Part shown: positions 1 through 64,000 of the stretch, one piece after another
Position numbering within the stretch: position 1 is the stretch's first letter
Layout of the letters: every line of letters starts with the position of its first letter
The notes under the pieces: model-generated
Seen by the model: the letters and a program-made list of their open reading frames with translations, nothing else
Databases searched by the model: none
What the model was told of the DNA's origin: nothing
Assembly: GCA_046328795.1 (NCBI GenBank)
Contig: JAXLVX010000009.1
Coordinates: forward strand, 11,276-75,275
Origin: Anaerolineales bacterium
Lineage (GTDB): Bacteria > Chloroflexota > Anaerolineae > Anaerolineales > Villigracilaceae
Direction of reading: 5' to 3'
Length of the DNA: 64,000 nucleotides
Translations under genes and position numbers: made by a program

Positions 1-468
1 GTACAGCGTGAAGAGATCGTTTTCATGTTCGATAACGATCAGGTTGCCATAGTAGTTTCGCCACGGACTATACACCGCCACATCATCGGGTCCCGCAAAG
101 ACGACAACTCCCTTCCCCGCCGCGTGGACTGGCGTGCCGAAAGGGTTGGAGAATTCCACTCCGTGATGCGGATCGCGCTTGCCATTCTCGGTGGAGGCGT
201 AGGGATAACTTCGATCCACCGAATTATTGTCGGGATAAAAAATGGGGAGCCGAAGGAGAAAGTGCCCGTCGGTGACGCAGAAGTCCGCAGTGCGGGGGTC
301 GCAGGGAATTTGAGTCGCGGTAGATGTTACTGTGGGAAGCAAAAGAATCGTCGGCGTCGACGTTGGAACGGAAGTCGCTGCGATTGGGGTTGGGGCAGAT
401 TCAACACTTTGCACCGGCGCGCATGCAGTGAGGATCAGCAAAATGAACGGAAGAATCTTTTTCAACAC
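1..468 (-). CDS. M23 family metallopeptidase lipoprotein, N-terminal part, frameshifted, runs off the window start
   Basis: Manual minus-strand reading gives KKILPFILLILTAC (lipobox), a Thr/Pro linker, DRSYPYASTENGKRDPHHGVEF, GTPVHA and YYGNLIVIEHENDLFTLY, which are M23 motifs split over frames. Confidence 0.7.
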   Translation of the reverse strand, partial: MLKKILPFILLILTACAPVQSVESAPTPIAATSVPTSTPTILLLPTVTSTATQIPCDPRTADFCVTDGHFLLRLPIFYPDNNSVDRSYPYASTENGKRDPHHGVEFSNPFGTPVHAAGKGVVVFAGPDDVAVYSPWRNYYGNLIVIEHENDLFTLY

Positions 469-490
469 GACGATTTCAAACGCTCTGCGA

Positions 491-2047
491 TTAGATCCCG
501 CCGCGTTCTTTCAACACTTCTCTAATTTCTTTTTCAAGGCTGTCGGCTTTGGCTTCAAGCTCGTAGAGTTCTTTCAACATTTTTCCGCCGGAGGAGGAAG
601 CCTCGCCAAGCGATTTGATGTTGATGCGAACATTGTACCCTGCGGCAGTGAGCGCGGCTCGACACATCGCAAAACCAGACATCGAATCGCTGACCGCGCT
701 GACCAGCCCATGTTTGGCGCACTTCAACGCAAGTTCCATCACTTTGACCACATCATCGGCAACGTGAAGAGGGACATTCGCGGCGTTGAGCGTCGCTTTG
801 TGGATGGCGGCAGAACGCGCGAGTTTTTGTTCGTCGGTCTCTTTGGGAAGTTTGAACGTCGCCATCAACACTTCAAAAGAGGAAGCATCGTCATCCACTG
901 CTTGCGTTAACTCTTTGCGATATTTTTCCGCCATCACGCGGATCGCCTGCATTTCGGCTTCCACCGACTCGTATTTCTTTTTGCCGATGGTGAGCCCTGA
1001 AACCATCGCGACCAGCGCGGCTCCGAGCGAACCGGCGTACGCGCCCGCAGAGCCGCCGCCGGGAGTCGGCGTGGGGGCGGCTAAGACGTCCACGAACGAG
1101 GCAGGCTGAGGAGAGAGAGAATCGGGAGAATTAGAGGATTGGAGATTGGAGACTGGAGATTGGTAAAGTCGTGATTCTAAAATCTGCGCTTTGTCGAATT
1201 GATCGAGTTGTGTGTACCAGACCGCCGCATCCACCAACGCTTCTTGCGGGATCAACCCGACGAGTTCGCAGTGATGAATGTTGACGCCGTATCGCTGCGC
1301 TTCGCGTCGAATGAATTCGACAACGCGCGCGATGGGCGTCTCGTGAAAGTTGGTGAGGTTCATCGAAACCTGCGCGCGACCATCCACGAGCAAGCCGAGA
1401 CCTTTGACGTAACGAAGTCCGCCCGATGAATGGCGCACCGCCTTGGCGATTTTTTTTGCAATGCTCACATCGTCGCTCGTGAGATAGACATTGAACGCGA
1501 TTAGCGGATTGCGCGCACCGATGACCGTTGCCCCCGCCTTCGGAAGTTTGCTCGGGCCAAAATCGGGTTTGCGATTCGGGTCGGATTCGATTTCGGTTTT
1601 GAGTCCCTCGTATTGCCCTTTGCGGATGTTTTCGAGATTGGCGCGTTCAGGACGCGTTGCCGCCACTTCATATAAATAGACGGGGATGCTGAGTTCGCCA
1701 GCGATGCGTTGACCAAGCCTCTGCGCGATCGCAACGCACTCGTCCATCGTCGCGCCGCCGAGCGGAACGAACGGAACAACATCCGTCGCGCCGATGCGCG
1801 GATGCTCGCCCGTGTGCGCGTCGAGGTCAATGAGTTCGGCGGCGGTCTTGATCGCGCGGAACGCGGCTTCTTCCACACCTGCTGGCGAACCAGCAAAGGT
1901 CAGCACCGTGCGATTGTGGTCAAGGTCGGAGGAACGGTCGAGGAGTTTCACCTCGCTGACCGCTTCGATGGCGGCGACGATCTGGTCTATCACTTCAGGT
2001 CGCCGCGCTTCGGAAAAGTTGGGGATACATTCGATGAGGGATGTCAT
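491..2047 (-). CDS. ftcD: Bifunctional glutamate formimidoyltransferase / formiminotetrahydrofolate cyclodeaminase
   Basis: ECIPNFSEARR, DHNRTV and GEHPRIGATDVVPFVP (FT domain) plus C-terminal PTPGGGSA and NVRINI (cyclodeaminase). Confidence 0.95.
   Translation of the reverse strand: MTSLIECIPNFSEARRPEVIDQIVAAIEAVSEVKLLDRSSDLDHNRTVLTFAGSPAGVEEAAFRAIKTAAELIDLDAHTGEHPRIGATDVVPFVPLGGATMDECVAIAQRLGQRIAGELSIPVYLYEVAATRPERANLENIRKGQYEGLKTEIESDPNRKPDFGPSKLPKAGATVIGARNPLIAFNVYLTSDDVSIAKKIAKAVRHSSGGLRYVKGLGLLVDGRAQVSMNLTNFHETPIARVVEFIRREAQRYGVNIHHCELVGLIPQEALVDAAVWYTQLDQFDKAQILESRLYQSPVSNLQSSNSPDSLSPQPASFVDVLAAPTPTPGGGSAGAYAGSLGAALVAMVSGLTIGKKKYESVEAEMQAIRVMAEKYRKELTQAVDDDASSFEVLMATFKLPKETDEQKLARSAAIHKATLNAANVPLHVADDVVKVMELALKCAKHGLVSAVSDSMSGFAMCRAALTAAGYNVRINIKSLGEASSSGGKMLKELYELEAKADSLEKEIREVLKERGGI
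1124..1166. repeat. In-frame 7-mer tandem repeat inside the ftcD interdomain linker
   Basis: Units such as TTGGAGA/CTGGAGA encode YQSPVSNLQSSNSP; the same unit family is intergenic at 14376-14449 and 48540-48591. Confidence 0.8.
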
Positions 2048-2048
2048 A

Positions 2049-2089
2049 GGATTTTCGATTTACGATTTCAGATTTTGGATTTTAGATTG
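2049..2089. repeat. 7-mer tandem repeat (GATTTTN) in the ftcD 5' leader
   Basis: gattttc gatttac gatttca gattttg gatttta gatt lies between a minus-strand TATAAT and the ATG. Confidence 0.85.
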
Positions 2090-2246
2090 CCAAGGGCAAT
2101 TATAGCGGTAGATTTTGTTTTCGGAATTACAGAATAATCCGTCAAACAGAACGGGTAATTTCTGACAAAACTCATACATAACCATCGGTAAAAATCACAA
2201 TGAGTATTTCGTCAATTGAGTAAATTAACTTTTACGAGGTGCATAC

Positions 2247-2663
2247 GTGAGTTCAAACAATTGGAATCAGGGGATCATTGACGAATTTCGAGCCAATCAA
2301 GGCAAAGTTGGGGGACGGTTTGAAGGGAAAACTTTACTTCTCTTACACACAACGGGCGCAAAGAGCCATAAGCCGCACATCAACCCGGCGGCATACGTGA
2401 AAGATGGAGACCGCTATGTGGTCATTGCATCCATGGGCGGCGCTCCAACCAACCCAGACTGGTATTACAACATTGTCGCCAATCCAGCCGTCACAGTGGA
2501 GGTGGGAACGGAAGAATTTCAAGCCAACGGCAAGGTGATCAAGGATGAGCCTGAGCGGACACGTCTCTATAACAAAATGGCGGACATGATGCCCGCTTTC
2601 AACGATTACCGCCAGAAAACATCGCGCGTCATCCCGGTCATTGTTTTGGAGCGCAAGCAATAA
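2247..2663 (+). CDS. Deazaflavin (F420)-dependent nitroreductase family oxidoreductase (Ddn/FDOR-A type)
   Basis: IIDEFRANQGKVGG, LLLHTTGAKS, ASMGGAPTNPDWYYN and RVIPVIVL. Confidence 0.9.
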   Translation: MSSNNWNQGIIDEFRANQGKVGGRFEGKTLLLLHTTGAKSHKPHINPAAYVKDGDRYVVIASMGGAPTNPDWYYNIVANPAVTVEVGTEEFQANGKVIKDEPERTRLYNKMADMMPAFNDYRQKTSRVIPVIVLERKQ

Positions 2664-2686
2664 AATTCTCCTCGGTGCGAACCATC

Positions 2687-2713
2687 CAACCTCCTGACTT
2701 TGTCGGGAGGTTG
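2687..2713. terminator. Hairpin, probable terminator
   Basis: caacctcctgac-ttt-gtcgggaggttg inverted repeat after the stop codon. Confidence 0.5.
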
Positions 2714-2787
2714 TGCATTTAAGCCAATTTATCGCGTAGGGAAGTAGTACAATCAAGAAAATCAACCTAGGCACAAGGAGCAAATTG

Positions 2788-3192
2788 ATGTCCACAGAAG
2801 AAAACAAAACTCTCGTTCATCGCCTTTTCAACGAAGAATTCAACAAATTGAATTCGACAGTCATCGAGGAAATCGTCGCCGCCGATTACATTGATCATAG
2901 CGCCATACCTGCTCCTGTACCCGGCGTGGAAGGATTCAAAAAGCGCACCGCCATGTTGCGGGCGGCGTTCGCTCCCAAAATGTCGTTTGGTGAATTCCTT
3001 GCAGAAAACGACCTAGTCGCTTTTTCGTGGACAATGGATGGAGTTCACCAAGGTGCATTCGCAGGCGTGCAACCCACAGGCAAAAAAATAATGGTATCGG
3101 GCATCAATATCGAGCGGATGAAAGACGGAAAGGTCATCGAACATTGGAGTCATTTTGATATGGCTGGTTTGATGAAACAGATCAACACATAA
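2788..3192 (+). CDS. SnoaL-like ester cyclase family protein
   Basis: MSTEENK, GVHQGAFAGVQPTGKKI and DGKVIEHW; SD AAGGAG upstream. Confidence 0.9.
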   Translation: MSTEENKTLVHRLFNEEFNKLNSTVIEEIVAADYIDHSAIPAPVPGVEGFKKRTAMLRAAFAPKMSFGEFLAENDLVAFSWTMDGVHQGAFAGVQPTGKKIMVSGINIERMKDGKVIEHWSHFDMAGLMKQINT

Positions 3193-3332
3193 CCATGGTG
3201 CATAGATGATCGGGGGTTGAAACGATCGTTTGGAGAAACATCCAAAGGCATAAAGAGCCACGAGAAGGTTGGTGCATGACCATTAATAGGGGTAAATTTT
3301 CGTAAATTGTTCGATGGTATAATCCCGCCGAT

Positions 3333-4490
3333 ATGTCCTTAGAACCTTCATCACAAAAATCACAGATCTGCCCCACGTGTGGAACGCGCTTGAGCGAGAA
3401 CGCTACGCGCTGTCTCGTGTGCGGGACGGAACTTAAAACAAAAGCCGCAACCAAAGCGAAAAAAGCGGATACGGTCGTGCAAGCCAGCCGCATGCCCGAA
3501 GTGACGCTCAGCCTGCCTGCCGCGCTTGCCGCGCTCGTCATCGTGCTGTTGATCGGCGCGGTCGGCGTATATTTTATTCTTTCGTCCGGCGCAACGGGCA
3601 CGTCAATTGTGACGCCGACAGCCGAAGGCACGACGACAGCCACCGCCACGATCACGCCTACCCCAACAGAACTTCCGACCGGCACGCCAATTCCTACCGA
3701 AACGCCATTGCCTCCATTCGATTACAAAGTGCGCGAGGGTGAAACGTGCGGAGTGATCGCCGCGAACCTCAAAGTGTCGGTGCAAAGTATCATCATCACA
3801 AATCAACTTTCATCCGAATGTTTTGTATCGGTGGGACAAACATTGAAGATTCCATATCCCACCTCCACGCCTGCGCCGCCGCCGACGGAAATTCCCAACG
3901 AGGCGACGCAAACTGCGCAGGCTTGTGAAAAAGTGGTGTACACCGTTCAAGCGAATGACACGCTTTCCAGCATCGCGGCAAATTACAACGTCCCGCAAGA
4001 TGCGATCAAGTTTTACAATGGACTCTCATCGGATAATGTTTTACTTGGAACGACATTGGTTGTTCCTCTTTGTGAACGATTCGCCACGCCGGGACCGACT
4101 CCCACGCCGACGCTTCCGCCTCCCTACCCCGCCCCGAACCTGCTCCTCCCAGCGGATGGCGCCGCGTTCACGTTAGCCAACGACGTGGTCACACTGCAAT
4201 GGGCGTCTGTGGGAACTCTGCGCGATAACGAAAGATATCAAGTCATCATCGAAGATGTGACCACCGGCGAATTGCGCATCACCGATTACGTGACCGACAC
4301 GAAATACATCGTGCCGACATCCTTCCGCCCGAACGATAACCTCGCGCACCTGATCCGTTGGTGGGTAACGACGGTCCGGCAGAACGGCGTGGACGAGCAA
4401 GGTCAGCCCGTGTGGGTCTCCGCTGGCGCGGTCAGCGATAAGCGCGCCTTCACGTGGGTTGGAGTGGCAGTGCAAACGCCGAAGCCGTAG
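3333..4490 (+). CDS. Membrane-anchored LysM peptidoglycan-binding protein with N-terminal zinc ribbon
   Basis: CPTCG..CLVCG, a TM helix, Thr/Pro linkers, two LysM repeats (YKVREGET, YTVQANDTLSSIA) and a C-terminal beta domain. Confidence 0.85.
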   Translation: MSLEPSSQKSQICPTCGTRLSENATRCLVCGTELKTKAATKAKKADTVVQASRMPEVTLSLPAALAALVIVLLIGAVGVYFILSSGATGTSIVTPTAEGTTTATATITPTPTELPTGTPIPTETPLPPFDYKVREGETCGVIAANLKVSVQSIIITNQLSSECFVSVGQTLKIPYPTSTPAPPPTEIPNEATQTAQACEKVVYTVQANDTLSSIAANYNVPQDAIKFYNGLSSDNVLLGTTLVVPLCERFATPGPTPTPTLPPPYPAPNLLLPADGAAFTLANDVVTLQWASVGTLRDNERYQVIIEDVTTGELRITDYVTDTKYIVPTSFRPNDNLAHLIRWWVTTVRQNGVDEQGQPVWVSAGAVSDKRAFTWVGVAVQTPKP

Positions 4491-4525
4491 AGTCAGCCCG
4501 AAAGTCCGAAATGAACCGGAATTTC

Positions 4526-4555
4526 ATCCCCGACAAGCCAGTCGGGGATTTTTTG
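4526..4555 (+). terminator. Rho-independent terminator
   Basis: atccccgac-aagcca-gtcggggat followed by a T-run. Confidence 0.75.
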
Positions 4556-4559
4556 TGCC

Positions 4560-4615
4560 TTGACAGAATCGAAATCCTGATTAAAATATTCGCATTATTC
4601 AATTTCTCGAATAAT
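4560..4615 (+). promoter_or_regulatory. Sigma70-type promoter with adjacent inverted-repeat operator upstream of the ArsR gene
   Basis: TTGACA(4560)-16 nt-TAAAAT(4582), then ATTATTC-N8-GAATAAT (4594-4615). Confidence 0.65.
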
Positions 4616-4635
4616 TCAATTCCTTGGAGAGAAAA

Positions 4636-5739
4636 ATGGCGCCATTTGCTATCACACTAGAAAAAACCCGAAGCGATGAAAAACTGATACGAGTTGAGCC
4701 AGCCCTGAACGCGTTCGGGAGCATGTTGCTCACATCGAAAGAAGATGAACAGCCCGGGCTCCACGAGTGGGTCACGAAAACCCGCATGGCGATGTCTGCC
4801 GAGGAACTCTTCCGCCACAAATTGGTGTTGATCGGATTTCATTATTCGGTTCTGCCGAAGACTGCCGGGGCGTCTTTTGAATCGTATTTGGAAAGCCTCG
4901 ATGCCACTCCCCCTTCCGAGTTCCGCGAGAAACTGTTGAACGCTTACACCAAAATGTGCTTCACCGATGAGTCGCGCGGACTGGCGGGCCAGCCGGTGGA
5001 TTGGGATGAAGTGCTTTCCTCGGCAAAGAATTATGTTGAATTTCTGCGTTTCCGCTTCGGCGACAAACTGACCGATGTAGACGTTGAAACCCGCGCCTAC
5101 GAATATGTGATTGACCCTGCCGCTCTCAAACAATTGATCACCGGTCACATCCGCTGGTTTTGGAAGAATCACTTGCAAGCCGAATGGACGCGCGTGCGCC
5201 CAATGTTGGAAGAATCGGCGAAAGCCTTCAATAAACTCGAACTCGCCGATATGACCCGCGCCGACCTGATCAAATTCATCACCGGCAAGGGCGTCGAGGA
5301 AGATAAATGGGAAGGCGAGTATGAGAAGGCGAAGGAATTGATCTTCATCCCCAACGCTCACCTCGGACCGTATATCCGCGCCGCCAAGATCGGCGAGAAT
5401 TTCTACATTTATTTTGGCGCTCGCACGCCCGAAGGCTCTGACGTGAAGATTCCCGACCTCGATCGCGCGGAGATCGTCTCGCGGCTTTCGGCTCTGTCAG
5501 ACGATACCCGCCTCAATATTCTGCGGATGATCGCGGAAAACGGCGAAATGCGCGCGCAAGAAATCATTGACGCGATCAGCCTCAGCCAGCCAAGCGTATC
5601 GCGTTATCTTTCACAACTTACTGCCACAGGCTATTTGCAAGAGAGGAGAGAAGGCGGAGCGAAAGTATATTCATTAAGCAAGGATCGTATTGAGAAAACG
5701 CTCAAGGCGGTTAACGCCTTTTTACTGGGAAGTTCGTAA
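4636..5739 (+). CDS. ArsR/SmtB family transcriptional regulator with long N-terminal domain
   Basis: C-terminal ALSDDTRLNILRMI..LSQPSVSRYLSQL..G winged HTH; SD GGAGA before ATG 4636. Confidence 0.85.
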   Translation: MAPFAITLEKTRSDEKLIRVEPALNAFGSMLLTSKEDEQPGLHEWVTKTRMAMSAEELFRHKLVLIGFHYSVLPKTAGASFESYLESLDATPPSEFREKLLNAYTKMCFTDESRGLAGQPVDWDEVLSSAKNYVEFLRFRFGDKLTDVDVETRAYEYVIDPAALKQLITGHIRWFWKNHLQAEWTRVRPMLEESAKAFNKLELADMTRADLIKFITGKGVEEDKWEGEYEKAKELIFIPNAHLGPYIRAAKIGENFYIYFGARTPEGSDVKIPDLDRAEIVSRLSALSDDTRLNILRMIAENGEMRAQEIIDAISLSQPSVSRYLSQLTATGYLQERREGGAKVYSLSKDRIEKTLKAVNAFLLGSS

Positions 5740-5764
5740 CTGTTCCAACCGAAGGAGAATTTCG

Positions 5765-6007
5765 ATGAACTACTGGAATGATGAAAAAACAGCGGAATAT
5801 AACCGCCAGCGAATAGCGGAAGAAATGTCTCTCATTCACTTTGAGCAAAAGCAACACCGCGCCCGCGTCTACCGCCCGGGACGGTTTGAACTGACCATGC
5901 TCCGCTTTGCCAATTGGATGATCGCCACCGGCAAAGAACTTCGCAAACGATATGAGATCCCCGCCGTGAATTGCGACAAACGCCCGACCAATTCATTTGC
6001 CCGCTAA
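5765..6007 (+). CDS. Small hypothetical protein (80 aa)
   Basis: AAGGAG SD; lies between the ArsR and MFS genes in one apparent operon. Confidence 0.6.
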   Translation: MNYWNDEKTAEYNRQRIAEEMSLIHFEQKQHRARVYRPGRFELTMLRFANWMIATGKELRKRYEIPAVNCDKRPTNSFAR

Positions 6008-6020
6008 TGTACGGAGCAGA

Positions 6021-7268
6021 ATGATCAATCCATTCAAAAACGCTGGAAAAATATTCAACGAATATCCGCGCGCGTTCTGGGTCTATAACATCGTCGTCTT
6101 CATAGACAGGCTTGGCGGATTCATGCTCTTTCCGTTCTTCGCCTTGTACCTCACCCAAAAATTCGACATCGGCATGTCCACCGTTGGTATTCTCTTCGCG
6201 ATATTTTCAGTATCAGGTTTTGCGGGGAGCGCGATCGGCGGCGCGTTAACAGACCGCATGGGACGCAAGAGCGTTCTCATCGCCAGCCTCTTGTTGTCTT
6301 CGCTGAGCGCGCTTGGAATGGGATTCGCGCCCACGCTGACGATCTTCGCCGCAGTGGCAGTGATCGTCGGAACACTGGGGCAGATCGGAGGTCCCGCGCA
6401 TGAAGCGGTGGTGGCAGACCTCCTTCCCGAAAAGAAACGCGCCGAAGGCTATGGCATCATCCGCGTGGTGTTTAATCTTGCGGTTATCATCGCGCCACCA
6501 ATCGCGGGGTTGCTCATCACCAACTCGTACACCACCCTCTTCATCGTGGACGCGGTCATCAGCGTCATCGCCGCGAGCGTCGTCTTTTTCGCATTGCCTG
6601 AAACAAAGCCGCAAGCGCATCCCAACGCAAAGCCCGAAACAATGAGGCAGACTTTCGCAGGCTATGGACGCGTCTTTCGCGACCGACCGTTCGTGCTTTT
6701 CATCGGCGTCACGATCTTGATGACGCTGGTCTACATGAACATGAATTCGACGCTCGGCGTCTTCTTGCGCGATGAACGCGGCTTGCCCGAACTTGGCTAC
6801 GGCGCGCTGATCAGCATCAATGCCATTATCGTCGTCGCGCTCCAATTCTGGCTCACGCGCCGACTCGAAAAATACAAGCCGTTGATCATGATGGCGATCG
6901 GCACATTCCTGTACGCGATCGGCTTTGCCATGTATGGTTTCATTGATGGCTTTCCGCTTTTCACTGTGGCAATGATCGTCATCACCATCGGCGAAATGGT
7001 CGTCGCGCCGTTCCAGCAATCGCTGGTCGCCAGCTTCGCGCCCGAAGATATGCGCGGACGCTACATGGCGGTCTCAGGGCTCACGTGGGGCATGGCATTT
7101 GCGATCGGTCCCTATTTTGCAGGGCTTCTGCTCGATAGCGCGAATCCAAATCTCTTATGGGTCGCGTGCGGATTCATCGGATTGCTGGCGACATTCGGAT
7201 TTCTCTCGCTCAACAAAGTTCATCACGCTTCTGCCCCATCCGCAGAACCCGCCGCCGCTACGGATTAA
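6021..7268 (+). CDS. MFS transporter
   Basis: About 12 TM helices, motif A GGALTDRMGRKSVL and APEDMRGRY. Confidence 0.95.
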   Translation: MINPFKNAGKIFNEYPRAFWVYNIVVFIDRLGGFMLFPFFALYLTQKFDIGMSTVGILFAIFSVSGFAGSAIGGALTDRMGRKSVLIASLLLSSLSALGMGFAPTLTIFAAVAVIVGTLGQIGGPAHEAVVADLLPEKKRAEGYGIIRVVFNLAVIIAPPIAGLLITNSYTTLFIVDAVISVIAASVVFFALPETKPQAHPNAKPETMRQTFAGYGRVFRDRPFVLFIGVTILMTLVYMNMNSTLGVFLRDERGLPELGYGALISINAIIVVALQFWLTRRLEKYKPLIMMAIGTFLYAIGFAMYGFIDGFPLFTVAMIVITIGEMVVAPFQQSLVASFAPEDMRGRYMAVSGLTWGMAFAIGPYFAGLLLDSANPNLLWVACGFIGLLATFGFLSLNKVHHASAPSAEPAAATD

Positions 7269-7304
7269 TCCTCCTCAGCGAGGACTCCTCACTTTTGGGA
7301 CAGG

Positions 7305-7334
7305 TCTAACGCATGGACCTGTCCCAACTTTTTT
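7305..7334 (+). terminator. Rho-independent terminator
   Basis: ttgggacaggtc..gacctgtcccaa followed by a T-run. Confidence 0.7.
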
Positions 7335-7507
7335 AAACGCTTCGCCCTCGACGGGATACCTGATTCGCCTCTCTTCGGCTTTAGCCACCAATGTGAAGGG
7401 CAACCTCGCCTGCGCCTGGTTTACAACAACATGATCCGCATATAAAATCAATGCAATGGACAGAACCACAAGGAAAATAGAAACCGTCCCGCAGGTTGAT
7501 TAAAGTT

Positions 7508-7558
7508 GTAGTAACGACTTCAGTCGTTCGGCAATAGGGCGACTGAAGTCGCCACTAC
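7508..7558. repeat. GTAG-headed REP doublet, family 1
   Basis: GTAGTAACGACTTCAGTCG..CGACTGAAGTCGCCACTAC; copies at 13684, 15664, 22661, 55768 and 56342. Confidence 0.9.
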
Positions 7559-7576
7559 GAAAAAAAGGAATCACAC

Positions 7577-8330
7577 ATGGACATCCGCACCTACAACCGC
7601 GAAGCATGGAATCGCGAAGTCGCATCGAATAATCGCTGGTCGCAACCCGTAAGCCGCGAAGTGATCGAGAAAGCAAAACACGGCGAGTTTGGAATCTTGC
7701 TGACGGAAAATATCACCGTCCCTCAGCGTTGGTTTCCTCCGCTCAAAGGCGCGGATGTGTTATGCCTCGCCAGCGGAGGCGGTCAGCAGTAATCCCATTC
7801 CAGCAAGTGCTTCGCGCAACGTGACCGTCTTCGACAACTCCCCTGCTCAACTCAAACAAGACACGCTCGTTGCCGAACGCGAAGGCTTGACGCTCAAAAC
7901 CGTCGAAGGCGACGCGGCGGATTTGTCTGCGTTTGCGGATGAATCGTTCGATCTGATCTTCAACCCCTGTTTCAACCGTTTTCATGCGGTGATGTTCAAA
8001 AGCGGTATGGAAAGAATCACTTCCGCGTTCTTCGTCGGCTTTGCGGGCTTTGTCGACAGGTCACATCAACCCGTCCATCAGCGATATTTGACTCAGGCCG
8101 TACCGGATATGGCACCAGTCGCGCAATCATCCCCAATTCCCGATGACCAGGCCTGAAAGAACACCCGGACGAGTATCCTGCATATCATCCCCCAACTGGT
8201 CACCGCTGACCGATCCTGTCGGATATTCAACGCGCAGATCCGTTCATCACCGAACTGTACGATGATCGATCTGTCGCCGGCAGCGATCATCCGGAACTAC
8301 CGCCGCCGCGGGCGAAGATGCAACGTTGAA
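7577..8330 (+). CDS. Class I SAM-dependent methyltransferase, frameshifted with a garbled 3' half (end approximate)
   Basis: [15 protein letters not shown] motif, [11 protein letters not shown] and [10 protein letters not shown]; traces such as NPVH and FITELYD continue out of frame. Confidence 0.75.
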
Positions 8331-10099
8331 GTGCGTGCCGTTCAGTACCCGTCTGCTGGGCGCACCCGGCGACAACAACAGCAAGAGAAAGAACATGAAC
8401 AAAACATCCCGGCGACCGCAAGAGAGCCGAAGTCGCCGAGTTATCTGGCCAACCCGATCAGATCCATCCGTTTATTCGGTTTTGCGTCCTTTCGTCGACA
8501 AGCAAGATGCGCAGCTGATGCTGGCCTGCGATCAGACGACGATGCGCGTATTGATGAATCTTATGGACGATAAGAGATCATATTGATGTCGAACTCAACA
8601 GCCTCCACGCAAACCACCAAAGCCTGCGTGATAACGATATCGAAGAACATAGGCGCGCGAGATAATGGTCGCAGAGCAGTTCTCAGAAAAATCATTAACC
8701 AGTACCGCCAGCAACGGAAGCCATTCGCCAGGCCAGAACAAAAGCGAAAACTCGCTGATAAAATCAGTTCGGTTTTCGCATGTACCACCGGGCAGGCTGG
8801 AATGGGCTTACCGCAAAAAGAAGAGGATCCAAGGTTTTACCATCCGATGCCGTTGAGGAAATTCGAAGCTGTAAGAAGGCACTGTTTGCGATAACGAAAC
8901 CTTTTCCGCCAATCAAGATCGAGAGGAGTACCCAAACGGCTCGAATGAATATCGAATACCCGTGACAAGGCCGCAGGCCAGTGCGGCGCGATCACGTAAA
9001 CAGCGAATCTAAACTCGAAGTGGTCCCAAGAGCAGAACCCTGTTTAAAATAAAGGTGGCGGGGAATTACCATTAAATCGAATTTAGAAAATATATTTTGA
9101 ATTGAAGATGAACATCTTAATTTCTTCCTCATCATAATGGCATAACGAGCCAGAAAACTGAAGAAACTGGATAGAACAAATCAATGTGTCACCAGGAGTA
9201 TTCAACGAGCCGTTTAACGATTTCATTTTTGAAACCTATAATAATTTAAACGAATAATCTTTTGTACCGTCAAAATAATAAGAACGTCACGATAACGTCG
9301 CCGAAGTCGCGGTAGTCTACTCCACCGAAGCCAGAACAAACCAAACTTGAATCCAGTATACAGACCGGTGACCAAAGTTTGATGTTCCAAGTCGCCAGAG
9401 GAATGGACGCAATATTTAACGGTACCAGTGAATAACGTCAACGGTAATATAGAAGACGAAACAAAATGACAGGTTATTTATAATAGACTTGCTCAATTAA
9501 TATCCATCCTGTTGCCGATAAAGGAACCACAAGGTTTGTTCATCTAAAACAGATTATTTGATCCATCAAGTGAGTTGTGAAAACGGTTGTTGAAGTAAAT
9601 ATCATCCCGTTCAAATGATTCATTGAGACAACGAATGGGTGATCCTTTCACGAGCAAAATTGAAAAAATTAGAGGCCGGCGATTGAGCCGAAGCCAATCT
9701 GGCGTATTTAGGAGAAGTCAGAGGCATAACTAGGTGAAATGATAGCCAAGATCAAAACCTTATGTGGTTCCTAGGTGAAAGAAAATTAGAACAACGTAGG
9801 CCTTGAATATCGACCTTGCATATAACCGGGAAACATGGAATATGACCCAAGAAACGGGAATTTTCGATTGTAAAAACCTTTCATAATTTGCATCAGCAAC
9901 AACATAAAACAAGAGATTATAATAAAGCAACCAGAAAAGATCGGATCACTAATGAATGGAGAAATCTTGAGTTCCGTGTGTTCAATATATCATCTTGGTG
10001 ATGGTTTTGTTTTGTTCTTGTTCTTTAGTGAATTCCAGGATTCAGCACACAGGGACGAGTGCGATAAGTCTCTTATCTACTCCAGCAATCTTCCCCAAC

Positions 10100-13000
10100 A
10101 CTTCAGACACTTCCTCTCCATTTACTCGTGCCTAACCACACTACTGGCGCGGACTTGCTGCCTTTGGGATCTCGGCGCTTAGTCAATTATGAGGCGCTGG
10201 GTTCGTTCAAATGGGAGCGGGATAGCGCAAATATTCCGTTCCAGCTTCAGCGATATGATGGTCTCACCTTCTCGCTCGGACGAGTATGTGACAAAATGAG
10301 ATCTGCGTTTGCCAGTACTGCCAAATGATTTTAACTGAGGCGAGTGTCAATCTCGGTTTCGTCGCGTAAGTCTGCAATACGACGATACAGACGCAAGCGC
10401 AAATCTTGATCGGGAATGTACTCGGGCGGGGATCCTGACGGCGAGGAAGGTCAACGTTGACGGGCATGGAGATGGGAAGACTAAAGGATGAAGGATGAAG
10501 GATGAGCGGCAATTCATCCTTCTTTCCTCTTTCTTCTTTCTTCGCATCGCGTGATGCCTCAATCCTCCGAATCTGCCTCACCGCATCCGCCAGCAACCTT
10601 GTGTACAAATGAAACCCAACGGCTTGAATATGTCCCGATTGACGCGTGCCGAGCAGTTCACCCGCGCCGCGAATTTCGAGGTCGCGCATCGCTATCGAAT
10701 AGCCCGCGCCGAGTTGCGTGTTTTCGGCGATCACTTCGAGCCGCTGTTGACCGTCCACGGTGGGGGTCAGCTTGTTGTGGCGAAAAAAGTAGGAGTAGGC
10801 GCGCGCAGCTCCACGTCCGACACGACCGCGCAGTTGATAGAGCTGAGCAAGTCCGAAGGTGTCGGCGCGATCCACGATGAGAGTGTTCGCGTTGGGGATG
10901 TCCAATCCAGATTCGATAATTGTCGTTGAGAGCAAAATATCCGTGTCGCCGTTGTTGAAGCGGTGCATCACATCCGAAAGTTGATTCTCTGGCATCTGCC
11001 CATGACCGATATCCACGTTCGCTTCGGGGACGAGTTGATTGAGATGCGCCTTCATCGCGTCAATGGTTTGGACGCGGTTATGCACGAAGAAAATTTGCCC
11101 GCCGCGTTCGAGTTCGCGCAGGATCGCCTGCCGCACAAGTTTCGGCGAATACGGACCGACATGCGTGACGATGGGCAAGCGTTCCTCGGGCGGCGTGTTG
11201 AGATTCGAAATATCGCGCACGCCCGTGAGCGCCATGTAGAGGGTTCGCGGAATCGGCGTGGCGGTGAGAGTCAACACATCCACTTCGGTGCGAAGTTTTT
11301 TGAGATGCTCTTTGTGCGTGACGCCGAAGCGTTGTTCCTCGTCAATGACCACCAAGCCAAGTTCTTTGAATTGCACATCGCCAGAGATCAAACGATGCGT
11401 GCCGATGACGATGTCAATCTCGCCGATGGCAAGCCCGTGCAAAATTGTCGTTTGCTCGCGCGGAGTTCTAAAACGCGAAAGCATTTCCACTTTTACAGGG
11501 AACGCGGCGAGCCGTTGCAAAAATGTTTCGTAATGTTGTTGCGCCAGAACAGTTGTCGGAACCAAAATCGCAACCTGCTTGCCGTCCATCACGGCTTTGA
11601 ACGCGGCGCGTAACGCGACCTCCGTTTTGCCGTAGCCCACATCGCCGCACAACAAGCGATCCATTGGGCGCGACGATTCCATATCGCGTTTGATGTCGTT
11701 CAACGCGCGCAATTGATCGTCGGTCTCCACATACGGAAACGAATCTTCCAACTCTTTTTGCCACGCGGTATCGGGCTTGAAAGAATATCCCAGCGCAACA
11801 TTTCGCCGCGCATACAAATCCAACATGTCCTGCGCCACTTCCAACACCGCCGCTTTGACACGCCCCTTTTTCTCGTGCCACTCCTGCCCGCCCAAACGAT
11901 CCAACGCGGGCATCGCGCCCTCCGCGCCGACATAACGCGTGAGCCGATCCGCTTGATGCACAGGCACGTACAACTGTCCGCCGCCGTCATATTCCACCGC
12001 GAGAAATTCGCGCGCGTGGTTATCGAGTTCGCGCGTCACCAATCCGCCGAAACGCCCAACGCCGTGATCAATATGCACCACGTAATCGCCCGCGTTCAAA
12101 TCCGCGTACACCGATTCGGGAGTCTCGGCGACGGGTCGCTGGCGCGTGCGCGGTTGCGGGCGTTCCCAGCCGAAGACTTCAGAATCAGAGATTAAGTGCA
12201 GAGATTGGTAATTGGTAAGTGGTAATTGAGGAGAAGAAAGAGAATTAGAGAATTGGAGATTGATGACGAATCCTTCGGACAAAGACGCTTCAATGAATAT
12301 TGGTTTATTGGATTCCGACTCTTCGACATTCGACTCGCCCCAAAGTTCCTCTAACCGTTTGGCTTGACGCGACACAACGACAACCGCTTCTTTTCTCGAC
12401 GTGAGGTCTGCCACGCGCTCGGCGAACTGTTTCAATCTTCCAGCGAATCGCTCGTCATGACCAAAGCAGGAAGCCAAAGAATTCTCTAATTCTCTAGTCT
12501 CCAGTCTCTCTTCCCCCGAATATCAAACTCAATGAAGGATTTTGTATGCGCATCATACAACTCCGACCTGGCACATACGGCAGCGGAAACTCAGCGGACA
12601 ATGTTTCTTCCGCGATACTATCACTGAAAACGCTGCTGTTGCTCTCCGGTACATTTCTCCCGCCATCAGTCGTCATCCATTTATCATCGGCTCCAGCAGC
12701 AGCGCAGAGAAATAATCAATGACCTCGCTGAATTTGCAGGTAAGTGAGAGAATATGGTCGGTGGACTAATTTCATATTCCATGTTTGTTTCGAATATTTC
12801 TTACTGGGCATGACGGATGATCCAATTTCTCAATAATCATTGGAGGAACCGGATCGAGCTTGCGGAATCATTTCAATCTCGTCTTGAAAATCCAACGGTA
12901 TCCTCTTCAACGGTACGGATATCTTGAAATACCATACGGAAGATTGTCAAGCTCAACCACAATTGTTGACGCGTTAAATGTAGAATCTCACCTTTATCCC

Positions 13001-13468
13001 CAACAATATCGAATGAACCGGATGACCAATGGCTCATTTTACTTTTGAGAAGTCTATGCAGCGCGGTATAATATCAATAAACAGGCAGAAGTGATGACTC
13101 AATTGTGAAGAACAGATTTTGGTGTTGATAAATGGTAATTTGCAAAATCGCTTATCGCCTTCCAGCAGATGTGCGGCAGGTAGTCGCCCACGAACGCTCG
13201 CCAGCGCAGCGCCAGACCAGTTCCGCCAGATAAAGTAGCGCAGCGACTTGACCCAAAATCCCAACTCATCGAACATGGACAACGCGTGGTCGGCGCGGTC
13301 GGTGATGAAGAGATCGGCTGTTTGATATCTTCGAGCAGCGCCGCAAGGACAGGCAATCGCGCGGCGCGCGGCGTCCCAACCCAGCGATTTGTTTTCCGCC
13401 TTTAAACTGAGTCAGCGGGTTCTACCCGATGCCGAGGAGCGAACGGATGTTATTGGAATCAATTCCAT
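10100..13468 (-). CDS. mfd: Transcription-repair coupling factor; core intact at 10264-12477, N- and C-terminal parts frameshifted or garbled (ends approximate)
   Basis: GDYVVHIDHGVG (CarD-like RID), GDVGYGKT, DEEQRFG, TATPIPRT, QLRGRVGR and DLEIRGAG; an out-of-frame C-terminal YIPDQDLRLRLYRRIA; N-terminal fragments near 13100-13470. Confidence 0.9.
10483..10543. repeat. In-frame inverted 7-mer array inside mfd
   Basis: (AAGGATG)x3..CATCCTT CTTTCCT CTTTCTT CTTTCTT encodes KKEERGKKDELPLILHPSSF. Confidence 0.85.
12200..12262. repeat. In-frame 7-mer array inside mfd
   Basis: GGTAATT/GAGAATT units encode NLQFSNSLSSPQLPLTNYQSL. Confidence 0.8.
12478..12510. repeat. In-frame 7-mer array inside mfd
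   Basis: ATTCTCT/AGTCTCT-type units read ERLETRELENS in the mfd core frame. Confidence 0.7.
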
Positions 13469-13683
13469 AAATACGCTATTACAAGGCAACTCCGAAGGGT
13501 AAAATGACTATAGATATTGCAGACGGTTATTGTCAACCCGAAGAAGTGTCATAATTTCAGCGTAGATCATGTCATCCCTTCGGGATTTGGGGTACGGTGC
13601 GCGGAGTCTACAATCGTTTCATCCCTTCGGGATTATTGTCGCAGTGATCTCGAACTATTCAGCGTAACATAAATTGGTTTACC

Positions 13684-13735
13684 GTAGTAACGACTTCAGT
13701 CGTTTTTTTGCAACAACGACTGAAGTCGCCACTAC
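13684..13735. repeat. GTAG-headed REP doublet, family 1
   Basis: Arms nearly identical to the 7508 copy. Confidence 0.9.
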
Positions 13736-13779
13736 GATGTCAGGCAATCATGGTTACTCGGAATGATCTCTAGTCATCT

Positions 13780-14364
13780 AGTCTCTAGTCTGCGTCGCCG
13801 TGGAAACTTATTCATCGCCGCATTCAAACCATTCACCACAAATTCCAACGCGGCGTCGGCGGCGCGGTCGAGGAGTTCGGAGAGAGATTTCAGATCGTCG
13901 CGCGAGAAATTTTGCAGGACGTAGTCGGCAGGATCCATACGACGGGCGGGCGACCGATGCCGAGTCTCATGCGGGGAATGTCTTTCGTGCCAGTTTCTCC
14001 AAAATGGACGATAAACCGCGCTGACCGCGGAGTCCGCCTGCGAACGCGGATACGGATAGTGCCGAAAGGGAAGATCAAGATCATCAGGAAGGATCATCAG
14101 AAGTTTTCGTTGGGAATCTTGTAGAAGTGAGCCAGTCCCTGCACCGATTGACCTGAAGAGATTCATGTAGGTCTGCGGCAGCAAGGATGAGTTTGTGGTC
14201 TTCATATTTCAGATCCATCACGATGGCTTTCGATTACCGTATCCCGCGCGCGCGTTGAGCCGCACGGCGAGGCGGTCAATTGCCATGAAGCCGAAGTTGT
14301 GCCGCGTGTTGGCGTATTCACGTCCTGGGTTGCCGAGACCGATGAGGAGGAAGGGGTTTGTCAT
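13780..14364 (-). CDS. pth: Peptidyl-tRNA hydrolase, frameshifted (end approximate)
   Basis: [45 protein letters not shown] and [11 protein letters not shown] across frames. Confidence 0.9.
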
Positions 14365-14375
14365 AAAAGAGTTCC

Positions 14376-14449
14376 GTAATTGGTAAATGGTAATTCGTAA
14401 TTAGAGACTGGAGATTGGAGACTGGAGAATTAGAGAGTTAGAGAATTGG
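14376..14449. repeat. Intergenic 7-mer tandem array
   Basis: GTAATTG GTAAATG GTAATTC GTAATTA GAGACTG GAGATTG GAGACTG GAGAATT.. Confidence 0.9.
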
Positions 14450-15056
14450 TTATGTTTGGCGGAGGCGGAGGAGGATGAGGAGAAAATAAATAGAGACAGG
14501 ATGACACGGTGCGCGCTCCGCGGCCGAGTGAGGATGGTGGTTGAATTCAATGAGGCGGGATTGGGCGGCTGTGGCGTCGGGGTGGGGCGCGGGATTTCGG
14601 TGGAGTTAGCCGAGGCGGCGAGGAGGGAATGGGGTTGGAACTTGGAATCCGATAGGATTCAGATGTGGCAGTGACAACAGGCGATTAGGTCAATATCGGC
14701 GCGTCGTTTTGGATGGTGATGGGAGCGGTCACGTCTTGGAATGTGCCATCGGCGAGGGTCACGCGCAAGCGCAGGATGTAGTCACCGTCTGTGATGGAGG
14801 CGGTGTTCCAGAGGTAGAGAGGCGAATCAAGCGCGGGCTGAGATAACGTCGCTAGGGGGAACCAGCTATCGGCGTTGTCCGAAGCGTATTTGAAATCCAG
14901 TTGAGCCGAGAAAAAGTTCGGAATATCCGTCGAGCCGATGATGGTTATTTCCCCGCGTAAAACTTCGCCTGACGCGGGAGAGGTGATCGCTACGGGCGGC
15001 GAATCCTGCGCGGCGAGGAGGAGCAAAACGAAGGGGAGAAAGAGGCGAATCTTCAT
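14450..15056 (-). CDS. Hypothetical exported protein with Ig-like domain, Thr/Pro linker and C-terminal TM, frameshifted
   Basis: Signal peptide, ITSPASGEVLRGEITIIGS and WNTASITDGDYILRLRV. Confidence 0.65.
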
Positions 15057-15116
15057 TAGTCGAACGTTCAAGTTTAACACGAAGAGAAATGAGGGTCAAA
15101 TTTCATGATGAACGAA

Positions 15117-15149
15117 AACCTTGCGAAGGTTTTAAACCTTCGCAAGGTT
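15117..15149. repeat. 33-nt double-hairpin palindrome
   Basis: AACCTTGCGAAGGTTT-T-AAACCTTCGCAAGGTT; copy at 24895-24928 and related element at 18742. Confidence 0.9.
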
Positions 15150-15198
15150 GGCAAAAGAAATATGGTAAACTTTGGCAGATAATTTTAGGAGAATCGTT

Positions 15199-15573
15199 AT
15201 GACAAAATCCCGCTCCGACCAGATGGTTGAACGCCTGCGCAACATGCAAGCCGCCGCGCCCGATATCGAGGCTTCGGCGGTTGTTTCTGTGGACGGGTTG
15301 ATCATGGCGTCTGCACTGCAACAAGGCGTGGAGGAAGATCGCGTGTCGGCGATGTCGGCGGCGATGCTTTCACTCGGCGAGCGCATCTCCACCGAGTTGG
15401 GACGCGCGGGCTTGGAACAGGTGTACATCAAAGGCGACGCGGGCTCGATCGTGCTGACCTCCATCGGCGACGAAGCGGTTCTCACCGCGATGGCGCGGCA
15501 GGATGCCAAACTCGGCATGATCTTCCTTGAGATGCGCCGCGCCGCAGAAGACATCGTAAAGCTGGTCGGATGA
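15199..15573 (+). CDS. Roadblock/LC7 domain protein (MglB-like)
   Basis: ASAVVSVDGLIMAS, DRVSAMSAAMLSLGER and AKLGMIFLEMRRAA; SD AGGAG. Confidence 0.9.
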   Translation: MTKSRSDQMVERLRNMQAAAPDIEASAVVSVDGLIMASALQQGVEEDRVSAMSAAMLSLGERISTELGRAGLEQVYIKGDAGSIVLTSIGDEAVLTAMARQDAKLGMIFLEMRRAAEDIVKLVG

Positions 15574-15611
15574 AGACGAAAAACTGCCAACAATTTGGAA
15601 ATGCAATCCCC

Positions 15612-15647
15612 AACGGGGAGGGCTGAAACGCCCTCCCCGTTTCTTTT
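15612..15647 (+). terminator. Rho-independent terminator
   Basis: aacggggagggc..gccctccccgtt followed by T-rich tail. Confidence 0.7.
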
Positions 15648-15663
15648 AATGGTGTGAGTATTT

Positions 15664-17337
<1,674 letters not shown>

Positions 17338-17340
<3 letters not shown>

Positions 17341-17462
17341 AAGAAGTGATCAGTGAGTAGTGAGCAGTAATCAGGTGGTCGAGTAGTGACGCCGTTCGTT
17401 GGCGTCACGTATCGAGACCACCTGATGCGGTCAAAAAGACTTCCGATTTCTCGGAAGTCTTT
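17338..17462. repeat. Repeat cluster: 7-mer array, GGTCGAG-type palindrome (17370-17426) and AAGACTTCCGA hairpin
   Basis: AGTGATC AGTGAGT AGTGAGC AGTAATC; ATCAGGTGGTCGAG..TCGAGACCACCTGAT; AAGACTTCCGA-TTTC-TCGGAAGTCTT. Confidence 0.8.
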
Positions 17463-17514
17463 TTGATTCGAGTGTTATTTTTTTCTTCTTTGCCGTTTTC
17501 TTTTTCGACGAAAC

Positions 17515-18321
17515 TCACTTAGGTGCGGATTTCACATCGCCAGCCTTCTTCGCCAATACTTCCGCAGCCGCAGGAACTGGAGACTCGGCTTGATACGCGC
17601 TGCGCAATTGCACAGGCTCGGAGCGTTGGCGCATCCGCAGGTTTAGGGTTTCCACCATCACAGAGAAGCCCATCGCAAAATAGATATATCCCTTCGGGAT
17701 GTGCACGCCAAGACTTTCGACGACCAGCGTGAAACCGATCAACAGCAAGAAACTGAGCGCGAGCATCTTGATCGTGGGATGTCCCTCGACAAAATTACTG
17801 AGCGGGGCTGCGAGGAAGATCATCACCAAAGCGGCGATGATGACAGCCGCGATCATGATCGGCAACTCATCCACCATGCCGACGGCGGTGATGACCGAAT
17901 CAAGCGAGAAGACGATATCCAACAGCATGATCTGAACGATCACGCTCCAAAACGAGGCGTGGACTTTCGCAGAGGCATGCCCTTCGGAGCCTTCCAGTTT
18001 CTCGTGAATTTCGCGCGTGGCTTTCCAGATCAAGAAAATGCCGCCCGCCAGAAGGACGATGTCGCGCTCCGAAAGGGTATAGCCCATCACGGAGATGATT
18101 GGATCCTTGAGATTGATGATCCACGAGAGCGAGAACAATAGCATCAAACGCGTGATCACCGCCAACAAGATGCCCGTGGTGCGCGCGCGAGACTGGTCTG
18201 CAACGGGCAATTTACCCGCCAGAATTGAAATGAAGATAATGTTATCCACGCCGAGGACGAGCTCCAACACAACGAGCGTGAGGAACGCGATCCACGTTTG
18301 GGGTTGTAAAAGCCATTCCAT
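17515..18321 (-). CDS. TerC family membrane protein
   Basis: LELVLGVDNIIFISIL, DIVFSLDSVITAVG and IPKGYIYFAMGFS. Confidence 0.95.
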   Translation of the reverse strand: MEWLLQPQTWIAFLTLVVLELVLGVDNIIFISILAGKLPVADQSRARTTGILLAVITRLMLLFSLSWIINLKDPIISVMGYTLSERDIVLLAGGIFLIWKATREIHEKLEGSEGHASAKVHASFWSVIVQIMLLDIVFSLDSVITAVGMVDELPIMIAAVIIAALVMIFLAAPLSNFVEGHPTIKMLALSFLLLIGFTLVVESLGVHIPKGYIYFAMGFSVMVETLNLRMRQRSEPVQLRSAYQAESPVPAAAEVLAKKAGDVKSAPK

Positions 18322-18422
18322 GTAAGACTCCTATAATTGAATGCGGCGAAGTATACCCGAACAAGAGCCTCTCTCAAAGTGAAAAATAAAGAATTCTAAC
18401 GAGATGCTATAATGCGCAACAT

Positions 18423-18470
18423 GTGATCTCGATACGATGGCGAAATACCGTCGCCATCTACTCGATCACC
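18423..18470. repeat. GGTCGAG-type palindrome
   Basis: GTGATCTCGATACGATGGCGA..TCGCCATCTACTCGATCAC; same scaffold as 17370 and 43651. Confidence 0.7.
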
Positions 18471-18478
18471 GTGATCAT

Positions 18479-19294
18479 ATGCAACTCACCACCCTTTCCC
18501 AATCATCCCTGCAAGATTACGTGGATTGCGCGCGGCGATTCCAGCTCCGCTATGTGGAGCGGCTCGCCTATCCCGCCGTCGAGTCGGAGCCTGCGCTGGA
18601 AAACGAACAGCATCAGCGCGAGGGTGAATTTTTTCATCGTCTCGCTCAACAATATCTCATTGGGATTCCGAACGAGCAAGTAAGCAAACTGGCGAACACT
18701 CCGAACCTGCAACGCTGGTGGGAGAATTTTTCAAACACAATAGACCTGTTAGGTTTTAAAAACCTAACAGGTCTTTACCCCGAAGCCACCCTCTCCGCGC
18801 CGTTGGGAAACTTTCGCCTGCTCGCCAAATACGATCTGATCGCCATCCGCGAAAACAAAGCCGTCATCTACGATTGGAAGACTTATCGCAAACGTCCGCG
18901 CAATGAATGGCTTGCCGCGCGGATGCAGACCCGCGTATATCGCGCGCTGCTCGTCCATGCGGGAGCGCACCTCAACGGCGGTCGTCCCTTCGAACCCGAA
19001 CAGATCGAGATGGTCTACTGGTTCGCCGATTTCCCCAACGACCCCGCGCGATTCGCGTACACCTCCGCGCAATACAAACGGGATTGGGACTCGCTCCTCA
19101 AACTTGCGGATGAAATACAGACCGCTTCATCCTACCCTCTAACTGACGACGCCACCCGCTGCCTTTACTGCCCTTACAGATCGTACTGCGAGCGCGGCGT
19201 CCGCGCAGGGGACGTGGGCGACGCAGAAGCGGAGACCGAAGCGGAAGAATTGTTCGATGTCAACTTCGAGCAGGTGGGCGAGATCGCTTTTTAA
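18479..19294 (+). CDS. PD-(D/E)XK nuclease family protein (RecB/Cas4-like), stand-alone
   Basis: SQSSLQDYVDC, KYDLI..IYDWKT, QTRVY and C-terminal CLYCPYRSYC cluster. Confidence 0.85.
   Translation: MQLTTLSQSSLQDYVDCARRFQLRYVERLAYPAVESEPALENEQHQREGEFFHRLAQQYLIGIPNEQVSKLANTPNLQRWWENFSNTIDLLGFKNLTGLYPEATLSAPLGNFRLLAKYDLIAIRENKAVIYDWKTYRKRPRNEWLAARMQTRVYRALLVHAGAHLNGGRPFEPEQIEMVYWFADFPNDPARFAYTSAQYKRDWDSLLKLADEIQTASSYPLTDDATRCLYCPYRSYCERGVRAGDVGDAEAETEAEELFDVNFEQVGEIAF
18742..18774. repeat. 33-nt perfect palindrome inserted in frame in the nuclease gene
   Basis: AGACCTGTTAGGTTTT-A-AAAACCTAACAGGTCT, length 33 (11 codons). Confidence 0.9.
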
Positions 19295-19297
19295 ACT

Positions 19298-19324
19298 GTA
19301 GGACAAATTGGCAATTTGTCCTAC
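19298..19324. repeat. Short GTAG-headed palindrome overlapping the stop of the next gene
   Basis: GTAGGACAAATTG-G-CAATTTGTCCTAC. Confidence 0.75.
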
Positions 19325-20203
19325 GGCACATACACCCCAATATGATTCGCAACTGGGCGTTCTCTGCCGGGGATGTAATTATCAATCGGGGAATTTAGAA
19401 CCACAGGCTCGCCGTTTTCACCCTCAACCACCAGCGTGGACGACCACTCCCCCATCGAGGCTCATCGCGGTATACACGCCGTGATCTATCAGCAGTTGCG
19501 CGAGGTCGGCAAAGGTGATGCCCGCGCTGTAAAACGGCTGGCGACCATCCACAACGACGAGGTACACGTAGCGTCCGTTTTGTTCAACCCAATCGCCGTG
19601 CGCGGATCGAGCGCGGGTCATCCAAACCCGAAACTGGCTGTCCTTGCAACGACCATCCTATCGCCTGAGATCGCGCTGCTTAGCGGACTCGATTCGGCTT
19701 GTCGTTGAAACTGAACGCGGTTGCGGCGGCTGATGTACAGCGTGGGACGTTCGCCCTCGTCAACTCGATACCTTCCAGTAATCATCGCCGTTCGAGGCGG
19801 TGAACCCCAGCGGCGCGACGGGATCGCCCGCGTGCGGATAATAATCCGCGGGGCCGCGCGACCACCACGGAGTGAAACCGTCACCGTTGACGGCGATCTG
19901 CAAACCAAACTCATCGAGGAATTGCGACGTTGTCCGCGCGTTCAGGCGTTTCACTTTCGAGTCAGCGGGCGTCACGAGGAATTGAATCCCCTTCGTCTTT
20001 GTGTCAATCTTGATAATGTGAGCGATCGTTGCGCTGGGAAAGTATTTCACCACGCGTTGATACGTCACGCCTTCGTAGAGGGTTTCTTTGGCTGGGATGG
20101 GCGCGGGTCTGTTTCTTCCGAGGAAAGCGAAATATCCCCCCACGAACAAAACAACCGCCACGATGATCGCAACGCTAACCCTTGCGATTTTTCTTTTCTT
20201 CAT
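19321..20203 (-). CDS. Phosphodiester glycosidase (NAGPA-like) family protein, frameshifted
   Basis: N-terminal TM, QIAVNGDGF, LVVVDGRQP, AMSLDGG and ERPVANHIGV across frames. Confidence 0.8.
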
Positions 20204-20225
20204 AATGAGATTCGTAAACAGCATA

Positions 20226-20284
20226 ATTACTAATTACCACTTACTGATTACTATTTACTGATCACTGCTTACTGATCGCTGATA
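20226..20284. repeat. Intergenic 7-mer tandem array
   Basis: ATTACTA ATTACCA CTTACTG ATTACTA TTTACTG ATCACTG CTTACTG ATCGCTG. Confidence 0.9.
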
Positions 20285-20298
20285 ACTTTTTCACTCCT

Positions 20299-21179
20299 CT
20301 ACACCACCGCTTCCTCCTCCGCCAACCTCATCGTCTTGAACGACTCGATCGCCACCTCCAGCATGGATGTGTCAGGTTCGCGCGTGGTGAGGATTGCAAA
20401 AATACGGTCGGTTTGATGATGAAGCGCACGAAATGATTGGTCAAGTTGTTCGCCGTCCAGCGGATGAATTCAACGGCAAGTCCCGCAATGACGGGGATCA
20501 ACAGCACGCGGCTCGCAAGTCGCCACCAAAACTCCATATCACCGAGCAGACTGTGAACGAGAACGGAGAGCAGGACGAACGTCAGTAAGAACGCCGTTCC
20601 ACAGCGCGGATGTTCGAGCGGAAATTTTGCCACATTCTCCGGCGTGAGTTCCACGCCCGCTTCGTAGGCATTGATCGTCTTATGCTCCGCGCCGTGATAG
20701 CCAAACAGACGTTTGACGTCAGGCATGAATCCAATTCCCCAAATGTAGCCGACGAGCAGAATAGACATCACCAAGCCTTCAAGCAAGTTGTGCGCGAGGT
20801 TATGCCAGCCGAGGTAATATTCCGCGGCGCCGCCCACGCTCGCAGGGAGCAGAACAAACAGCCCGATCCCAATCGCCAGCGACGTTGCAAGCGTGAGATA
20901 CAACGCGGGACCTTCGAGTTTTTCCTCTTCGCCTGTTTGCGTGTTGGCAGAAATAGTCAGCGCGCGCATCCCTAAGCCGAGCGCGTCCCATAACAGGATC
21001 GTGCCGCGCAAAAACGGAATCTTCGCAATGCGCGAACGATAGACCGCCGCAAGATTTTCCTTGTGAACGACGATGTTGCCGTCGGGCGCGCGCATGGCAA
21101 TGGCGAACGCTTTTTGTCCGCGCATCATCACGCCTTCGATGACGGCTTGCCCGCCGTAGGTAATGATCTTATCTTCCAT
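20299..21179 (-). CDS. DUF1385 domain membrane protein, with a frameshift near the 3' end
   Basis: YGGQAVIEGVMMRG, YHGAEHKTINAYE and HPRCGTAF; the TREPD tail is in another frame. Confidence 0.9.
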
Positions 21180-21188
21180 TTTTTGATT

Positions 21189-21265
21189 CACCACAAAGGA
21201 CACGAAGAACACAAAGGAAAACCTTTGGGTTTAATACCTTCGTGACCTTTGTGTCCTTTGTGTTT
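21189..21265. repeat. Inverted 9-mer tandem array
   Basis: CACAAAGGA CACGAAGAA CACAAAGGA..CCTTCGTGA CCTTTGTGT CCTTTGTGT. Confidence 0.85.
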
Positions 21266-21267
21266 AA

Positions 21268-22641
21268 TTAGGTCAAATTGAAAACCGTATGAATCAGCGC
21301 ATCAATGCCTTTGCGCCATGTGGGCAGGTGCAACTTCTCGTTCGGCGAATGCGCGTTATCTTCGGGCAGACCAAAGCCGGTCAACACCGAATCGACTCCG
21401 GCATATTTTTGCAATTGGACGACCACGCCGATCGAGCCGCCTTCGCGTTTGAACAGCGGGCGTTTGCCCCACGCCTGTTCGAGTCCCTTCGCCATCGCCT
21501 GCACGCCCATGCTGTCGCGTTCGGTGATCGCCGCGCCAGAGCCGGTGATGACCTTCACCTCATAGCGGATCGTCTTCGGCGCGTTCGCCTTCATATATTT
21601 GACCATCGCCTTCTCGATCATCTCCGGCGTTTGATCTGGCACGAGGCGGCAGGATATTTTCGCCATTGCCCATGCGGGGAGGACGGTCTTCGATCCTTCG
21701 CCGGTGAAGCCTGACAACAAGCCATTGACCTCCAGCGTCGGGCGAATGGATACCCGCTCTTCGGGCGTGTACTCCGCTTCGCCCCACAACGCCGGCACGC
21801 CGGTCATGTTGACGATGTCTTTCGGCTTGATCGGCAAGCGCGCGATCTCAGCGCGTTCGGCTTTGCCTGCTTTGCGCACTTTGTCGTAAAAACCCGGCAG
21901 TGTGATGCGTCCTTTTTTGTCGTGCATCCCGGCGACCAATTCAACGAGCGCTTGCGCGGGGTTGTGAATTGTGCCGCCGAACAAGCCCGAATGCAGATCG
22001 CGGTTGGGTCCATAGACGCGAATCTCGAAGTACGCAAGTCCGCGCAAGCCGTATGTGATGGTGGGCAAGTCCGAACCGATCATGCCCGCGTCAGGGTTGA
22101 TGCAGAAATCGGCTTTGAGCAGGTCTTTATTTTTCTTGATGAACTCTTCAAGATTTTTCGAGCCGATCTCCTCTTCGCCTTCGATCAGCCATTTGATATT
22201 CACCGGCAACCCGCCCGTGCGGACAATGGATTCAACCGCCTTCATCGAGGCGATCACTTGTCCCTTCATATCGGACGAGCCGCGCGCGAATAAATTTTCT
22301 CCGCGCACCTCGGCTTTGAACGGGTCGCTCGTCCACAGTTCGAGCGGGTCAACAGGCTGAACGTCGTAATGACCGTAGATGAGGACGGTCGGCACGTCCT
22401 TGCCCGCTTTGAGAGACTCGCCGTAGACTGCGGGATGCCCGCCCGTCGGCATGACGCGCGTGTTCTCCATCCCCAACGATCTCAATTGCGCGGCAGTCCA
22501 TTCGGCGCAGCGGAGCGTATCCGCGTTGCGTTCGGGGTCTGTCGAGATCGAAGGGATGGCGATGAACTCCTTCAACTCTTCGATAAATCGTCCGTTGTTT
22601 TGATGTGCGTATTCAAGAGCGGAATGTCGAGGGTCGGTCAT
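21268..22641 (-). CDS. M20 family dipeptidase
   Basis: YGHYDVQP, ARGSSDMKGQ, EGEEEIGS, DLHSG and NAHSPNE. Confidence 0.95.
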   Translation of the reverse strand: MTDPRHSALEYAHQNNGRFIEELKEFIAIPSISTDPERNADTLRCAEWTAAQLRSLGMENTRVMPTGGHPAVYGESLKAGKDVPTVLIYGHYDVQPVDPLELWTSDPFKAEVRGENLFARGSSDMKGQVIASMKAVESIVRTGGLPVNIKWLIEGEEEIGSKNLEEFIKKNKDLLKADFCINPDAGMIGSDLPTITYGLRGLAYFEIRVYGPNRDLHSGLFGGTIHNPAQALVELVAGMHDKKGRITLPGFYDKVRKAGKAERAEIARLPIKPKDIVNMTGVPALWGEAEYTPEERVSIRPTLEVNGLLSGFTGEGSKTVLPAWAMAKISCRLVPDQTPEMIEKAMVKYMKANAPKTIRYEVKVITGSGAAITERDSMGVQAMAKGLEQAWGKRPLFKREGGSIGVVVQLQKYAGVDSVLTGFGLPEDNAHSPNEKLHLPTWRKGIDALIHTVFNLT

Positions 22642-22660
22642 GATGTCTCCAAATTGTTTC

Positions 22661-22712
22661 GTAGTGACGACTTTAGTCGTCATTTATGCAGAACGACTGA
22701 AGTCGTTACTAC
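22661..22712. repeat. GTAG-headed REP doublet, family 1
   Basis: Arms match the 15664 copy. Confidence 0.9.
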
Positions 22713-22717
22713 AGTTT

Positions 22718-24405
22718 TTACGGCGAAGGCGTTGCCGTTTGCAAGGCGCGGCGGGTTAGCAAATACCATTGCGTGAACGTGGCAAAGCGGTCGCTGGGAT
22801 CGTACAACGGCGCGACTTGCACGCCTTGCACCTGCGCGTCCACCGCGTAGGAATAGACGGGAATATATAAAGGAAGGGCGGGCAATTCTTTGGCAAAGAT
22901 CGCTTGAAAGTTGCGATACAGCCGCGCGCGCAGTGAATAATCGGCGGTGACGCGCGCCTGCTCGAGGTATTCGCTGGCTGGGCGGTTATCCCATTGCGAA
23001 TAATTTTGCCCGGCGGTGGCTTCGGCTTGATGCCAAAACGGATATGGGTCGGGGTCGGGCGTGCGCGATAAATTAATATCTACCAGCGCGGCTTGATACG
23101 CGCGCGAGGGAAGCGAATTCAACGCCAGTTGATCGTACGGCATGGCTTGCAGGTCCACGCGGACGCCGATCTTCGCCCATTGAGATTGGATCATCTGCGC
23201 GATATTTGTGTGCAGAGCGTCGTCGGGATGCAATAACGTGAAGGCAAGCGGCTTGCCGTCTTTGGCGCGGACTTCATATCACCCGGAGGAGATCTCATAG
23301 CCTTCGTCTTTCAACAACCTGATCGCTTCCTCGGGATTATATTCAGATCGCTCCGTGCCGTCGTAGTACGCCCACGGCAGGTTCGGCAGGATGGGCCCGT
23401 CGGCGATGATCGCCTGCCCGCTGAGATACGAATTGATGATGGATGAGGCGATTCAACCCAAGCATCAACGCGCGTCGGACGTTTGCGTTTGCAGGAACTC
23501 AACATCGGCGTTTTGAGGTTGAAGAAGACGAAACTCGTCTGCGGGAGCAGGCTCGAATACATCGAAAGATTGGGCTGTTCAAGCGCGGAAGTTAATTCAT
23601 CGGGCGCAACGCGGCTGATGGCAAAGCACGTCGCCTTGTTTGTACGCGCTCAGCGCATCCGCCGAAGTAGCGTAATAACGAAACACGACTTGCTCGATGA
23701 ACGGCGCGTCGCCATAATAATTTTCATTGATGGTCAGCACAACGCCGGTGATCTTGCCGCCATCCACAATGAGATGATCGAACTTGTAGGGTCGGTGCCG
23801 ACGGGATTGATGTTGAACTGCGCGTCGGGCATCTGTTCAGGAGGGATCGCTTCGAGCAAGTGCTTCGGCAAGACGCCGAACGACAGATAATCCATGAACG
23901 GCACGAACGGCTCAGGCAATGTGAACTTCAGAATTTTTATCGTCTAGTTTTGCGACAAGTGATTCTTCCCCACAGGTCTTTGATATCTTGCGGAACGAGC
24001 GAGCCCGCGCTCTTCATCCGCTCGATGGTGAAGATGACGTCATCGCTTGTGACAGGCGTCCCGTCGTGCCAGACCGCGTTCGCGCCGGATGGTGAGATTA
24101 TAGATCGTGCCGTCGGTCGCCACGCCCACGCTTGCGCCAAGTCGGCGCGCGGGATCCCCGCGCTCGTCGAATTTGACAGGTCCGCTGAACAGCAGGCGAT
24201 CCACATCGCGGTCGGCGGAGACCAATCGAGCAGAGGGTTCAACCGCCCCAGCGAACCGACGAGCGCCTCGGTGTACACGCCGCCCTGCTCCCGGTTGCGA
24301 GAGGATGGGTCGCCACGCCCGGCTGAGTTGCTGTGTGAGCAACAATGCCGCCACGATCACGAGCGTGACGAATGCGACCAAAATCTGCCAGCGTAATTGT
24401 TTCAT
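22718..24405 (-). CDS. Peptide ABC transporter substrate-binding protein (SBP family 5), multiply frameshifted
   Basis: YTEALVGSLGRLNPLL, WHDGTPVTSDDVIFT, GVLPKHLL..PVGT and DPDPYPFWH. Confidence 0.85.
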
Positions 24406-24421
24406 ATCAATAAGTGGGATA

Positions 24422-24505
24422 CTTGCCAATCCAAAACATTCCGCAAATCTCATAGAATTTTCGCTAATCAAGGAACAATTCGCGAGGATTAGCGTAGATT
24501 AGTGG
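24422..24505. repeat. Degenerate inverted 9-mer array
   Basis: CCGCAAATC..TCGCTAATC..ATTCGCGAG GATTAGCGTA GATTAGTGG. Confidence 0.55.
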
Positions 24506-24599
24506 AAAAGATCACTCAGAGCATTCATACAAAGAAAGGCTCGTTTGCGTCACGCTTATACCCGCGCGAAACGGGCCGTATTGGAAGAAAACTCTCGGC

Positions 24600-24820
24600 T
24601 CAGGCAATGATGAGAAGCGCGAGCACCAGCCCAAAGAATACGACGCTCAAAATGATCGTGAGCCAGAACAACATTTTCTCGACGCCGCGTCGCGCGGTAA
24701 ATACGCTTCCCGCGTCGGCGCCGGTCAAGCCGCGAAGCCCGCGCCCTTGCTTTGCAAGATCACGCTCACGATGAGCAACACCGAGATTATAATCAACCCG
24801 TAATCTAAATACGTTACCAT
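24600..24820 (-). CDS. secG: Preprotein translocase subunit SecG, one frameshift
   Basis: IISVLLIVSVILQSKGAG..GSVFTARRGVEKMLFWLTI. Confidence 0.9.
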
Positions 24821-24894
24821 GAACAACTGCCTCCTTTTGATAAGCGGGGTCATTATACCCGCTGGGCGTAATACGTCAAACCGAGGACTTAGGT

Positions 24895-24928
24895 AACCCT
24901 TGCGAAGGTTTGAAACCTTCGCAAGGTT
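24895..24928. repeat. 33-nt-type double-hairpin palindrome
   Basis: Copy of the 15117 element. Confidence 0.9.
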
Positions 24929-24944
24929 GTTGCTACGAGGCTTC

Positions 24945-25472
24945 ATGCAGGAAATAATCGTCAATTTACACATGCACACGCGCTACTCCGACGGGAGCGG
25001 CGTTCACAAAGACATCGCCAATGCCCGCGATTCAGGCCCGGGCTGGATGCGGTCATTGTGACGGATCACAACGTGCTCGTGCGCGGCGTGGAGGGATACT
25101 GCCGGCTCAACCGACGGGGCGTCCTGCTTCTCGTTGAAGCGGGAGGTACACGATCAAGCCCGCGCTCGCCAAAAGAATCACCTCCTCATCTTCAACGCCG
25201 AGCGCGACCTTTCTACTCTCGCCGGAGATCCGCAGACGCTCATCAACGGAGTCCGCGACGCGAGCGGAATTTGTTTCATCGCTCATCCCACCGACCCCGC
25301 CGCGCCTGCCTTCAACGAAACGGACATTTCGTGGAAGACTGGGATGTGCAAAACTTCGCGGCATCGAACTCTGGAACGGGTTGGGCGAACTCAAAACAGT
25401 CGTGCCATTAATTACACGGCTTGTTCTACGCATTTTTTCCGCAGTTCATCGGCTACAACCCGATCCGCGTAA
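24945..25472 (+). pseudogene. PHP-domain metallohydrolase, frameshifted and apparently 3'-truncated
   Basis: NLHMHTRYSDG, VTDHN, NHLL, FIAHP and GIELWN; the reading ends just before a palindrome. Confidence 0.7.
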
Positions 25473-25481
25473 AATTACAAG

Positions 25482-25564
25482 CATGTCACCCTGAGTGGCG
25501 CCTCGCGCCACGAAGGGTCTCTTATGTCGTGGTAGAGATGCTTCGCTCCGCTCAGCATGACATG
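25482..25564. repeat. CTGAGC-type large palindrome
   Basis: CATGTCACCCTGAG..CGAAGGGTCT..AGATGCTTCGCTCCGCTCAGCATGACATG; related copies near 34011, 41990 and 42106. Confidence 0.8.
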
Positions 25565-25600
25565 TAATGTGAAATACTTATACAAATTGAGGAATCATCA

Positions 25601-26530
25601 ATGGAATATCGCAATCTCGGTAAAGCAGGTGTAAAAGTATCAGCCATTGGAATCGGATGCAACCAATTCGGCGGCAAAGTGGACGCGGCTGGGACGAAAG
25701 CCATCGTCCAGCGCGCGTTGGATGAGGGCATCAACTTTTTCGACACGGCAAACGTGTACAGCAACGGCGCATCGGAGGAATTTCTCGGCGCGGCGTTGAA
25801 AGGCGAGAGAGAGCGCGTTGTGGTCGCGACGAAAGTCCGCTTCAAAATGGGCGAGGGACCGAACGATGTCGGCGCGTCGCGGTATCACATCCTGAACGCG
25901 GTCGAGGCGAGTCTGCGGAGGCTTGGGACAGATCAAATTGACCTGTATCAAATTCACGCGTGGGATGAATCGGTCCCCGTCGCCGAGACGATACGCGCGC
26001 TCGACGATCTCGTCCGCGCGGGCAAAGTCCGTTACATCGGCGCGAGTCAATTTTCGGCATGGCAGTTGGCGCACAGCAACACGCTCGCCGAGTTGATGGG
26101 CTGGGAACAATTCGTCACGACGCAAACGCATTACAACCTGCTCGAGCGCGACGCCGAGCGTGAACTCATCCCCTATTGCGCGTGGGCGAACGTCGGCATC
26201 CTGCCATATTTTCCGCTCGCGGGCGGTTTGCTCACTGGAAAATATACGCGCGGCGAACCGCCTCCCGAGGGATCGCGCGGCACGTTCAGTCCCTACGTGA
26301 AGAATCGACTCACCGACGCGAACTTCGACAAGTTGGATTCGCTCCGCTCTTTTGCCGACTCGCGCGGACACACGCTTCACGACCTCGCTTTTAGCTGGTT
26401 GCTCAGCGTCAAGCAAATCCCCTCCGTCATCGCGGGCGCGACGACACCTGAACAGGTCAGCGAGAACGCGAAGAAGATCGAATGGAAGCTGACGGATGAG
26501 GAATTGACGACGTTAAAAGAGTTGTTGTAA
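25601..26530 (+). CDS. Aldo/keto reductase
   Basis: GINFFDTANVY, VVATK, SLRRLGTDQIDLYQIH, GKVRYIG and YFPLAGGLLTGKY. Confidence 0.97.
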   Translation: MEYRNLGKAGVKVSAIGIGCNQFGGKVDAAGTKAIVQRALDEGINFFDTANVYSNGASEEFLGAALKGERERVVVATKVRFKMGEGPNDVGASRYHILNAVEASLRRLGTDQIDLYQIHAWDESVPVAETIRALDDLVRAGKVRYIGASQFSAWQLAHSNTLAELMGWEQFVTTQTHYNLLERDAERELIPYCAWANVGILPYFPLAGGLLTGKYTRGEPPPEGSRGTFSPYVKNRLTDANFDKLDSLRSFADSRGHTLHDLAFSWLLSVKQIPSVIAGATTPEQVSENAKKIEWKLTDEELTTLKELL

Positions 26531-26695
26531 GTGTGTTCATCATAACAATCTGTCCCGCGGCAATCTGTCATTTTTATCATTGCTGCGGATTTGCGCTTTC
26601 CTACCAAAGATGGATTTTGCAAACATCACCGATGAGTATGATGTTTGCAAACAAGCTTTATAGCGTCCCTATCGAATAGAATCCCGGAGGATGAA

Positions 26696-27805
26696 ATGAA
26701 GATTATGCATAAATCCGCCTTTTTGATCCTCTTCCTGTCTATTATCACATTCGCTTGCGGCACATCAACGCCGACCGCAGACATTGAACCCACCGCAGCG
26801 ATAGAGCCAACGCTCATTCCGTCAGTACAGCCTACGCTCGAAGCCACAATAACACCTGTACCAACAAAAGAACCGACCCCCACACCATGGCCTCCGGTCT
26901 TTGACCTGTGGTCGTTGGAAGATATCCGCAGCCTGAATAGCTTTGTGGTTACGATCAACGAAAAAAATGCCGTCAATGGTCAACTGACGGAGCGCGCGTT
27001 CACGATCGGATATATTCAGGAACCTTACAGCGCCTATCGCGTGCTCGAATACAATGGCGGAGTGAACAGGGCTTATGTTCTCGATGATCGCACATACGAG
27101 TTAACAGGAATCGGAGACTGGTACATTTCGGTCGGCAAGGGTAATGAAATCTTTTCCGACGCTGACCCTGCGAGGTACACCGGGAAACTGTTGGAAGCCA
27201 AATTCGCGGGCGAAGAGGAGTACGAGGGAATTCCAGCATATCACTTTGTGCTGGATGCAGGTAACTCGTCAGACTCCAACTCAAATTACCAGGTGGAAGG
27301 CGATCTTTTTCTGGCAAAAGAGGGAAACTACGTACTCTTCTCGCATCAACTGGAGACCACCAAGCAAGATAATTTTTCGCAGAACTTTGAGGTGACGTAT
27401 GCCCTGTCTTCCATCAATCAACTGACCGAGATCAAAATGTCTGCCGACATGCAAGAAATGCCGTCAACGTCAAACCTGCCTTTTGAGATTGGCTTGCCGT
27501 TGCCGACGGACAGCAGTTTTTATCAAATGATACGATACAGGAACGGGATCGGCGTTGATCTTTACTTCTTTACCACACCGAATACAAGCATCGAGGAATT
27601 CCTAACTTTCTATCGGAACTTGCCGCCCACAGACGGCTGGACGGTTTCGCATGTCGGTCACGTTAACCTCCACGAAAATGACTGCGAGTTCATTCGAGAG
27701 TGTGTGATCATCAACAAAGGAAGCACGCAAGTTATCCTCTATTACGATGGAGGCAGTATTAGAGCGGAATTTGATTGGCCCCATTGGTATTCTCCGCTCA
27801 ATTGA
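26696..27805 (+). CDS. Hypothetical lipoprotein
   Basis: GGAGG SD, lipobox ITFA-C, Pro/Thr linker and beta-rich domains. Confidence 0.7.
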   Translation: MKIMHKSAFLILFLSIITFACGTSTPTADIEPTAAIEPTLIPSVQPTLEATITPVPTKEPTPTPWPPVFDLWSLEDIRSLNSFVVTINEKNAVNGQLTERAFTIGYIQEPYSAYRVLEYNGGVNRAYVLDDRTYELTGIGDWYISVGKGNEIFSDADPARYTGKLLEAKFAGEEEYEGIPAYHFVLDAGNSSDSNSNYQVEGDLFLAKEGNYVLFSHQLETTKQDNFSQNFEVTYALSSINQLTEIKMSADMQEMPSTSNLPFEIGLPLPTDSSFYQMIRYRNGIGVDLYFFTTPNTSIEEFLTFYRNLPPTDGWTVSHVGHVNLHENDCEFIRECVIINKGSTQVILYYDGGSIRAEFDWPHWYSPLN

Positions 27806-27814
27806 GAGTTATTT

Positions 27815-28267
27815 ATGTTTACAACAAAAACCCTCTCCCCCGCCGATCTCCCGCTTCTACTCAACGCCGCGGAGGATGTCTTCGACAACCCCGTAGACAA
27901 ATCCTTCGCGCGCGAATTTCTCGCAGACCCGCGTCATCACATCGTTGTTGCGTTAGTTGACGGCACAGTGATTGGCTTCGCGTCTGCCGTTCACTACATC
28001 CACCCCGATAAACCGCCCGAATTGTGGATCAACGAAGTCGGCGTTGCGGCGTCACATCAAGGCAAGGGGATCGCCAAAGCGATCATGAACGAAATGTTGA
28101 AATTGGGAGGCCGCCTCGGCTGTGTCAACGCATGGGTGTTGACCGACAAGAATAACGTCGCCGCGAATGGATTGTATAAGTCTGTTGGAGGAAATTTTTC
28201 TGAAGAAGAAACAGTGATGTATGAGTTTGAGACAGTCGAGGGGCAGGGCAAAGCGACGCGGACGTAG
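27815..28267 (+). CDS. GNAT N-acetyltransferase
   Basis: INEVGVAASHQGKGIA acetyl-CoA motif and NVAANGLY. Confidence 0.9.
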   Translation: MFTTKTLSPADLPLLLNAAEDVFDNPVDKSFAREFLADPRHHIVVALVDGTVIGFASAVHYIHPDKPPELWINEVGVAASHQGKGIAKAIMNEMLKLGGRLGCVNAWVLTDKNNVAANGLYKSVGGNFSEEETVMYEFETVEGQGKATRT

Positions 28268-28326
28268 CAACCTGGAACTTATTTTCTGGCTTCGAACTTT
28301 TCTGCCCCTGAGAGTGAATTATTAGC

Positions 28327-28764
28327 ATGCGCATAAAGCTATTTATAAAATATTTGTCGGCAGCCACTGTGATTTTTCTTTCGAGTATGTGGTTGCTAAG
28401 CTATAGCTTCTACAATTCAATGGGTATAGACATCGGCTATCCAAGCCAGACTAGATTCACAACAGTGCATTTCCGAATCCGCTGGCCGGGCAACGGGGCA
28501 TTTTGGGTGGGAAGGATAGCGCGCGAGTACATATCGGACGCCAACTCGGATATGGAACTCGATCTTGGCGGAGCAATTCTACAGCCGCCTGCTCAAGTAG
28601 AAATACATACAATTTGGCAATGGTTAGGCTTTTGGTGGATAAACACCCGCGACATTAAGAATCCTGCTTCTGATCTATCAAACCAGGAAACCTGGGTTGG
28701 CGTTCCCTCATGGTTACCTCCATTATTTGGATGCATTGCATGGATAAGAAAATACAGGAGGTGA
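28327..28764 (+). CDS. Hypothetical membrane protein
   Basis: 145-aa ORF with N- and C-terminal hydrophobic segments; AT-richer than neighbours. Confidence 0.55.
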   Translation: MRIKLFIKYLSAATVIFLSSMWLLSYSFYNSMGIDIGYPSQTRFTTVHFRIRWPGNGAFWVGRIAREYISDANSDMELDLGGAILQPPAQVEIHTIWQWLGFWWINTRDIKNPASDLSNQETWVGVPSWLPPLFGCIAWIRKYRR

Positions 28765-28793
28765 AGCCTTAGCCAGCCCTGCCGCGTTGTTGC

Positions 28794-29278
28794 CTAAAAC
28801 TTCCTCAACCGTATCACCAACCACGTCAACCCTAATGCGGCTAACAACACCAACCCTACCGCCACTTCAAACGCCAATCTGTAGATTCGAAGCGCCGAAC
28901 TCAAGAGGGCTATCCCCAACCCCAGCGCGGCGACGATGCCTGCCCGGGTCAGGTGATGGCGCTCCATGCCGATAACGTCATCGGTTAGTGCGGCGAAATT
29001 CAAACGGCGGGCAAAATCGGACAGAAACCAGCCAGGCAAGCCGCCGAGGAGCATCCAGATCGCAGGGAAATGATCCCACACGCCATACGCCGCGTCGAGA
29101 ATCATGATGAAGAAAGTGAAAGAGGAAAACCAGTGATGTTTTCGCCAATGCAAAACGATCCACGCAATGGCGAAGAGGACGAACCAACGCGCAGGATTGA
29201 TCATGTCCGCTTGCGAGAATCCATGCGAGAGCGAGGCGCATCCGAGAATTACACTAAGAAAGAAGGCGATCAGGGTCG
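28794..29278 (-). CDS. Hypothetical membrane protein, 5' part frameshifted
   Basis: Multi-TM ORF 28794-29204; an upstream TLIAFFLSVILG segment lies in another frame. Confidence 0.55.
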
Positions 29279-29289
29279 TGGATGATTCA

Positions 29290-29415
29290 CGATAGTGTCT
29301 TTGGTTCCCGCCTTGAAATTATTGACGGCGCGGATCATACCCTGATCTGGACACATCCCGATGATCTCACACATGAAATAGACAAGTTCATCAGCGACCA
29401 ACCGAGCGCTGCCTA
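29290..29415 (+). pseudogene. C-terminal remnant of an alpha/beta hydrolase
   Basis: LEIIDGADHTLIWTHPDDLTHEIDKFI*, resembling the catalytic-His tail; no 5' part present. Confidence 0.55.
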
Positions 29416-29460
29416 AACTACCATCTGTTATGATTGCTCAAAAGAAAAGGAATAATCGTC

Positions 29461-29670
29461 ATGAAGAAGATACAAACAAAATTGCCAAAAGACGGAGACC
29501 TTTGCGAAGTTGTGCGTGGCACACACGCGGGAAAATCTGGAACGGTTAGGGACATCAAGACCAGCAAGACGGGTCACGTCACAATCACCGTTGTGCAGAA
29601 GGATGGAGAACGATTCAAGACTCTCGCAACGAATGTCCTCGTCAAGCCGCGCGGTAGAGTTAGACAATGA
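29461..29670 (+). CDS. Small KOW-motif protein
   Basis: GDLCEVVRGTHAGKSGTV. Confidence 0.8.
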   Translation: MKKIQTKLPKDGDLCEVVRGTHAGKSGTVRDIKTSKTGHVTITVVQKDGERFKTLATNVLVKPRGRVRQ

Positions 29671-29954
29671 TCTTTGAGTTCAGCGGAAAAATTTTTCATT
29701 GGCGCGGACCCGCTCCGTTTCTTTTCGTCGCCATCCCCGAGAATGAGAGCCGCGACATCAAAGCGATCTCAAAAGAGGTGACGTACGGCTGGGGCGTGAT
29801 TCCCGTTCACGTGCAGATCGGCAAGACCGAGTTTAAGACTTCCCTGTTCCCGAAAGACGGTCTCTACCTTGTGCCGATCAAAATGATCGTCCAAAAAGCG
29901 GAGAATATCGGCGAAGGGGATAAGGTGAAGATACGGCTCGAAATCCGTTTATGA
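29667..29954 (+). CDS. DUF1905 domain protein
   Basis: WRGPAPF, YGWGVIPV and FKTSLFPKDGLYLVPIK; ATGA overlap with the previous gene. Confidence 0.85.
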   Translation: MIFEFSGKIFHWRGPAPFLFVAIPENESRDIKAISKEVTYGWGVIPVHVQIGKTEFKTSLFPKDGLYLVPIKMIVQKAENIGEGDKVKIRLEIRL

Positions 29955-30058
29955 ACGAAATCACGGCGACCAACCTCCACAATCCTTAGCGGACTCATCC
30001 ATAATTTCTCCATATTGACTTGATATTCTTGTGAAAATTTCACAAGGAGAATCAACCT

Positions 30059-31030
30059 ATGAAAGCAGTTGTGTTCGAGTCGTACGGTCAGCCGGAGGTG
30101 TTGAAGATCAAGGAGATCGAAAAGCCAGCGGTCTCAGATGATGCTGTGCTGGTTCGCGTCCATGCTTCCTCGATCAACATCGCGGAATGGTACAGCATGA
30201 CGGGCTTGTTCATCGGACGAGTACTCAGCAAAGAATTCTTCAAGCCGAAGGACACGCGTCTCGGCGCAGACTTTGCGGGTGTAGTCGAAGCGGTCGGCAA
30301 GGACGTTCACGATTTCAAACGCGGTGACGAAGTCTTCGGCGGGAGAAGCGGGGCGTACGCGGAATACGTCAGCGTGAAAAAAGCCATTGCGCTGAAGCCA
30401 GCCAACGTCACGTTTGAAGAAGCGGCATCTGTCGGCACGGCGGGAATCACCGCCCTGCAAGGATTGCGCGACCACGGGAAAATCCAGCCCGGGCAGAAAG
30501 TCTTGATCCACGGCGCGTCGGGCGGAGTCGGCTCGTTTGCGATTCAGATCGCCAAAGCGTTCGGCGCGGAAGTGACCGCGGTGTGCAGTCCGCAAAATGT
30601 TGAACACGCCCGCAGACTCGGCGCAGACCATGTGATTGATTACACCAAAGATGATTTCACACGCAACGGCAAACAGTACGACTTGTTGCTCAACATCAAT
30701 GGAGCGCGATCATGGTCTGAATACAGGCGAGCGCTTAAGCCAAACGCCACGTTCGTCCTGATCGGTGGACCGAAGATGCCTTTGATCGGTCCAGTGGGTC
30801 ATCTGATCAAGATGAAACTTGCGATGCTGAGGGCGAGTCAGAAGTTTGTTTTTTTCATTGCTCAATTCAATCGCGAAGACATGAATATCTTGAAGGATAT
30901 GCTGGCGAACGGCAAGATCAAACCCTTCATCGAAAAGTCATATCCCATGACGAACATCGCCGACGCCATGCGCCATCTCGGAAACGGTCACGCGCAGGGG
31001 AAGATCGTTGTCACGATGCCGATCAAATAA
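30059..31030 (+). CDS. NAD(P)-dependent MDR alcohol dehydrogenase / quinone oxidoreductase
   Basis: GADFAGVVEAVG, VLIHGASGGVG and LGADHVIDY. Confidence 0.95.
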   Translation: MKAVVFESYGQPEVLKIKEIEKPAVSDDAVLVRVHASSINIAEWYSMTGLFIGRVLSKEFFKPKDTRLGADFAGVVEAVGKDVHDFKRGDEVFGGRSGAYAEYVSVKKAIALKPANVTFEEAASVGTAGITALQGLRDHGKIQPGQKVLIHGASGGVGSFAIQIAKAFGAEVTAVCSPQNVEHARRLGADHVIDYTKDDFTRNGKQYDLLLNINGARSWSEYRRALKPNATFVLIGGPKMPLIGPVGHLIKMKLAMLRASQKFVFFIAQFNREDMNILKDMLANGKIKPFIEKSYPMTNIADAMRHLGNGHAQGKIVVTMPIK

Positions 31031-31034
31031 GAAC

Positions 31035-31715
31035 ATGGGAATCACATTGCTCCCCTTTCACATCATTGCTGGAGTCACTGGCCTCACTTCGGGCGCGCTT
31101 GCGCTTTATGCCCATAAGGGAGGCAGATTGCATCGCAAGAGCGGGATGATTTTTGTCTACGCCATGACGGTCCTAACGTTCACTGGTGTTATTATGGGCG
31201 CGCTCCAGTCCGATAGTACCGCCGTGATCCCAGGTCTGCTGACGTTCTACCTGGTGCTTACTTCTCTGCTTACAGTTCGCCGCCCCGCTAACCCGAAATT
31301 TCCCTGGATAGACATTGGTAATATGCTGGTAGGGCTGATCGTTCTCATTACCTGTATCGTTTCCATCGGTCTGGAGATCCTCAATAACACCGCGGGCAAC
31401 ACGAGTGCGGGTTCCCTGCCGTTATACTTCATCTTCGGCATGGTGGCGCTGCTGGCAGTATTGGGAGACGCCCGCTTATTTCTAACACGAGAACTTCCAT
31501 GGGCGCATCGCATTGCGCGCCACTTGTGGCGGATGTGTCTCGCATTATGGATAGCCACTGCATCCTTCTTCCTCGGTCAGGCAGATGAGCTCCCGGAGCA
31601 GTTGCGCATTATGCCGCTCTTGTGTACTCCGGTATTGGTAGTATTTTTGCTAATGCTGTACTGGCTGGCACGCGTGTTGTTCACAAAATGGCGCCCAATA
31701 CCTAACGAATCGTAG
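31035..31715 (+). CDS. DUF2306-like membrane protein
   Basis: HIIAG, KGGRLHRKSG and RIARHLWRM; about six TM segments. Confidence 0.75.
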   Translation: MGITLLPFHIIAGVTGLTSGALALYAHKGGRLHRKSGMIFVYAMTVLTFTGVIMGALQSDSTAVIPGLLTFYLVLTSLLTVRRPANPKFPWIDIGNMLVGLIVLITCIVSIGLEILNNTAGNTSAGSLPLYFIFGMVALLAVLGDARLFLTRELPWAHRIARHLWRMCLALWIATASFFLGQADELPEQLRIMPLLCTPVLVVFLLMLYWLARVLFTKWRPIPNES

Positions 31716-31725
31716 AGGCAATCAA

Positions 31726-33276
31726 ATGGAAATCAGATACTTCGCATTCTTGAAACATCTCATTCGCTTCAATCGGCAGGTCTATCTTGACCACAATGCG
31801 ACGACCCCTGTCAGCAGTCATGTTCAGAGCAAAATGGATCAGGCGTTGAAATATCATTTCGGCAACCCATCGTCGTTTTATAGAGTGGGAAGAAAATCGG
31901 CTGAATTGTTGGATGAAGCTCGTCAATACGTAGCAAACGCCATTCATGCCGACTTGTCCGAAGTCCATTTCACCGCTTGCGCGACCGAATCGAATAACGC
32001 TGTGCTCAAATCGGTTGCCGCGCATTTCTATCCCAAAAAGAAAAAGATTGTTTCCACGCCCATCGAACACCCGTCCGTGTTGAACACGCTGGCGTATCTT
32101 GAAACGCAGGGAGTGATCGTCGAATATTGTCCAGTGGACAATAAGGGTCGTGTGCGACTCGCCGAATTGGAAAAGTTGATTGACGATGATACTTTTCTGG
32201 TCTGTTGCATGTTGGCAAACAATGAGACAGGAGTTATTCAAGACATCAAGGCTGTTGGGAACATCGCCAAAAAGCATGGCGCGTTGGTATTGACAGATTG
32301 TGTGCAAGCGCTGGGAAAAATTCCGATTGACCTCCACGCCTGGGATGTTGACTACGCTTCGTTCTCGGCGCATAAACTGTACGGTCCGAAAGGGATCGGC
32401 GCGTTATACATCAAACAAGGCAGTCCATTCACACCGTTCCTGCACGGCGGTCATCAAGAAAGCGGATTGCGGGCTGGCACCGAAAGTATCCACAACATCG
32501 TTGGGTTTGGCGCGGCATGTGAGGATGTGGATAAACTCCTCGCGCACAGCAAACAGATCGTGGCGTTGAAGAGACGGTTGACTCAACGGCTCAAAGAGAT
32601 CAAACCCGATTGTGTGATCAATTCACCAGAAGCAGAATCGGAGTGCCTGCCGAACACGCTCAGCGTTACCTTCCCCGGCGTGGAGAATGCCGGGCTGATG
32701 GGAATGTTGGATTATCGTGGGATCGCGGTCTCGGCTGGGTCCGCGTGCAGTACAGGCGAAGACACGCCCTCCCATGTGTTGAAAGCGATCGGTTTATCCG
32801 ATCAAGCCGCGCGCGAGACGATACGAATCAGCCTTGGGCGCGACACTTCGGCAAGCGACATCCAATACACAACGCGGGTGATTCGAGATTACATTGAAGG
32901 TCGAATCTCGTTCGTCAACATGCTTACGCCTGCGCAATTGAATGAAAATATTCTCTTCGACGAAAAAACGTTCATCCTCGATGTGCGCCCAGGAGATGAT
33001 CGTAGAAAGCACAAAGGTCTGCCGAATTCTCATCAGGTCAATCCACTGCATGTCGAAAATTACTTGAAACAACTCCCGCGCGATAAAAATATTTTGGTAT
33101 ATTGTCCGGGCGGCGGGCTTTCGGTGATGATCTCGTATTATTTGAAATCGAAAGGCTACAAGAAAATCACCAACCTGCGCGGCGGACTAGACGGCTGGAG
33201 AAAGCGGCGCAGTGACCTGTACGAAAAATATGCAGGTCAAAACGTGATCATTCTTGAACCCGACAATCTCAAATAA
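31726..33276 (+). CDS. Cysteine desulfurase (IscS/NifS group I) fused to a C-terminal rhodanese domain
   Basis: YLDHNATTP, SAHKLYGPKG (PLP Lys) and SAGSACS; then ILDVR, VYCPGGGLS and LRGGLDGW. Confidence 0.92.
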   Translation: MEIRYFAFLKHLIRFNRQVYLDHNATTPVSSHVQSKMDQALKYHFGNPSSFYRVGRKSAELLDEARQYVANAIHADLSEVHFTACATESNNAVLKSVAAHFYPKKKKIVSTPIEHPSVLNTLAYLETQGVIVEYCPVDNKGRVRLAELEKLIDDDTFLVCCMLANNETGVIQDIKAVGNIAKKHGALVLTDCVQALGKIPIDLHAWDVDYASFSAHKLYGPKGIGALYIKQGSPFTPFLHGGHQESGLRAGTESIHNIVGFGAACEDVDKLLAHSKQIVALKRRLTQRLKEIKPDCVINSPEAESECLPNTLSVTFPGVENAGLMGMLDYRGIAVSAGSACSTGEDTPSHVLKAIGLSDQAARETIRISLGRDTSASDIQYTTRVIRDYIEGRISFVNMLTPAQLNENILFDEKTFILDVRPGDDRRKHKGLPNSHQVNPLHVENYLKQLPRDKNILVYCPGGGLSVMISYYLKSKGYKKITNLRGGLDGWRKRRSDLYEKYAGQNVIILEPDNLK

Positions 33277-33318
33277 ACGAAAGCCACTTTCAACTTTCCT
33301 CTTTCACCCTTCCTCCCT

Positions 33319-33330
33319 TATACTCCCCCC
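33319..33330 (+). promoter_or_regulatory. -10 box 6 nt before ATG (leaderless candidate)
   Basis: TATACT-cccccc-ATG with no SD. Confidence 0.55.
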
Positions 33331-34005
33331 ATGCCTCCCCTCATCCTCGTCGTGGATGACGAACCCAAGGTTGTCCGTCTCGCCAGAGATTATCTGGAGA
33401 AGAACGGATTCCGCGTCGTCACCGCCGCAGACGGTCAATCGGCGTTGACGACTGCCCGCCGCGAAAGACCCGATCTCGTCATCCTCGACCTGATGCTCCC
33501 GCAAATTGACGGACGCGAAGTCTGCCGCATCTTGCGCCGTGAAAGCGACGTGCCCATCATCATGCTCACCGCGCTTTCAGAGGAAATCGATCAGGTGACG
33601 GGTCTCGAAATTGGCGCGGACGATTACATCACCAAGCCGTTCTCTGTCCGCGCGTTGGTTGCGCGTGTGCGGGCATTGCTCCGCCGAACGCGCGGCGATG
33701 TCAAAGCGCCGAGCATCATCCGCGTGGGCGGGCTTGAAATTGATTCGGAAAAATACGCAGTCACGTTCAACAAGAACGCGATCAAACTCACACCGAACGA
33801 ATTCAAATTGCTGGTCCTGCTCGCCAGCCGTCCCAACCAAACGCTCACGCGCGAAGGGTTGCTCGAAGACATCCATGGAACCGCATCCAGCATGGATCGC
33901 AGTATTGATTCGCACATCAAGAACCTCCGCAAAAAACTCGAATCCGCCTCGGGCAAATCCATGATCGAAACGGTTTACGGAATCGGCTATCGTTTTATCG
34001 AATAA
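33331..34005 (+). CDS. OmpR-family response regulator
   Basis: ILVVDDE, DLVILDLMLP, GADDYITKPF and ETVYGIGY. Confidence 0.97.
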   Translation: MPPLILVVDDEPKVVRLARDYLEKNGFRVVTAADGQSALTTARRERPDLVILDLMLPQIDGREVCRILRRESDVPIIMLTALSEEIDQVTGLEIGADDYITKPFSVRALVARVRALLRRTRGDVKAPSIIRVGGLEIDSEKYAVTFNKNAIKLTPNEFKLLVLLASRPNQTLTREGLLEDIHGTASSMDRSIDSHIKNLRKKLESASGKSMIETVYGIGYRFIE

Positions 34006-34010
34006 TCTTC

Positions 34011-34072
34011 GCGCTGAGCGGAGCGTCCTTCGTCTGCGTTCGTCGCTGTCGCTCCTCACTCCGCTCAGGACG
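34011..34072. repeat. CTGAGC-type palindrome
   Basis: GCGCTGAGCGGAG..CTCCGCTCAGGAC. Confidence 0.65.
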
Positions 34073-34124
34073 AAAAATTATTAAGTAATGAGCGCAGACG
34101 AAGCGCCTGTAACTATCAAGCATC

Positions 34125-35168
34125 ATGTCCACCACTTCCCCTCCCCAAAAACGCCGTCATCGCTTCTTCCTATTTGTCATCTTCTTCATCATCTCCGCCA
34201 TTCTTTTCGTGGGCGGCATCGCCGCGCTTCTCTACCTCCTCTTTTCGCAATACACCAACATCAGAAACATCTGGTTACTCGTCTGCGGCGCGCCTGTTGT
34301 TCTGGTCGTCATTCTTTTCTTCGTCGTCTTCAATCTTTATCTCCGCTTCGGCAAACCGCTCGAAGAATTTTTCAATACCATCAATGCAGTCGAAGAAGGC
34401 AACCTCTCGGCGCGCGTACCTGAAAGCAACTCCGATATGTTCAGCGACCTGATCAAACGTTTCAACAAAATGGTCGCAGAACTCGAACGCGCCGAACAAC
34501 AACGCCGCAACCTCACCGCCGACATCGCCCACGAACTCCGCACGCCGCTCCACATCATTCAAGGCAACCTCGAAGGCATCATAGACGGCGTTTATCAACC
34601 CACGTCCGAACACCTCAACAACACATTGGATGAAACGCGACTCCTCACCCGCCTCGTCAACGACTTGCAAACTCTCTCTCTTGCCGAAACAGGACAACTC
34701 CCGCTTCATCCCACCCGCTTCCTGCTCGCCGACCTGATAACTGATCTCACTTCGAGTTTTTCCTCCCAAGCCGCGTCCCTCGGCATTGACCTGCAAACGC
34801 ACATCGCCAACCCTCAGCAAGAACTCACTGCGGATTATGATCGCTTGAATCAAGTGTTATCCAATCTCATCTCGAACGCATTGCGCCACACGCCCAAAGG
34901 TGGAAAAATTTCCATCGAAACTGAATCAATCGTCAGTGAGGAGCGAAGCGTGCGGATCACGGTCAAAGATTCAGGCGCGGGAATCGCATCCGATGATCTT
35001 CCATTTATTTTCGACCGCTTCTGGCGCGGCGACAGATCACGAAGCGAGCGCACTCACAGCGGGCTGGGACTCGCCATCGCCAAACAACTCATCCACGCAC
35101 ACGACGGAACGATCGAAGCCCAAAGCGAATTAGGAAAAGGCACCACCTTCACCATTGAATTAACCTGA
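34125..35168 (+). CDS. HAMP sensor histidine kinase (BaeS-like)
   Basis: Two TMs, HAMP, IAHELRTPL, NLISNALRH, DSGAGI and GLGLAI. Confidence 0.97.
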   Translation: MSTTSPPQKRRHRFFLFVIFFIISAILFVGGIAALLYLLFSQYTNIRNIWLLVCGAPVVLVVILFFVVFNLYLRFGKPLEEFFNTINAVEEGNLSARVPESNSDMFSDLIKRFNKMVAELERAEQQRRNLTADIAHELRTPLHIIQGNLEGIIDGVYQPTSEHLNNTLDETRLLTRLVNDLQTLSLAETGQLPLHPTRFLLADLITDLTSSFSSQAASLGIDLQTHIANPQQELTADYDRLNQVLSNLISNALRHTPKGGKISIETESIVSEERSVRITVKDSGAGIASDDLPFIFDRFWRGDRSRSERTHSGLGLAIAKQLIHAHDGTIEAQSELGKGTTFTIELT

Positions 35169-35235
35169 GCAATGGATGATCTGCGGGGTATAATGAAATC
35201 CATTAGGCGACGTCCCACACCGAGGAGATCAAGAG

Positions 35236-35667
35236 ATGAAGCTGATTTCAAAATTTTTCTTTCCACTCTTTGTACTTTCAATCCTCTACTTGTTACTCTC
35301 CAAAAACCTGCTTTCCCCATCCCCATTGATCATTGCCATACAAGTACTTGCCCTCGCGCTGGGCGTTTGGGCGCGGCGGACTTTTCAGGCAGGGCAGTTT
35401 AGCACTCATGCAGAAGTAAAAGATGGGCAACTTCTGGTGAAAGGACCGTATCAAGTTATTCGTCATCCCATCTACACCACTGTGCTGACGTTGGTTTGGT
35501 CGAGCGTTGCAGGGCATCCTTCGCTTACTACGGTGATCATTAGCGTGTTTATGACCATCGTAACCATCGCCCGCATTTCAACCGAGGAAGAGTTTTTGCG
35601 CACACACTATCCCGCATACGAAGAATACGCGCGTAAAACCAAACGCATCATTCCTTATATCTTTTAG
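35236..35667 (+). CDS. Isoprenylcysteine carboxylmethyltransferase / PEMT family protein
   Basis: LLVKGPYQVIRHPIY and EEEFL..YEEY..TKRIIP. Confidence 0.9.
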   Translation: MKLISKFFFPLFVLSILYLLLSKNLLSPSPLIIAIQVLALALGVWARRTFQAGQFSTHAEVKDGQLLVKGPYQVIRHPIYTTVLTLVWSSVAGHPSLTTVIISVFMTIVTIARISTEEEFLRTHYPAYEEYARKTKRIIPYIF

Positions 35668-35792
35668 CGGATTCGAGTAACGAAATCGCCAAAAGTAAGC
35701 GTTTCGATACATCTCGAGTTTCTTTGAAAAATCAAACTCGCGTGCTATACTATTGCGACAAATCCAGTCCTATTCAATAAAACAATTAAAGA

Positions 35793-36323
35793 ATGAAACA
35801 TGCGCTTGTCTGCACGACGGTCTTGGGTCTGTTTTTGGCATCCTGCGCCAGCCAGTCTGTTAACGCGCAAGAATCAAATCCCGAGTTCCGCGTCACCGTG
35901 AAAAATGCAGACGATATCGTTGCCATCCTCGACGAAAATTCCCAAACCATCATCGAAATTCACAGCGACCTCGGCATCGGCGCCGCCTCACTTACGCTTA
36001 TCTCTGGCACAATGCCCGACACCATTCTCCTGCGCCTGCATTTGAAAGGACTGGAGGATTTTCAATTGATATCCGCAACCGACACACTCGCCGCATCCAT
36101 TTCGAGCGGCGAAGTGTTTAATGTCATCAACCAGAGGACCATTTCATCCAACTCCGAGCATCCGCTCATGTCCATAGACCCGTTGTGGATGAACATCGAG
36201 ATCGTCTCCGAAAATAAACATATTCCTCTTGAAGAGGGCTACTTTGAAATTGAGGTTCCGCGCCTATTCATCCGCAACGCGGGGGCGTCGTTCGAGGTCA
36301 AGTGGATTGACTTTTACCGATGA
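35793..36323 (+). CDS. Hypothetical lipoprotein
   Basis: Lipobox LAS-C; C-terminal WIDFYR. Confidence 0.7.
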   Translation: MKHALVCTTVLGLFLASCASQSVNAQESNPEFRVTVKNADDIVAILDENSQTIIEIHSDLGIGAASLTLISGTMPDTILLRLHLKGLEDFQLISATDTLAASISSGEVFNVINQRTISSNSEHPLMSIDPLWMNIEIVSENKHIPLEEGYFEIEVPRLFIRNAGASFEVKWIDFYR

Positions 36324-36403
36324 ACCAAGGAGGTTAATGAAGACCATATTCATCACCGCATCCAATCATCGTCTCAACCCATAACCAAATAGAGGAGATT
36401 GCC

Positions 36404-38212
36404 ATGTTCAAAAGCAGGAAGTTGATCCGCCTGGCATTGCTGGTCGTCATGGTTGTAAGCCTGACGTCTACCGTGGTTGCCCAGAGCGATGAAGACAGCA
36501 CCGCTGTCTATTACGTTCCCAACATCTTTACCGCAGAACAACGCACCTTCATCGCCTCCACCGGCGCGCTGATCCTTGAAGCGGGGCATGATTACGTGTT
36601 GATCGAAGCAAACCTCGCAGAGCGAGACGCGATCAACAAAAAGTTCCGCCTCGCCATTGCCGGACCCGACGTTCAACAGGCAGAGATGCTTGCCTTCCCG
36701 CCCGCCGACTCGGCGTATCACGATTACGCAGAGATGGTCGCCGAACTCCAACAAGCCGAAGCCGATCACGGCGCGATCTTCGACCTGTTCAGCATCGGCA
36801 CCACCTACGAAGGACGCACCATCTGGGCTGGCAAAATTTCAGATAATGTTGGCGCCGATGAAGATGAACCCGAAGTGTTATTCACGCATCACCAACACGC
36901 GCGCGAACACCTCACCGTCGAAATGGCGCTCTACACGCTGGGCATCCTCACCAACGAATACGGTACCAACCAGCAGATCACCGACCTCGTCAACGACCGC
37001 GAGATCTGGATGGTCTTCGATGTGAATCCCGACGGCGGCGAATACGATATCGCAACTGGAACCTACCGCTCGTGGAGAAAGAACCGCCAGCCGAACCCCG
37101 GTTCATCCAACGTTGGCACCGACCTCAACCGCAACTGGAATTACCTCTGGGGTTGCTGTGGCGGATCGAGCGGCTCGACCAGCAGTGAAACCTATCGCGG
37201 CGCATCTCCATTCTCCGCGCCTGAAACGACCGTTGTCAGCAACTTTGTGAACAGCCGCGTGATCGGCGGCGTACAGCAGATCACAGTTGCGATTGATTTC
37301 CACACCTACAGCGAATTGATCCTGTGGCCCTACGGCTACACATTTACCGATGTGCCAGCCGATATGACTCAAGACGATCACGATGTGCTGGTTGCGATGG
37401 CGCAAGCCATGGCGGCGACAAATGGATACGTGCCCGAACAAGCCAGCGACCTGTACATCACCGATGGCACGATCAACGATTGGCTGTACGGCGTTCATGG
37501 CATCTTGAACTATACGTTCGAGATGTATCCAGACACTGCCCAGCAAGGCGGCTTCTACCCACCCGACGAAGTGATCCCCGCCGAAACATCGCGCAACCGC
37601 GCGGCAGTACTGTATCTGCTTGAGCAGGCAGATTGCCCGTATGATGTGATCGGCAAGGGAGCGCAATACTGCGGTGGCACGCCGCCGGTGAATACGGGTC
37701 TGCTCAGCCCAACAGCACAAGCGCCGGTGACCAGCAGTTCAGGCGATAACAACGGATATCAAACCAACCCCGCCAATGTGTTTGCCAACGATGGTCTGTT
37801 TGCTGTGGATACGAACAGCGGCACCTCCAGCAGTACATCCTGCACCAGCATCCGCAAAGACAGGCACATCTTCTCCAACTACGGCATCAACATTCCAAGC
37901 GGAGCGACGATCACCGGCATCGAAGTCCGCGCGGATGGGCGTGCGGATAGCACGTCGGGCGCGCCGAGATTCTGCGTGCAGATCTCATGGGATGGCGGCG
38001 TGACGTGGACGACCGCTAAAACCACATCAACGCTGACCACAAGCGAAGCCACCTACATGCTTGGAAACGCGGGTGATCTGTGGGGACGAAGTTGGTCGCT
38101 CAGCGACTTCAGCAACGCAAACTTCCGCATCCGCATCACGGATGTCTCCAGCAGCACCTCCCGCGACTTCTCGCTCGATTGGCTTGCTGTTCAGGTGACG
38201 TATATACCGTAA
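36404..38212 (+). CDS. Secreted M14 zinc carboxypeptidase (carboxypeptidase T-like) with C-terminal beta domain
   Basis: Signal peptide, [26 protein letters not shown] and YTFEMYP. Confidence 0.93.
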
Positions 38213-38217
38213 TACAA

Positions 38218-38336
38218 TGTCGTTGCGAGGAGGAGCGCTTCGGCAGGCTCACCGTAAACTCCGCGACGACGAAGCAATCTCCTCGCAAAAAGATTGCCGC
38301 GCCGCCAAAGTACAAGATCGGCGACTCGCAATGACA
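38218..38336. repeat. TGTCATTGCGAG-type large palindrome
   Basis: TGTCGTTGCGAG..GAAGCAATCT..AGATTGC..CTCGCAATGACA; copies at 43728 and 59422. Confidence 0.85.
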
Positions 38337-38345
38337 TTTGAATAA

Positions 38346-38382
38346 GAAAACTGCGGAGGATTCCCACGCCTCCGCAGTTTTC
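38346..38382. terminator. Bidirectional terminator
   Basis: aaaactgcggagg..cctccgcagtttt. Confidence 0.75.
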
Positions 38383-38484
38383 TACTCCTCAGCGCGCTTC
38401 ACACACAGGGACGCCTGATTCGCCCGCTTTGAGCTTCTCCACCTTCTCAATCGAGCAGGCGTATAATTCCGTCAATCAAAGCCT

Positions 38485-38560
38485 CGCCACGGATCACACG
38501 GATTCTCACGGATTTTTCCCTTGCTTTTCCTTTGTGCTCTTTGTGTGATTTCGGCACGCT
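38485..38560. repeat. 9-mer arrays
   Basis: CACGGATCA CACGGATTC TCACGGATT..CTTTGTGCT CTTTGTGTG. Confidence 0.75.
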
Positions 38561-38597
38561 CAATCCAAGCCTTCATGGTTAAAAAAGGAATCCTCGT

Positions 38598-39767
38598 ATG
38601 CCTCAAACAACCAACGCCATCGTCATCGGCGCGGGCGTAATGGGCGCCAGCATCGCCTTTCACCTCGCCGAGCGCGGACTCAAACCCGTCATCCTCGAAC
38701 GCAAAGTGACCGCCTCTGGCGCGACGGGTCACTCCAGCGGACTCGTCCGTATGCACTACGATCTCGCCGCTGAATCGGAACTCACGTTCAAGAGTTATCA
38801 AATCTATTTCAACGATTGGAAGAATCGCGTCGGCGGTGAATGCGGATTTCAACAAACTGGCTTCGTCCAGATCAATACGCGCGAAGAAGAGGCTCAACTG
38901 CGCGGCAATGTCGCCAACCAGCAAAGGCTTGGCATCAACACGTCGGTCATCACGGCGAAGGAAGTGAAGGAACTGTTCCCCGATCTCGTCACCGATCATT
39001 TCGATTTCGCCGCCTACGAACCCGATTCAGGCTACGCGGACGCGACGCTCACCACCAACTCGTTCATCGAATCCGCGAAGCGACTCGGCGCGACGCTGAT
39101 CCAAAACTGCGAAGTGACCGCCATCCGTGCGGCGGGAGGAAAAGTTATCGGTGTGAGCACAACTCAGGGTGACTTCGACGCGCCGATCATCGTCAACGCG
39201 GCTGGGGCGTGGGCAAAGCATATCGCTGGGCTGGCAGGCATCCAAGTCCCGATCGAAACGTGGACGCACGATGTCGCGTTCCTGCATCGCCCGCCGTCGC
39301 TGGGACGAATCCCTGCGGCGATTGATCTCGCGCTCGAGTGTTACTTCCGCCCCGAGGGCAGCGCGCTCATTCTCGCCGCGGGCGTGGACGAGTCCATGCG
39401 CAACGATCCGCCCGACGAGGAAGACCAAACGCCGACGCCTACGTTCGTTGAAAAATTGATTGACGTCATGGTACAACGCATCCCCAAGATCGAACAGAGC
39501 GGCTTGCACTCCATCCACGTGGGGCGCGACGGCATCACGCCCGATCAGCGCGCGATTTATAGCGACACAGACCTTGACGGCTTTTATCTCGCCTGCGGGC
39601 TGAGCGGCACGGGATTCAAAACGTCACCTGCGGCAGGCGCGAGTTTGGTCGAGTTGATCCTCGACGGCGCGCCCAAGACGGTGGACATCACGCCGTTTCG
39701 ATTCAGTCGCTTCGCGGAGGGAAAGTTGATCGAAGGCGAGTTTGGGTATGGGAATATTTGGAAGTAG
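38598..39767 (+). CDS. FAD-dependent oxidoreductase (DAO / sarcosine oxidase beta family)
   Basis: IGAGVMG, VNAAGAW, TPD and SGTGFKTSPAAG. Confidence 0.93.
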   Translation: MPQTTNAIVIGAGVMGASIAFHLAERGLKPVILERKVTASGATGHSSGLVRMHYDLAAESELTFKSYQIYFNDWKNRVGGECGFQQTGFVQINTREEEAQLRGNVANQQRLGINTSVITAKEVKELFPDLVTDHFDFAAYEPDSGYADATLTTNSFIESAKRLGATLIQNCEVTAIRAAGGKVIGVSTTQGDFDAPIIVNAAGAWAKHIAGLAGIQVPIETWTHDVAFLHRPPSLGRIPAAIDLALECYFRPEGSALILAAGVDESMRNDPPDEEDQTPTPTFVEKLIDVMVQRIPKIEQSGLHSIHVGRDGITPDQRAIYSDTDLDGFYLACGLSGTGFKTSPAAGASLVELILDGAPKTVDITPFRFSRFAEGKLIEGEFGYGNIWK

Positions 39768-39936
39768 AGGAAAGAGGGAAAGCATGCCCGCTTCAGACTC
39801 AGGGGACGGTTCATTCGGTTTCGAGAGTGGCTTTCTACGTTGTGATCTTTTTTGCGAGAGGGAGTTGTATAATTTTGACTACAGGTGAAGGACCAAACTC
39901 CACCAGTGAATTAATTTTACGGACATTGAGAATTCT

Positions 39937-41055
39937 ATGAAGACATTTCGAGTAATTATTCTAGGAGCAGGTTTCTCTAAACCAGCAGGGTTGCCACTTG
40001 CCACAGAGCTTTTTCGTGAAGTACGTAAACATGTTAGAAAATTACATGGTGCTGGCAATTCACTTGAAGGTAGCTTAAATTACTATCTCGACTATTTGCG
40101 CAAGACAGAAGGCTTCAAAGGCACTGTAGACGATATAGAAGTCGAACATTTCTTGTCTTATCTTGACATTGAACATTATTTGGAGTTTCAAGGAAGCAAC
40201 ACTTGGAGTTCCGAAGGAAATGCGACTCAATTACTGATTCGACATGCTATTGGATATATATTGCTTGACCGTACACCAAGCAATGTTCCAGAACTGTACA
40301 AATTTTTTGCAAGCAAATTAAATCCACCAGATTGGATAATAACCTTCAACTATGACACTTTGTTAGAACAGGCATTGGACGCAGTAGGAATACCATATCG
40401 ATTGTTTCCTAGGCGATATTCAAACATCATTAATGGCATGGGAATTGTGGAAAGTTCAGGAAAGGAAGTTGAAGTTCTAAAAATGCACGGTTCCATTGAT
40501 TGGTTTGATCGAACAAGTTATGACGAAATATCAAAAATTGGAACGACCGACCACCCAATATTTGGCAACTCAAAAACAGTAAAGGCAACGCCCATTGTCG
40601 ATGGTCCAAGGTTTGACAATGACCCTCTTGTTCGTATCTATCGAGCAGAGAACCCTGCCCCAGCCTATCACGCTCCGTATTGGCAATGTTCTCCTTTTTT
40701 ACTTTCGCCATCACATAGCAAATTGCTTTACACAAAGCCATTAGCTGAATTTTGGCGGGGCATGTCTAACAGTGGCGGGCTTAGTTTGAGTTTCGGTGTT
40801 ATCGGTTACTCATTACCTGATTATGATGATTATGCCCGCCAAGCATTCTATGAGATGAGCAAGAATTATCGAGAGTTTGATCCAAGCTTCGAGTTAGGTG
40901 GGCGACGAAAACAGCCCTTTCGAGTCTTGGATTACAAGACAGATAAGAAGGCAAAAGAAAATCTGAGAAAAAAATATAAATTTCTAGATGGTAGGCAAAC
41001 TAAATATTGGTATGATGGATTGTCGAAAGATGCAATTGAATGGTTTATGGCATAA
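39937..41055 (+). CDS. SIR2-family (SIR2_2 type) protein, stand-alone and AT-rich
   Basis: ILGAGFSKPAGLP, ITFNYDTLLE, LKMHGSIDW and IGYSLPDYD. Confidence 0.88.
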   Translation: MKTFRVIILGAGFSKPAGLPLATELFREVRKHVRKLHGAGNSLEGSLNYYLDYLRKTEGFKGTVDDIEVEHFLSYLDIEHYLEFQGSNTWSSEGNATQLLIRHAIGYILLDRTPSNVPELYKFFASKLNPPDWIITFNYDTLLEQALDAVGIPYRLFPRRYSNIINGMGIVESSGKEVEVLKMHGSIDWFDRTSYDEISKIGTTDHPIFGNSKTVKATPIVDGPRFDNDPLVRIYRAENPAPAYHAPYWQCSPFLLSPSHSKLLYTKPLAEFWRGMSNSGGLSLSFGVIGYSLPDYDDYARQAFYEMSKNYREFDPSFELGGRRKQPFRVLDYKTDKKAKENLRKKYKFLDGRQTKYWYDGLSKDAIEWFMA

Positions 41056-41199
41056 GTAAACGGGACTGTGGATGAAGGGCAGTAACCCCCTCTGTCCTTC
41101 GGACATCTCCCCCAAATACGACAATGGAAATTCGGTATGCGGATTCATAGTCTGGTGTCGGATTTGGGGGAGTCTTGCCCTCACCCCGATTGTGACGAT

Positions 41200-41886
41200 T
41201 CATTCGCGGGACGAATCCCCCCTCTCTCGCTGTTGCGACTGGTACAAACCCACCAGCCGCGCCACCAAGATCGCAACATACAACACGCCAATCGCGGCTT
41301 CAATGCCTGACAGCATCCGCGCCCACGGGGTGACGGGGAGCACATCGCCGTATCCGGATGTGCTAAGCGTGATCAGGCTGAAATAGACGAATTGCTGCCA
41401 GTGCATCGGCGCGTTCAATGTGGTATCCACGAAGGAGCCGGGATGGTATATCTCCACCATCTCGTAAATGGGGACAAACATATACGACAGCAGGAAATAC
41501 ACGGCGGCGGAAGCGTAAAGCACATCCGCGGTGACGGACGGCGAGGTGAAAATATATCTCAACATCACCCACAAGATCGTGACGTGGAATACGACCAAAA
41601 TCACGGATGAAATTTGGTTGTTCCAATAGTTTGTGGGGTCAATGGCAAAGAACACCGCCATCACCAGCCAGACGACCGCAATGCTGATGAACCACATCAC
41701 CTGCCTGCGGTTGTCGCTGGTGATGAAGATCGCCACAGCGAACAAGCCTGCATATAACACTTCGAAGGCGATCAAAGAAACAACGCTTCCATCGCTCGTG
41801 ATGGGATACAGCACATTGAGCAGGACGATGATGATCAGCACATATTTGGCGCGGCGTTGGATCCCGTCTTTGTGAATGAATGTCAT
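41200..41886 (-). CDS. Ion channel family protein with K+-channel-like pore
   Basis: YFSLITLSTSGYGDVLP pore motif; multiple TMs; TACAAT 6 nt before the ATG. Confidence 0.85.
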   Translation of the reverse strand: MTFIHKDGIQRRAKYVLIIIVLLNVLYPITSDGSVVSLIAFEVLYAGLFAVAIFITSDNRRQVMWFISIAVVWLVMAVFFAIDPTNYWNNQISSVILVVFHVTILWVMLRYIFTSPSVTADVLYASAAVYFLLSYMFVPIYEMVEIYHPGSFVDTTLNAPMHWQQFVYFSLITLSTSGYGDVLPVTPWARMLSGIEAAIGVLYVAILVARLVGLYQSQQRERGDSSRE

Positions 41887-41989
41887 AACCGAATTGTACC
41901 GTTGATTGAGGAAAGGCAAATCCCCTCTCCTGCTGGGAGCATCCCTTCGGAGATGCCTCGCGAAGGGTATGGTAAGGAAGGAATCGCAC

Positions 41990-42140
41990 CAGCAAAGAGT
42001 CTTCACCGTTATCGTATGAGACTCTTCGCTCCGCTCAGAGTGACATGGCAATAACGCAAAACGGGACTGTGACACACAGTCCCGTTTTTGATTCTGCAAG
42101 ATATGCGCTTCGACTACGGACTTCGTCCTCCGCTCAGCGC
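41990..42140. repeat. CTGAGC-type palindrome fragments flanking a bidirectional terminator (42058-42089)
   Basis: CTTCGCTCCGCTCAGAGTGACA; AAAACGGGACTGTG..CACAGTCCCGTTTT; CTCCGCTCAGCGC. Confidence 0.7.
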
Positions 42141-42147
42141 GGAGAAG

Positions 42148-43600
42148 TTAAAACAATTTCAACAACGCTTCGCTTGCCCAGGCGAACAAGAATTGCGGGA
42201 CGAAACTTACGATCACTGTCACCAAGGCGGTGACTATCATAGTCGCATCGAGCCACGGTTCGCGTTCGGCGGCGGGTTCGCCGTCTTTCATGTACATGAT
42301 GACGACGACGCGCAGATAGTAGAATGCCGAGACAACCGACGTCAACACGCCGATGACTGCAAGCCAGATAAAGCCGCCGTCAATCACGGCGCGGAAGAGA
42401 TACAGTTTTCCGATGAGCCCGATGGTGGGAGGTAGACCGATGAGCGAGAGCATGAAGATGGTCATCGCGGCGGCGAGGGCGGGATGTTTCTTCGCAAGAC
42501 CGGCGTAATCATCCAATGCCAGCCCCTTGCCTTCTTGTTTCTCCAATGCAATGACCACGCCCCACGCGCCGAAGTTGGTGAACACATACGCCACGAGGTA
42601 GAACAAGCCCGCCGCAATAGCCACATCGCGGACATTGTCATTGCCGTAGGGGACGAACGCCATGAGGATGTATCCCGCGTGAGCAATGGAGGAATACGCG
42701 AGCAGGCGTTTGATGTCGGTCTGCGCGATGGCGACCACGTTGCCGACGATCATCGTCGCGGCAGAGATGACCCAGAACACGTCGGTCATGTCGGCGGCGA
42801 GGGAGGGGAACGCGGTGGCGAACACGCGCAACAACGCGGCGAAGCCCGCGATCTTCGCGCCGGAGGACATGAACGCGGTCACCGCGGTGGGCGCGCCTTG
42901 ATACACGTCGGGAGTCCACATGTGGAAGGGAACGGCGGCGACCTTGAAGCCGAACCCGATGAGGAGGAGGGCGGCGCCGATGGTTAGAAGTGCGACCGCC
43001 GTTCGTCGAAGCGGAAGCGGACTCGACGATGGCAAAAATGTTGCGGGGATTGAGTTCGCGCCGAAGATGAGGCGCGATCCTGCGGTGACGAGAAATCCAG
43101 AAGAGAACGCGCCGATGGTGGCATTGAGTCCCGCTTCTTCCGATTCTGTTTTATCGCGCGAATGCGGGTGCGAGAACGCAGATGGGGATCGTGCCGTTGC
43201 GCCTCCGAGCGAGGAAGACGATGATGAGGTCGGTGGCTTGCGCCATGAGCATCATGCCGACGACGCTGAAGAGGAGCAGGGTGTAGTATTCGCCGCGTTC
43301 GATGCCCATGCGTTTGACGTAGCCGTAGGCGACCGCGACGCCGAGCAAACCGCTGACGAGGAGCAACGCGTTGACGAAGATCGAGAAGCCGTCGAGCGTG
43401 ACCATGCCGTTGAAGCCTGTCACTTCGCTCCCGATCTGCGCGAGGGTGTAGCCAAGCGTGACGGCAAGACCCAACGCGGAGAGCAATGCGGTGATGCCTT
43501 TGCGATCCTTCGGGATGAAGAGGTCAACCAGCAATAGCACACATGCCCAAACGGTGAGGATGAGGAGCGGGAGGATGGTGGTGAGGTCGGATTGATTCAT
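42148..43600 (-). CDS. nuoN: NADH-quinone oxidoreductase subunit N, frameshifted around 43035-43200
   Basis: GEYYTLLLFS, FKVAAVPFHMWTPDVYQGAP and KRLLAYSSIAHAGY. Confidence 0.93.
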
Positions 43601-43606
43601 TTTTTA

Positions 43607-43796
43607 GCCACAGATTTCACGGATTGGCACGGATTTTATTTTTTGTTTCATGGTGGTCGAGTAAGCGGCGGTGTTCGCCGCTGTATCGGCACCACATAAC
43701 AATTCTCATTAGTACCTTTGCGAGTCTCGAGAAGCAATCTGTTGTTTTGGCGAGATTGCTTCGTCGCGAAGAGCAAGCGCGCTCCTCGCAATGACA
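43607..43796. repeat. nuoM-nuoN spacer: 9-mer array, GGTCGAG palindrome and partial TGTCATTGCGAG palindrome
   Basis: CACAGATTT CACGGATTG GCACGGATT; GGTGGTCGAG..CACCAC; GAAGCAATCT..CTCGCAATGACA. Confidence 0.8.
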
Positions 43797-45324
43797 TTAT
43801 GGCAATGGCAACATCCCAAATCAGATGATTCACGGCGGGCGCCATGAGGTTGAAGAACGGCGCGGGGTATAAGCCGATCCAGAAGATGAGGATCAAGAGC
43901 GGAACGACGGTAGCGATCTCGCGCCAGTTGAGGTCGCGGATGGCGTGTCCATGTTTCTTGGTTTCTTCCACAACTTCGCCTTGCGGACCCATGAACATTT
44001 TTTGGAACATGTACAAAATGTAGATCGCCGCCATGATGACGCCAAGCGCGGAGATCGCCGCGAACCAGACGTTGCCCCAATAGAAGACTCCGTTTTGTCC
44101 CGCGCCCCATGCGCCGAGCAAAATGGTGAATTCGCCGACGAAGCCGTTCAAGCCGGGCAAGCCCATCGAGGAGAGCGAGACGATGAGATAGATCGTGCCG
44201 AAGACCGGCATGATCTTCCACAAACCGCCGTAGACTTTGAACTCGCGCGTGTGAGTCTGTTCGTAGACCATGCCGACGAGCAAGAACAACGCGCCCGTGC
44301 TGATGCCGTGATTGATCATCTGCAAGATCGCGCCCGCAATGCCTTCGGGGTTCAACGCGAACAAGCCGAGCATCACAAATCCCAAGTGGCTCACGGATGA
44401 GTACGCGACCAACTTCTTGATGTCGGGCTGGGCGTACGAGACCGCGGCGCCATAGATGATCCCGATGGTGGCGAGGAGGGCGATCCACGGCGCGGCTTGG
44501 AGAGTCGCTTCGGGGAACAAGGGGATGTTGAATCGCACGAAGCCGTATGTGCCTAGCTTCAACAGCACGCCCGCCAAAATCACCGAGCCTGCGGTCGGCG
44601 CTTCAACGTGCGCATCGGGAAGCCACGAGTGCAGGGGCCACATCGGCACTTTGATGGCGAACGCGGCGGCGAAGGCGATGAACAACCACATTTGAATGTT
44701 CACAGGGATGCCGCCTTGCGCGATCAGGTCAGGCAGAGAGAAAGTCTTGCCGTGAATGCCGAGCCACAGGATGGCAAGCAACATCAAAATGGAACCCGCC
44801 ATAGTGTAGAGGAAAAATTTCAACGCGGCGTAGATGCGGCGCGGTCCGCCCCAGATGCCGATGATGAAGTACATCGGCACGAGCGTGAATTCCCAGAAGA
44901 TGTAGAAGAGGAACAAATCCTGCACGAGGAACACGCCATTCATACCGATCTCCAGCAGGAGGAAGAAGATCATGTATTCCTTGACGCGCTCTTCGACAGC
45001 CGTCCACGTGGAGAGGATCGAGATCGGCGTGAGGAGCGTCGTCAGCAGGACGAGCAGGATGCTCAAGCCGTCAATGCCGAGGAAGTATTGGATGTTCCAG
45101 CCTGCCACGGTGATCCAGTCGTAGCGTGCCACCATCTGCAAGTCCGTGTTCGAGGCGTTGAATCCTTTCAACACGCCCAGCGAGATGATGAACGTCACGA
45201 TCGAGACGATGAGCGCCGTCCAGCGCATCGCGTTTTTGTTTCCGCTGGGGATGAAGAGCAGAATCAAAACTCCCACCAGCGGGAAAAAGATCAGCAGAGT
45301 AAGCGGTTGTAAAAGAAATTCCAT
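43797..45324 (-). CDS. nuoM: NADH-quinone oxidoreductase subunit M; likely true end NHLIGMLPLP* at 43797, where one extra T extends the called ORF
   Basis: FWEFTLVPMY, KVPMWPLHSWLPDAHVEAP and KLVAYSSVSHLG. Confidence 0.95.
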
Positions 45325-45335
45325 GTTCAGTCCTC

Positions 45336-45394
45336 TAGGTCGCAAGTTGAATGTCAAAGGTCGAAAGCCGAGCGTTCGATCTTTGACCTGCGAC
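45336..45394. repeat. Inverted 7-mer array in the nuoL-nuoM spacer
   Basis: AGGTCGC AAGTTGA ATGTCAA AGGTCGA..TTCGATC TTTGACC TGCGACT. Confidence 0.75.
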
Positions 45395-47576
45395 TATTTG
45401 AAAATCAAATACCCAAGAATAAAGACAACTCCCAATAAGATGGACAGCGCGTACGAGCGCACGAATCCGTTCTGGACCTTGCGGAGGGTCGCCGCTAGCG
45501 ACTGGGTCCACGTCCCCAAGCCGTTCGCGAAGGCGTCAATGCCCTGCTGATCGGCGTACTTGTTCAAGCCGATGAAGCTGATCCAGTTGTACGTTCCCAT
45601 GATGACCTTCTCGTGGAACCAGTCATGCCAGAAACGCCAGTCAATCACTTCGGCGACGAAATAGGAAAGCTTGATATATGGGTTGATGAACAGGAGGTGA
45701 TAGAGTTCGTCAATCCACCATTTATTGTTCATGCCTTTGAACGCCAAGCCCAGCGACGCGAGCGGATCGGTCTGATCCTTTGCGAATGGTTTTCTTCCGT
45801 AGAGCAACCATGAGATCAAAATGGCGAGCAACGCAAGGACGGTTGAAACGCCCGCCACTTGCAAATTCAACGGGAGCGATTCCACTTCGCCAAGGGTGTG
45901 CGCGAGCCAGTGACCGAGATTGTGGAAACCTTCAAACGGCAGGTTGAGCGCGCCGCCCAAGACCGAAAGCGCCGCCAGAATCATCAACGGGACGGTCATC
46001 ACTTTGGGGCTTTCCTCCGCGTGCGCCGCGGCTTCGTGCCGCGCCTCGCCGAAGAAGACCATCCAGATCTGTCTGCCCATGTAGAACGCGGTGAAAAATG
46101 CGGCGATGGTCAACAACCAATACCATCATCTGATTTCTCAGGACGACCGCATCGAGCAAAATTTCATCCTTCGACCAAAATCCCGCGAACGGAGTGAATA
46201 CAGCCAGATAACGCAACCGTGCCAGCGATGTAGACCCAGAAGGTGACAGGCATGGTCTTGCGAAGCCCGCCCATGTTGCGCATGTCGCCGGGGTCAAAGA
46301 CCTCGCCGTGACCTGTTGCATCATGATCATCGTGCGCGTCGTGCCCACCACTTTCCACTTTCGACTTTCCAATCTTCTTTTTCCCCTTGCCATGACTATC
46401 GTGATTCGCGTGCGCATGTTCCGCATGATGATGTCCACGCTCCATGCCGAGGATGACCGAACCCGCGGAAAGGAAGAGTAATGCTTTGAAAAATGCGTGC
46501 GTCACGAGATGGAACATCCCTGCCACGTAGGCGCCCATGCCGACCGCCGCGACCATGAATCCGAGTTGCGAGATGGTGGAGTACGCCAGCACTTTCTTGA
46601 TGTCGAATTGACCGGCGGCGATCGTCGCGGCGAAGAGCGCGGTGACGCCTCCCACCAGCGCGACGATATTCTGCGCCTCAGGCACCGACGAGTACAACGG
46701 CGCGGAACGCGCAACGAGATAGACGCCCGCCGTCACCATCGTCGCGGCGTGGATGAGCGCCGAAACGGGAGTCGGACCCGCCATCGCGTCGGGCAACCAC
46801 ACATACAACGGAACTTGCGCCGATTTTCCCGTCACACCTAATAAGAAGAACAAGGTGATCGCAAGGATCACGCCTTGCGAAACTTCGGGGACTTTTTGAA
46901 ACACGGCGTCGAACTGCAAACTGCCAAACGCCCAAAACATGATGAAGGTTGCGATCAAAAAGCCGAAGTCGCCGACGCGGTTGGCGACGAACGCTTTGAC
47001 CGCGGCGAATGAATTTGCCCACGAAGGTCGCGCGAGCAAGTCCAGGTCGTACCAGAAGCCGACGAGCAGGAACGAGCATAGCCCCACCCCCTCCCAGCCG
47101 ACGAACAACATCAGATACGAATCGCCGCTGATGAGGATCATCATCGCGGCGATGAAGAGGTTGAGAAAAACGAAGAAACGGCGGAACCGCCCCACGTCGT
47201 TTTTGAAGCGCACATCTTCGTGCATGTATCCGATGGCGTAGATGTGGATGAGAGTCCCGACGCCCGAAACGACCAGCATCATCATGGTGGAGAGCGAGTC
47301 GACGCGGAACGTCCAATCGAGGGAGAGGTCGCCGATGCGAATCCATTCGGCGAGATGCCAGCGCATCGCTTCGCCGTGCGCGCCCGATAGTGTTACATAC
47401 AACAGGACCGACACAACAAAGGTCAGCCCTGAGAAGAGACTCGCCGTCACGCCGATCATCCGCTCGCTAAACTTGCCGCCGAAGATAATGTTGATGAGCA
47501 AACCGATGACCGGGAAAAATACCAGCCAGGGGGCGAGGAATAAAAATCCTGTGTTTACTGATTCGCTTAAGTGCAT
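45394..47576 (-). CDS. nuoL: NADH-quinone oxidoreductase subunit L, frameshifted around 46110-46210
   Basis: GWEGVGLCSF, NRVGD, KSAQVPLYVWLPDAMAGPTPVSALIHAATMV and HAFFKALLFL. Confidence 0.95.
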
Positions 47577-47586
47577 AAAAACCTCG

Positions 47587-47628
47587 GAGAATTTGAGAAG
47601 TGGAGAATTCTCCAGTCCTCTAATTCTC
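47587..47628. repeat. Inverted 7/8-mer array in the nuoK-nuoL spacer
   Basis: GAGAATTT GAGAAGTG GAGAATT CTCCAGT CCTCTAA TTCTC. Confidence 0.7.
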
Positions 47629-47930
47629 TATCCTTTTAATGAACTCACCTGATCCACGTCAATACTTTTCTTAGATTTGAAAATTTCCACGATCAGCGCG
47701 AGACCCACCGCCACCTCCGCCGCGGCGACCGCGATCACGAAAAAGGCGAAGACCTGCCCGCTAAAACTTTCGAACGCGCTGCCGAACGCCACGATAGCGA
47801 GGTTTGCCGCGTTCAACATCAACTCGATGGACATGAAGATGATCAACGCGTTGCGGCGGATCAACACGCCTAGCACGCCAATGGTGAAAAGAACGGCGGA
47901 AAGAATTATGTAGTAATCAACAGGTATCAT
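47628..47930 (-). CDS. nuoK: NADH-quinone oxidoreductase subunit K
   Basis: [20 protein letters not shown] and [10 protein letters not shown]. Confidence 0.97.
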
Positions 47931-47949
47931 GTTTTTCTCGCGGTTCACT

Positions 47950-48002
47950 CTTACGCAGTACGCAATACGTAGTCAAACTACTGCGTACTTTGTATTGCGT
48001 AA
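47950..48002. repeat. Inverted 7-mer array in the nuoJ-nuoK spacer
   Basis: TTACGCA GTACGCA ATACGTA G..C TGCGTAC TTTGTAT TGCGTAA. Confidence 0.85.
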
Positions 48003-48005
48003 AAT

Positions 48006-48527
48006 TCAGTTCCGCACCCCTTTCTCTTTCTTCGTAAGGACGATCGCGCCGACCATCGCGACCAGCAGCAAAATGGAAACCACTTCAAACGGAAGCAAGT
48101 AATCTCTGAAAAGCGCGATGCCAAGTTGTTGTAAGTTCTCGGTTGTGTTCACTGCCTCGGCTGGCGAGAGGACATCCCCTACCGGGCGGGCTTTGGTGAT
48201 GAGTAGGTAAGTAGCTTCTACCACGAGAATTACTGCTAGCGATACAGGAAACCAAACTTTCTGCCAGCCAAATTCACCAGCCAAATCAGTGGAGCCAAGG
48301 AGCATGATGACGAATAAGAACAGCACCATGATCGCGCCCGCGTACACCGTAACTTGCGCCATCGCAATGAACGGCGCGCCGAGCAATAAATAAAACACCG
48401 CCACTGTGACGAAGTTCAACACGAGGTATAACGCCGAATACACCGCGTTGCGGCTGAGCAACATCCCCAGCGCGGAAGCGATGGCGATGAGGGAGAGGAC
48501 GAGGAATAAAATTAAGTCGAGGGTCAT
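48006..48527 (-). CDS. nuoJ: NADH-quinone oxidoreductase subunit J
   Basis: QVTVYAGAIMVLFLFVIMLL and YLLPFEVVSILLLVAMVGA. Confidence 0.97.
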   Translation of the reverse strand: MTLDLILFLVLSLIAIASALGMLLSRNAVYSALYLVLNFVTVAVFYLLLGAPFIAMAQVTVYAGAIMVLFLFVIMLLGSTDLAGEFGWQKVWFPVSLAVILVVEATYLLITKARPVGDVLSPAEAVNTTENLQQLGIALFRDYLLPFEVVSILLLVAMVGAIVLTKKEKGVRN

Positions 48528-48539
48528 AGTGTCTTATGA

Positions 48540-48591
48540 AGAGACTGGAGACTAGAGACTATTCTCCAGTCTCTAGTCTCTAATCTCTAGT
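48540..48591. repeat. Inverted 7-mer array in the nuoI-nuoJ spacer
   Basis: AGAGACT GGAGACT AGAGACT ATTCTCC AGTCTCT AGTCTCT AATCTCT. Confidence 0.9.
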
Positions 48592-49105
48592 CCTTCGGAT
48601 TTTCCATCTCCGGCACCGACCGCGTGAACACGCCGGTTTCGGTCTTCTGCGGGGTCAACATGGCGGAGGCAGGGACGGGATCCAACAGCATGTCTTTGGT
48701 GTAGATCGCGGACGCGCGGTCATAAAACGAAAGCTCGTAGTTATCGCCCAGCGTGATCGCCTCGGTCGGGCAGGCGTCTTCGCAGTAACCGCAATAGATA
48801 CAGCGGAGCATGTTGATCTCATACGTGGAGGCATACCGCTCTCCGGGCGAGAAGCGTTTTTCATCCGTGTTTTCGGCGGCTTCCACAAAGATCGCATCCG
48901 AAGGGCAGGCGGCGGCGCACAACGAACAGCCGATGCACTTTTCAAGTCCGTTCTCGTAGCGATGCAATTCATGCCGCCCGCGGAACCGCTTGCGGACCTC
49001 CCTCTTCTGTTCGGGGTATTGATACGTGACGGGCTTCTCGAACATGGATTTAAACGTAACCCACAGCCCGCGCACCAGTTCAACGGCGGGGTCAAGCGCG
49101 CTCAT
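48587..49105 (-). CDS. nuoI: NADH-quinone oxidoreductase subunit I
   Basis: CIGCSLCAAACP and CIYCGYCEDACP. Confidence 0.97.
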   Translation of the reverse strand: MSALDPAVELVRGLWVTFKSMFEKPVTYQYPEQKREVRKRFRGRHELHRYENGLEKCIGCSLCAAACPSDAIFVEAAENTDEKRFSPGERYASTYEINMLRCIYCGYCEDACPTEAITLGDNYELSFYDRASAIYTKDMLLDPVPASAMLTPQKTETGVFTRSVPEMENPKD

Positions 49106-50213
49106 ATAATAATCTCCTCAATGTGAGATAGATCGTGACGACGGGGACCAAACCAGCGATGACCGACGCGACGGGGATCATCCACATCCACATCTGGTTA
49201 TTGGTTTGATCCGCAAGCAAAATGCCGGTTGCCGTAATAAAAACGATCGCGAGCGACAACGGCACGAGAACCTTCCACCCAAACGACATCAAGCGGTCAT
49301 AGCGAATGCGGGGCCAGGTGGCGCGCACCCAGATCATCACGAACAACGAAACGATGACCTTGATGATCAAGTAGACGGGTCCGAGCAAGGGATACCGATC
49401 CACGAACGGCCCGAGATACCCGCCGAAGAAAAAGACCGCCATCACCGCCGAGATCACGATCATCTTCTGATATTCCGCCATGAAGAACAAGGCGAACTTC
49501 ATGCCCGAATACTCGGCATGATAGCCCGCGGTGAGTTCCTGCTCCGCTTCGGGCATATCGAACGGCGCGCGGTTCACCTCCGCGAGGGTCGCGATCCAAA
49601 AGATGACAGCGCCCACCGGCTGAAGGAACACGAACCACAGCCCTTTTTGTTTTTCCACAACGTCCACCATGCTCATCGAGTTGGCGAGCAGGATCACCGG
49701 GATGAGGGAAATGCCAAGCGCAAGTTCATACGAGATCATCTGCGCGGTCGAACGCAGTCCGCCGAGCATCGCGTACTTGCTGTTCGACGACCAGCCCGCC
49801 AGCACAATTCCGTACACGGCAATCGCCGCCACCGACATGAAATACAACACGCCCACATTAATATCGGCGAGATACAAGTTTATCTCGCGCCCGAATAAAT
49901 TGACCGTGCGTCCCAGCGGGATGACCGCCGCGATAATAATAGAAGGCACCACCGTCAAGATCGGCGCGAGGAAGAATACGAATTTATACGCCTTGGCGGG
50001 CGAGAGTTCTTCTTTAAAGATCAACTTGAGCGCGTCGGCGATGGGCTGCAGTAAACCGAACGGGCCCGCGCGGTTTGGTCCCACGCGGGTTTGCATACGC
50101 GCCAACCCGCGGCGCTCGAACCACGTGAGCAAAATGAAACCCACCAACAGCATCACGATCAACACCAATGCTTTGATGAACCATTCGAGCCAGAGAGTCC
50201 AATCGCTGATCAT
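49092..50213 (-). CDS. nuoH: NADH-quinone oxidoreductase subunit H
   Basis: GPNRAGPFGLLQPIADALKL, AQMISYE and NRAPFDMPEAEQEL. Confidence 0.97.
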   Translation of the reverse strand: MISDWTLWLEWFIKALVLIVMLLVGFILLTWFERRGLARMQTRVGPNRAGPFGLLQPIADALKLIFKEELSPAKAYKFVFFLAPILTVVPSIIIAAVIPLGRTVNLFGREINLYLADINVGVLYFMSVAAIAVYGIVLAGWSSNSKYAMLGGLRSTAQMISYELALGISLIPVILLANSMSMVDVVEKQKGLWFVFLQPVGAVIFWIATLAEVNRAPFDMPEAEQELTAGYHAEYSGMKFALFFMAEYQKMIVISAVMAVFFFGGYLGPFVDRYPLLGPVYLIIKVIVSLFVMIWVRATWPRIRYDRLMSFGWKVLVPLSLAIVFITATGILLADQTNNQMWMWMIPVASVIAGLVPVVTIYLTLRRLLYERA

Positions 50214-52660
50214 GCTTTCACCTTTGCCGCCACAGGCTCATGGATCGCAATGCCCATCGAACGCGGCACCAGCGCGATATCTTCCGCAATTGAATTATCC
50301 AGCCGCACAACGGCTTGTCCGCTCGTGCCGTTGAAACTGACATTCACCGTCTGACCCGCGCGCACGCCGAGTTTTTCAGCGGCATCGGGATGCAACGACA
50401 CGCTCGCCTCGCCGATCCGCTCGTGCAACAACTCAGCCGGCATCACAGTCGTGCCGCGATGATACAGTTTGTTGACCGGCACCGCGAGCAATTCTTTATC
50501 TTTTGGATGTGGAACCGGTTCTTTCTGGACCCTCGGGATGCTCACCCGTTCTCCGCGCGTCGCGGCGGCTGACAAGTGCGCGCCCAGCCCCTTCTTGTTT
50601 TCGTAGGTCGTGCCGCCGTAATACATGTCGCCGCGCCCAACGATGGGGAATTGTTCCTTCACTTCGGCGAGTTTGGCATACGTCAACCCTTCGAACGATT
50701 TCACCGTTTCAGCAAGCAGGTCGAACACCACCGAAGCAGACGTGCCCTCGAGGATGACTCCCATGTTCCGCGCGATCTGAGCCGTGATCGCAAAATCGGG
50801 TTTCGATTCGCCCCTCACCGGCACGGCGGGATAGAATCTCTGCGCGCGTCTTTCGCCGGAAGTTAACGTGCCTTCGCGCTCGGTAAACGCTTGCGCGGGC
50901 AAGACCACATCCGCAATTTCTGTCGTCGCGGTTTCCATCACATCTTGCACAACGACAAACTTCGCTTCTTCCAATGCTTTCGCTAATTTGGGATCGTCGC
51001 TCACCGGGTCGGCGCCAACGACATAGACCGCTTTATCCTTCAACGCCTTCGCCAGATCTTCTTCAACAGAGAAGCCCATCTCCCACGCGCCCTGATCGTT
51101 CGCGCGTTCCCACACGCCGATGAGTCCGTTGTTGGGTTTGCCGGTGAATCCGTTCTCATTCAACAACTTTGCGCAGGCGGTCGCTAAACTTTGCGAACCA
51201 AGCACGCCCAGCCCCTCGCTTCCATATAAGATGACGACGTTCTCAGATTTCAGCAACGCGTCGCCTTCTTTGCTTTTCTTCGTCAGGTCGTGAACCGTTC
51301 GCGCTTCATCGCCGTATTCGTAGCGGACTTTGTATGAAGCGTACCGATCGAGTTTCGTCTCGCGCGGATTCATCACGATCAACGTTGCGCCGCGTTCTTT
51401 CGCCTGTTTCACTCGCAAATACCAGACCGGCGCTTCTTGATACAGATCCGAAGCCACGACGAGGATCGTCGTCCCCGCCCCCATCGTTCCAAAGTTCGTG
51501 CCTGCGCCCACGCCGACCAGCGAGGTTAATTCGCCGCCAGCCATGTGCGAGTACAAAACTGCTTTGCCGCCCGCGTGATCGGCGAGCGTTTTCAAATTGA
51601 ACAAGTCCTCATTCGAGAGCCTGCCCGAAGCGAGGATCACAAAATCTTTTTTATCCTTGGCAAATTTTTCCGCGGCGAGTTTGGTCGCTGCATCCCATGA
51701 GGAGCGCGTCAACTTTTTATCTTTGCGGACAAGCGGTTTCGTTAATCGATTCTTGCTTCCCGCATAGTGATACGCAAAGCGGCCCTTATCGCAGATCCAA
51801 ATTTCGTTCACTTCTTCGTTCTGCCTCGGCATCACGCGCTTGACGACGATCTCGCCGTCGGTTCTGGCTTCGCGGCGCGTGTTCAACGTGGTGTTGCATC
51901 CGACCGGGCATTGCGTGCAGATCGAAGCTTGCGCGTCCAGCTCCCACGGTCGGGCGCCGAAGCGGAAGTCGGTAGTGGTCAACGCGCCGACGGGACAGAT
52001 ATCCGTCGTGTTGCCTGAGAAGACCGAATCAAACCCGGGGTCCGAAAGAGAGATGATCTGCATCGAACGTTCGCGTTTGTCAAATTCGAGCACGGCGTCC
52101 CCGGCGATCTTGTCTTGAAAACGGATGCAGCGCGCGCACTGGATACATCGCTCCTGATCGAGAACGATCAGTTCGCCGAGAGGCGTTTGTTTGGCGAGAT
52201 GTTTCTTCTCATCGTAGAGGAAGCGGCTCTTGCCGGGTCCGTGCGCCATGGTGAGGTCTTGAAGAGCGCACTCGCCGCCCTTGTCGCAGATCGGGCAATC
52301 GAGCGGATGCGACGTGAGCAAAAATTCAAGCGTGCTTTTCTGACCTTCGTTCGCCTTCGCCGATTGCGTGAGGACCACCATGCCCTCTTCGACCTTGTTC
52401 GTGCAACCCGTTTCAAGTTTGGGCATGAATTGGATCTTCGGCGCGCCATTCTCCATGACCACCTGACCCGTGGCGCGATCGCGCGCGGGGCGTCCGATCT
52501 CCACGAGGCACATGCGGCACATGCCGACGGGTTCGAGTTTTGGATGATGACAAAAAACGGGAATGTCAACGCCCGCGAGTTTCGCCGCGTCTACAATCGA
52601 GGTTCCCTCTTGAACCGCAACTTGTTTCCCGTCAATCGTAAGGGTGACTTGTTTACTCAT
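50210..52660 (-). CDS. nuoG: NADH-quinone oxidoreductase subunit G
   Basis: CHHPKLEPVGMCRMC, HPLDCPICDKGGEC, CIQCARC..CPVGAL and CTQCPVGC..ICDKGR. Confidence 0.95.
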   Translation of the reverse strand: MSKQVTLTIDGKQVAVQEGTSIVDAAKLAGVDIPVFCHHPKLEPVGMCRMCLVEIGRPARDRATGQVVMENGAPKIQFMPKLETGCTNKVEEGMVVLTQSAKANEGQKSTLEFLLTSHPLDCPICDKGGECALQDLTMAHGPGKSRFLYDEKKHLAKQTPLGELIVLDQERCIQCARCIRFQDKIAGDAVLEFDKRERSMQIISLSDPGFDSVFSGNTTDICPVGALTTTDFRFGARPWELDAQASICTQCPVGCNTTLNTRREARTDGEIVVKRVMPRQNEEVNEIWICDKGRFAYHYAGSKNRLTKPLVRKDKKLTRSSWDAATKLAAEKFAKDKKDFVILASGRLSNEDLFNLKTLADHAGGKAVLYSHMAGGELTSLVGVGAGTNFGTMGAGTTILVVASDLYQEAPVWYLRVKQAKERGATLIVMNPRETKLDRYASYKVRYEYGDEARTVHDLTKKSKEGDALLKSENVVILYGSEGLGVLGSQSLATACAKLLNENGFTGKPNNGLIGVWERANDQGAWEMGFSVEEDLAKALKDKAVYVVGADPVSDDPKLAKALEEAKFVVVQDVMETATTEIADVVLPAQAFTEREGTLTSGERRAQRFYPAVPVRGESKPDFAITAQIARNMGVILEGTSASVVFDLLAETVKSFEGLTYAKLAEVKEQFPIVGRGDMYYGGTTYENKKGLGAHLSAAATRGERVSIPRVQKEPVPHPKDKELLAVPVNKLYHRGTTVMPAELLHERIGEASVSLHPDAAEKLGVRAGQTVNVSFNGTSGQAVVRLDNSIAEDIALVPRSMGIAIHEPVAAKVKA

Positions 52661-53910
52661 GATGCTTTCACCGCGTTATCAAAATCTTGTTTGAAGCGTT
52701 CGATGCCAGAGACCACAGCCATCGTGGAAAATTCGCCCAACGCGCACAAGCATTTGCCTTGCATTTGCTTCGCCACGTTGAGGAGCAGGTCCACATCCGC
52801 TTTGGTCGCCTGACCGCCATGAATCCGTTCGGTGAGGTGAGACATCCAATACGTGCCTTCGCGGCAGGGCGTGCATTTGCCGCACGATTCATGTTTGAAA
52901 AAGTGGACGGTCTTGTTGATGAGCCAGTCCATTGAAACAGTGTCGTCAATCACAATGATGGATGCCGATCCAAGTTCCGACCCTCGCTTACGGACTTCGA
53001 GATAATCCATAGGCGTATCAAGAATACTGTCGTCATCCACAAGAAGCAAAGAAGATGACGCGCCCGCAGGCATGATCGCTTTGACCTTGTGTGAATCTTG
53101 CACGCCGCCGCCGTGAGTGTAGATCAATTCACGGAAGGTTGTGCCAAGCGGCAGTTCATAATTGCCGGGCTTGCGCACGCGGCCCGAGAGCGAAAAGATC
53201 TTCACGCCGGGAGCGTCTGCGGTGCCCATTGTCTTATACCAGTCCGCGCCGTTCGTCATGATCATCGGCACGTTGGTGAACGTTTCTACATTATTAATGA
53301 TCGTCGGCTTATCATAGAGTCCAACCGCAGGCGGGAACGGAGGACGCACGCGCGGCTGTCCGCGTTTGCCTTCGAGCGATTCGAGCAGAGCCGTCTCTTC
53401 GCCGCAGATGTATGCGCCCGCGCCGAGATGCGTATAAAGTTTCAACGAATACTCGGTGCCAAATAATTTCTCGCCGAGATAGCCCGCTTCTTCCAACTCG
53501 GCGATCTTTGCGTCGAGCGCTTCGGCGATCTCCCAAAACTCACCGCGCAAATAAATGTATGCCGCATTTGCGCCGACCGCATAGGAACAGATCATCAACC
53601 CTTCCAAGAATTGGAACGGGTTGCTCTCCATGATCTCGCGGTCTTTGAACGTGCCAGGCTCGGACTCGTCCGCATTGGCGACCACGTAGTGGGGCCAGTT
53701 CTTGTTATCAATGAAGGACCACTTCATGCCGGTCGGGAAGCCCGCGCCGCCGCGTCCGCGCAGACCGGAGTTCTTGACCACGTCGGTCACTTCGTTGGGC
53801 TTCATCTTTGTAACCGCGTTCTTGAACGCGGCAAGTCCGCCGTTCTTTTTATAGACGGAAAGTTGGTCGAGGTCGGGTATTTCGCGGTGACGTAAAAGGA
53901 TGTGCGCCAT
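52657..53910 (-). CDS. nuoF: NADH-quinone oxidoreductase subunit F
   Basis: GLRGRGGAGFPTGMKW, NADESEPGTFKDR, GAYICGEETAL and ESCGKCTPCREG. Confidence 0.98.
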   Translation of the reverse strand: MAHILLRHREIPDLDQLSVYKKNGGLAAFKNAVTKMKPNEVTDVVKNSGLRGRGGAGFPTGMKWSFIDNKNWPHYVVANADESEPGTFKDREIMESNPFQFLEGLMICSYAVGANAAYIYLRGEFWEIAEALDAKIAELEEAGYLGEKLFGTEYSLKLYTHLGAGAYICGEETALLESLEGKRGQPRVRPPFPPAVGLYDKPTIINNVETFTNVPMIMTNGADWYKTMGTADAPGVKIFSLSGRVRKPGNYELPLGTTFRELIYTHGGGVQDSHKVKAIMPAGASSSLLLVDDDSILDTPMDYLEVRKRGSELGSASIIVIDDTVSMDWLINKTVHFFKHESCGKCTPCREGTYWMSHLTERIHGGQATKADVDLLLNVAKQMQGKCLCALGEFSTMAVVSGIERFKQDFDNAVKAS

Positions 53911-54413
53911 TACTTCGTCTCCCCCACTACATTCTTCATCGCATGGATCAATTCCATTGTCTTCTCTACCGTCATATTCTCGTGATACTTGATTCCCTCG
54001 GGTCCCTGCGTTTGGAACATGGGAGCCTTATCGCACGCGGCGAGGCAAGTGACCGCTTCAATCGTGGCTGCGCCGTCGGATGTCGTCTCGCCGACTTTGA
54101 TGCCGAGATTCGCGCACAGATCGTCTGTGAATTTTTCCGCGCCGCGCAGGGCGCAAGGCAAGTCGGTGCAAACCTGAATTCGATATTTGCCTTCTTTTTG
54201 CTCGTGATACAACGTATAAAAGCCGACCACTCCCGCCACTTCCGTCTCGGTGATGTCGAGTATCTCGGCAATGTCCTGCATAGCGGCTTTATTGATATAG
54301 CCTTCCTCGCGCTGGGCAAGGAAGAGCAGAGGCATCAACGCCGAACGCCTGCCCTCCGGCGGATACTTGGAAAGGATTTGCTTGACTTCTTTTGGATATT
54401 TCTTTGATAGCAT
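53910..54413 (-). CDS. nuoE: NADH-quinone oxidoreductase subunit E
   Basis: VCTDLPCALRG and CLAACDKAP. Confidence 0.95.
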   Translation of the reverse strand: MLSKKYPKEVKQILSKYPPEGRRSALMPLLFLAQREEGYINKAAMQDIAEILDITETEVAGVVGFYTLYHEQKEGKYRIQVCTDLPCALRGAEKFTDDLCANLGIKVGETTSDGAATIEAVTCLAACDKAPMFQTQGPEGIKYHENMTVEKTMELIHAMKNVVGETK

Positions 54414-54434
54414 AATATTTGATACTCATCTTTG

Positions 54435-54504
54435 AACCGCTAAGCCCGCCAAGAGCGCAAAGATCATTTTTTCATCTTTGCGTTCATTGCGCTCTTCGCG
54501 GTGA
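54435..54504. repeat. Inverted 9-mer array in the nuoD-nuoE spacer
   Basis: CCGCTAAGC CCGCCAAGA GCGCAAAGA T..ATCTTTGCG TTCATTGCG CTCTTCGCG G. Confidence 0.85.
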
Positions 54505-54509
54505 AAATA

Positions 54510-55748
54510 TTATCGGTCAATATCTCCTAGCACGATATCAATAGAAGCAAGGATCGCTACAAGGTCAGCTACGAGATGTCCTTGCACCATCTTGTTGATC
54601 GCAGAGAGGTTGTCGAACGAAGGTGTTCGCATGTGCACGCGGTGCGGCTTGGGTCCGCCGTTGCCTTCGAGATAGACGCCCAGTTCGCCGCGCGGCGATT
54701 CAACCGCGCAGTAGATCGAAGCCTTCGGCGCAGGGAAACCTTCCGTCCATAACTTGAAGTGATGGATGAGCGCTTCCATGCTCACGCCGATCTCCGCGCG
54801 CGGCGGTACGACGAACTTCCGATTCGAGCTTTGCACGGGCTGGTTCGGCAGTTTCTTCAATTTCTCCAACCCCTGCTCTACGATCTTCAACGACTCGCGG
54901 AACTCTTCGATATGAACAATGTAGCGGGCAAAGGTGTCGCCTTCGGTGCGGACGGGGACGTTGAAATCGTATTGTTCATAACCCATATAAGGGCGCGCTT
55001 TTCGCAAATCCCAATTCACGCCGGAAGCGCGGAGCGTGGGACCCGTCACGCCGTGCGAAAGGGCGGTCTTCGCGTCAAGGAAGCCGATGCCAACCAGACG
55101 GTCGAGAAGAATCGGGTTCTTCGTCAACAGCGCTTCGTATTCATCAACACGCTTCGGGAAAATCTTGATGAACTCACGAACGGCAGAATCGAACTCAACG
55201 GGCACATCGCGCCAGACGCCGCCGGGGCGGAAATACGTGGTCATCATGCGTTGACCCGAACACAGTTCGAGAATATCCATGATGTATTCGCGCTCGCGAA
55301 AGCAATACAGGAACATGGACATCGCCGCGAGGTCGAGGCCGAACGCGCCCATGAAAACGAGATGCGAGGCGATACGCTGTAACTCGGTGATGATCACGCG
55401 GATCACTTGCGCGCGCTCAGGCACATCGAGGTCAACCAATTTTTCGACCGCCATGCAATACGCGAGGTTGTTTCCCGTCGTGTTCATATAATCGAGTCGG
55501 TCGGTCATCACTTCGGCTTTGAGGTACGTCTTGGATTCCATGTTCTTCTCGACGCCGGTATGCAAATAACCGATGTCGGGAATCGCGTTGATGACCGTCT
55601 CGCCATCGAGTTCGAGCAGTAAGCGCAACACGCCGTGCGTGGACGGGTGCTGTGGGCCCATGTTCAACAACATGGTCTCGCCTGTCAGCGCGCGCTCGGA
55701 TACCAGATGTTTGTATTGTTCGTAACTGACTTCTTCGAGTTGTGCCAT
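54510..55748 (-). CDS. nuoD: NADH-quinone oxidoreductase subunit D
   Basis: NMGPQHPSTHGVLRL, DRLDY, ESPRGELG and DIVLGDIDR. Confidence 0.98.
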   Translation of the reverse strand: MAQLEEVSYEQYKHLVSERALTGETMLLNMGPQHPSTHGVLRLLLELDGETVINAIPDIGYLHTGVEKNMESKTYLKAEVMTDRLDYMNTTGNNLAYCMAVEKLVDLDVPERAQVIRVIITELQRIASHLVFMGAFGLDLAAMSMFLYCFREREYIMDILELCSGQRMMTTYFRPGGVWRDVPVEFDSAVREFIKIFPKRVDEYEALLTKNPILLDRLVGIGFLDAKTALSHGVTGPTLRASGVNWDLRKARPYMGYEQYDFNVPVRTEGDTFARYIVHIEEFRESLKIVEQGLEKLKKLPNQPVQSSNRKFVVPPRAEIGVSMEALIHHFKLWTEGFPAPKASIYCAVESPRGELGVYLEGNGGPKPHRVHMRTPSFDNLSAINKMVQGHLVADLVAILASIDIVLGDIDR

Positions 55749-55767
55749 TTTTTATTCTTCTTAATTC

Positions 55768-55814
55768 GTAGTGGCGACTTCAGTCGTCCGCTTGACGATT
55801 GAAATCGTCACTAC
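55768..55814. repeat. GTAG-headed REP doublet, family 1, in the nuoC-nuoD spacer
   Basis: GTAGTGGCGACTTCAGTCGTC..GACGATTGAAATCGTCACTAC. Confidence 0.85.
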
Positions 55815-55815
55815 G

Positions 55816-56331
55816 TTATTCTTTCGCGTAAATCTTCTTTAGATCAATATCATCGTAATTGAACGTGAACTGCGGCTCCTCATAACCCAGCGGGAAATCT
55901 TTGCGAAGCGGATGATCTTCCATCCCTTCGGGAGTCAAAATACGTCTTAGATCGGGATGACCCGTGAACTCGATCCCAAACATGTCGAAGACCTCGCGCT
56001 CGCGCCAATTGGCGACATCATACACGCCCGCCGCACTCGGGACTTTGAGCTGGTCGCTGTTTACTGCGACTCTCAACTGCACCGTGTTATTCTGCGCCAG
56101 CGACGACAGTTGATAGATCACATGAAAACGCGGCTCAACGTGTTGTTCGTAATAATCCGTCGCAGTGAGCGCGGAAAGCAGTTCAAATTCAAATTTGTCG
56201 CGCAAAAGAGTCAACGCATCCACGATGTTTTCCGCTTTGACGAAGACATGCACTTCATCGCGGAACTCTTCGTGGGTTACGCCAAACTTTTCCTGCAACG
56301 ACTGAACGATCTTTTCGAGTTTCTTATCCAT
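55816..56331 (-). CDS. nuoC: NADH-quinone oxidoreductase subunit C
   Basis: ANWREREVFDMFGIEFTGHPDLRRIL and HPLRKDFPL. Confidence 0.97.
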   Translation of the reverse strand: MDKKLEKIVQSLQEKFGVTHEEFRDEVHVFVKAENIVDALTLLRDKFEFELLSALTATDYYEQHVEPRFHVIYQLSSLAQNNTVQLRVAVNSDQLKVPSAAGVYDVANWREREVFDMFGIEFTGHPDLRRILTPEGMEDHPLRKDFPLGYEEPQFTFNYDDIDLKKIYAKE

Positions 56332-56341
56332 AGCAAACACC

Positions 56342-56367
56342 GTAGTGCCGACTTAAGTCGGCGTTAC
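56342..56367. repeat. Collapsed GTAG REP overlapping the nuoB stop codon
   Basis: GTAGTGCCGACTTAAGTCGGCGTTAC. Confidence 0.75.
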
Positions 56368-56835
56368 GAATTTATCAGCCTTCACCTTTTCATACAGCGT
56401 CACCACGCCGTGGATCAACGCCTCAGGGCGCGGCGGGCAGCCCGCCACATACACATCCACCGGAATGACCTCGTCCACGCCTTGCAGAATTGCGTAATTA
56501 TTGAACACGCCTCCGCATGAAGCGCAGTCCCCCATCGCGATCGCCCATTTCGGCTCAGGCATCTGATCGTACAAGCGGCGCACCACAGGCGCCATCTTGC
56601 GCGAGACGCGTCCCGCCACGATCATCAAGTCCGATTGACGCGGGCTGGCGCGCATCAATTCCATACCGAAGCGGCTCATATCGAAATGCGAAGCCTGCGC
56701 CGCCATCATCTCGATCGCGCAGCACGCGAGACCGAACAGCATGGGCCACATCGCGTTCGTGCGAGACCAGTTAACCAGCTCTTCCAGTTTTGTCGTGACG
56801 ATCCCCATGTCGCCAAGTTTTTGTTCTACTCCCAT
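56353..56835 (-). CDS. nuoB: NADH-quinone oxidoreductase subunit B
   Basis: [18 protein letters not shown] and GCPPRPEAL. Confidence 0.98.
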
Positions 56836-57179
56836 TCGAGGGCTCCTTTCTTCCACGCATATACATACCCCACTAGCAATATCACAATAAAGACGATCAT
56901 CTCGATCAAACCGAACAAACCGAGTTGGCGAAACACGATCGCCCACGGCAAAAAGAAAATAACTTCGATGTCAAACAAGATGAACAACACCGCGATCAAA
57001 TAAAAACGGACGGGCATTCGGCGCGTCCCTTCGCCGTAGGGGGTCATGCCCGATTCATACGGCATGGATTTGGACGCAGACGGTTTTTTCGGTCCGAATA
57101 AATTCCCCAAGCCAATTGCGATCAAGGCAACGAGGGTTGCCAATACGATCATCAGCGTTATTGCAACGTATTCCAACAT
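56826..57179 (-). CDS. nuoA: NADH-quinone oxidoreductase subunit A
   Basis: [22 protein letters not shown] and WKKGALEW. Confidence 0.97.
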
Positions 57180-57364
57180 TTCGATTCCTCAAACGCCCTT
57201 CAGTGGACGATGTTTATTGGGTTCACGACAGTATAACATAAGAGTTTTGAAAGTGCCACTTTTCACAAGAGGCACGATGAATCACGTGACTCGGCAGGCG
57301 TCTGCGCAATGGAGGATTCGGGGAGATCGTAGTTGAAATCGGAAGTGTGCAAGTACAATTTTTT

Positions 57365-59161
57365 TTACGGCAATACAAGAAATGGAACTCCCCAAGTGTC
57401 AAGAGTTAGTAAATAAGGACGTTCACCACTGGGCAAAATATAATAAATTCCACGGTCTCGATAAGTGGCTTGATAGACAATAAAACTACCATCTGGCGAC
57501 CATAAAGGCATCTCGCCATAAGCAATTTCCTTTTCCTCACTACCGTCCGCATTTGCCACACAAATTATATCGCCTGCCGCTCCACACTCGAAGACAATTT
57601 GTGAATTGTTTGGTGAAACCTGCACAGAAGAATCTTCTGCATAAATCGTGTCATTCATCTCAATATGAATAACATCTGTTCCATCTGCGTTCATTCGATA
57701 TAGACCACTTGCTCCATTTCGATTTGAAACAAAATATATTGTCGCGCCGTCGTGAGCATATGTCGGAGCATAATCGTCCCTAAGACTCATTGTCAAGTAC
57801 TTTGTTTCAAAATGAACTAAGTCAACCATCAGCACATCAGCATTACCATTGACTTTTACAATAACAAGAATAGATTTACCATCAGGCGACCAAGTTGCAA
57901 TTTCTCCCTCATCAGAAATTTTTTGCATTTGATTTTTGGAAATTTCTATCAACCAAACTCCCTCATCGTAGGTAGAAAGGGCGAGTCTTTCGCCATCAGG
58001 CGACAGCGAAAGATCGGCGCGTCTAAATTTATCGTTCAACAATAGCTCTGTTACAATCTCGGTCTCCATATCGAGAATACAAACGCGCACGAGGTCAGAA
58101 TCGAGAGAGGGGCTACAATGAAAAACAATTCGGCTACCGTCTTTGGATGGCGACAAGTATCGCAATAAGTATAAAGGATAACGGTCAGGATCCAACTCAA
58201 CTGCACGAACCGGATACCCCATTCCCTTTACCAAGCGCAAGTCAAGAACCCCTTTATCCTTATTTCGGGCAACGTAAGCAATTCGAGTGGGTGTGTGACC
58301 ATAATTTGCATAAAAGGAAAATAAATACCAACACGAAGTAATCAGCAGCATCAATAATCCGATTTTTAGGATTAGTGAGACAATTGTATTAAAAAGGCTT
58401 TGATTTCCTGTTTGCTCCAGCAGCGCTCTTTCTCTATGAACGAAATTCGCGCTTTCTAACTTCAATTCTTCGTCTGATTTTTTACTCATCTTAATGGTTT
58501 GAATACCCATCACAATCAGAAAACCTGCCCAGTTTGAATAGTCTCCAAACCAGCTATTCAGGAATAAGCCAATAAAGACACCCCCCGCGAGCACGAAAGA
58601 TAGGACACCCGCTAGATATACAATCTTCCGCCAGTTTAAAACTGTTGACCCCAGATAAATAAGGATGTTTCCGCCATCGAGCCGTCCGACGGGAAGCAAA
58701 TTAAAAACAGCAAGGGTCAAATTAAATTTTGAGGCAACCTGAAAATCGCCCATCGAGGTCGCATGCGCCAGCAAAAGAAAAAGCGCTGATAACAGCAAAT
58801 TGCTTAATGGTCCTGCGAATATCATAATTGCATACTTAATACGTTGCCCTCGACTCATTTCAGATAAAGTAAGTTCAGAGAAGGGTACGAAAAATCCGCC
58901 GAACAACCAAATAGTAAGGGTGCCGCTACCAAGACCCAACCAGCGGCAAGTCAATGCGTGCGCAAGTTCATGTATTCCAATGCTCAACAACAATAACGAA
59001 ATATATAAAATCAGTCTGTCAGGTTGAACCCAAAATAAACCAAAAAACCAGAGAAAAAACGACAAGTGGATATATAGTGGTAAACCTAGCAGATCTCCAA
59101 GGCGAAATCGCCATGAAAATTCTGAAGTGGATTTGTTGTCAACCTTTATCTCAGCCTGCAT
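57365..59161 (-). CDS. M50 site-2 protease fused to a TolB-like (PD40) beta-propeller, AT-rich
   Basis: HELAH, AGPLSN and FNLLPVGRLDGG; then LSPDGERLA, WSPDGKSI, YFVSNRNG and WSPDGSFI. Confidence 0.85.
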   Translation of the reverse strand: MQAEIKVDNKSTSEFSWRFRLGDLLGLPLYIHLSFFLWFFGLFWVQPDRLILYISLLLLSIGIHELAHALTCRWLGLGSGTLTIWLFGGFFVPFSELTLSEMSRGQRIKYAIMIFAGPLSNLLLSALFLLLAHATSMGDFQVASKFNLTLAVFNLLPVGRLDGGNILIYLGSTVLNWRKIVYLAGVLSFVLAGGVFIGLFLNSWFGDYSNWAGFLIVMGIQTIKMSKKSDEELKLESANFVHRERALLEQTGNQSLFNTIVSLILKIGLLMLLITSCWYLFSFYANYGHTPTRIAYVARNKDKGVLDLRLVKGMGYPVRAVELDPDRYPLYLLRYLSPSKDGSRIVFHCSPSLDSDLVRVCILDMETEIVTELLLNDKFRRADLSLSPDGERLALSTYDEGVWLIEISKNQMQKISDEGEIATWSPDGKSILVIVKVNGNADVLMVDLVHFETKYLTMSLRDDYAPTYAHDGATIYFVSNRNGASGLYRMNADGTDVIHIEMNDTIYAEDSSVQVSPNNSQIVFECGAAGDIICVANADGSEEKEIAYGEMPLWSPDGSFIVYQATYRDRGIYYILPSGERPYLLTLDTWGVPFLVLP

Positions 59162-59183
59162 TTTGTCACCCGGATGTATATTT

Positions 59184-59411
59184 CTACTTTCGAAGTATGC
59201 GAATTACCATATTCACTACAACCGTCAACACTACCGACACCAAAATCGAAGTCGTGATGGGAAAATAAAACGACCCGTTCTCGCCCTCGATGCGGATATC
59301 GCCAGGCAAACGTCCCAGCGGCAAGCCGAATTTCGCGGCGAGATACACTCCTCCGCCGATGAGGAAGAGGACGATTCCGCCGAGCATCAAGTAACGAGCG
59401 ATGGATTCCAT
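59184..59411 (-). CDS. DUF2905 family small membrane protein
   Basis: LGRLPGDIRIE..FYFPITTSIL. Confidence 0.9.
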   Translation of the reverse strand: MESIARYLMLGGIVLFLIGGGVYLAAKFGLPLGRLPGDIRIEGENGSFYFPITTSILVSVVLTVVVNMVIRILRK

Positions 59412-59421
59412 ACTCAAATTA

Positions 59422-59514
59422 TGTCATTGCGAAGGCGATGCTCTTCGCCTGAAGCAATCTCCACTTTTGCGAGGGGATTGCTTCGTCGGCAACGAACGCC
59501 TCCTCGCAACGACA
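59422..59514. repeat. TGTCATTGCGAG-type large palindrome
   Basis: TGTCATTGCGAA..GAAGCAATCT..GGATTGCTTCG..CTCGCAACGACA. Confidence 0.85.
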
Positions 59515-60534
59515 TCACAACAACCTCGGCTGACCCTCTTCCACGTAATCCAACCCCAAATGCTCATACGCGGACTTGGTGGCGACGCGTCCTTGCGGGG
59601 TGCGGTCTAAAAATCCGAGTTGCAAAAGATACGGCTCGACCACGTCCATGATCGTATCTTGCTCTTCGCTGATGGACGCGGCGATCGTGTTCAAGCCGAC
59701 GGGTCCGCCGCCGTATTTTTCGATGATCGTTTTCAGCACGCGCCGATCCACATCGTCGAGTCCGAGCGGATCAACTTGCAACAAGTCCAACGCTTCTTTC
59801 GCCACTGCGGACGTGATCGTCCCATCCGCGCGGACTTGGGCGAAATCGCGGACGCGGCGCAGGAGTCTCAGCGCGATGCGCGGAGTCCCACGCGCCCGCT
59901 TCGCAACTTCCCTGATACCTGATTCGTCTGCGGACACTTTGAGCATCCCTGCGGCGCGCGCGACGATCTGCCGCATGGCTTCGATGTCGTAATAATCCAA
60001 ACGATAGACCGCGCCGAAACGCGCGCGCAACGGCGCGGTGACGAGAGCGAGTCGAGTGGTGGCGCCGACGACGGTAAAGCGAGGCAGTTTGAGGCGTAGA
60101 GAACGAGCCGAGGGTCCCTTGCCGATGACGATATCCAACGAGAAATCTTCCATCGCGGGATAAAGCACTTCCTCCACTGCGCGTCCGAGGCGGTGAATTT
60201 CGTCAATGAAGATCACATCGCCCGCGCGGAGGTTGGTGAGGATGGCGGCGAGATCGCCCGCGCGTTCGATGGCGGGACCCGCAGTGACCTTGACGTTGAC
60301 GCCCATCTCGTTGCCCAACACATGCGCGAGCGTGGTCTTGCCCAAGCCAGGCGGACCGTAAAACAAAACATGATCCAACGCCTCGCCGCGATGTTTCGCC
60401 GCGTCAATGAGGATCGAAAGATTCTCTTTCACTTGATCCTGACCGATGAGGTCGGCTAGTTTTTGCGGACGCAAGGCGTTGTCCACGCGGTCGTCGGGTT
60501 TTGATTCGGGGTCAAGAGGGCGGGGCTTGGGCAT
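59515..60534 (-). CDS. ruvB: Holliday junction branch migration helicase RuvB
   Basis: [35 protein letters not shown] and RTPQGR. Confidence 0.98.
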
Positions 60535-60549
60535 GGAGGGATTATAGCA
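60535..60549 (-). promoter_or_regulatory. Extended -10 box 6 nt before the ruvB ATG (leaderless candidate)
   Basis: TG-C-TATAAT-ccctcc-ATG with no SD. Confidence 0.6.
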
Positions 60550-60615
60550 AATAAAAAGGGCGACCATCAGGTCGCCCAACAGAATTTTATCTCGTGGGAA
60601 AGTATAAAAACCTCA

Positions 60616-60671
60616 GCCACGATTGCACGGATTGGTTTTAAAATTTGTGAAATCCGTGTAAATCCGTGGCA
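60616..60671. repeat. Inverted 9-mer array
   Basis: GCCACGATTG CACGGATT..AATTTGTGA AATCCGTGT AAATCCGTGGC. Confidence 0.8.
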
Positions 60672-60677
60672 AAGACC

Positions 60678-61844
60678 TTATTCCAACGGTTCGAACACAA
60701 CTTGAACGGTCATCCCCCACTTCAGGCGCGGATCAACATTATGCGCCACGATGCGCACGGTGTAGATCACGTCGCCGCCTTGCAACACGGATGACTGGCT
60801 GATCTCGGTGACGACGCCATTCATCGTCACGCCAAGCAACGCGTCGGCGGTAAATGTGACGTTCTGCCCGACAGCCAACTTCACCACTTCGAGTTCGGTC
60901 ACATCCGTTGTTTCGATCACCCATGCGGATGTATCCGCGACACTCACGATTCGATTCTCAGGAGAAACCTGCTCGCCCGCTTTGACCGCCACCTCAGCGA
61001 CGACCCCGTCGAACGGCGCGGTGAGAACGTAATTGGAAAGATTCGCTTGCGCCGCCGCGACTTGCGCCTCCGCGTTGTTCAAACGAGACGTGGCAAGCGC
61101 AAGTTGATCCTCGTTCACGCCGCCAGCAGACGTTTCGTATTGATACTTCGCTTCGGCTTCGGTCCCAAGCGCGGTATCCAACGCGGCGCGGACGGTATCG
61201 CGTTCGCGCGTGATCTCATCCAGTTTGCGAAGCGCTTCGTTGTAATCTTCCTGCGCGGTTTCGAGAGCGTCTTCGGCGGTCACGCGTTTGGAATTATCTT
61301 TATCCAAATCTTTGTATTTATCGAATTCGTCTTTCGCGTCTTGCAGATCGGCGTCTCTATCTTCCACTTCGGCTTTGGCGTCTTCGATGCGGTCTTCGAT
61401 GCTGTCCACGTTCAACGCTTCCCAATCGCGTTCCGCTTTTGCCCGCGCTTCTTGCGCGTTCATGTACGCCGTCCATGTGGCGGCGAGGTTGGCGGAGCCG
61501 TTGCGGTTCAACGAGTCCAACGCTTGTTCCGCGCCGACCAGTTCGAGATTCGCGGCGCGGAATTGCGCTTCCGCGATGCTGGCATTCGAGAGCCTTGCCA
61601 ACTCGTCGCCTCTCTTCACTGAATCGCCGATCTTCACATTGACCTCATCCACGATGCCGAACGCTTGAAACGTGAGATTCACCGCGTGGACGGGTTCGAG
61701 CCTGCCTTCCGCGATCACGCTGTCAGGGGCGATGACGGTATCCGAAGCGGGAGCAGGCGTCCCTGCGGCTTGATTCGCGCATGCGGTCAGGATCAGCGCG
61801 GCGATCAGAGTGAACATCCAAAAAGTTTTTGTTTTGTATTTCAT
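60678..61844 (-). CDS. HlyD-family membrane fusion lipoprotein (efflux adaptor)
   Basis: Lipobox LTA-C, VKIGDSVKRGD, long coiled coil, LTAPFDGVV and LKWGMT. Confidence 0.9.
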   Translation of the reverse strand: MKYKTKTFWMFTLIAALILTACANQAAGTPAPASDTVIAPDSVIAEGRLEPVHAVNLTFQAFGIVDEVNVKIGDSVKRGDELARLSNASIAEAQFRAANLELVGAEQALDSLNRNGSANLAATWTAYMNAQEARAKAERDWEALNVDSIEDRIEDAKAEVEDRDADLQDAKDEFDKYKDLDKDNSKRVTAEDALETAQEDYNEALRKLDEITRERDTVRAALDTALGTEAEAKYQYETSAGGVNEDQLALATSRLNNAEAQVAAAQANLSNYVLTAPFDGVVAEVAVKAGEQVSPENRIVSVADTSAWVIETTDVTELEVVKLAVGQNVTFTADALLGVTMNGVVTEISQSSVLQGGDVIYTVRIVAHNVDPRLKWGMTVQVVFEPLE

Positions 61845-61874
61845 TGCATCCTTCTTTCTGTTTTCAATAATTCC

Positions 61875-61941
61875 GTAGGGGCGAGGTGCTCTCGCCCCGT
61901 TTGTTTGATTCAAATATCGGGCGGGGAAACCCCGCCCCTAC
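61875..61941. repeat. GTAG-headed REP doublet, family 2
   Basis: GTAGGGGCGAGGTGCTCTCGCCC..GGGCGGGGAAACCCCGCCCCTAC. Confidence 0.8.
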
Positions 61942-61944
61942 ATG

Positions 61945-64000
61945 TTATTCATACGCCAACACCTCGCGGATGGTCAGCCGCGCCGCGTTGCGAGCGGGGA
62001 TGACGCTTGCGAGGGTCGAGAGCAACAAGACCAGCGCGAGCCAGATGACATATCCTTGATACGTGAAGACCACGTCAATTGCCGATTGGAAGATGGCGAG
62101 ACTGACGATGGTTGACAACAAATACGAGAACGGCACCGACAGGATCACCGCGAGAACGAACGACATCATACCGATGACGATGCCCTCCGCGATGACCGTT
62201 CGCATCACGGCGCGATCATCCGCGCCGATGGAACGCATGATGCCGATCTCGCGCGTGCGTTCGAGGACGTTCATGCCCATTGTGCCAGTGAGTCCCATCG
62301 AGCCGACGATGGCGGTGAGGACCGCCATGATGAGCAGGAACACGACCAACGTGTCGAGGCTTTCGACCGCCGTATCCAGCGACGCGCGTCCCGACTCTGC
62401 CACGCGGACTTTGAATCCTTGATCGCGGAAGAATTTATCCAACTCTTCGGCTTTGGCGTCTTGATATGCGCGGCTGTGTTCTTCCGTTTCGAGCCTGAAC
62501 GAATACGAACGATTCGCAAGGTTGTTCATCTGCGAAACATATTCATACGGCGCATACGCCAGCACGCCTTCGCGATCCATGAATTGAAAAATGCCGATCA
62601 CTTCCCACAACTCTTCACGCCCTTCGATCTTCAAATGCACTTGATCGCCGACCTTGAGAGTCGGGAAATATTTACGCGCGCTTTCGCTGATGGCAAGTTT
62701 GCGCACATCCTCCGCGCGAATCCAACGCCCCTCCAAAATGTTCGGCTGAACAAGTTTGCTGTTCGCGGGCGGACCGAACATGTTGAGGTTCTCCATCACA
62801 TCGCCATTCGCATCGAGCAACTCGCCGCTCACGAACTGCCAACCCTCCACGCGCTCCACGCCGTTCACTTTCATCGCAATCTGTTCGATCTCTCGCAAAC
62901 GATACGGCTCATCGAAATCCAGCGAAACATCGGCGGAAAAATATTTGGCGATCTGACCGATGTAATCATGCAACGACACGCGCACGTTGAACACCGCGAT
63001 AAAGATCGCGCCGCCCATCGTCAGCGTGAACAACGTCAGCATGAGACGGTTCTTTCTTCGGAATGTGTTACGCAACGAAATGACGAACGGACGCGGGATG
63101 TGGATTCCGCGCGCGGCAAGGATGCGCGTCGCTTTGACCTGAATCCGATCGAACCACGATGCTCGCTTCTCTTCGCCGTTTCGGGCTGGTTGCTCGTCGT
63201 CAGCCAACCCGCCGCTGAGAGCGCGCAACACCGTGATGCGCGAGCCGTTCATCACAGGCGCGAGTCCCGCAATGAGCGGAACGAACAAGCCCACAAGGAT
63301 TTGGATCAGGAACGCCAACGGCACAATGCGATAACCAAGCAAGTTGAAGTTCAGTTCGCTGGCGATGAATTCGGCGAGTCCATACGCGCCCGCGCCGCCG
63401 AACGGAACCGCGATCAGCAGCGCGATGACTCCGAACGCCATGATGAGCGCGATGTACATGCGGAAGACTTGATTCCGTTGCCCGCCCACGAGTTTGATCA
63501 CGCCGATGTGACGCAGATGCTGGTTCAACAACGCGCTCAACGTGTTGGCGATCAACGAACTGGAGAGGAACACGATCAAAATTCCCAACGCCAGCAGGAT
63601 GCCGAGAACCGCGTTGATCGTATCAGCCAGCGGATGCTTGTGCGATTCGGAAAACCGCGAACGGACCACGAGTTGTCCGTTCTTTTCGAGTTTGTCCTTC
63701 AACGCCGCCCCCACCTCGCGGACGTACGCAATATCGTCGCCGTCGCCCGTCACGGTGACCAACGTTCGGTTGAACGATTCAGGCTGACCGAGATAAGGAA
63801 GCGTGTCCATCGTGATGTAGCCTGTTGGCGAGGCGAGGAAATCTCCCGCCGCCGAAGCCGTGTCTTGCACGATGCCCGTCACTGGCAACGTTTTTGTCGA
63901 GCCGTCGGGGAGTTGAAACTCAAGCAGGTCGCCGACTTGCACATCCAAATCTTTCAGCGCGTTCTGTTCAAGCAAAACTTCACGCTTGTTCGGGATCGAG
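61945..64000 (-). CDS. ABC transporter permease (duplicated FtsX/MacB type), 5' end outside the window
   Basis: IGVIKLVG, NVLERTREIGIMRSIGA and PARNAARLTIREVLAYE. Confidence 0.92.
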   Translation of the reverse strand, partial: SIPNKREVLLEQNALKDLDVQVGDLLEFQLPDGSTKTLPVTGIVQDTASAAGDFLASPTGYITMDTLPYLGQPESFNRTLVTVTGDGDDIAYVREVGAALKDKLEKNGQLVVRSRFSESHKHPLADTINAVLGILLALGILIVFLSSSLIANTLSALLNQHLRHIGVIKLVGGQRNQVFRMYIALIMAFGVIALLIAVPFGGAGAYGLAEFIASELNFNLLGYRIVPLAFLIQILVGLFVPLIAGLAPVMNGSRITVLRALSGGLADDEQPARNGEEKRASWFDRIQVKATRILAARGIHIPRPFVISLRNTFRRKNRLMLTLFTLTMGGAIFIAVFNVRVSLHDYIGQIAKYFSADVSLDFDEPYRLREIEQIAMKVNGVERVEGWQFVSGELLDANGDVMENLNMFGPPANSKLVQPNILEGRWIRAEDVRKLAISESARKYFPTLKVGDQVHLKIEGREELWEVIGIFQFMDREGVLAYAPYEYVSQMNNLANRSYSFRLETEEHSRAYQDAKAEELDKFFRDQGFKVRVAESGRASLDTAVESLDTLVVFLLIMAVLTAIVGSMGLTGTMGMNVLERTREIGIMRSIGADDRAVMRTVIAEGIVIGMMSFVLAVILSVPFSYLLSTIVSLAIFQSAIDVVFTYQGYVIWLALVLLLSTLASVIPARNAARLTIREVLAYE

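What the first reader, a model, noticed from the sequence alone, without database searches (positions are those of the whole stretch)
1124..46371. Intergenic repeat families also occur in frame inside core enzymes, including three times in mfd
Seen in sequence: the 7-mer units that form intergenic arrays (e.g. GAGACTG/GAGATTG/GTAATTG at 14376 and 48540) also sit inside reading frames without breaking them. Sites are the ftcD linker (1124-1166, YQSPVSNLQSSNSP), mfd at 10483-10543 (an inverted array, KKEERGKKDELPLILHPSSF), 12200-12262 and 12478-12510, and the nuoL loop (46348-46371, GKSKVESG). Established: in-frame Rickettsia palindromic elements create new peptide segments, and 7-mer STRR arrays are known in filamentous cyanobacteria. 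Inference: a repeat-spreading process is writing low-complexity peptides into domain linkers, and only frame-preserving events survive.
Basis: partly seen in the sequence, partly recalled or inferred. Interest (0 to 1): 0.8.

Follow-up and report, generated by a model that had tools for sequence, protein, structure and literature searches.

The report
Swappable heptamer hairpins in enzyme loops
Runs of 7-base repeats sit in frame inside core genes of this sludge bacterium, in predicted flexible loops where close relatives carry different repeats at the same spot; they are likely gene-less remnants of a small repeat-flanked cassette, and are likely swapped between species by ordinary recombination.

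Summary
All five arrays are real, in frame and beyond chance. Contigs from three other studies carry the three mfd arrays without indels. This assembly's mfd and nuoL are themselves broken, most likely by assembly error. Genome-wide, 78 of 264 heptamer arrays lie inside 62 called genes. Between two clean relatives, 23 of 23 coding indels keep frame, 6 of them at arrays. The sites are mostly overwritten slots, not simple insertions. In mfd, recJ and glyQS the same loop holds a hairpin of a different repeat family in relatives, with both arms changed together. One mfd loop is 52% identical between flanks that are 88–100% identical. Inverted arms bracket 59 of 71 four-helix-bundle (23S-IVS-protein) genes versus 13 of 400 control genes, and the arm families look like those in the loops. 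Best reading: gene-less cassette arms, filtered by selection and exchanged by interspecies recombination; the step that first writes an arm is unknown. The closest print parallel is repeat-class replacement in the Nostoc trnL P6b hairpin. This scan has already found the cassette (186 findings) and in-frame cases on other DNA.

The parts
491..2047 (-). ftcD, fused formiminotransferase-cyclodeaminase, 518 aa, intact
   Evidence: TIGR02024 on residues 1-294 and a cyclohydrolase-type match on 317-514; PDB 1tt9
1124..1166 (-). Single heptamer arm in the inter-domain linker of FtcD (YQSPVSNLQSSNSP); no hairpin on its own
   Evidence: fold z -0.38; linker 297-330 pLDDT<50; span 39 codons versus 30-33 in 14 of 17 congeners
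10346..12622 (-). Main part of mfd; frameshifted near both ends in this assembly
   Evidence: TIGR00580; 88% DNA identity to G008; intact in near-identical strains
10483..10543 (-). mfd site C: purine-rich arm, spacer and pyrimidine-rich arm forming a hairpin just after the last helix before the C-terminal domain; a replaceable allele
   Evidence: fold z -4.03, 0 of 200 shuffles; seven hand-defined classes in 38 genomes; 52% identity to sister G053
12200..12262 (-). mfd site B: pyrimidine-rich compound array, a net insertion in a predicted beta-hairpin loop
   Evidence: 23 codons versus 5-10 in array-free congeners; loop 422-432 pLDDT<50 between two strands in the model of G073 Mfd, which has the same allele type
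12263..12477 (-). Host coding segment bracketed by the complementary arms A and B; itself exchanged between relatives
   Evidence: 51-74% identity between G053 and G073 where the rest is mostly 82-97%; RNA-library contigs X16 and X17 carry 241 other letters across 12194-12451
12478..12510 (-). mfd site A: purine-rich array complementary to site B; overwrites a loop without net length gain
   Evidence: 16-nt inverted match to B; A-B score at least 12 in 9 of 34 genomes, but A is replaced by another family in G045 and G067 with B unchanged
12623..13235 (.). Unrelated 44% G+C DNA standing where about 720 nt of mfd belong; likely misassembly
   Evidence: contigs of other strains continue as mfd at 12622
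13236..13504 (-). Frameshifted N-terminal piece of mfd
   Evidence: tblastn and blastn with G008 and G017
14375..14447 (.). Intergenic compound array upstream of pth, sharing unit families with ftcD and mfd sites A and B
46164..47576 (-). nuoL, first 470 codons; the rest lies in another frame at 45394-46116
   Evidence: open frames of 718-760 aa in 14 of 17 congeners with a hit, the other three shorter
46348..46371 (-). Single heptamer arm (GKSKVESG) inside an older His/Lys-rich loop of NuoL
   Evidence: the loop is absent from solved NuoL 8qby; G048 lacks this segment
48540..48592 (.). Intergenic gene-less hairpin (two facing arms) between nuoI and nuoJ

Best explanation
The in-frame arrays are likely gene-less arms or empty hairpins of a small cassette, a four-helix-bundle (23S-IVS-protein) gene between inverted heptamer arrays, that have come to occupy predicted flexible loops of host proteins and are likely replaced there as whole alleles by interspecies homologous recombination through the conserved coding flanks. 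Step 1 (shown): a limited set of repeat families occurs in three settings in this genus, namely as arms around four-helix-bundle genes, as intergenic hairpins, and inside genes. Step 2 (inferred, mechanism unknown): a new arm or hairpin is first written at a gene junction or in a loop; involvement of the four-helix-bundle protein is a guess by analogy with REP/RAYT pairs. Step 3 (shown as a pattern): selection keeps only frame-preserving, mostly stop-free, loop-located copies. Step 4 (pattern shown, cause inferred): once several alleles exist for one loop, gene-scale recombination between species moves them around, so sister genomes carry unrelated hairpins at the same loop. Step 5 (inferred): slippage adjusts unit number locally. 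The peptides are probably near-neutral.
For: Cassette link: 59 of 71 distinct four-helix-bundle loci have inverted arms (score at least 12) versus 13 of 400 size-matched control genes (many loci are orthologous, so they are not independent). In G000, 5 of 6 such genes score 14-24 and the sixth pairs at 16. By eye the arm units match the families at ftcD, mfd A/B, mfd C and nuoL and the alternative site-C alleles. Intergenic arrays tend to keep cassette polarity: 27 versus 11 before starts, 46 versus 27 at or after stops. Filter: 78 of 264 arrays are internal against 63% expected; the stop-free orientation is favoured 19 to 5 in genes against 29 to 30 between genes; 23 of 23 coding indels between G073 and G053 are multiples of 3, against 4 of 54 intergenic ones. 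Replacement: both arms of mfd site C change together across 38 genomes (own pair 10.1, cross pair 7.8), the classes are scattered on the tree of the flanking core, and the G000-G053 loop is 52% identical with flanks at 88-100%. The non-repeat start of the G000 allele occurs once in the genome and matches distant congeners, so it cannot have been copied from a dispersed repeat. Family switching at one loop also occurs in recJ, glyQS, ligA and an E2 acyltransferase gene. The FtcD linker holds at least six allele kinds among 46 long linkers of 119 homologues. Tracts of 91-98% identity between genomes with a median of 76-77% are common. The junction that holds one G000 cassette has other palindromes or another gene in all 4 relatives where both flanks were found.
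Against: No catalytic or binding activity is shown for the four-helix-bundle protein, and no mobility event was observed. One cassette is present at the same junction in 4 of 5 relatives, so it is old and inherited. The commonest array family in G000 (the LPITNYQ type) was not seen as a cassette arm among the 71 loci. Most arrays are unpaired: a partner in cassette order within 400 nt was found for only 6 of 70 coding and 23 of 149 other labelled arrays, and some short pairs lie in the opposite order. The numerical overlap between cassette-arm units and in-frame units was not computed. In G073, 20 of 29 arrays are internal, about the coding share, so depletion from genes is not general. Retained ancestral polymorphism could mimic lateral exchange.
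Confidence: 0.55

Rival explanations
1. Generic replication errors do everything. Slipped-strand mispairing expands heptamers locally, template switching makes the complementary arm, and four-helix-bundle genes merely sit in the same permissive junctions.
For: Most arrays are single arms. No reverse transcriptase was found in G000 or in the closed genome G017. Heptamer excess is widespread in bacteria (PMC4692102, passages). Two of six array-linked coding indels are multiples of 21. Earlier scan notes read NadB and pyrK/pyrD cases this way.
Against: The same few unit families recur genome-wide (61 classes, dominated by about a dozen) and bracket one gene family at 59 of 71 loci versus 13 of 400 controls. 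Four of six indels are not multiples of 7. Local slippage cannot restore the mfd-specific non-repeat start of the G000 site-C allele.
Confidence: 0.2
2. The hairpins are active hot spots. A break or nick at the hairpin, made by a host hairpin nuclease or a cassette-linked protein, triggers short gene conversion centred on the loop, so repeat families displace one another in a homing-like way.
For: In mfd, close pairs fall to distant-pair identity only in the variable loops and the A-B interval (3-14 of 25 pairs in five of six such windows), and in none of 24 conserved windows (0 of 25 each). Identity dips only in the 60 nt next to loop C. The 1475-nt G000-G053 tract in mfd ends at arrays on both sides. 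GxxExxY-family genes are flanked by 9-mer inverted arrays.
Against: Across the aligned stretches only 7 of 116 tract ends lie near an array against 2.8% expected (p about 0.045). Site B shows no discordance (0 of 25). Swaps are only visible where alleles are deeply diverged, which biases the window test. Repeat-free variable loops were not available as a control.
Confidence: 0.15
3. The in-frame hairpins or their peptides are kept by selection, for example as mRNA structures that tune translation or decay (RNase III-type substrates), with any complementary family doing the job.
For: Site C forms a strong hairpin (z -4) and keeps a pair of arms through family changes, as P6b does in Nostoc trnL (PMC4476775, section 18). 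A reporter study suggests regulatory effects of upstream heptamers in Nostoc (bioRxiv 2022.06.06.494920, passages).
Against: In 16 of 38 genomes the site-C pair has decayed to background (own score 7.1, cross 6.9). Many congeners lack arrays at ftcD, A and B. The ftcD and nuoL arms do not fold, and the whole A-B region folds no better than shuffles (z -0.38). No RNA-library contig skips an array (contigs only, weak).
Confidence: 0.08
4. The arrays or their in-frame position are artefacts of an error-rich assembly.
For: G000 shows 120, 77 and 195 frame-breaking coding indels against three relatives, and mfd and nuoL are broken.
Against: Independent short-read contigs keep the three mfd arrays without indels. 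High-quality relatives carry the same or equivalent arrays in open frames of 1130-1250 aa. The FtcD linker recurs in other assemblies.
Confidence: 0.02

Closest known systems
Class I / Class II heptamer stems of the trnL group I intron P6b region in Nostoc (PMC4476775; abstract, passages and section 18 read)
   Same: A hairpin built of two complementary heptamer arrays at a fixed site; the repeat class is replaced as a whole several times and does not follow the phylogeny.
   Different: Here the hairpins are in protein-coding loops of many genes, there are at least six classes, frame and stop codons filter them, and similar arms flank four-helix-bundle genes.
Dispersed heptamer repeats (cyanobacterial STRR; Beggiatoaceae repeats, PMC4679880, abstract, passages, sections 10 and 15 read; Xanthomonas/Nostoc repeats, PMC4692102, passages; Geobacter Gmet_H4 elements, PMC2700814, passages)
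   Same: Period 7, short arrays, mostly intergenic near starts and stops, some inside ORFs with an orientation set by stop codons; paired inverted arrays in Xanthomonas; intragenic copies in Geobacter.
   Different: In Beggiatoaceae the coding copies are mostly at protein ends or in hypothetical ORFs; here 78 are internal, including core enzymes. The parts of these papers that I read report neither family switching at a coding site nor a partner gene.
REP/REPIN elements with RAYT transposases, and intragenic REPs including Rickettsia palindromic elements (PMC3116915 and PMC3733652, passages)
   Same: Gene-less hairpins dispersed through the genome, family-specific partner genes flanked by the same repeat, and in-frame copies in loops of repair and replication proteins.
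   Different: The arms are degenerate tandem heptamers and not a fixed palindrome; the partner is a four-helix bundle with no known catalytic activity, not an HUH tyrosine transposase; many coding sites are overwritten instead of lengthened.
ORF-bearing intervening sequence of 23S rRNA (S23p / PF05635; PMC4990558, abstract and outline only)
   Same: The same protein family, in an element of similar size.
   Different: Here the cassettes lie between protein-coding genes, and gene-less arms lie inside reading frames, where excision without religation would destroy the message. No excision was seen.

Membership tests
Dispersed heptamer SSR / STRR-type repeats | Genome-wide excess of short tandem arrays with a 7-nt unit | tested here: met
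   264 arrays, 74 per Mb versus 1 per Mb in the control; periods 5 and 6 near background
Dispersed heptamer SSR / STRR-type repeats | Mostly intergenic, near starts and stops | tested here: inconclusive
   149 intergenic and 37 terminal of 264 in G000, but 20 of 29 internal in 800 kb of G073
Dispersed heptamer SSR / STRR-type repeats | Length change in whole units by slippage | tested here: inconclusive
   Array-linked coding indels between G073 and G053 are -15, -6, -6, -3, 21 and 42; these species are too distant to resolve single events
Rickettsia palindromic elements (RPE) | In-frame presence in functional genes at loops or linkers | tested here: met
Rickettsia palindromic elements (RPE) | One conserved palindrome family, copies alike over their whole length (length of about 100-150 nt recalled) | tested here: not met
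   In-frame arrays are 18-64 nt, fall in 26 unit classes, and the genome matches listed cover only 16-38 nt of arm
Rickettsia palindromic elements (RPE) | Net insertion relative to orthologues | tested here: inconclusive
   Met for ftcD and mfd B; not met for mfd A and C, which are replaced at similar length
REP/REPIN with RAYT | Gene-less inverted doublets dispersed in the genome | tested here: met
   57 short-spaced inverted pairs among 70 rows (some rows duplicate), though most heptamer arrays are single
REP/REPIN with RAYT | Cognate Y1/HUH transposase gene flanked by the same repeat | tested here: not met
   None of 7 PF01797 hits has a heptamer array within 300 nt; the flanked genes are four-helix-bundle genes
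23S rRNA intervening sequence (S23p type) | PF05635/TIGR02436 gene inside inverted arms | tested here: met
   For the cassettes elsewhere in the genome and genus: 59 of 71. The in-frame arrays carry no gene.
23S rRNA intervening sequence (S23p type) | Located in an rRNA gene | tested here: not met
   The G000 cassettes whose flanks were printed lie between protein-coding genes
23S rRNA intervening sequence (S23p type) | Cut out of the RNA by RNase III | not testable with these tools
   Only contigs were available; none skips an array
Diversity-generating retroelement or other RT-templated repeat | Reverse transcriptase in the genome | tested here: not met
   PF00078 not found in G000 (84% complete) or in G017 (2 contigs, 99%), found in 11 of 31 genomes

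The most novel reading that the evidence does not exclude
Heptamer-armed four-helix-bundle cassettes are an undescribed class of transposase-free selfish elements. Their protein writes or converts its own repeat family at hairpin sites, so that rival families displace one another inside the loops of essential enzymes (Mfd, RecJ, GlyQS, LigA, FtcD, NuoL). This would explain the long-noted excess of 7-base repeats in bacteria and supply a steady source of new loop peptides in about 2% of a genome's proteins.
Probability: 0.15. Interest if true: 0.85.

Novelty: new variant of a known kind. Interest (0 to 1): 0.45.

Why it matters
Heptamer repeats have been noted in many bacteria without a known origin. 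This genus shows the whole series in one place: gene-filled cassette, empty intergenic hairpin and in-frame hairpin, with many close genomes to compare. Whole-hairpin family switching inside essential genes extends the Nostoc trnL P6b puzzle from one intron to protein-coding loops, and it names a candidate protein (PF05635) and defined DNA substrates for a binding test. Practically, these loops mislead alignments and gene trees, and peptides such as SPVSNLQ, LPITNYQ or ILHPSSF should be read as repeat-derived, not as functional motifs. My ten paper searches found no paper linking this protein family to heptamer arms or describing family switching in coding loops. The library lacks most subscription journals, and I read no supplements; those of PMC2700814, PMC3733652 and PMC4679880 list intragenic copies and may bear on novelty.

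Tried and rejected
RT-templated (telomerase-like or DGR-like) origin: no PF00078 match in G000 or in closed G017. RAYT as partner: 0 of 7 Y1 transposase hits has a heptamer array nearby. RNA-level removal of the arrays: no RNA-library contig skips one, but these are contigs and coverage of sites B and C by matching RNA contigs was missing, so this is weak. A-B as a conserved long-range stem: the region folds no better than shuffles, the arms decouple in G045 and G067, and within the nine paired genomes cross pairs score as well as own pairs (14.7 versus 15.3). Arrays as general ends of recombination tracts: 7 of 116. The first window test used a fixed identity margin that conserved windows can hardly reach, so it was replaced by a rank-based one. 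The protein-level indel count against G073 caught few arrays (8 rows of 167 blocks, one duplicated) and was superseded by the nucleotide analysis. The AT-rich DNA at 8900-10345 and 12623-13234 has no second copy in G000 and no long ORF; the first piece has no plasmid match. The Mfd model is low-confidence over 926-1008, so it says little about site C. A numerical comparison of cassette-arm units with array units was not completed; that link rests on reading by eye. The 2007 survey of prokaryotic simple repeats could not be fetched and is known to me only through PMC4692102. An in-frame heptamer insertion in Anabaena nifJ is recalled and was not found. Gene calls in G000, G073, G017, G053 and G054 come from my own Markov caller (and reuse), which under-calls frameshifted genes; only 7 array-bearing ORFs outside the window were checked against Pfam, 6 with hits. 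No complex prediction, fold search or atlas search was run.


Full report
Setting. The window is part of a 3.55-Mb, 160-contig genome, 84% complete. FtcD homologues that carry a name are labelled Anaerolineales, and near-identical DNA lies in sludge, wastewater and bioreactor metagenomes. I call the three mfd sites A (12478-12510), B (12200-12262) and C (10483-10543).

Observation. Synonymous recoding reaches the observed periodicity in at most 6 of 5000 trials. The genome has 264 period-7 arrays (74 per Mb) against 1 per Mb in a Markov control, 78 of period 8 and 34 of period 9, and almost none of period 5 or 6. With my own gene caller (3032 genes), 78 of 264 arrays lie at least 60 nt inside a gene, 37 overlap a gene end and 149 are intergenic; random placement gives 63% internal. 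The 78 fall in 62 genes, and 67 of them share an exact unit class with an intergenic array. In 800 kb of the 2.9-Mb relative G073, 20 of 29 arrays are internal; in 400 kb of the 5.0-Mb G017, 5 of 6. In-frame arrays are thus a feature of the genus.

Assembly quality. mfd is in pieces here: an N-terminal fragment at 13236-13504, unrelated AT-rich DNA at 12623-13235, frameshifts near 12522-12569 and 10426-10444, and a cut at 10346. nuoL and pth are also frameshifted. G000 shows 120, 77 and 195 frame-breaking coding indels against G054, G053 and G073, whereas G073 and G053 show none against each other over 199 kb of coding DNA. Contigs of near-identical strains in runs X4, X6 and X10 (three studies) cover A, B and C with no indel in the arrays, differ from the window at the frameshifts, and continue as mfd beyond both junctions (I read the loose ends against the alignments). 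The arrays are real, and the breaks are most likely errors.

Where they sit. The FtcD array is in the linker between the two domains, predicted disordered at 297-330. The same span is 39 codons here, 30-33 in 14 of 17 congeners and 38-40 in three. Among 119 of 120 homologues that could be parsed, 73 have the short linker and 46 a longer one of at least six kinds, including two heptamer families, a hairpin family and palindromes of REP type. In a model of G073 Mfd, which has the same A and B types, B lies in a low-confidence loop between two strands and A in a coil; C begins at the end of a helix in a region where the model is poor. B is a net insertion (23 codons versus 5-10), but A (17 versus 12-18) and C (39 versus 30-43) are replacements at similar length. 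The NuoL loop is absent from solved NuoL but is His/Lys-rich in all 17 congeners examined (35-63 residues) and present in other families; the array adds about 8 residues.

The filter. Between the clean genomes G073 and G053 (246 kb aligned, 93.5% identical), 23 of 23 coding indels are multiples of 3, six of them at arrays (-15, -6, -6, -3, 21, 42), against 4 of 54 intergenic ones. Of the 78 internal arrays, 24 have a unit with a stop codon in only one orientation, and 19 of these lie stop-free; between genes the split is 29 to 30 (p 0.007).

The slots are swapped. Site C is a hairpin (z -4.03). Across 38 genus genomes it falls into seven classes by my hand rules (16, 8, 5, 4, 3, 1, 1). A 5' arm pairs better with its own 3' arm than with another genome's (10.1 versus 7.8, 0 of 10000 permutations; relatives are not independent and the signal is at class level), and the classes are scattered on the tree of the adjoining core (31 genomes with the full core; midpoint root, no clade test). 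G000 and G053 are 88-100% identical on both sides but 52% in the loop, and G006, G010, G033 and G070, close relatives, carry four different classes. The non-repeat start of the G000 allele is unique in its genome and resembles distant congeners, so it was imported or retained, not copied from a dispersed repeat. Among 31 full-length Mfd genes (G000 not included), close pairs drop to distant-pair identity in five of six variable windows (3-14 of 25 pairs) and in none of 24 conserved windows. The same switch of family at one loop appears in recJ, glyQS and an unnamed ORF (3 of 4 array-linked coding blocks against 400 kb of G054) and in ligA and an E2 acyltransferase gene against G053. Interspecies exchange is general here: tracts of 360-1500 nt at 91-98% identity are common between genomes with median window identity 76-77%, and only 7 of 116 tract ends lie near an array (2.8% expected). 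Ordinary recombination is therefore enough to move loop alleles. A hairpin-centred hot spot is not excluded.

The partner gene. G000 has six TIGR02436 four-helix-bundle genes, and 57 of 61 genus genomes have at least one. Five of the six lie between inverted 7- or 8-base arrays scoring 14-24, and the sixth pairs at 16. Of 86 loci scanned, 71 remained after dropping duplicates, short flanks and one without a hit; 59 have inverted arms scoring at least 12, against 13 of 400 control genes. Reading by eye, the arm families include those of ftcD, A, B, C and nuoL and of the alternative C alleles; the LPITNYQ family was not seen, and no numerical overlap was computed. One cassette is shared by 4 of 5 relatives at the same junction. 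Another is missing from all 4 relatives where both flanks were found, and its junction holds other palindromes or an unrelated membrane-protein gene. GxxExxY genes are likewise flanked by 9-base inverted arrays, and none of 7 Y1 transposase hits has heptamer arms. No reverse transcriptase was found in G000 or in closed G017. That this protein family is related to the Avd protein of diversity-generating retroelements is recalled and also stated in scan notes; I did not test it.

Mechanism. Most likely (0.55) the in-frame arrays are gene-less arms or empty hairpins of these cassettes. They survive only in tolerant loops, in frame and mostly stop-free, and the resulting loop alleles are exchanged whole by recombination through conserved flanks, with slippage adjusting unit number. 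The shared anatomy, the filter and the swap pattern are shown; the cause of the swaps is inferred; the first writing of an arm is unexplained. Rivals: generic slippage with template switching (0.2), protein- or break-driven conversion at hairpins (0.15), selected RNA structure or peptide (0.08), artefact (0.02).

What is known. In print: heptamer arrays inside ORFs with a stop-codon orientation rule (PMC4679880, abstract, passages, sections 10 and 15); intragenic heptamer elements in Geobacter (PMC2700814, passages); paired inverted heptamer arrays (PMC4692102, passages); intragenic REPs and Rickettsia elements in repair genes (PMC3733652, passages); REPIN-RAYT pairing (PMC3116915, passages); repeated whole replacement of one heptamer class by another in trnL P6b (PMC4476775, passages and section 18); the S23p intervening sequence (PMC4990558, abstract and outline); selection on coding SSRs (PMC3315296, abstract and outline); upstream heptamers in Nostoc (bioRxiv 2022.06.06.494920, passages). 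PMC5524665 (passages) had nothing relevant. My ten searches found no paper joining the four-helix-bundle family to heptamer arms or describing family switching in coding loops. Within this scan the cassette has been reported in 186 findings, and in-frame and swapped cases several times; I saw the cassette link, before those look-ups.

Verdict. It works like REP/REPIN elements and like trnL P6b class switching but is a member of neither; it is best filed as a new variant of dispersed heptamer repeats. What this window adds is the genome-scale count and the evidence that in-frame hairpins are replaceable alleles. Interest 0.45.

Noticed in passing
window 8900-10345 and 12623-13235: AT-rich DNA (41-44% G+C) with no long ORF and no second copy in the genome interrupts and truncates mfd; other strains have normal mfd there, so a misjoin or faulty gap fill is likely.
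   Followed up: yes
window 13236-13640, 13774-14365, 45394-47576: Dense single-base indels break mfd, pth and nuoL; the genome's gene calls and its 84% completeness figure are probably affected by such errors.
   Followed up: partly
window 13520-13740: A cluster of palindromic REP-like elements between pth and mfd; one family has many copies genome-wide and also flanks a Y1 transposase gene on contig C35.
   Followed up: partly
window 21191-21263; G000 contigs C93, C156, C20: Inverted 9-base arrays form gene-less hairpins, and inverted 9-base arrays flank GxxExxY (TIGR04256) genes: a parallel gene-and-repeat pairing.
   Followed up: partly
G000 C68:44684-45288, C97:10814-11324: An 8-base family forms many hairpins and brackets one four-helix-bundle gene and one other small gene (cupin-like by eye, not tested).
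   Followed up: no
L049-L060 set, G023 FtcD (L060): In another family of the order the same FtcD linker carries a 9-base tandem repeat (GDGAT units, span 53 codons).
   Followed up: no
G000 versus G053 and G073, many contigs; window 59600-60470 among them: Gene-sized tracts of 91-98% identity between species that are otherwise about 76-77% identical point to frequent interspecies recombination in this genus.
   Followed up: partly
L073 (G015 nuoL), L252 (G045 nuoL), L018 and L168 (mfd A of G005, G046), P0004, P0057, P0072: Non-heptamer palindromes of REP type also sit in frame at the same loops, sometimes nested inside a heptamer array.
   Followed up: partly
window 46300-46450: NuoL of this genus has a long His-rich, Lys-rich loop absent from solved NuoL structures; possible metal binding is untested.
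   Followed up: no
mfd columns 208-262 of the alignment (L006, L014, L020): A further variable loop in the N-terminal part of Mfd, missing from this assembly, carries other repeat-like insertions and is the most discordant window (14 of 25 close pairs).
   Followed up: partly
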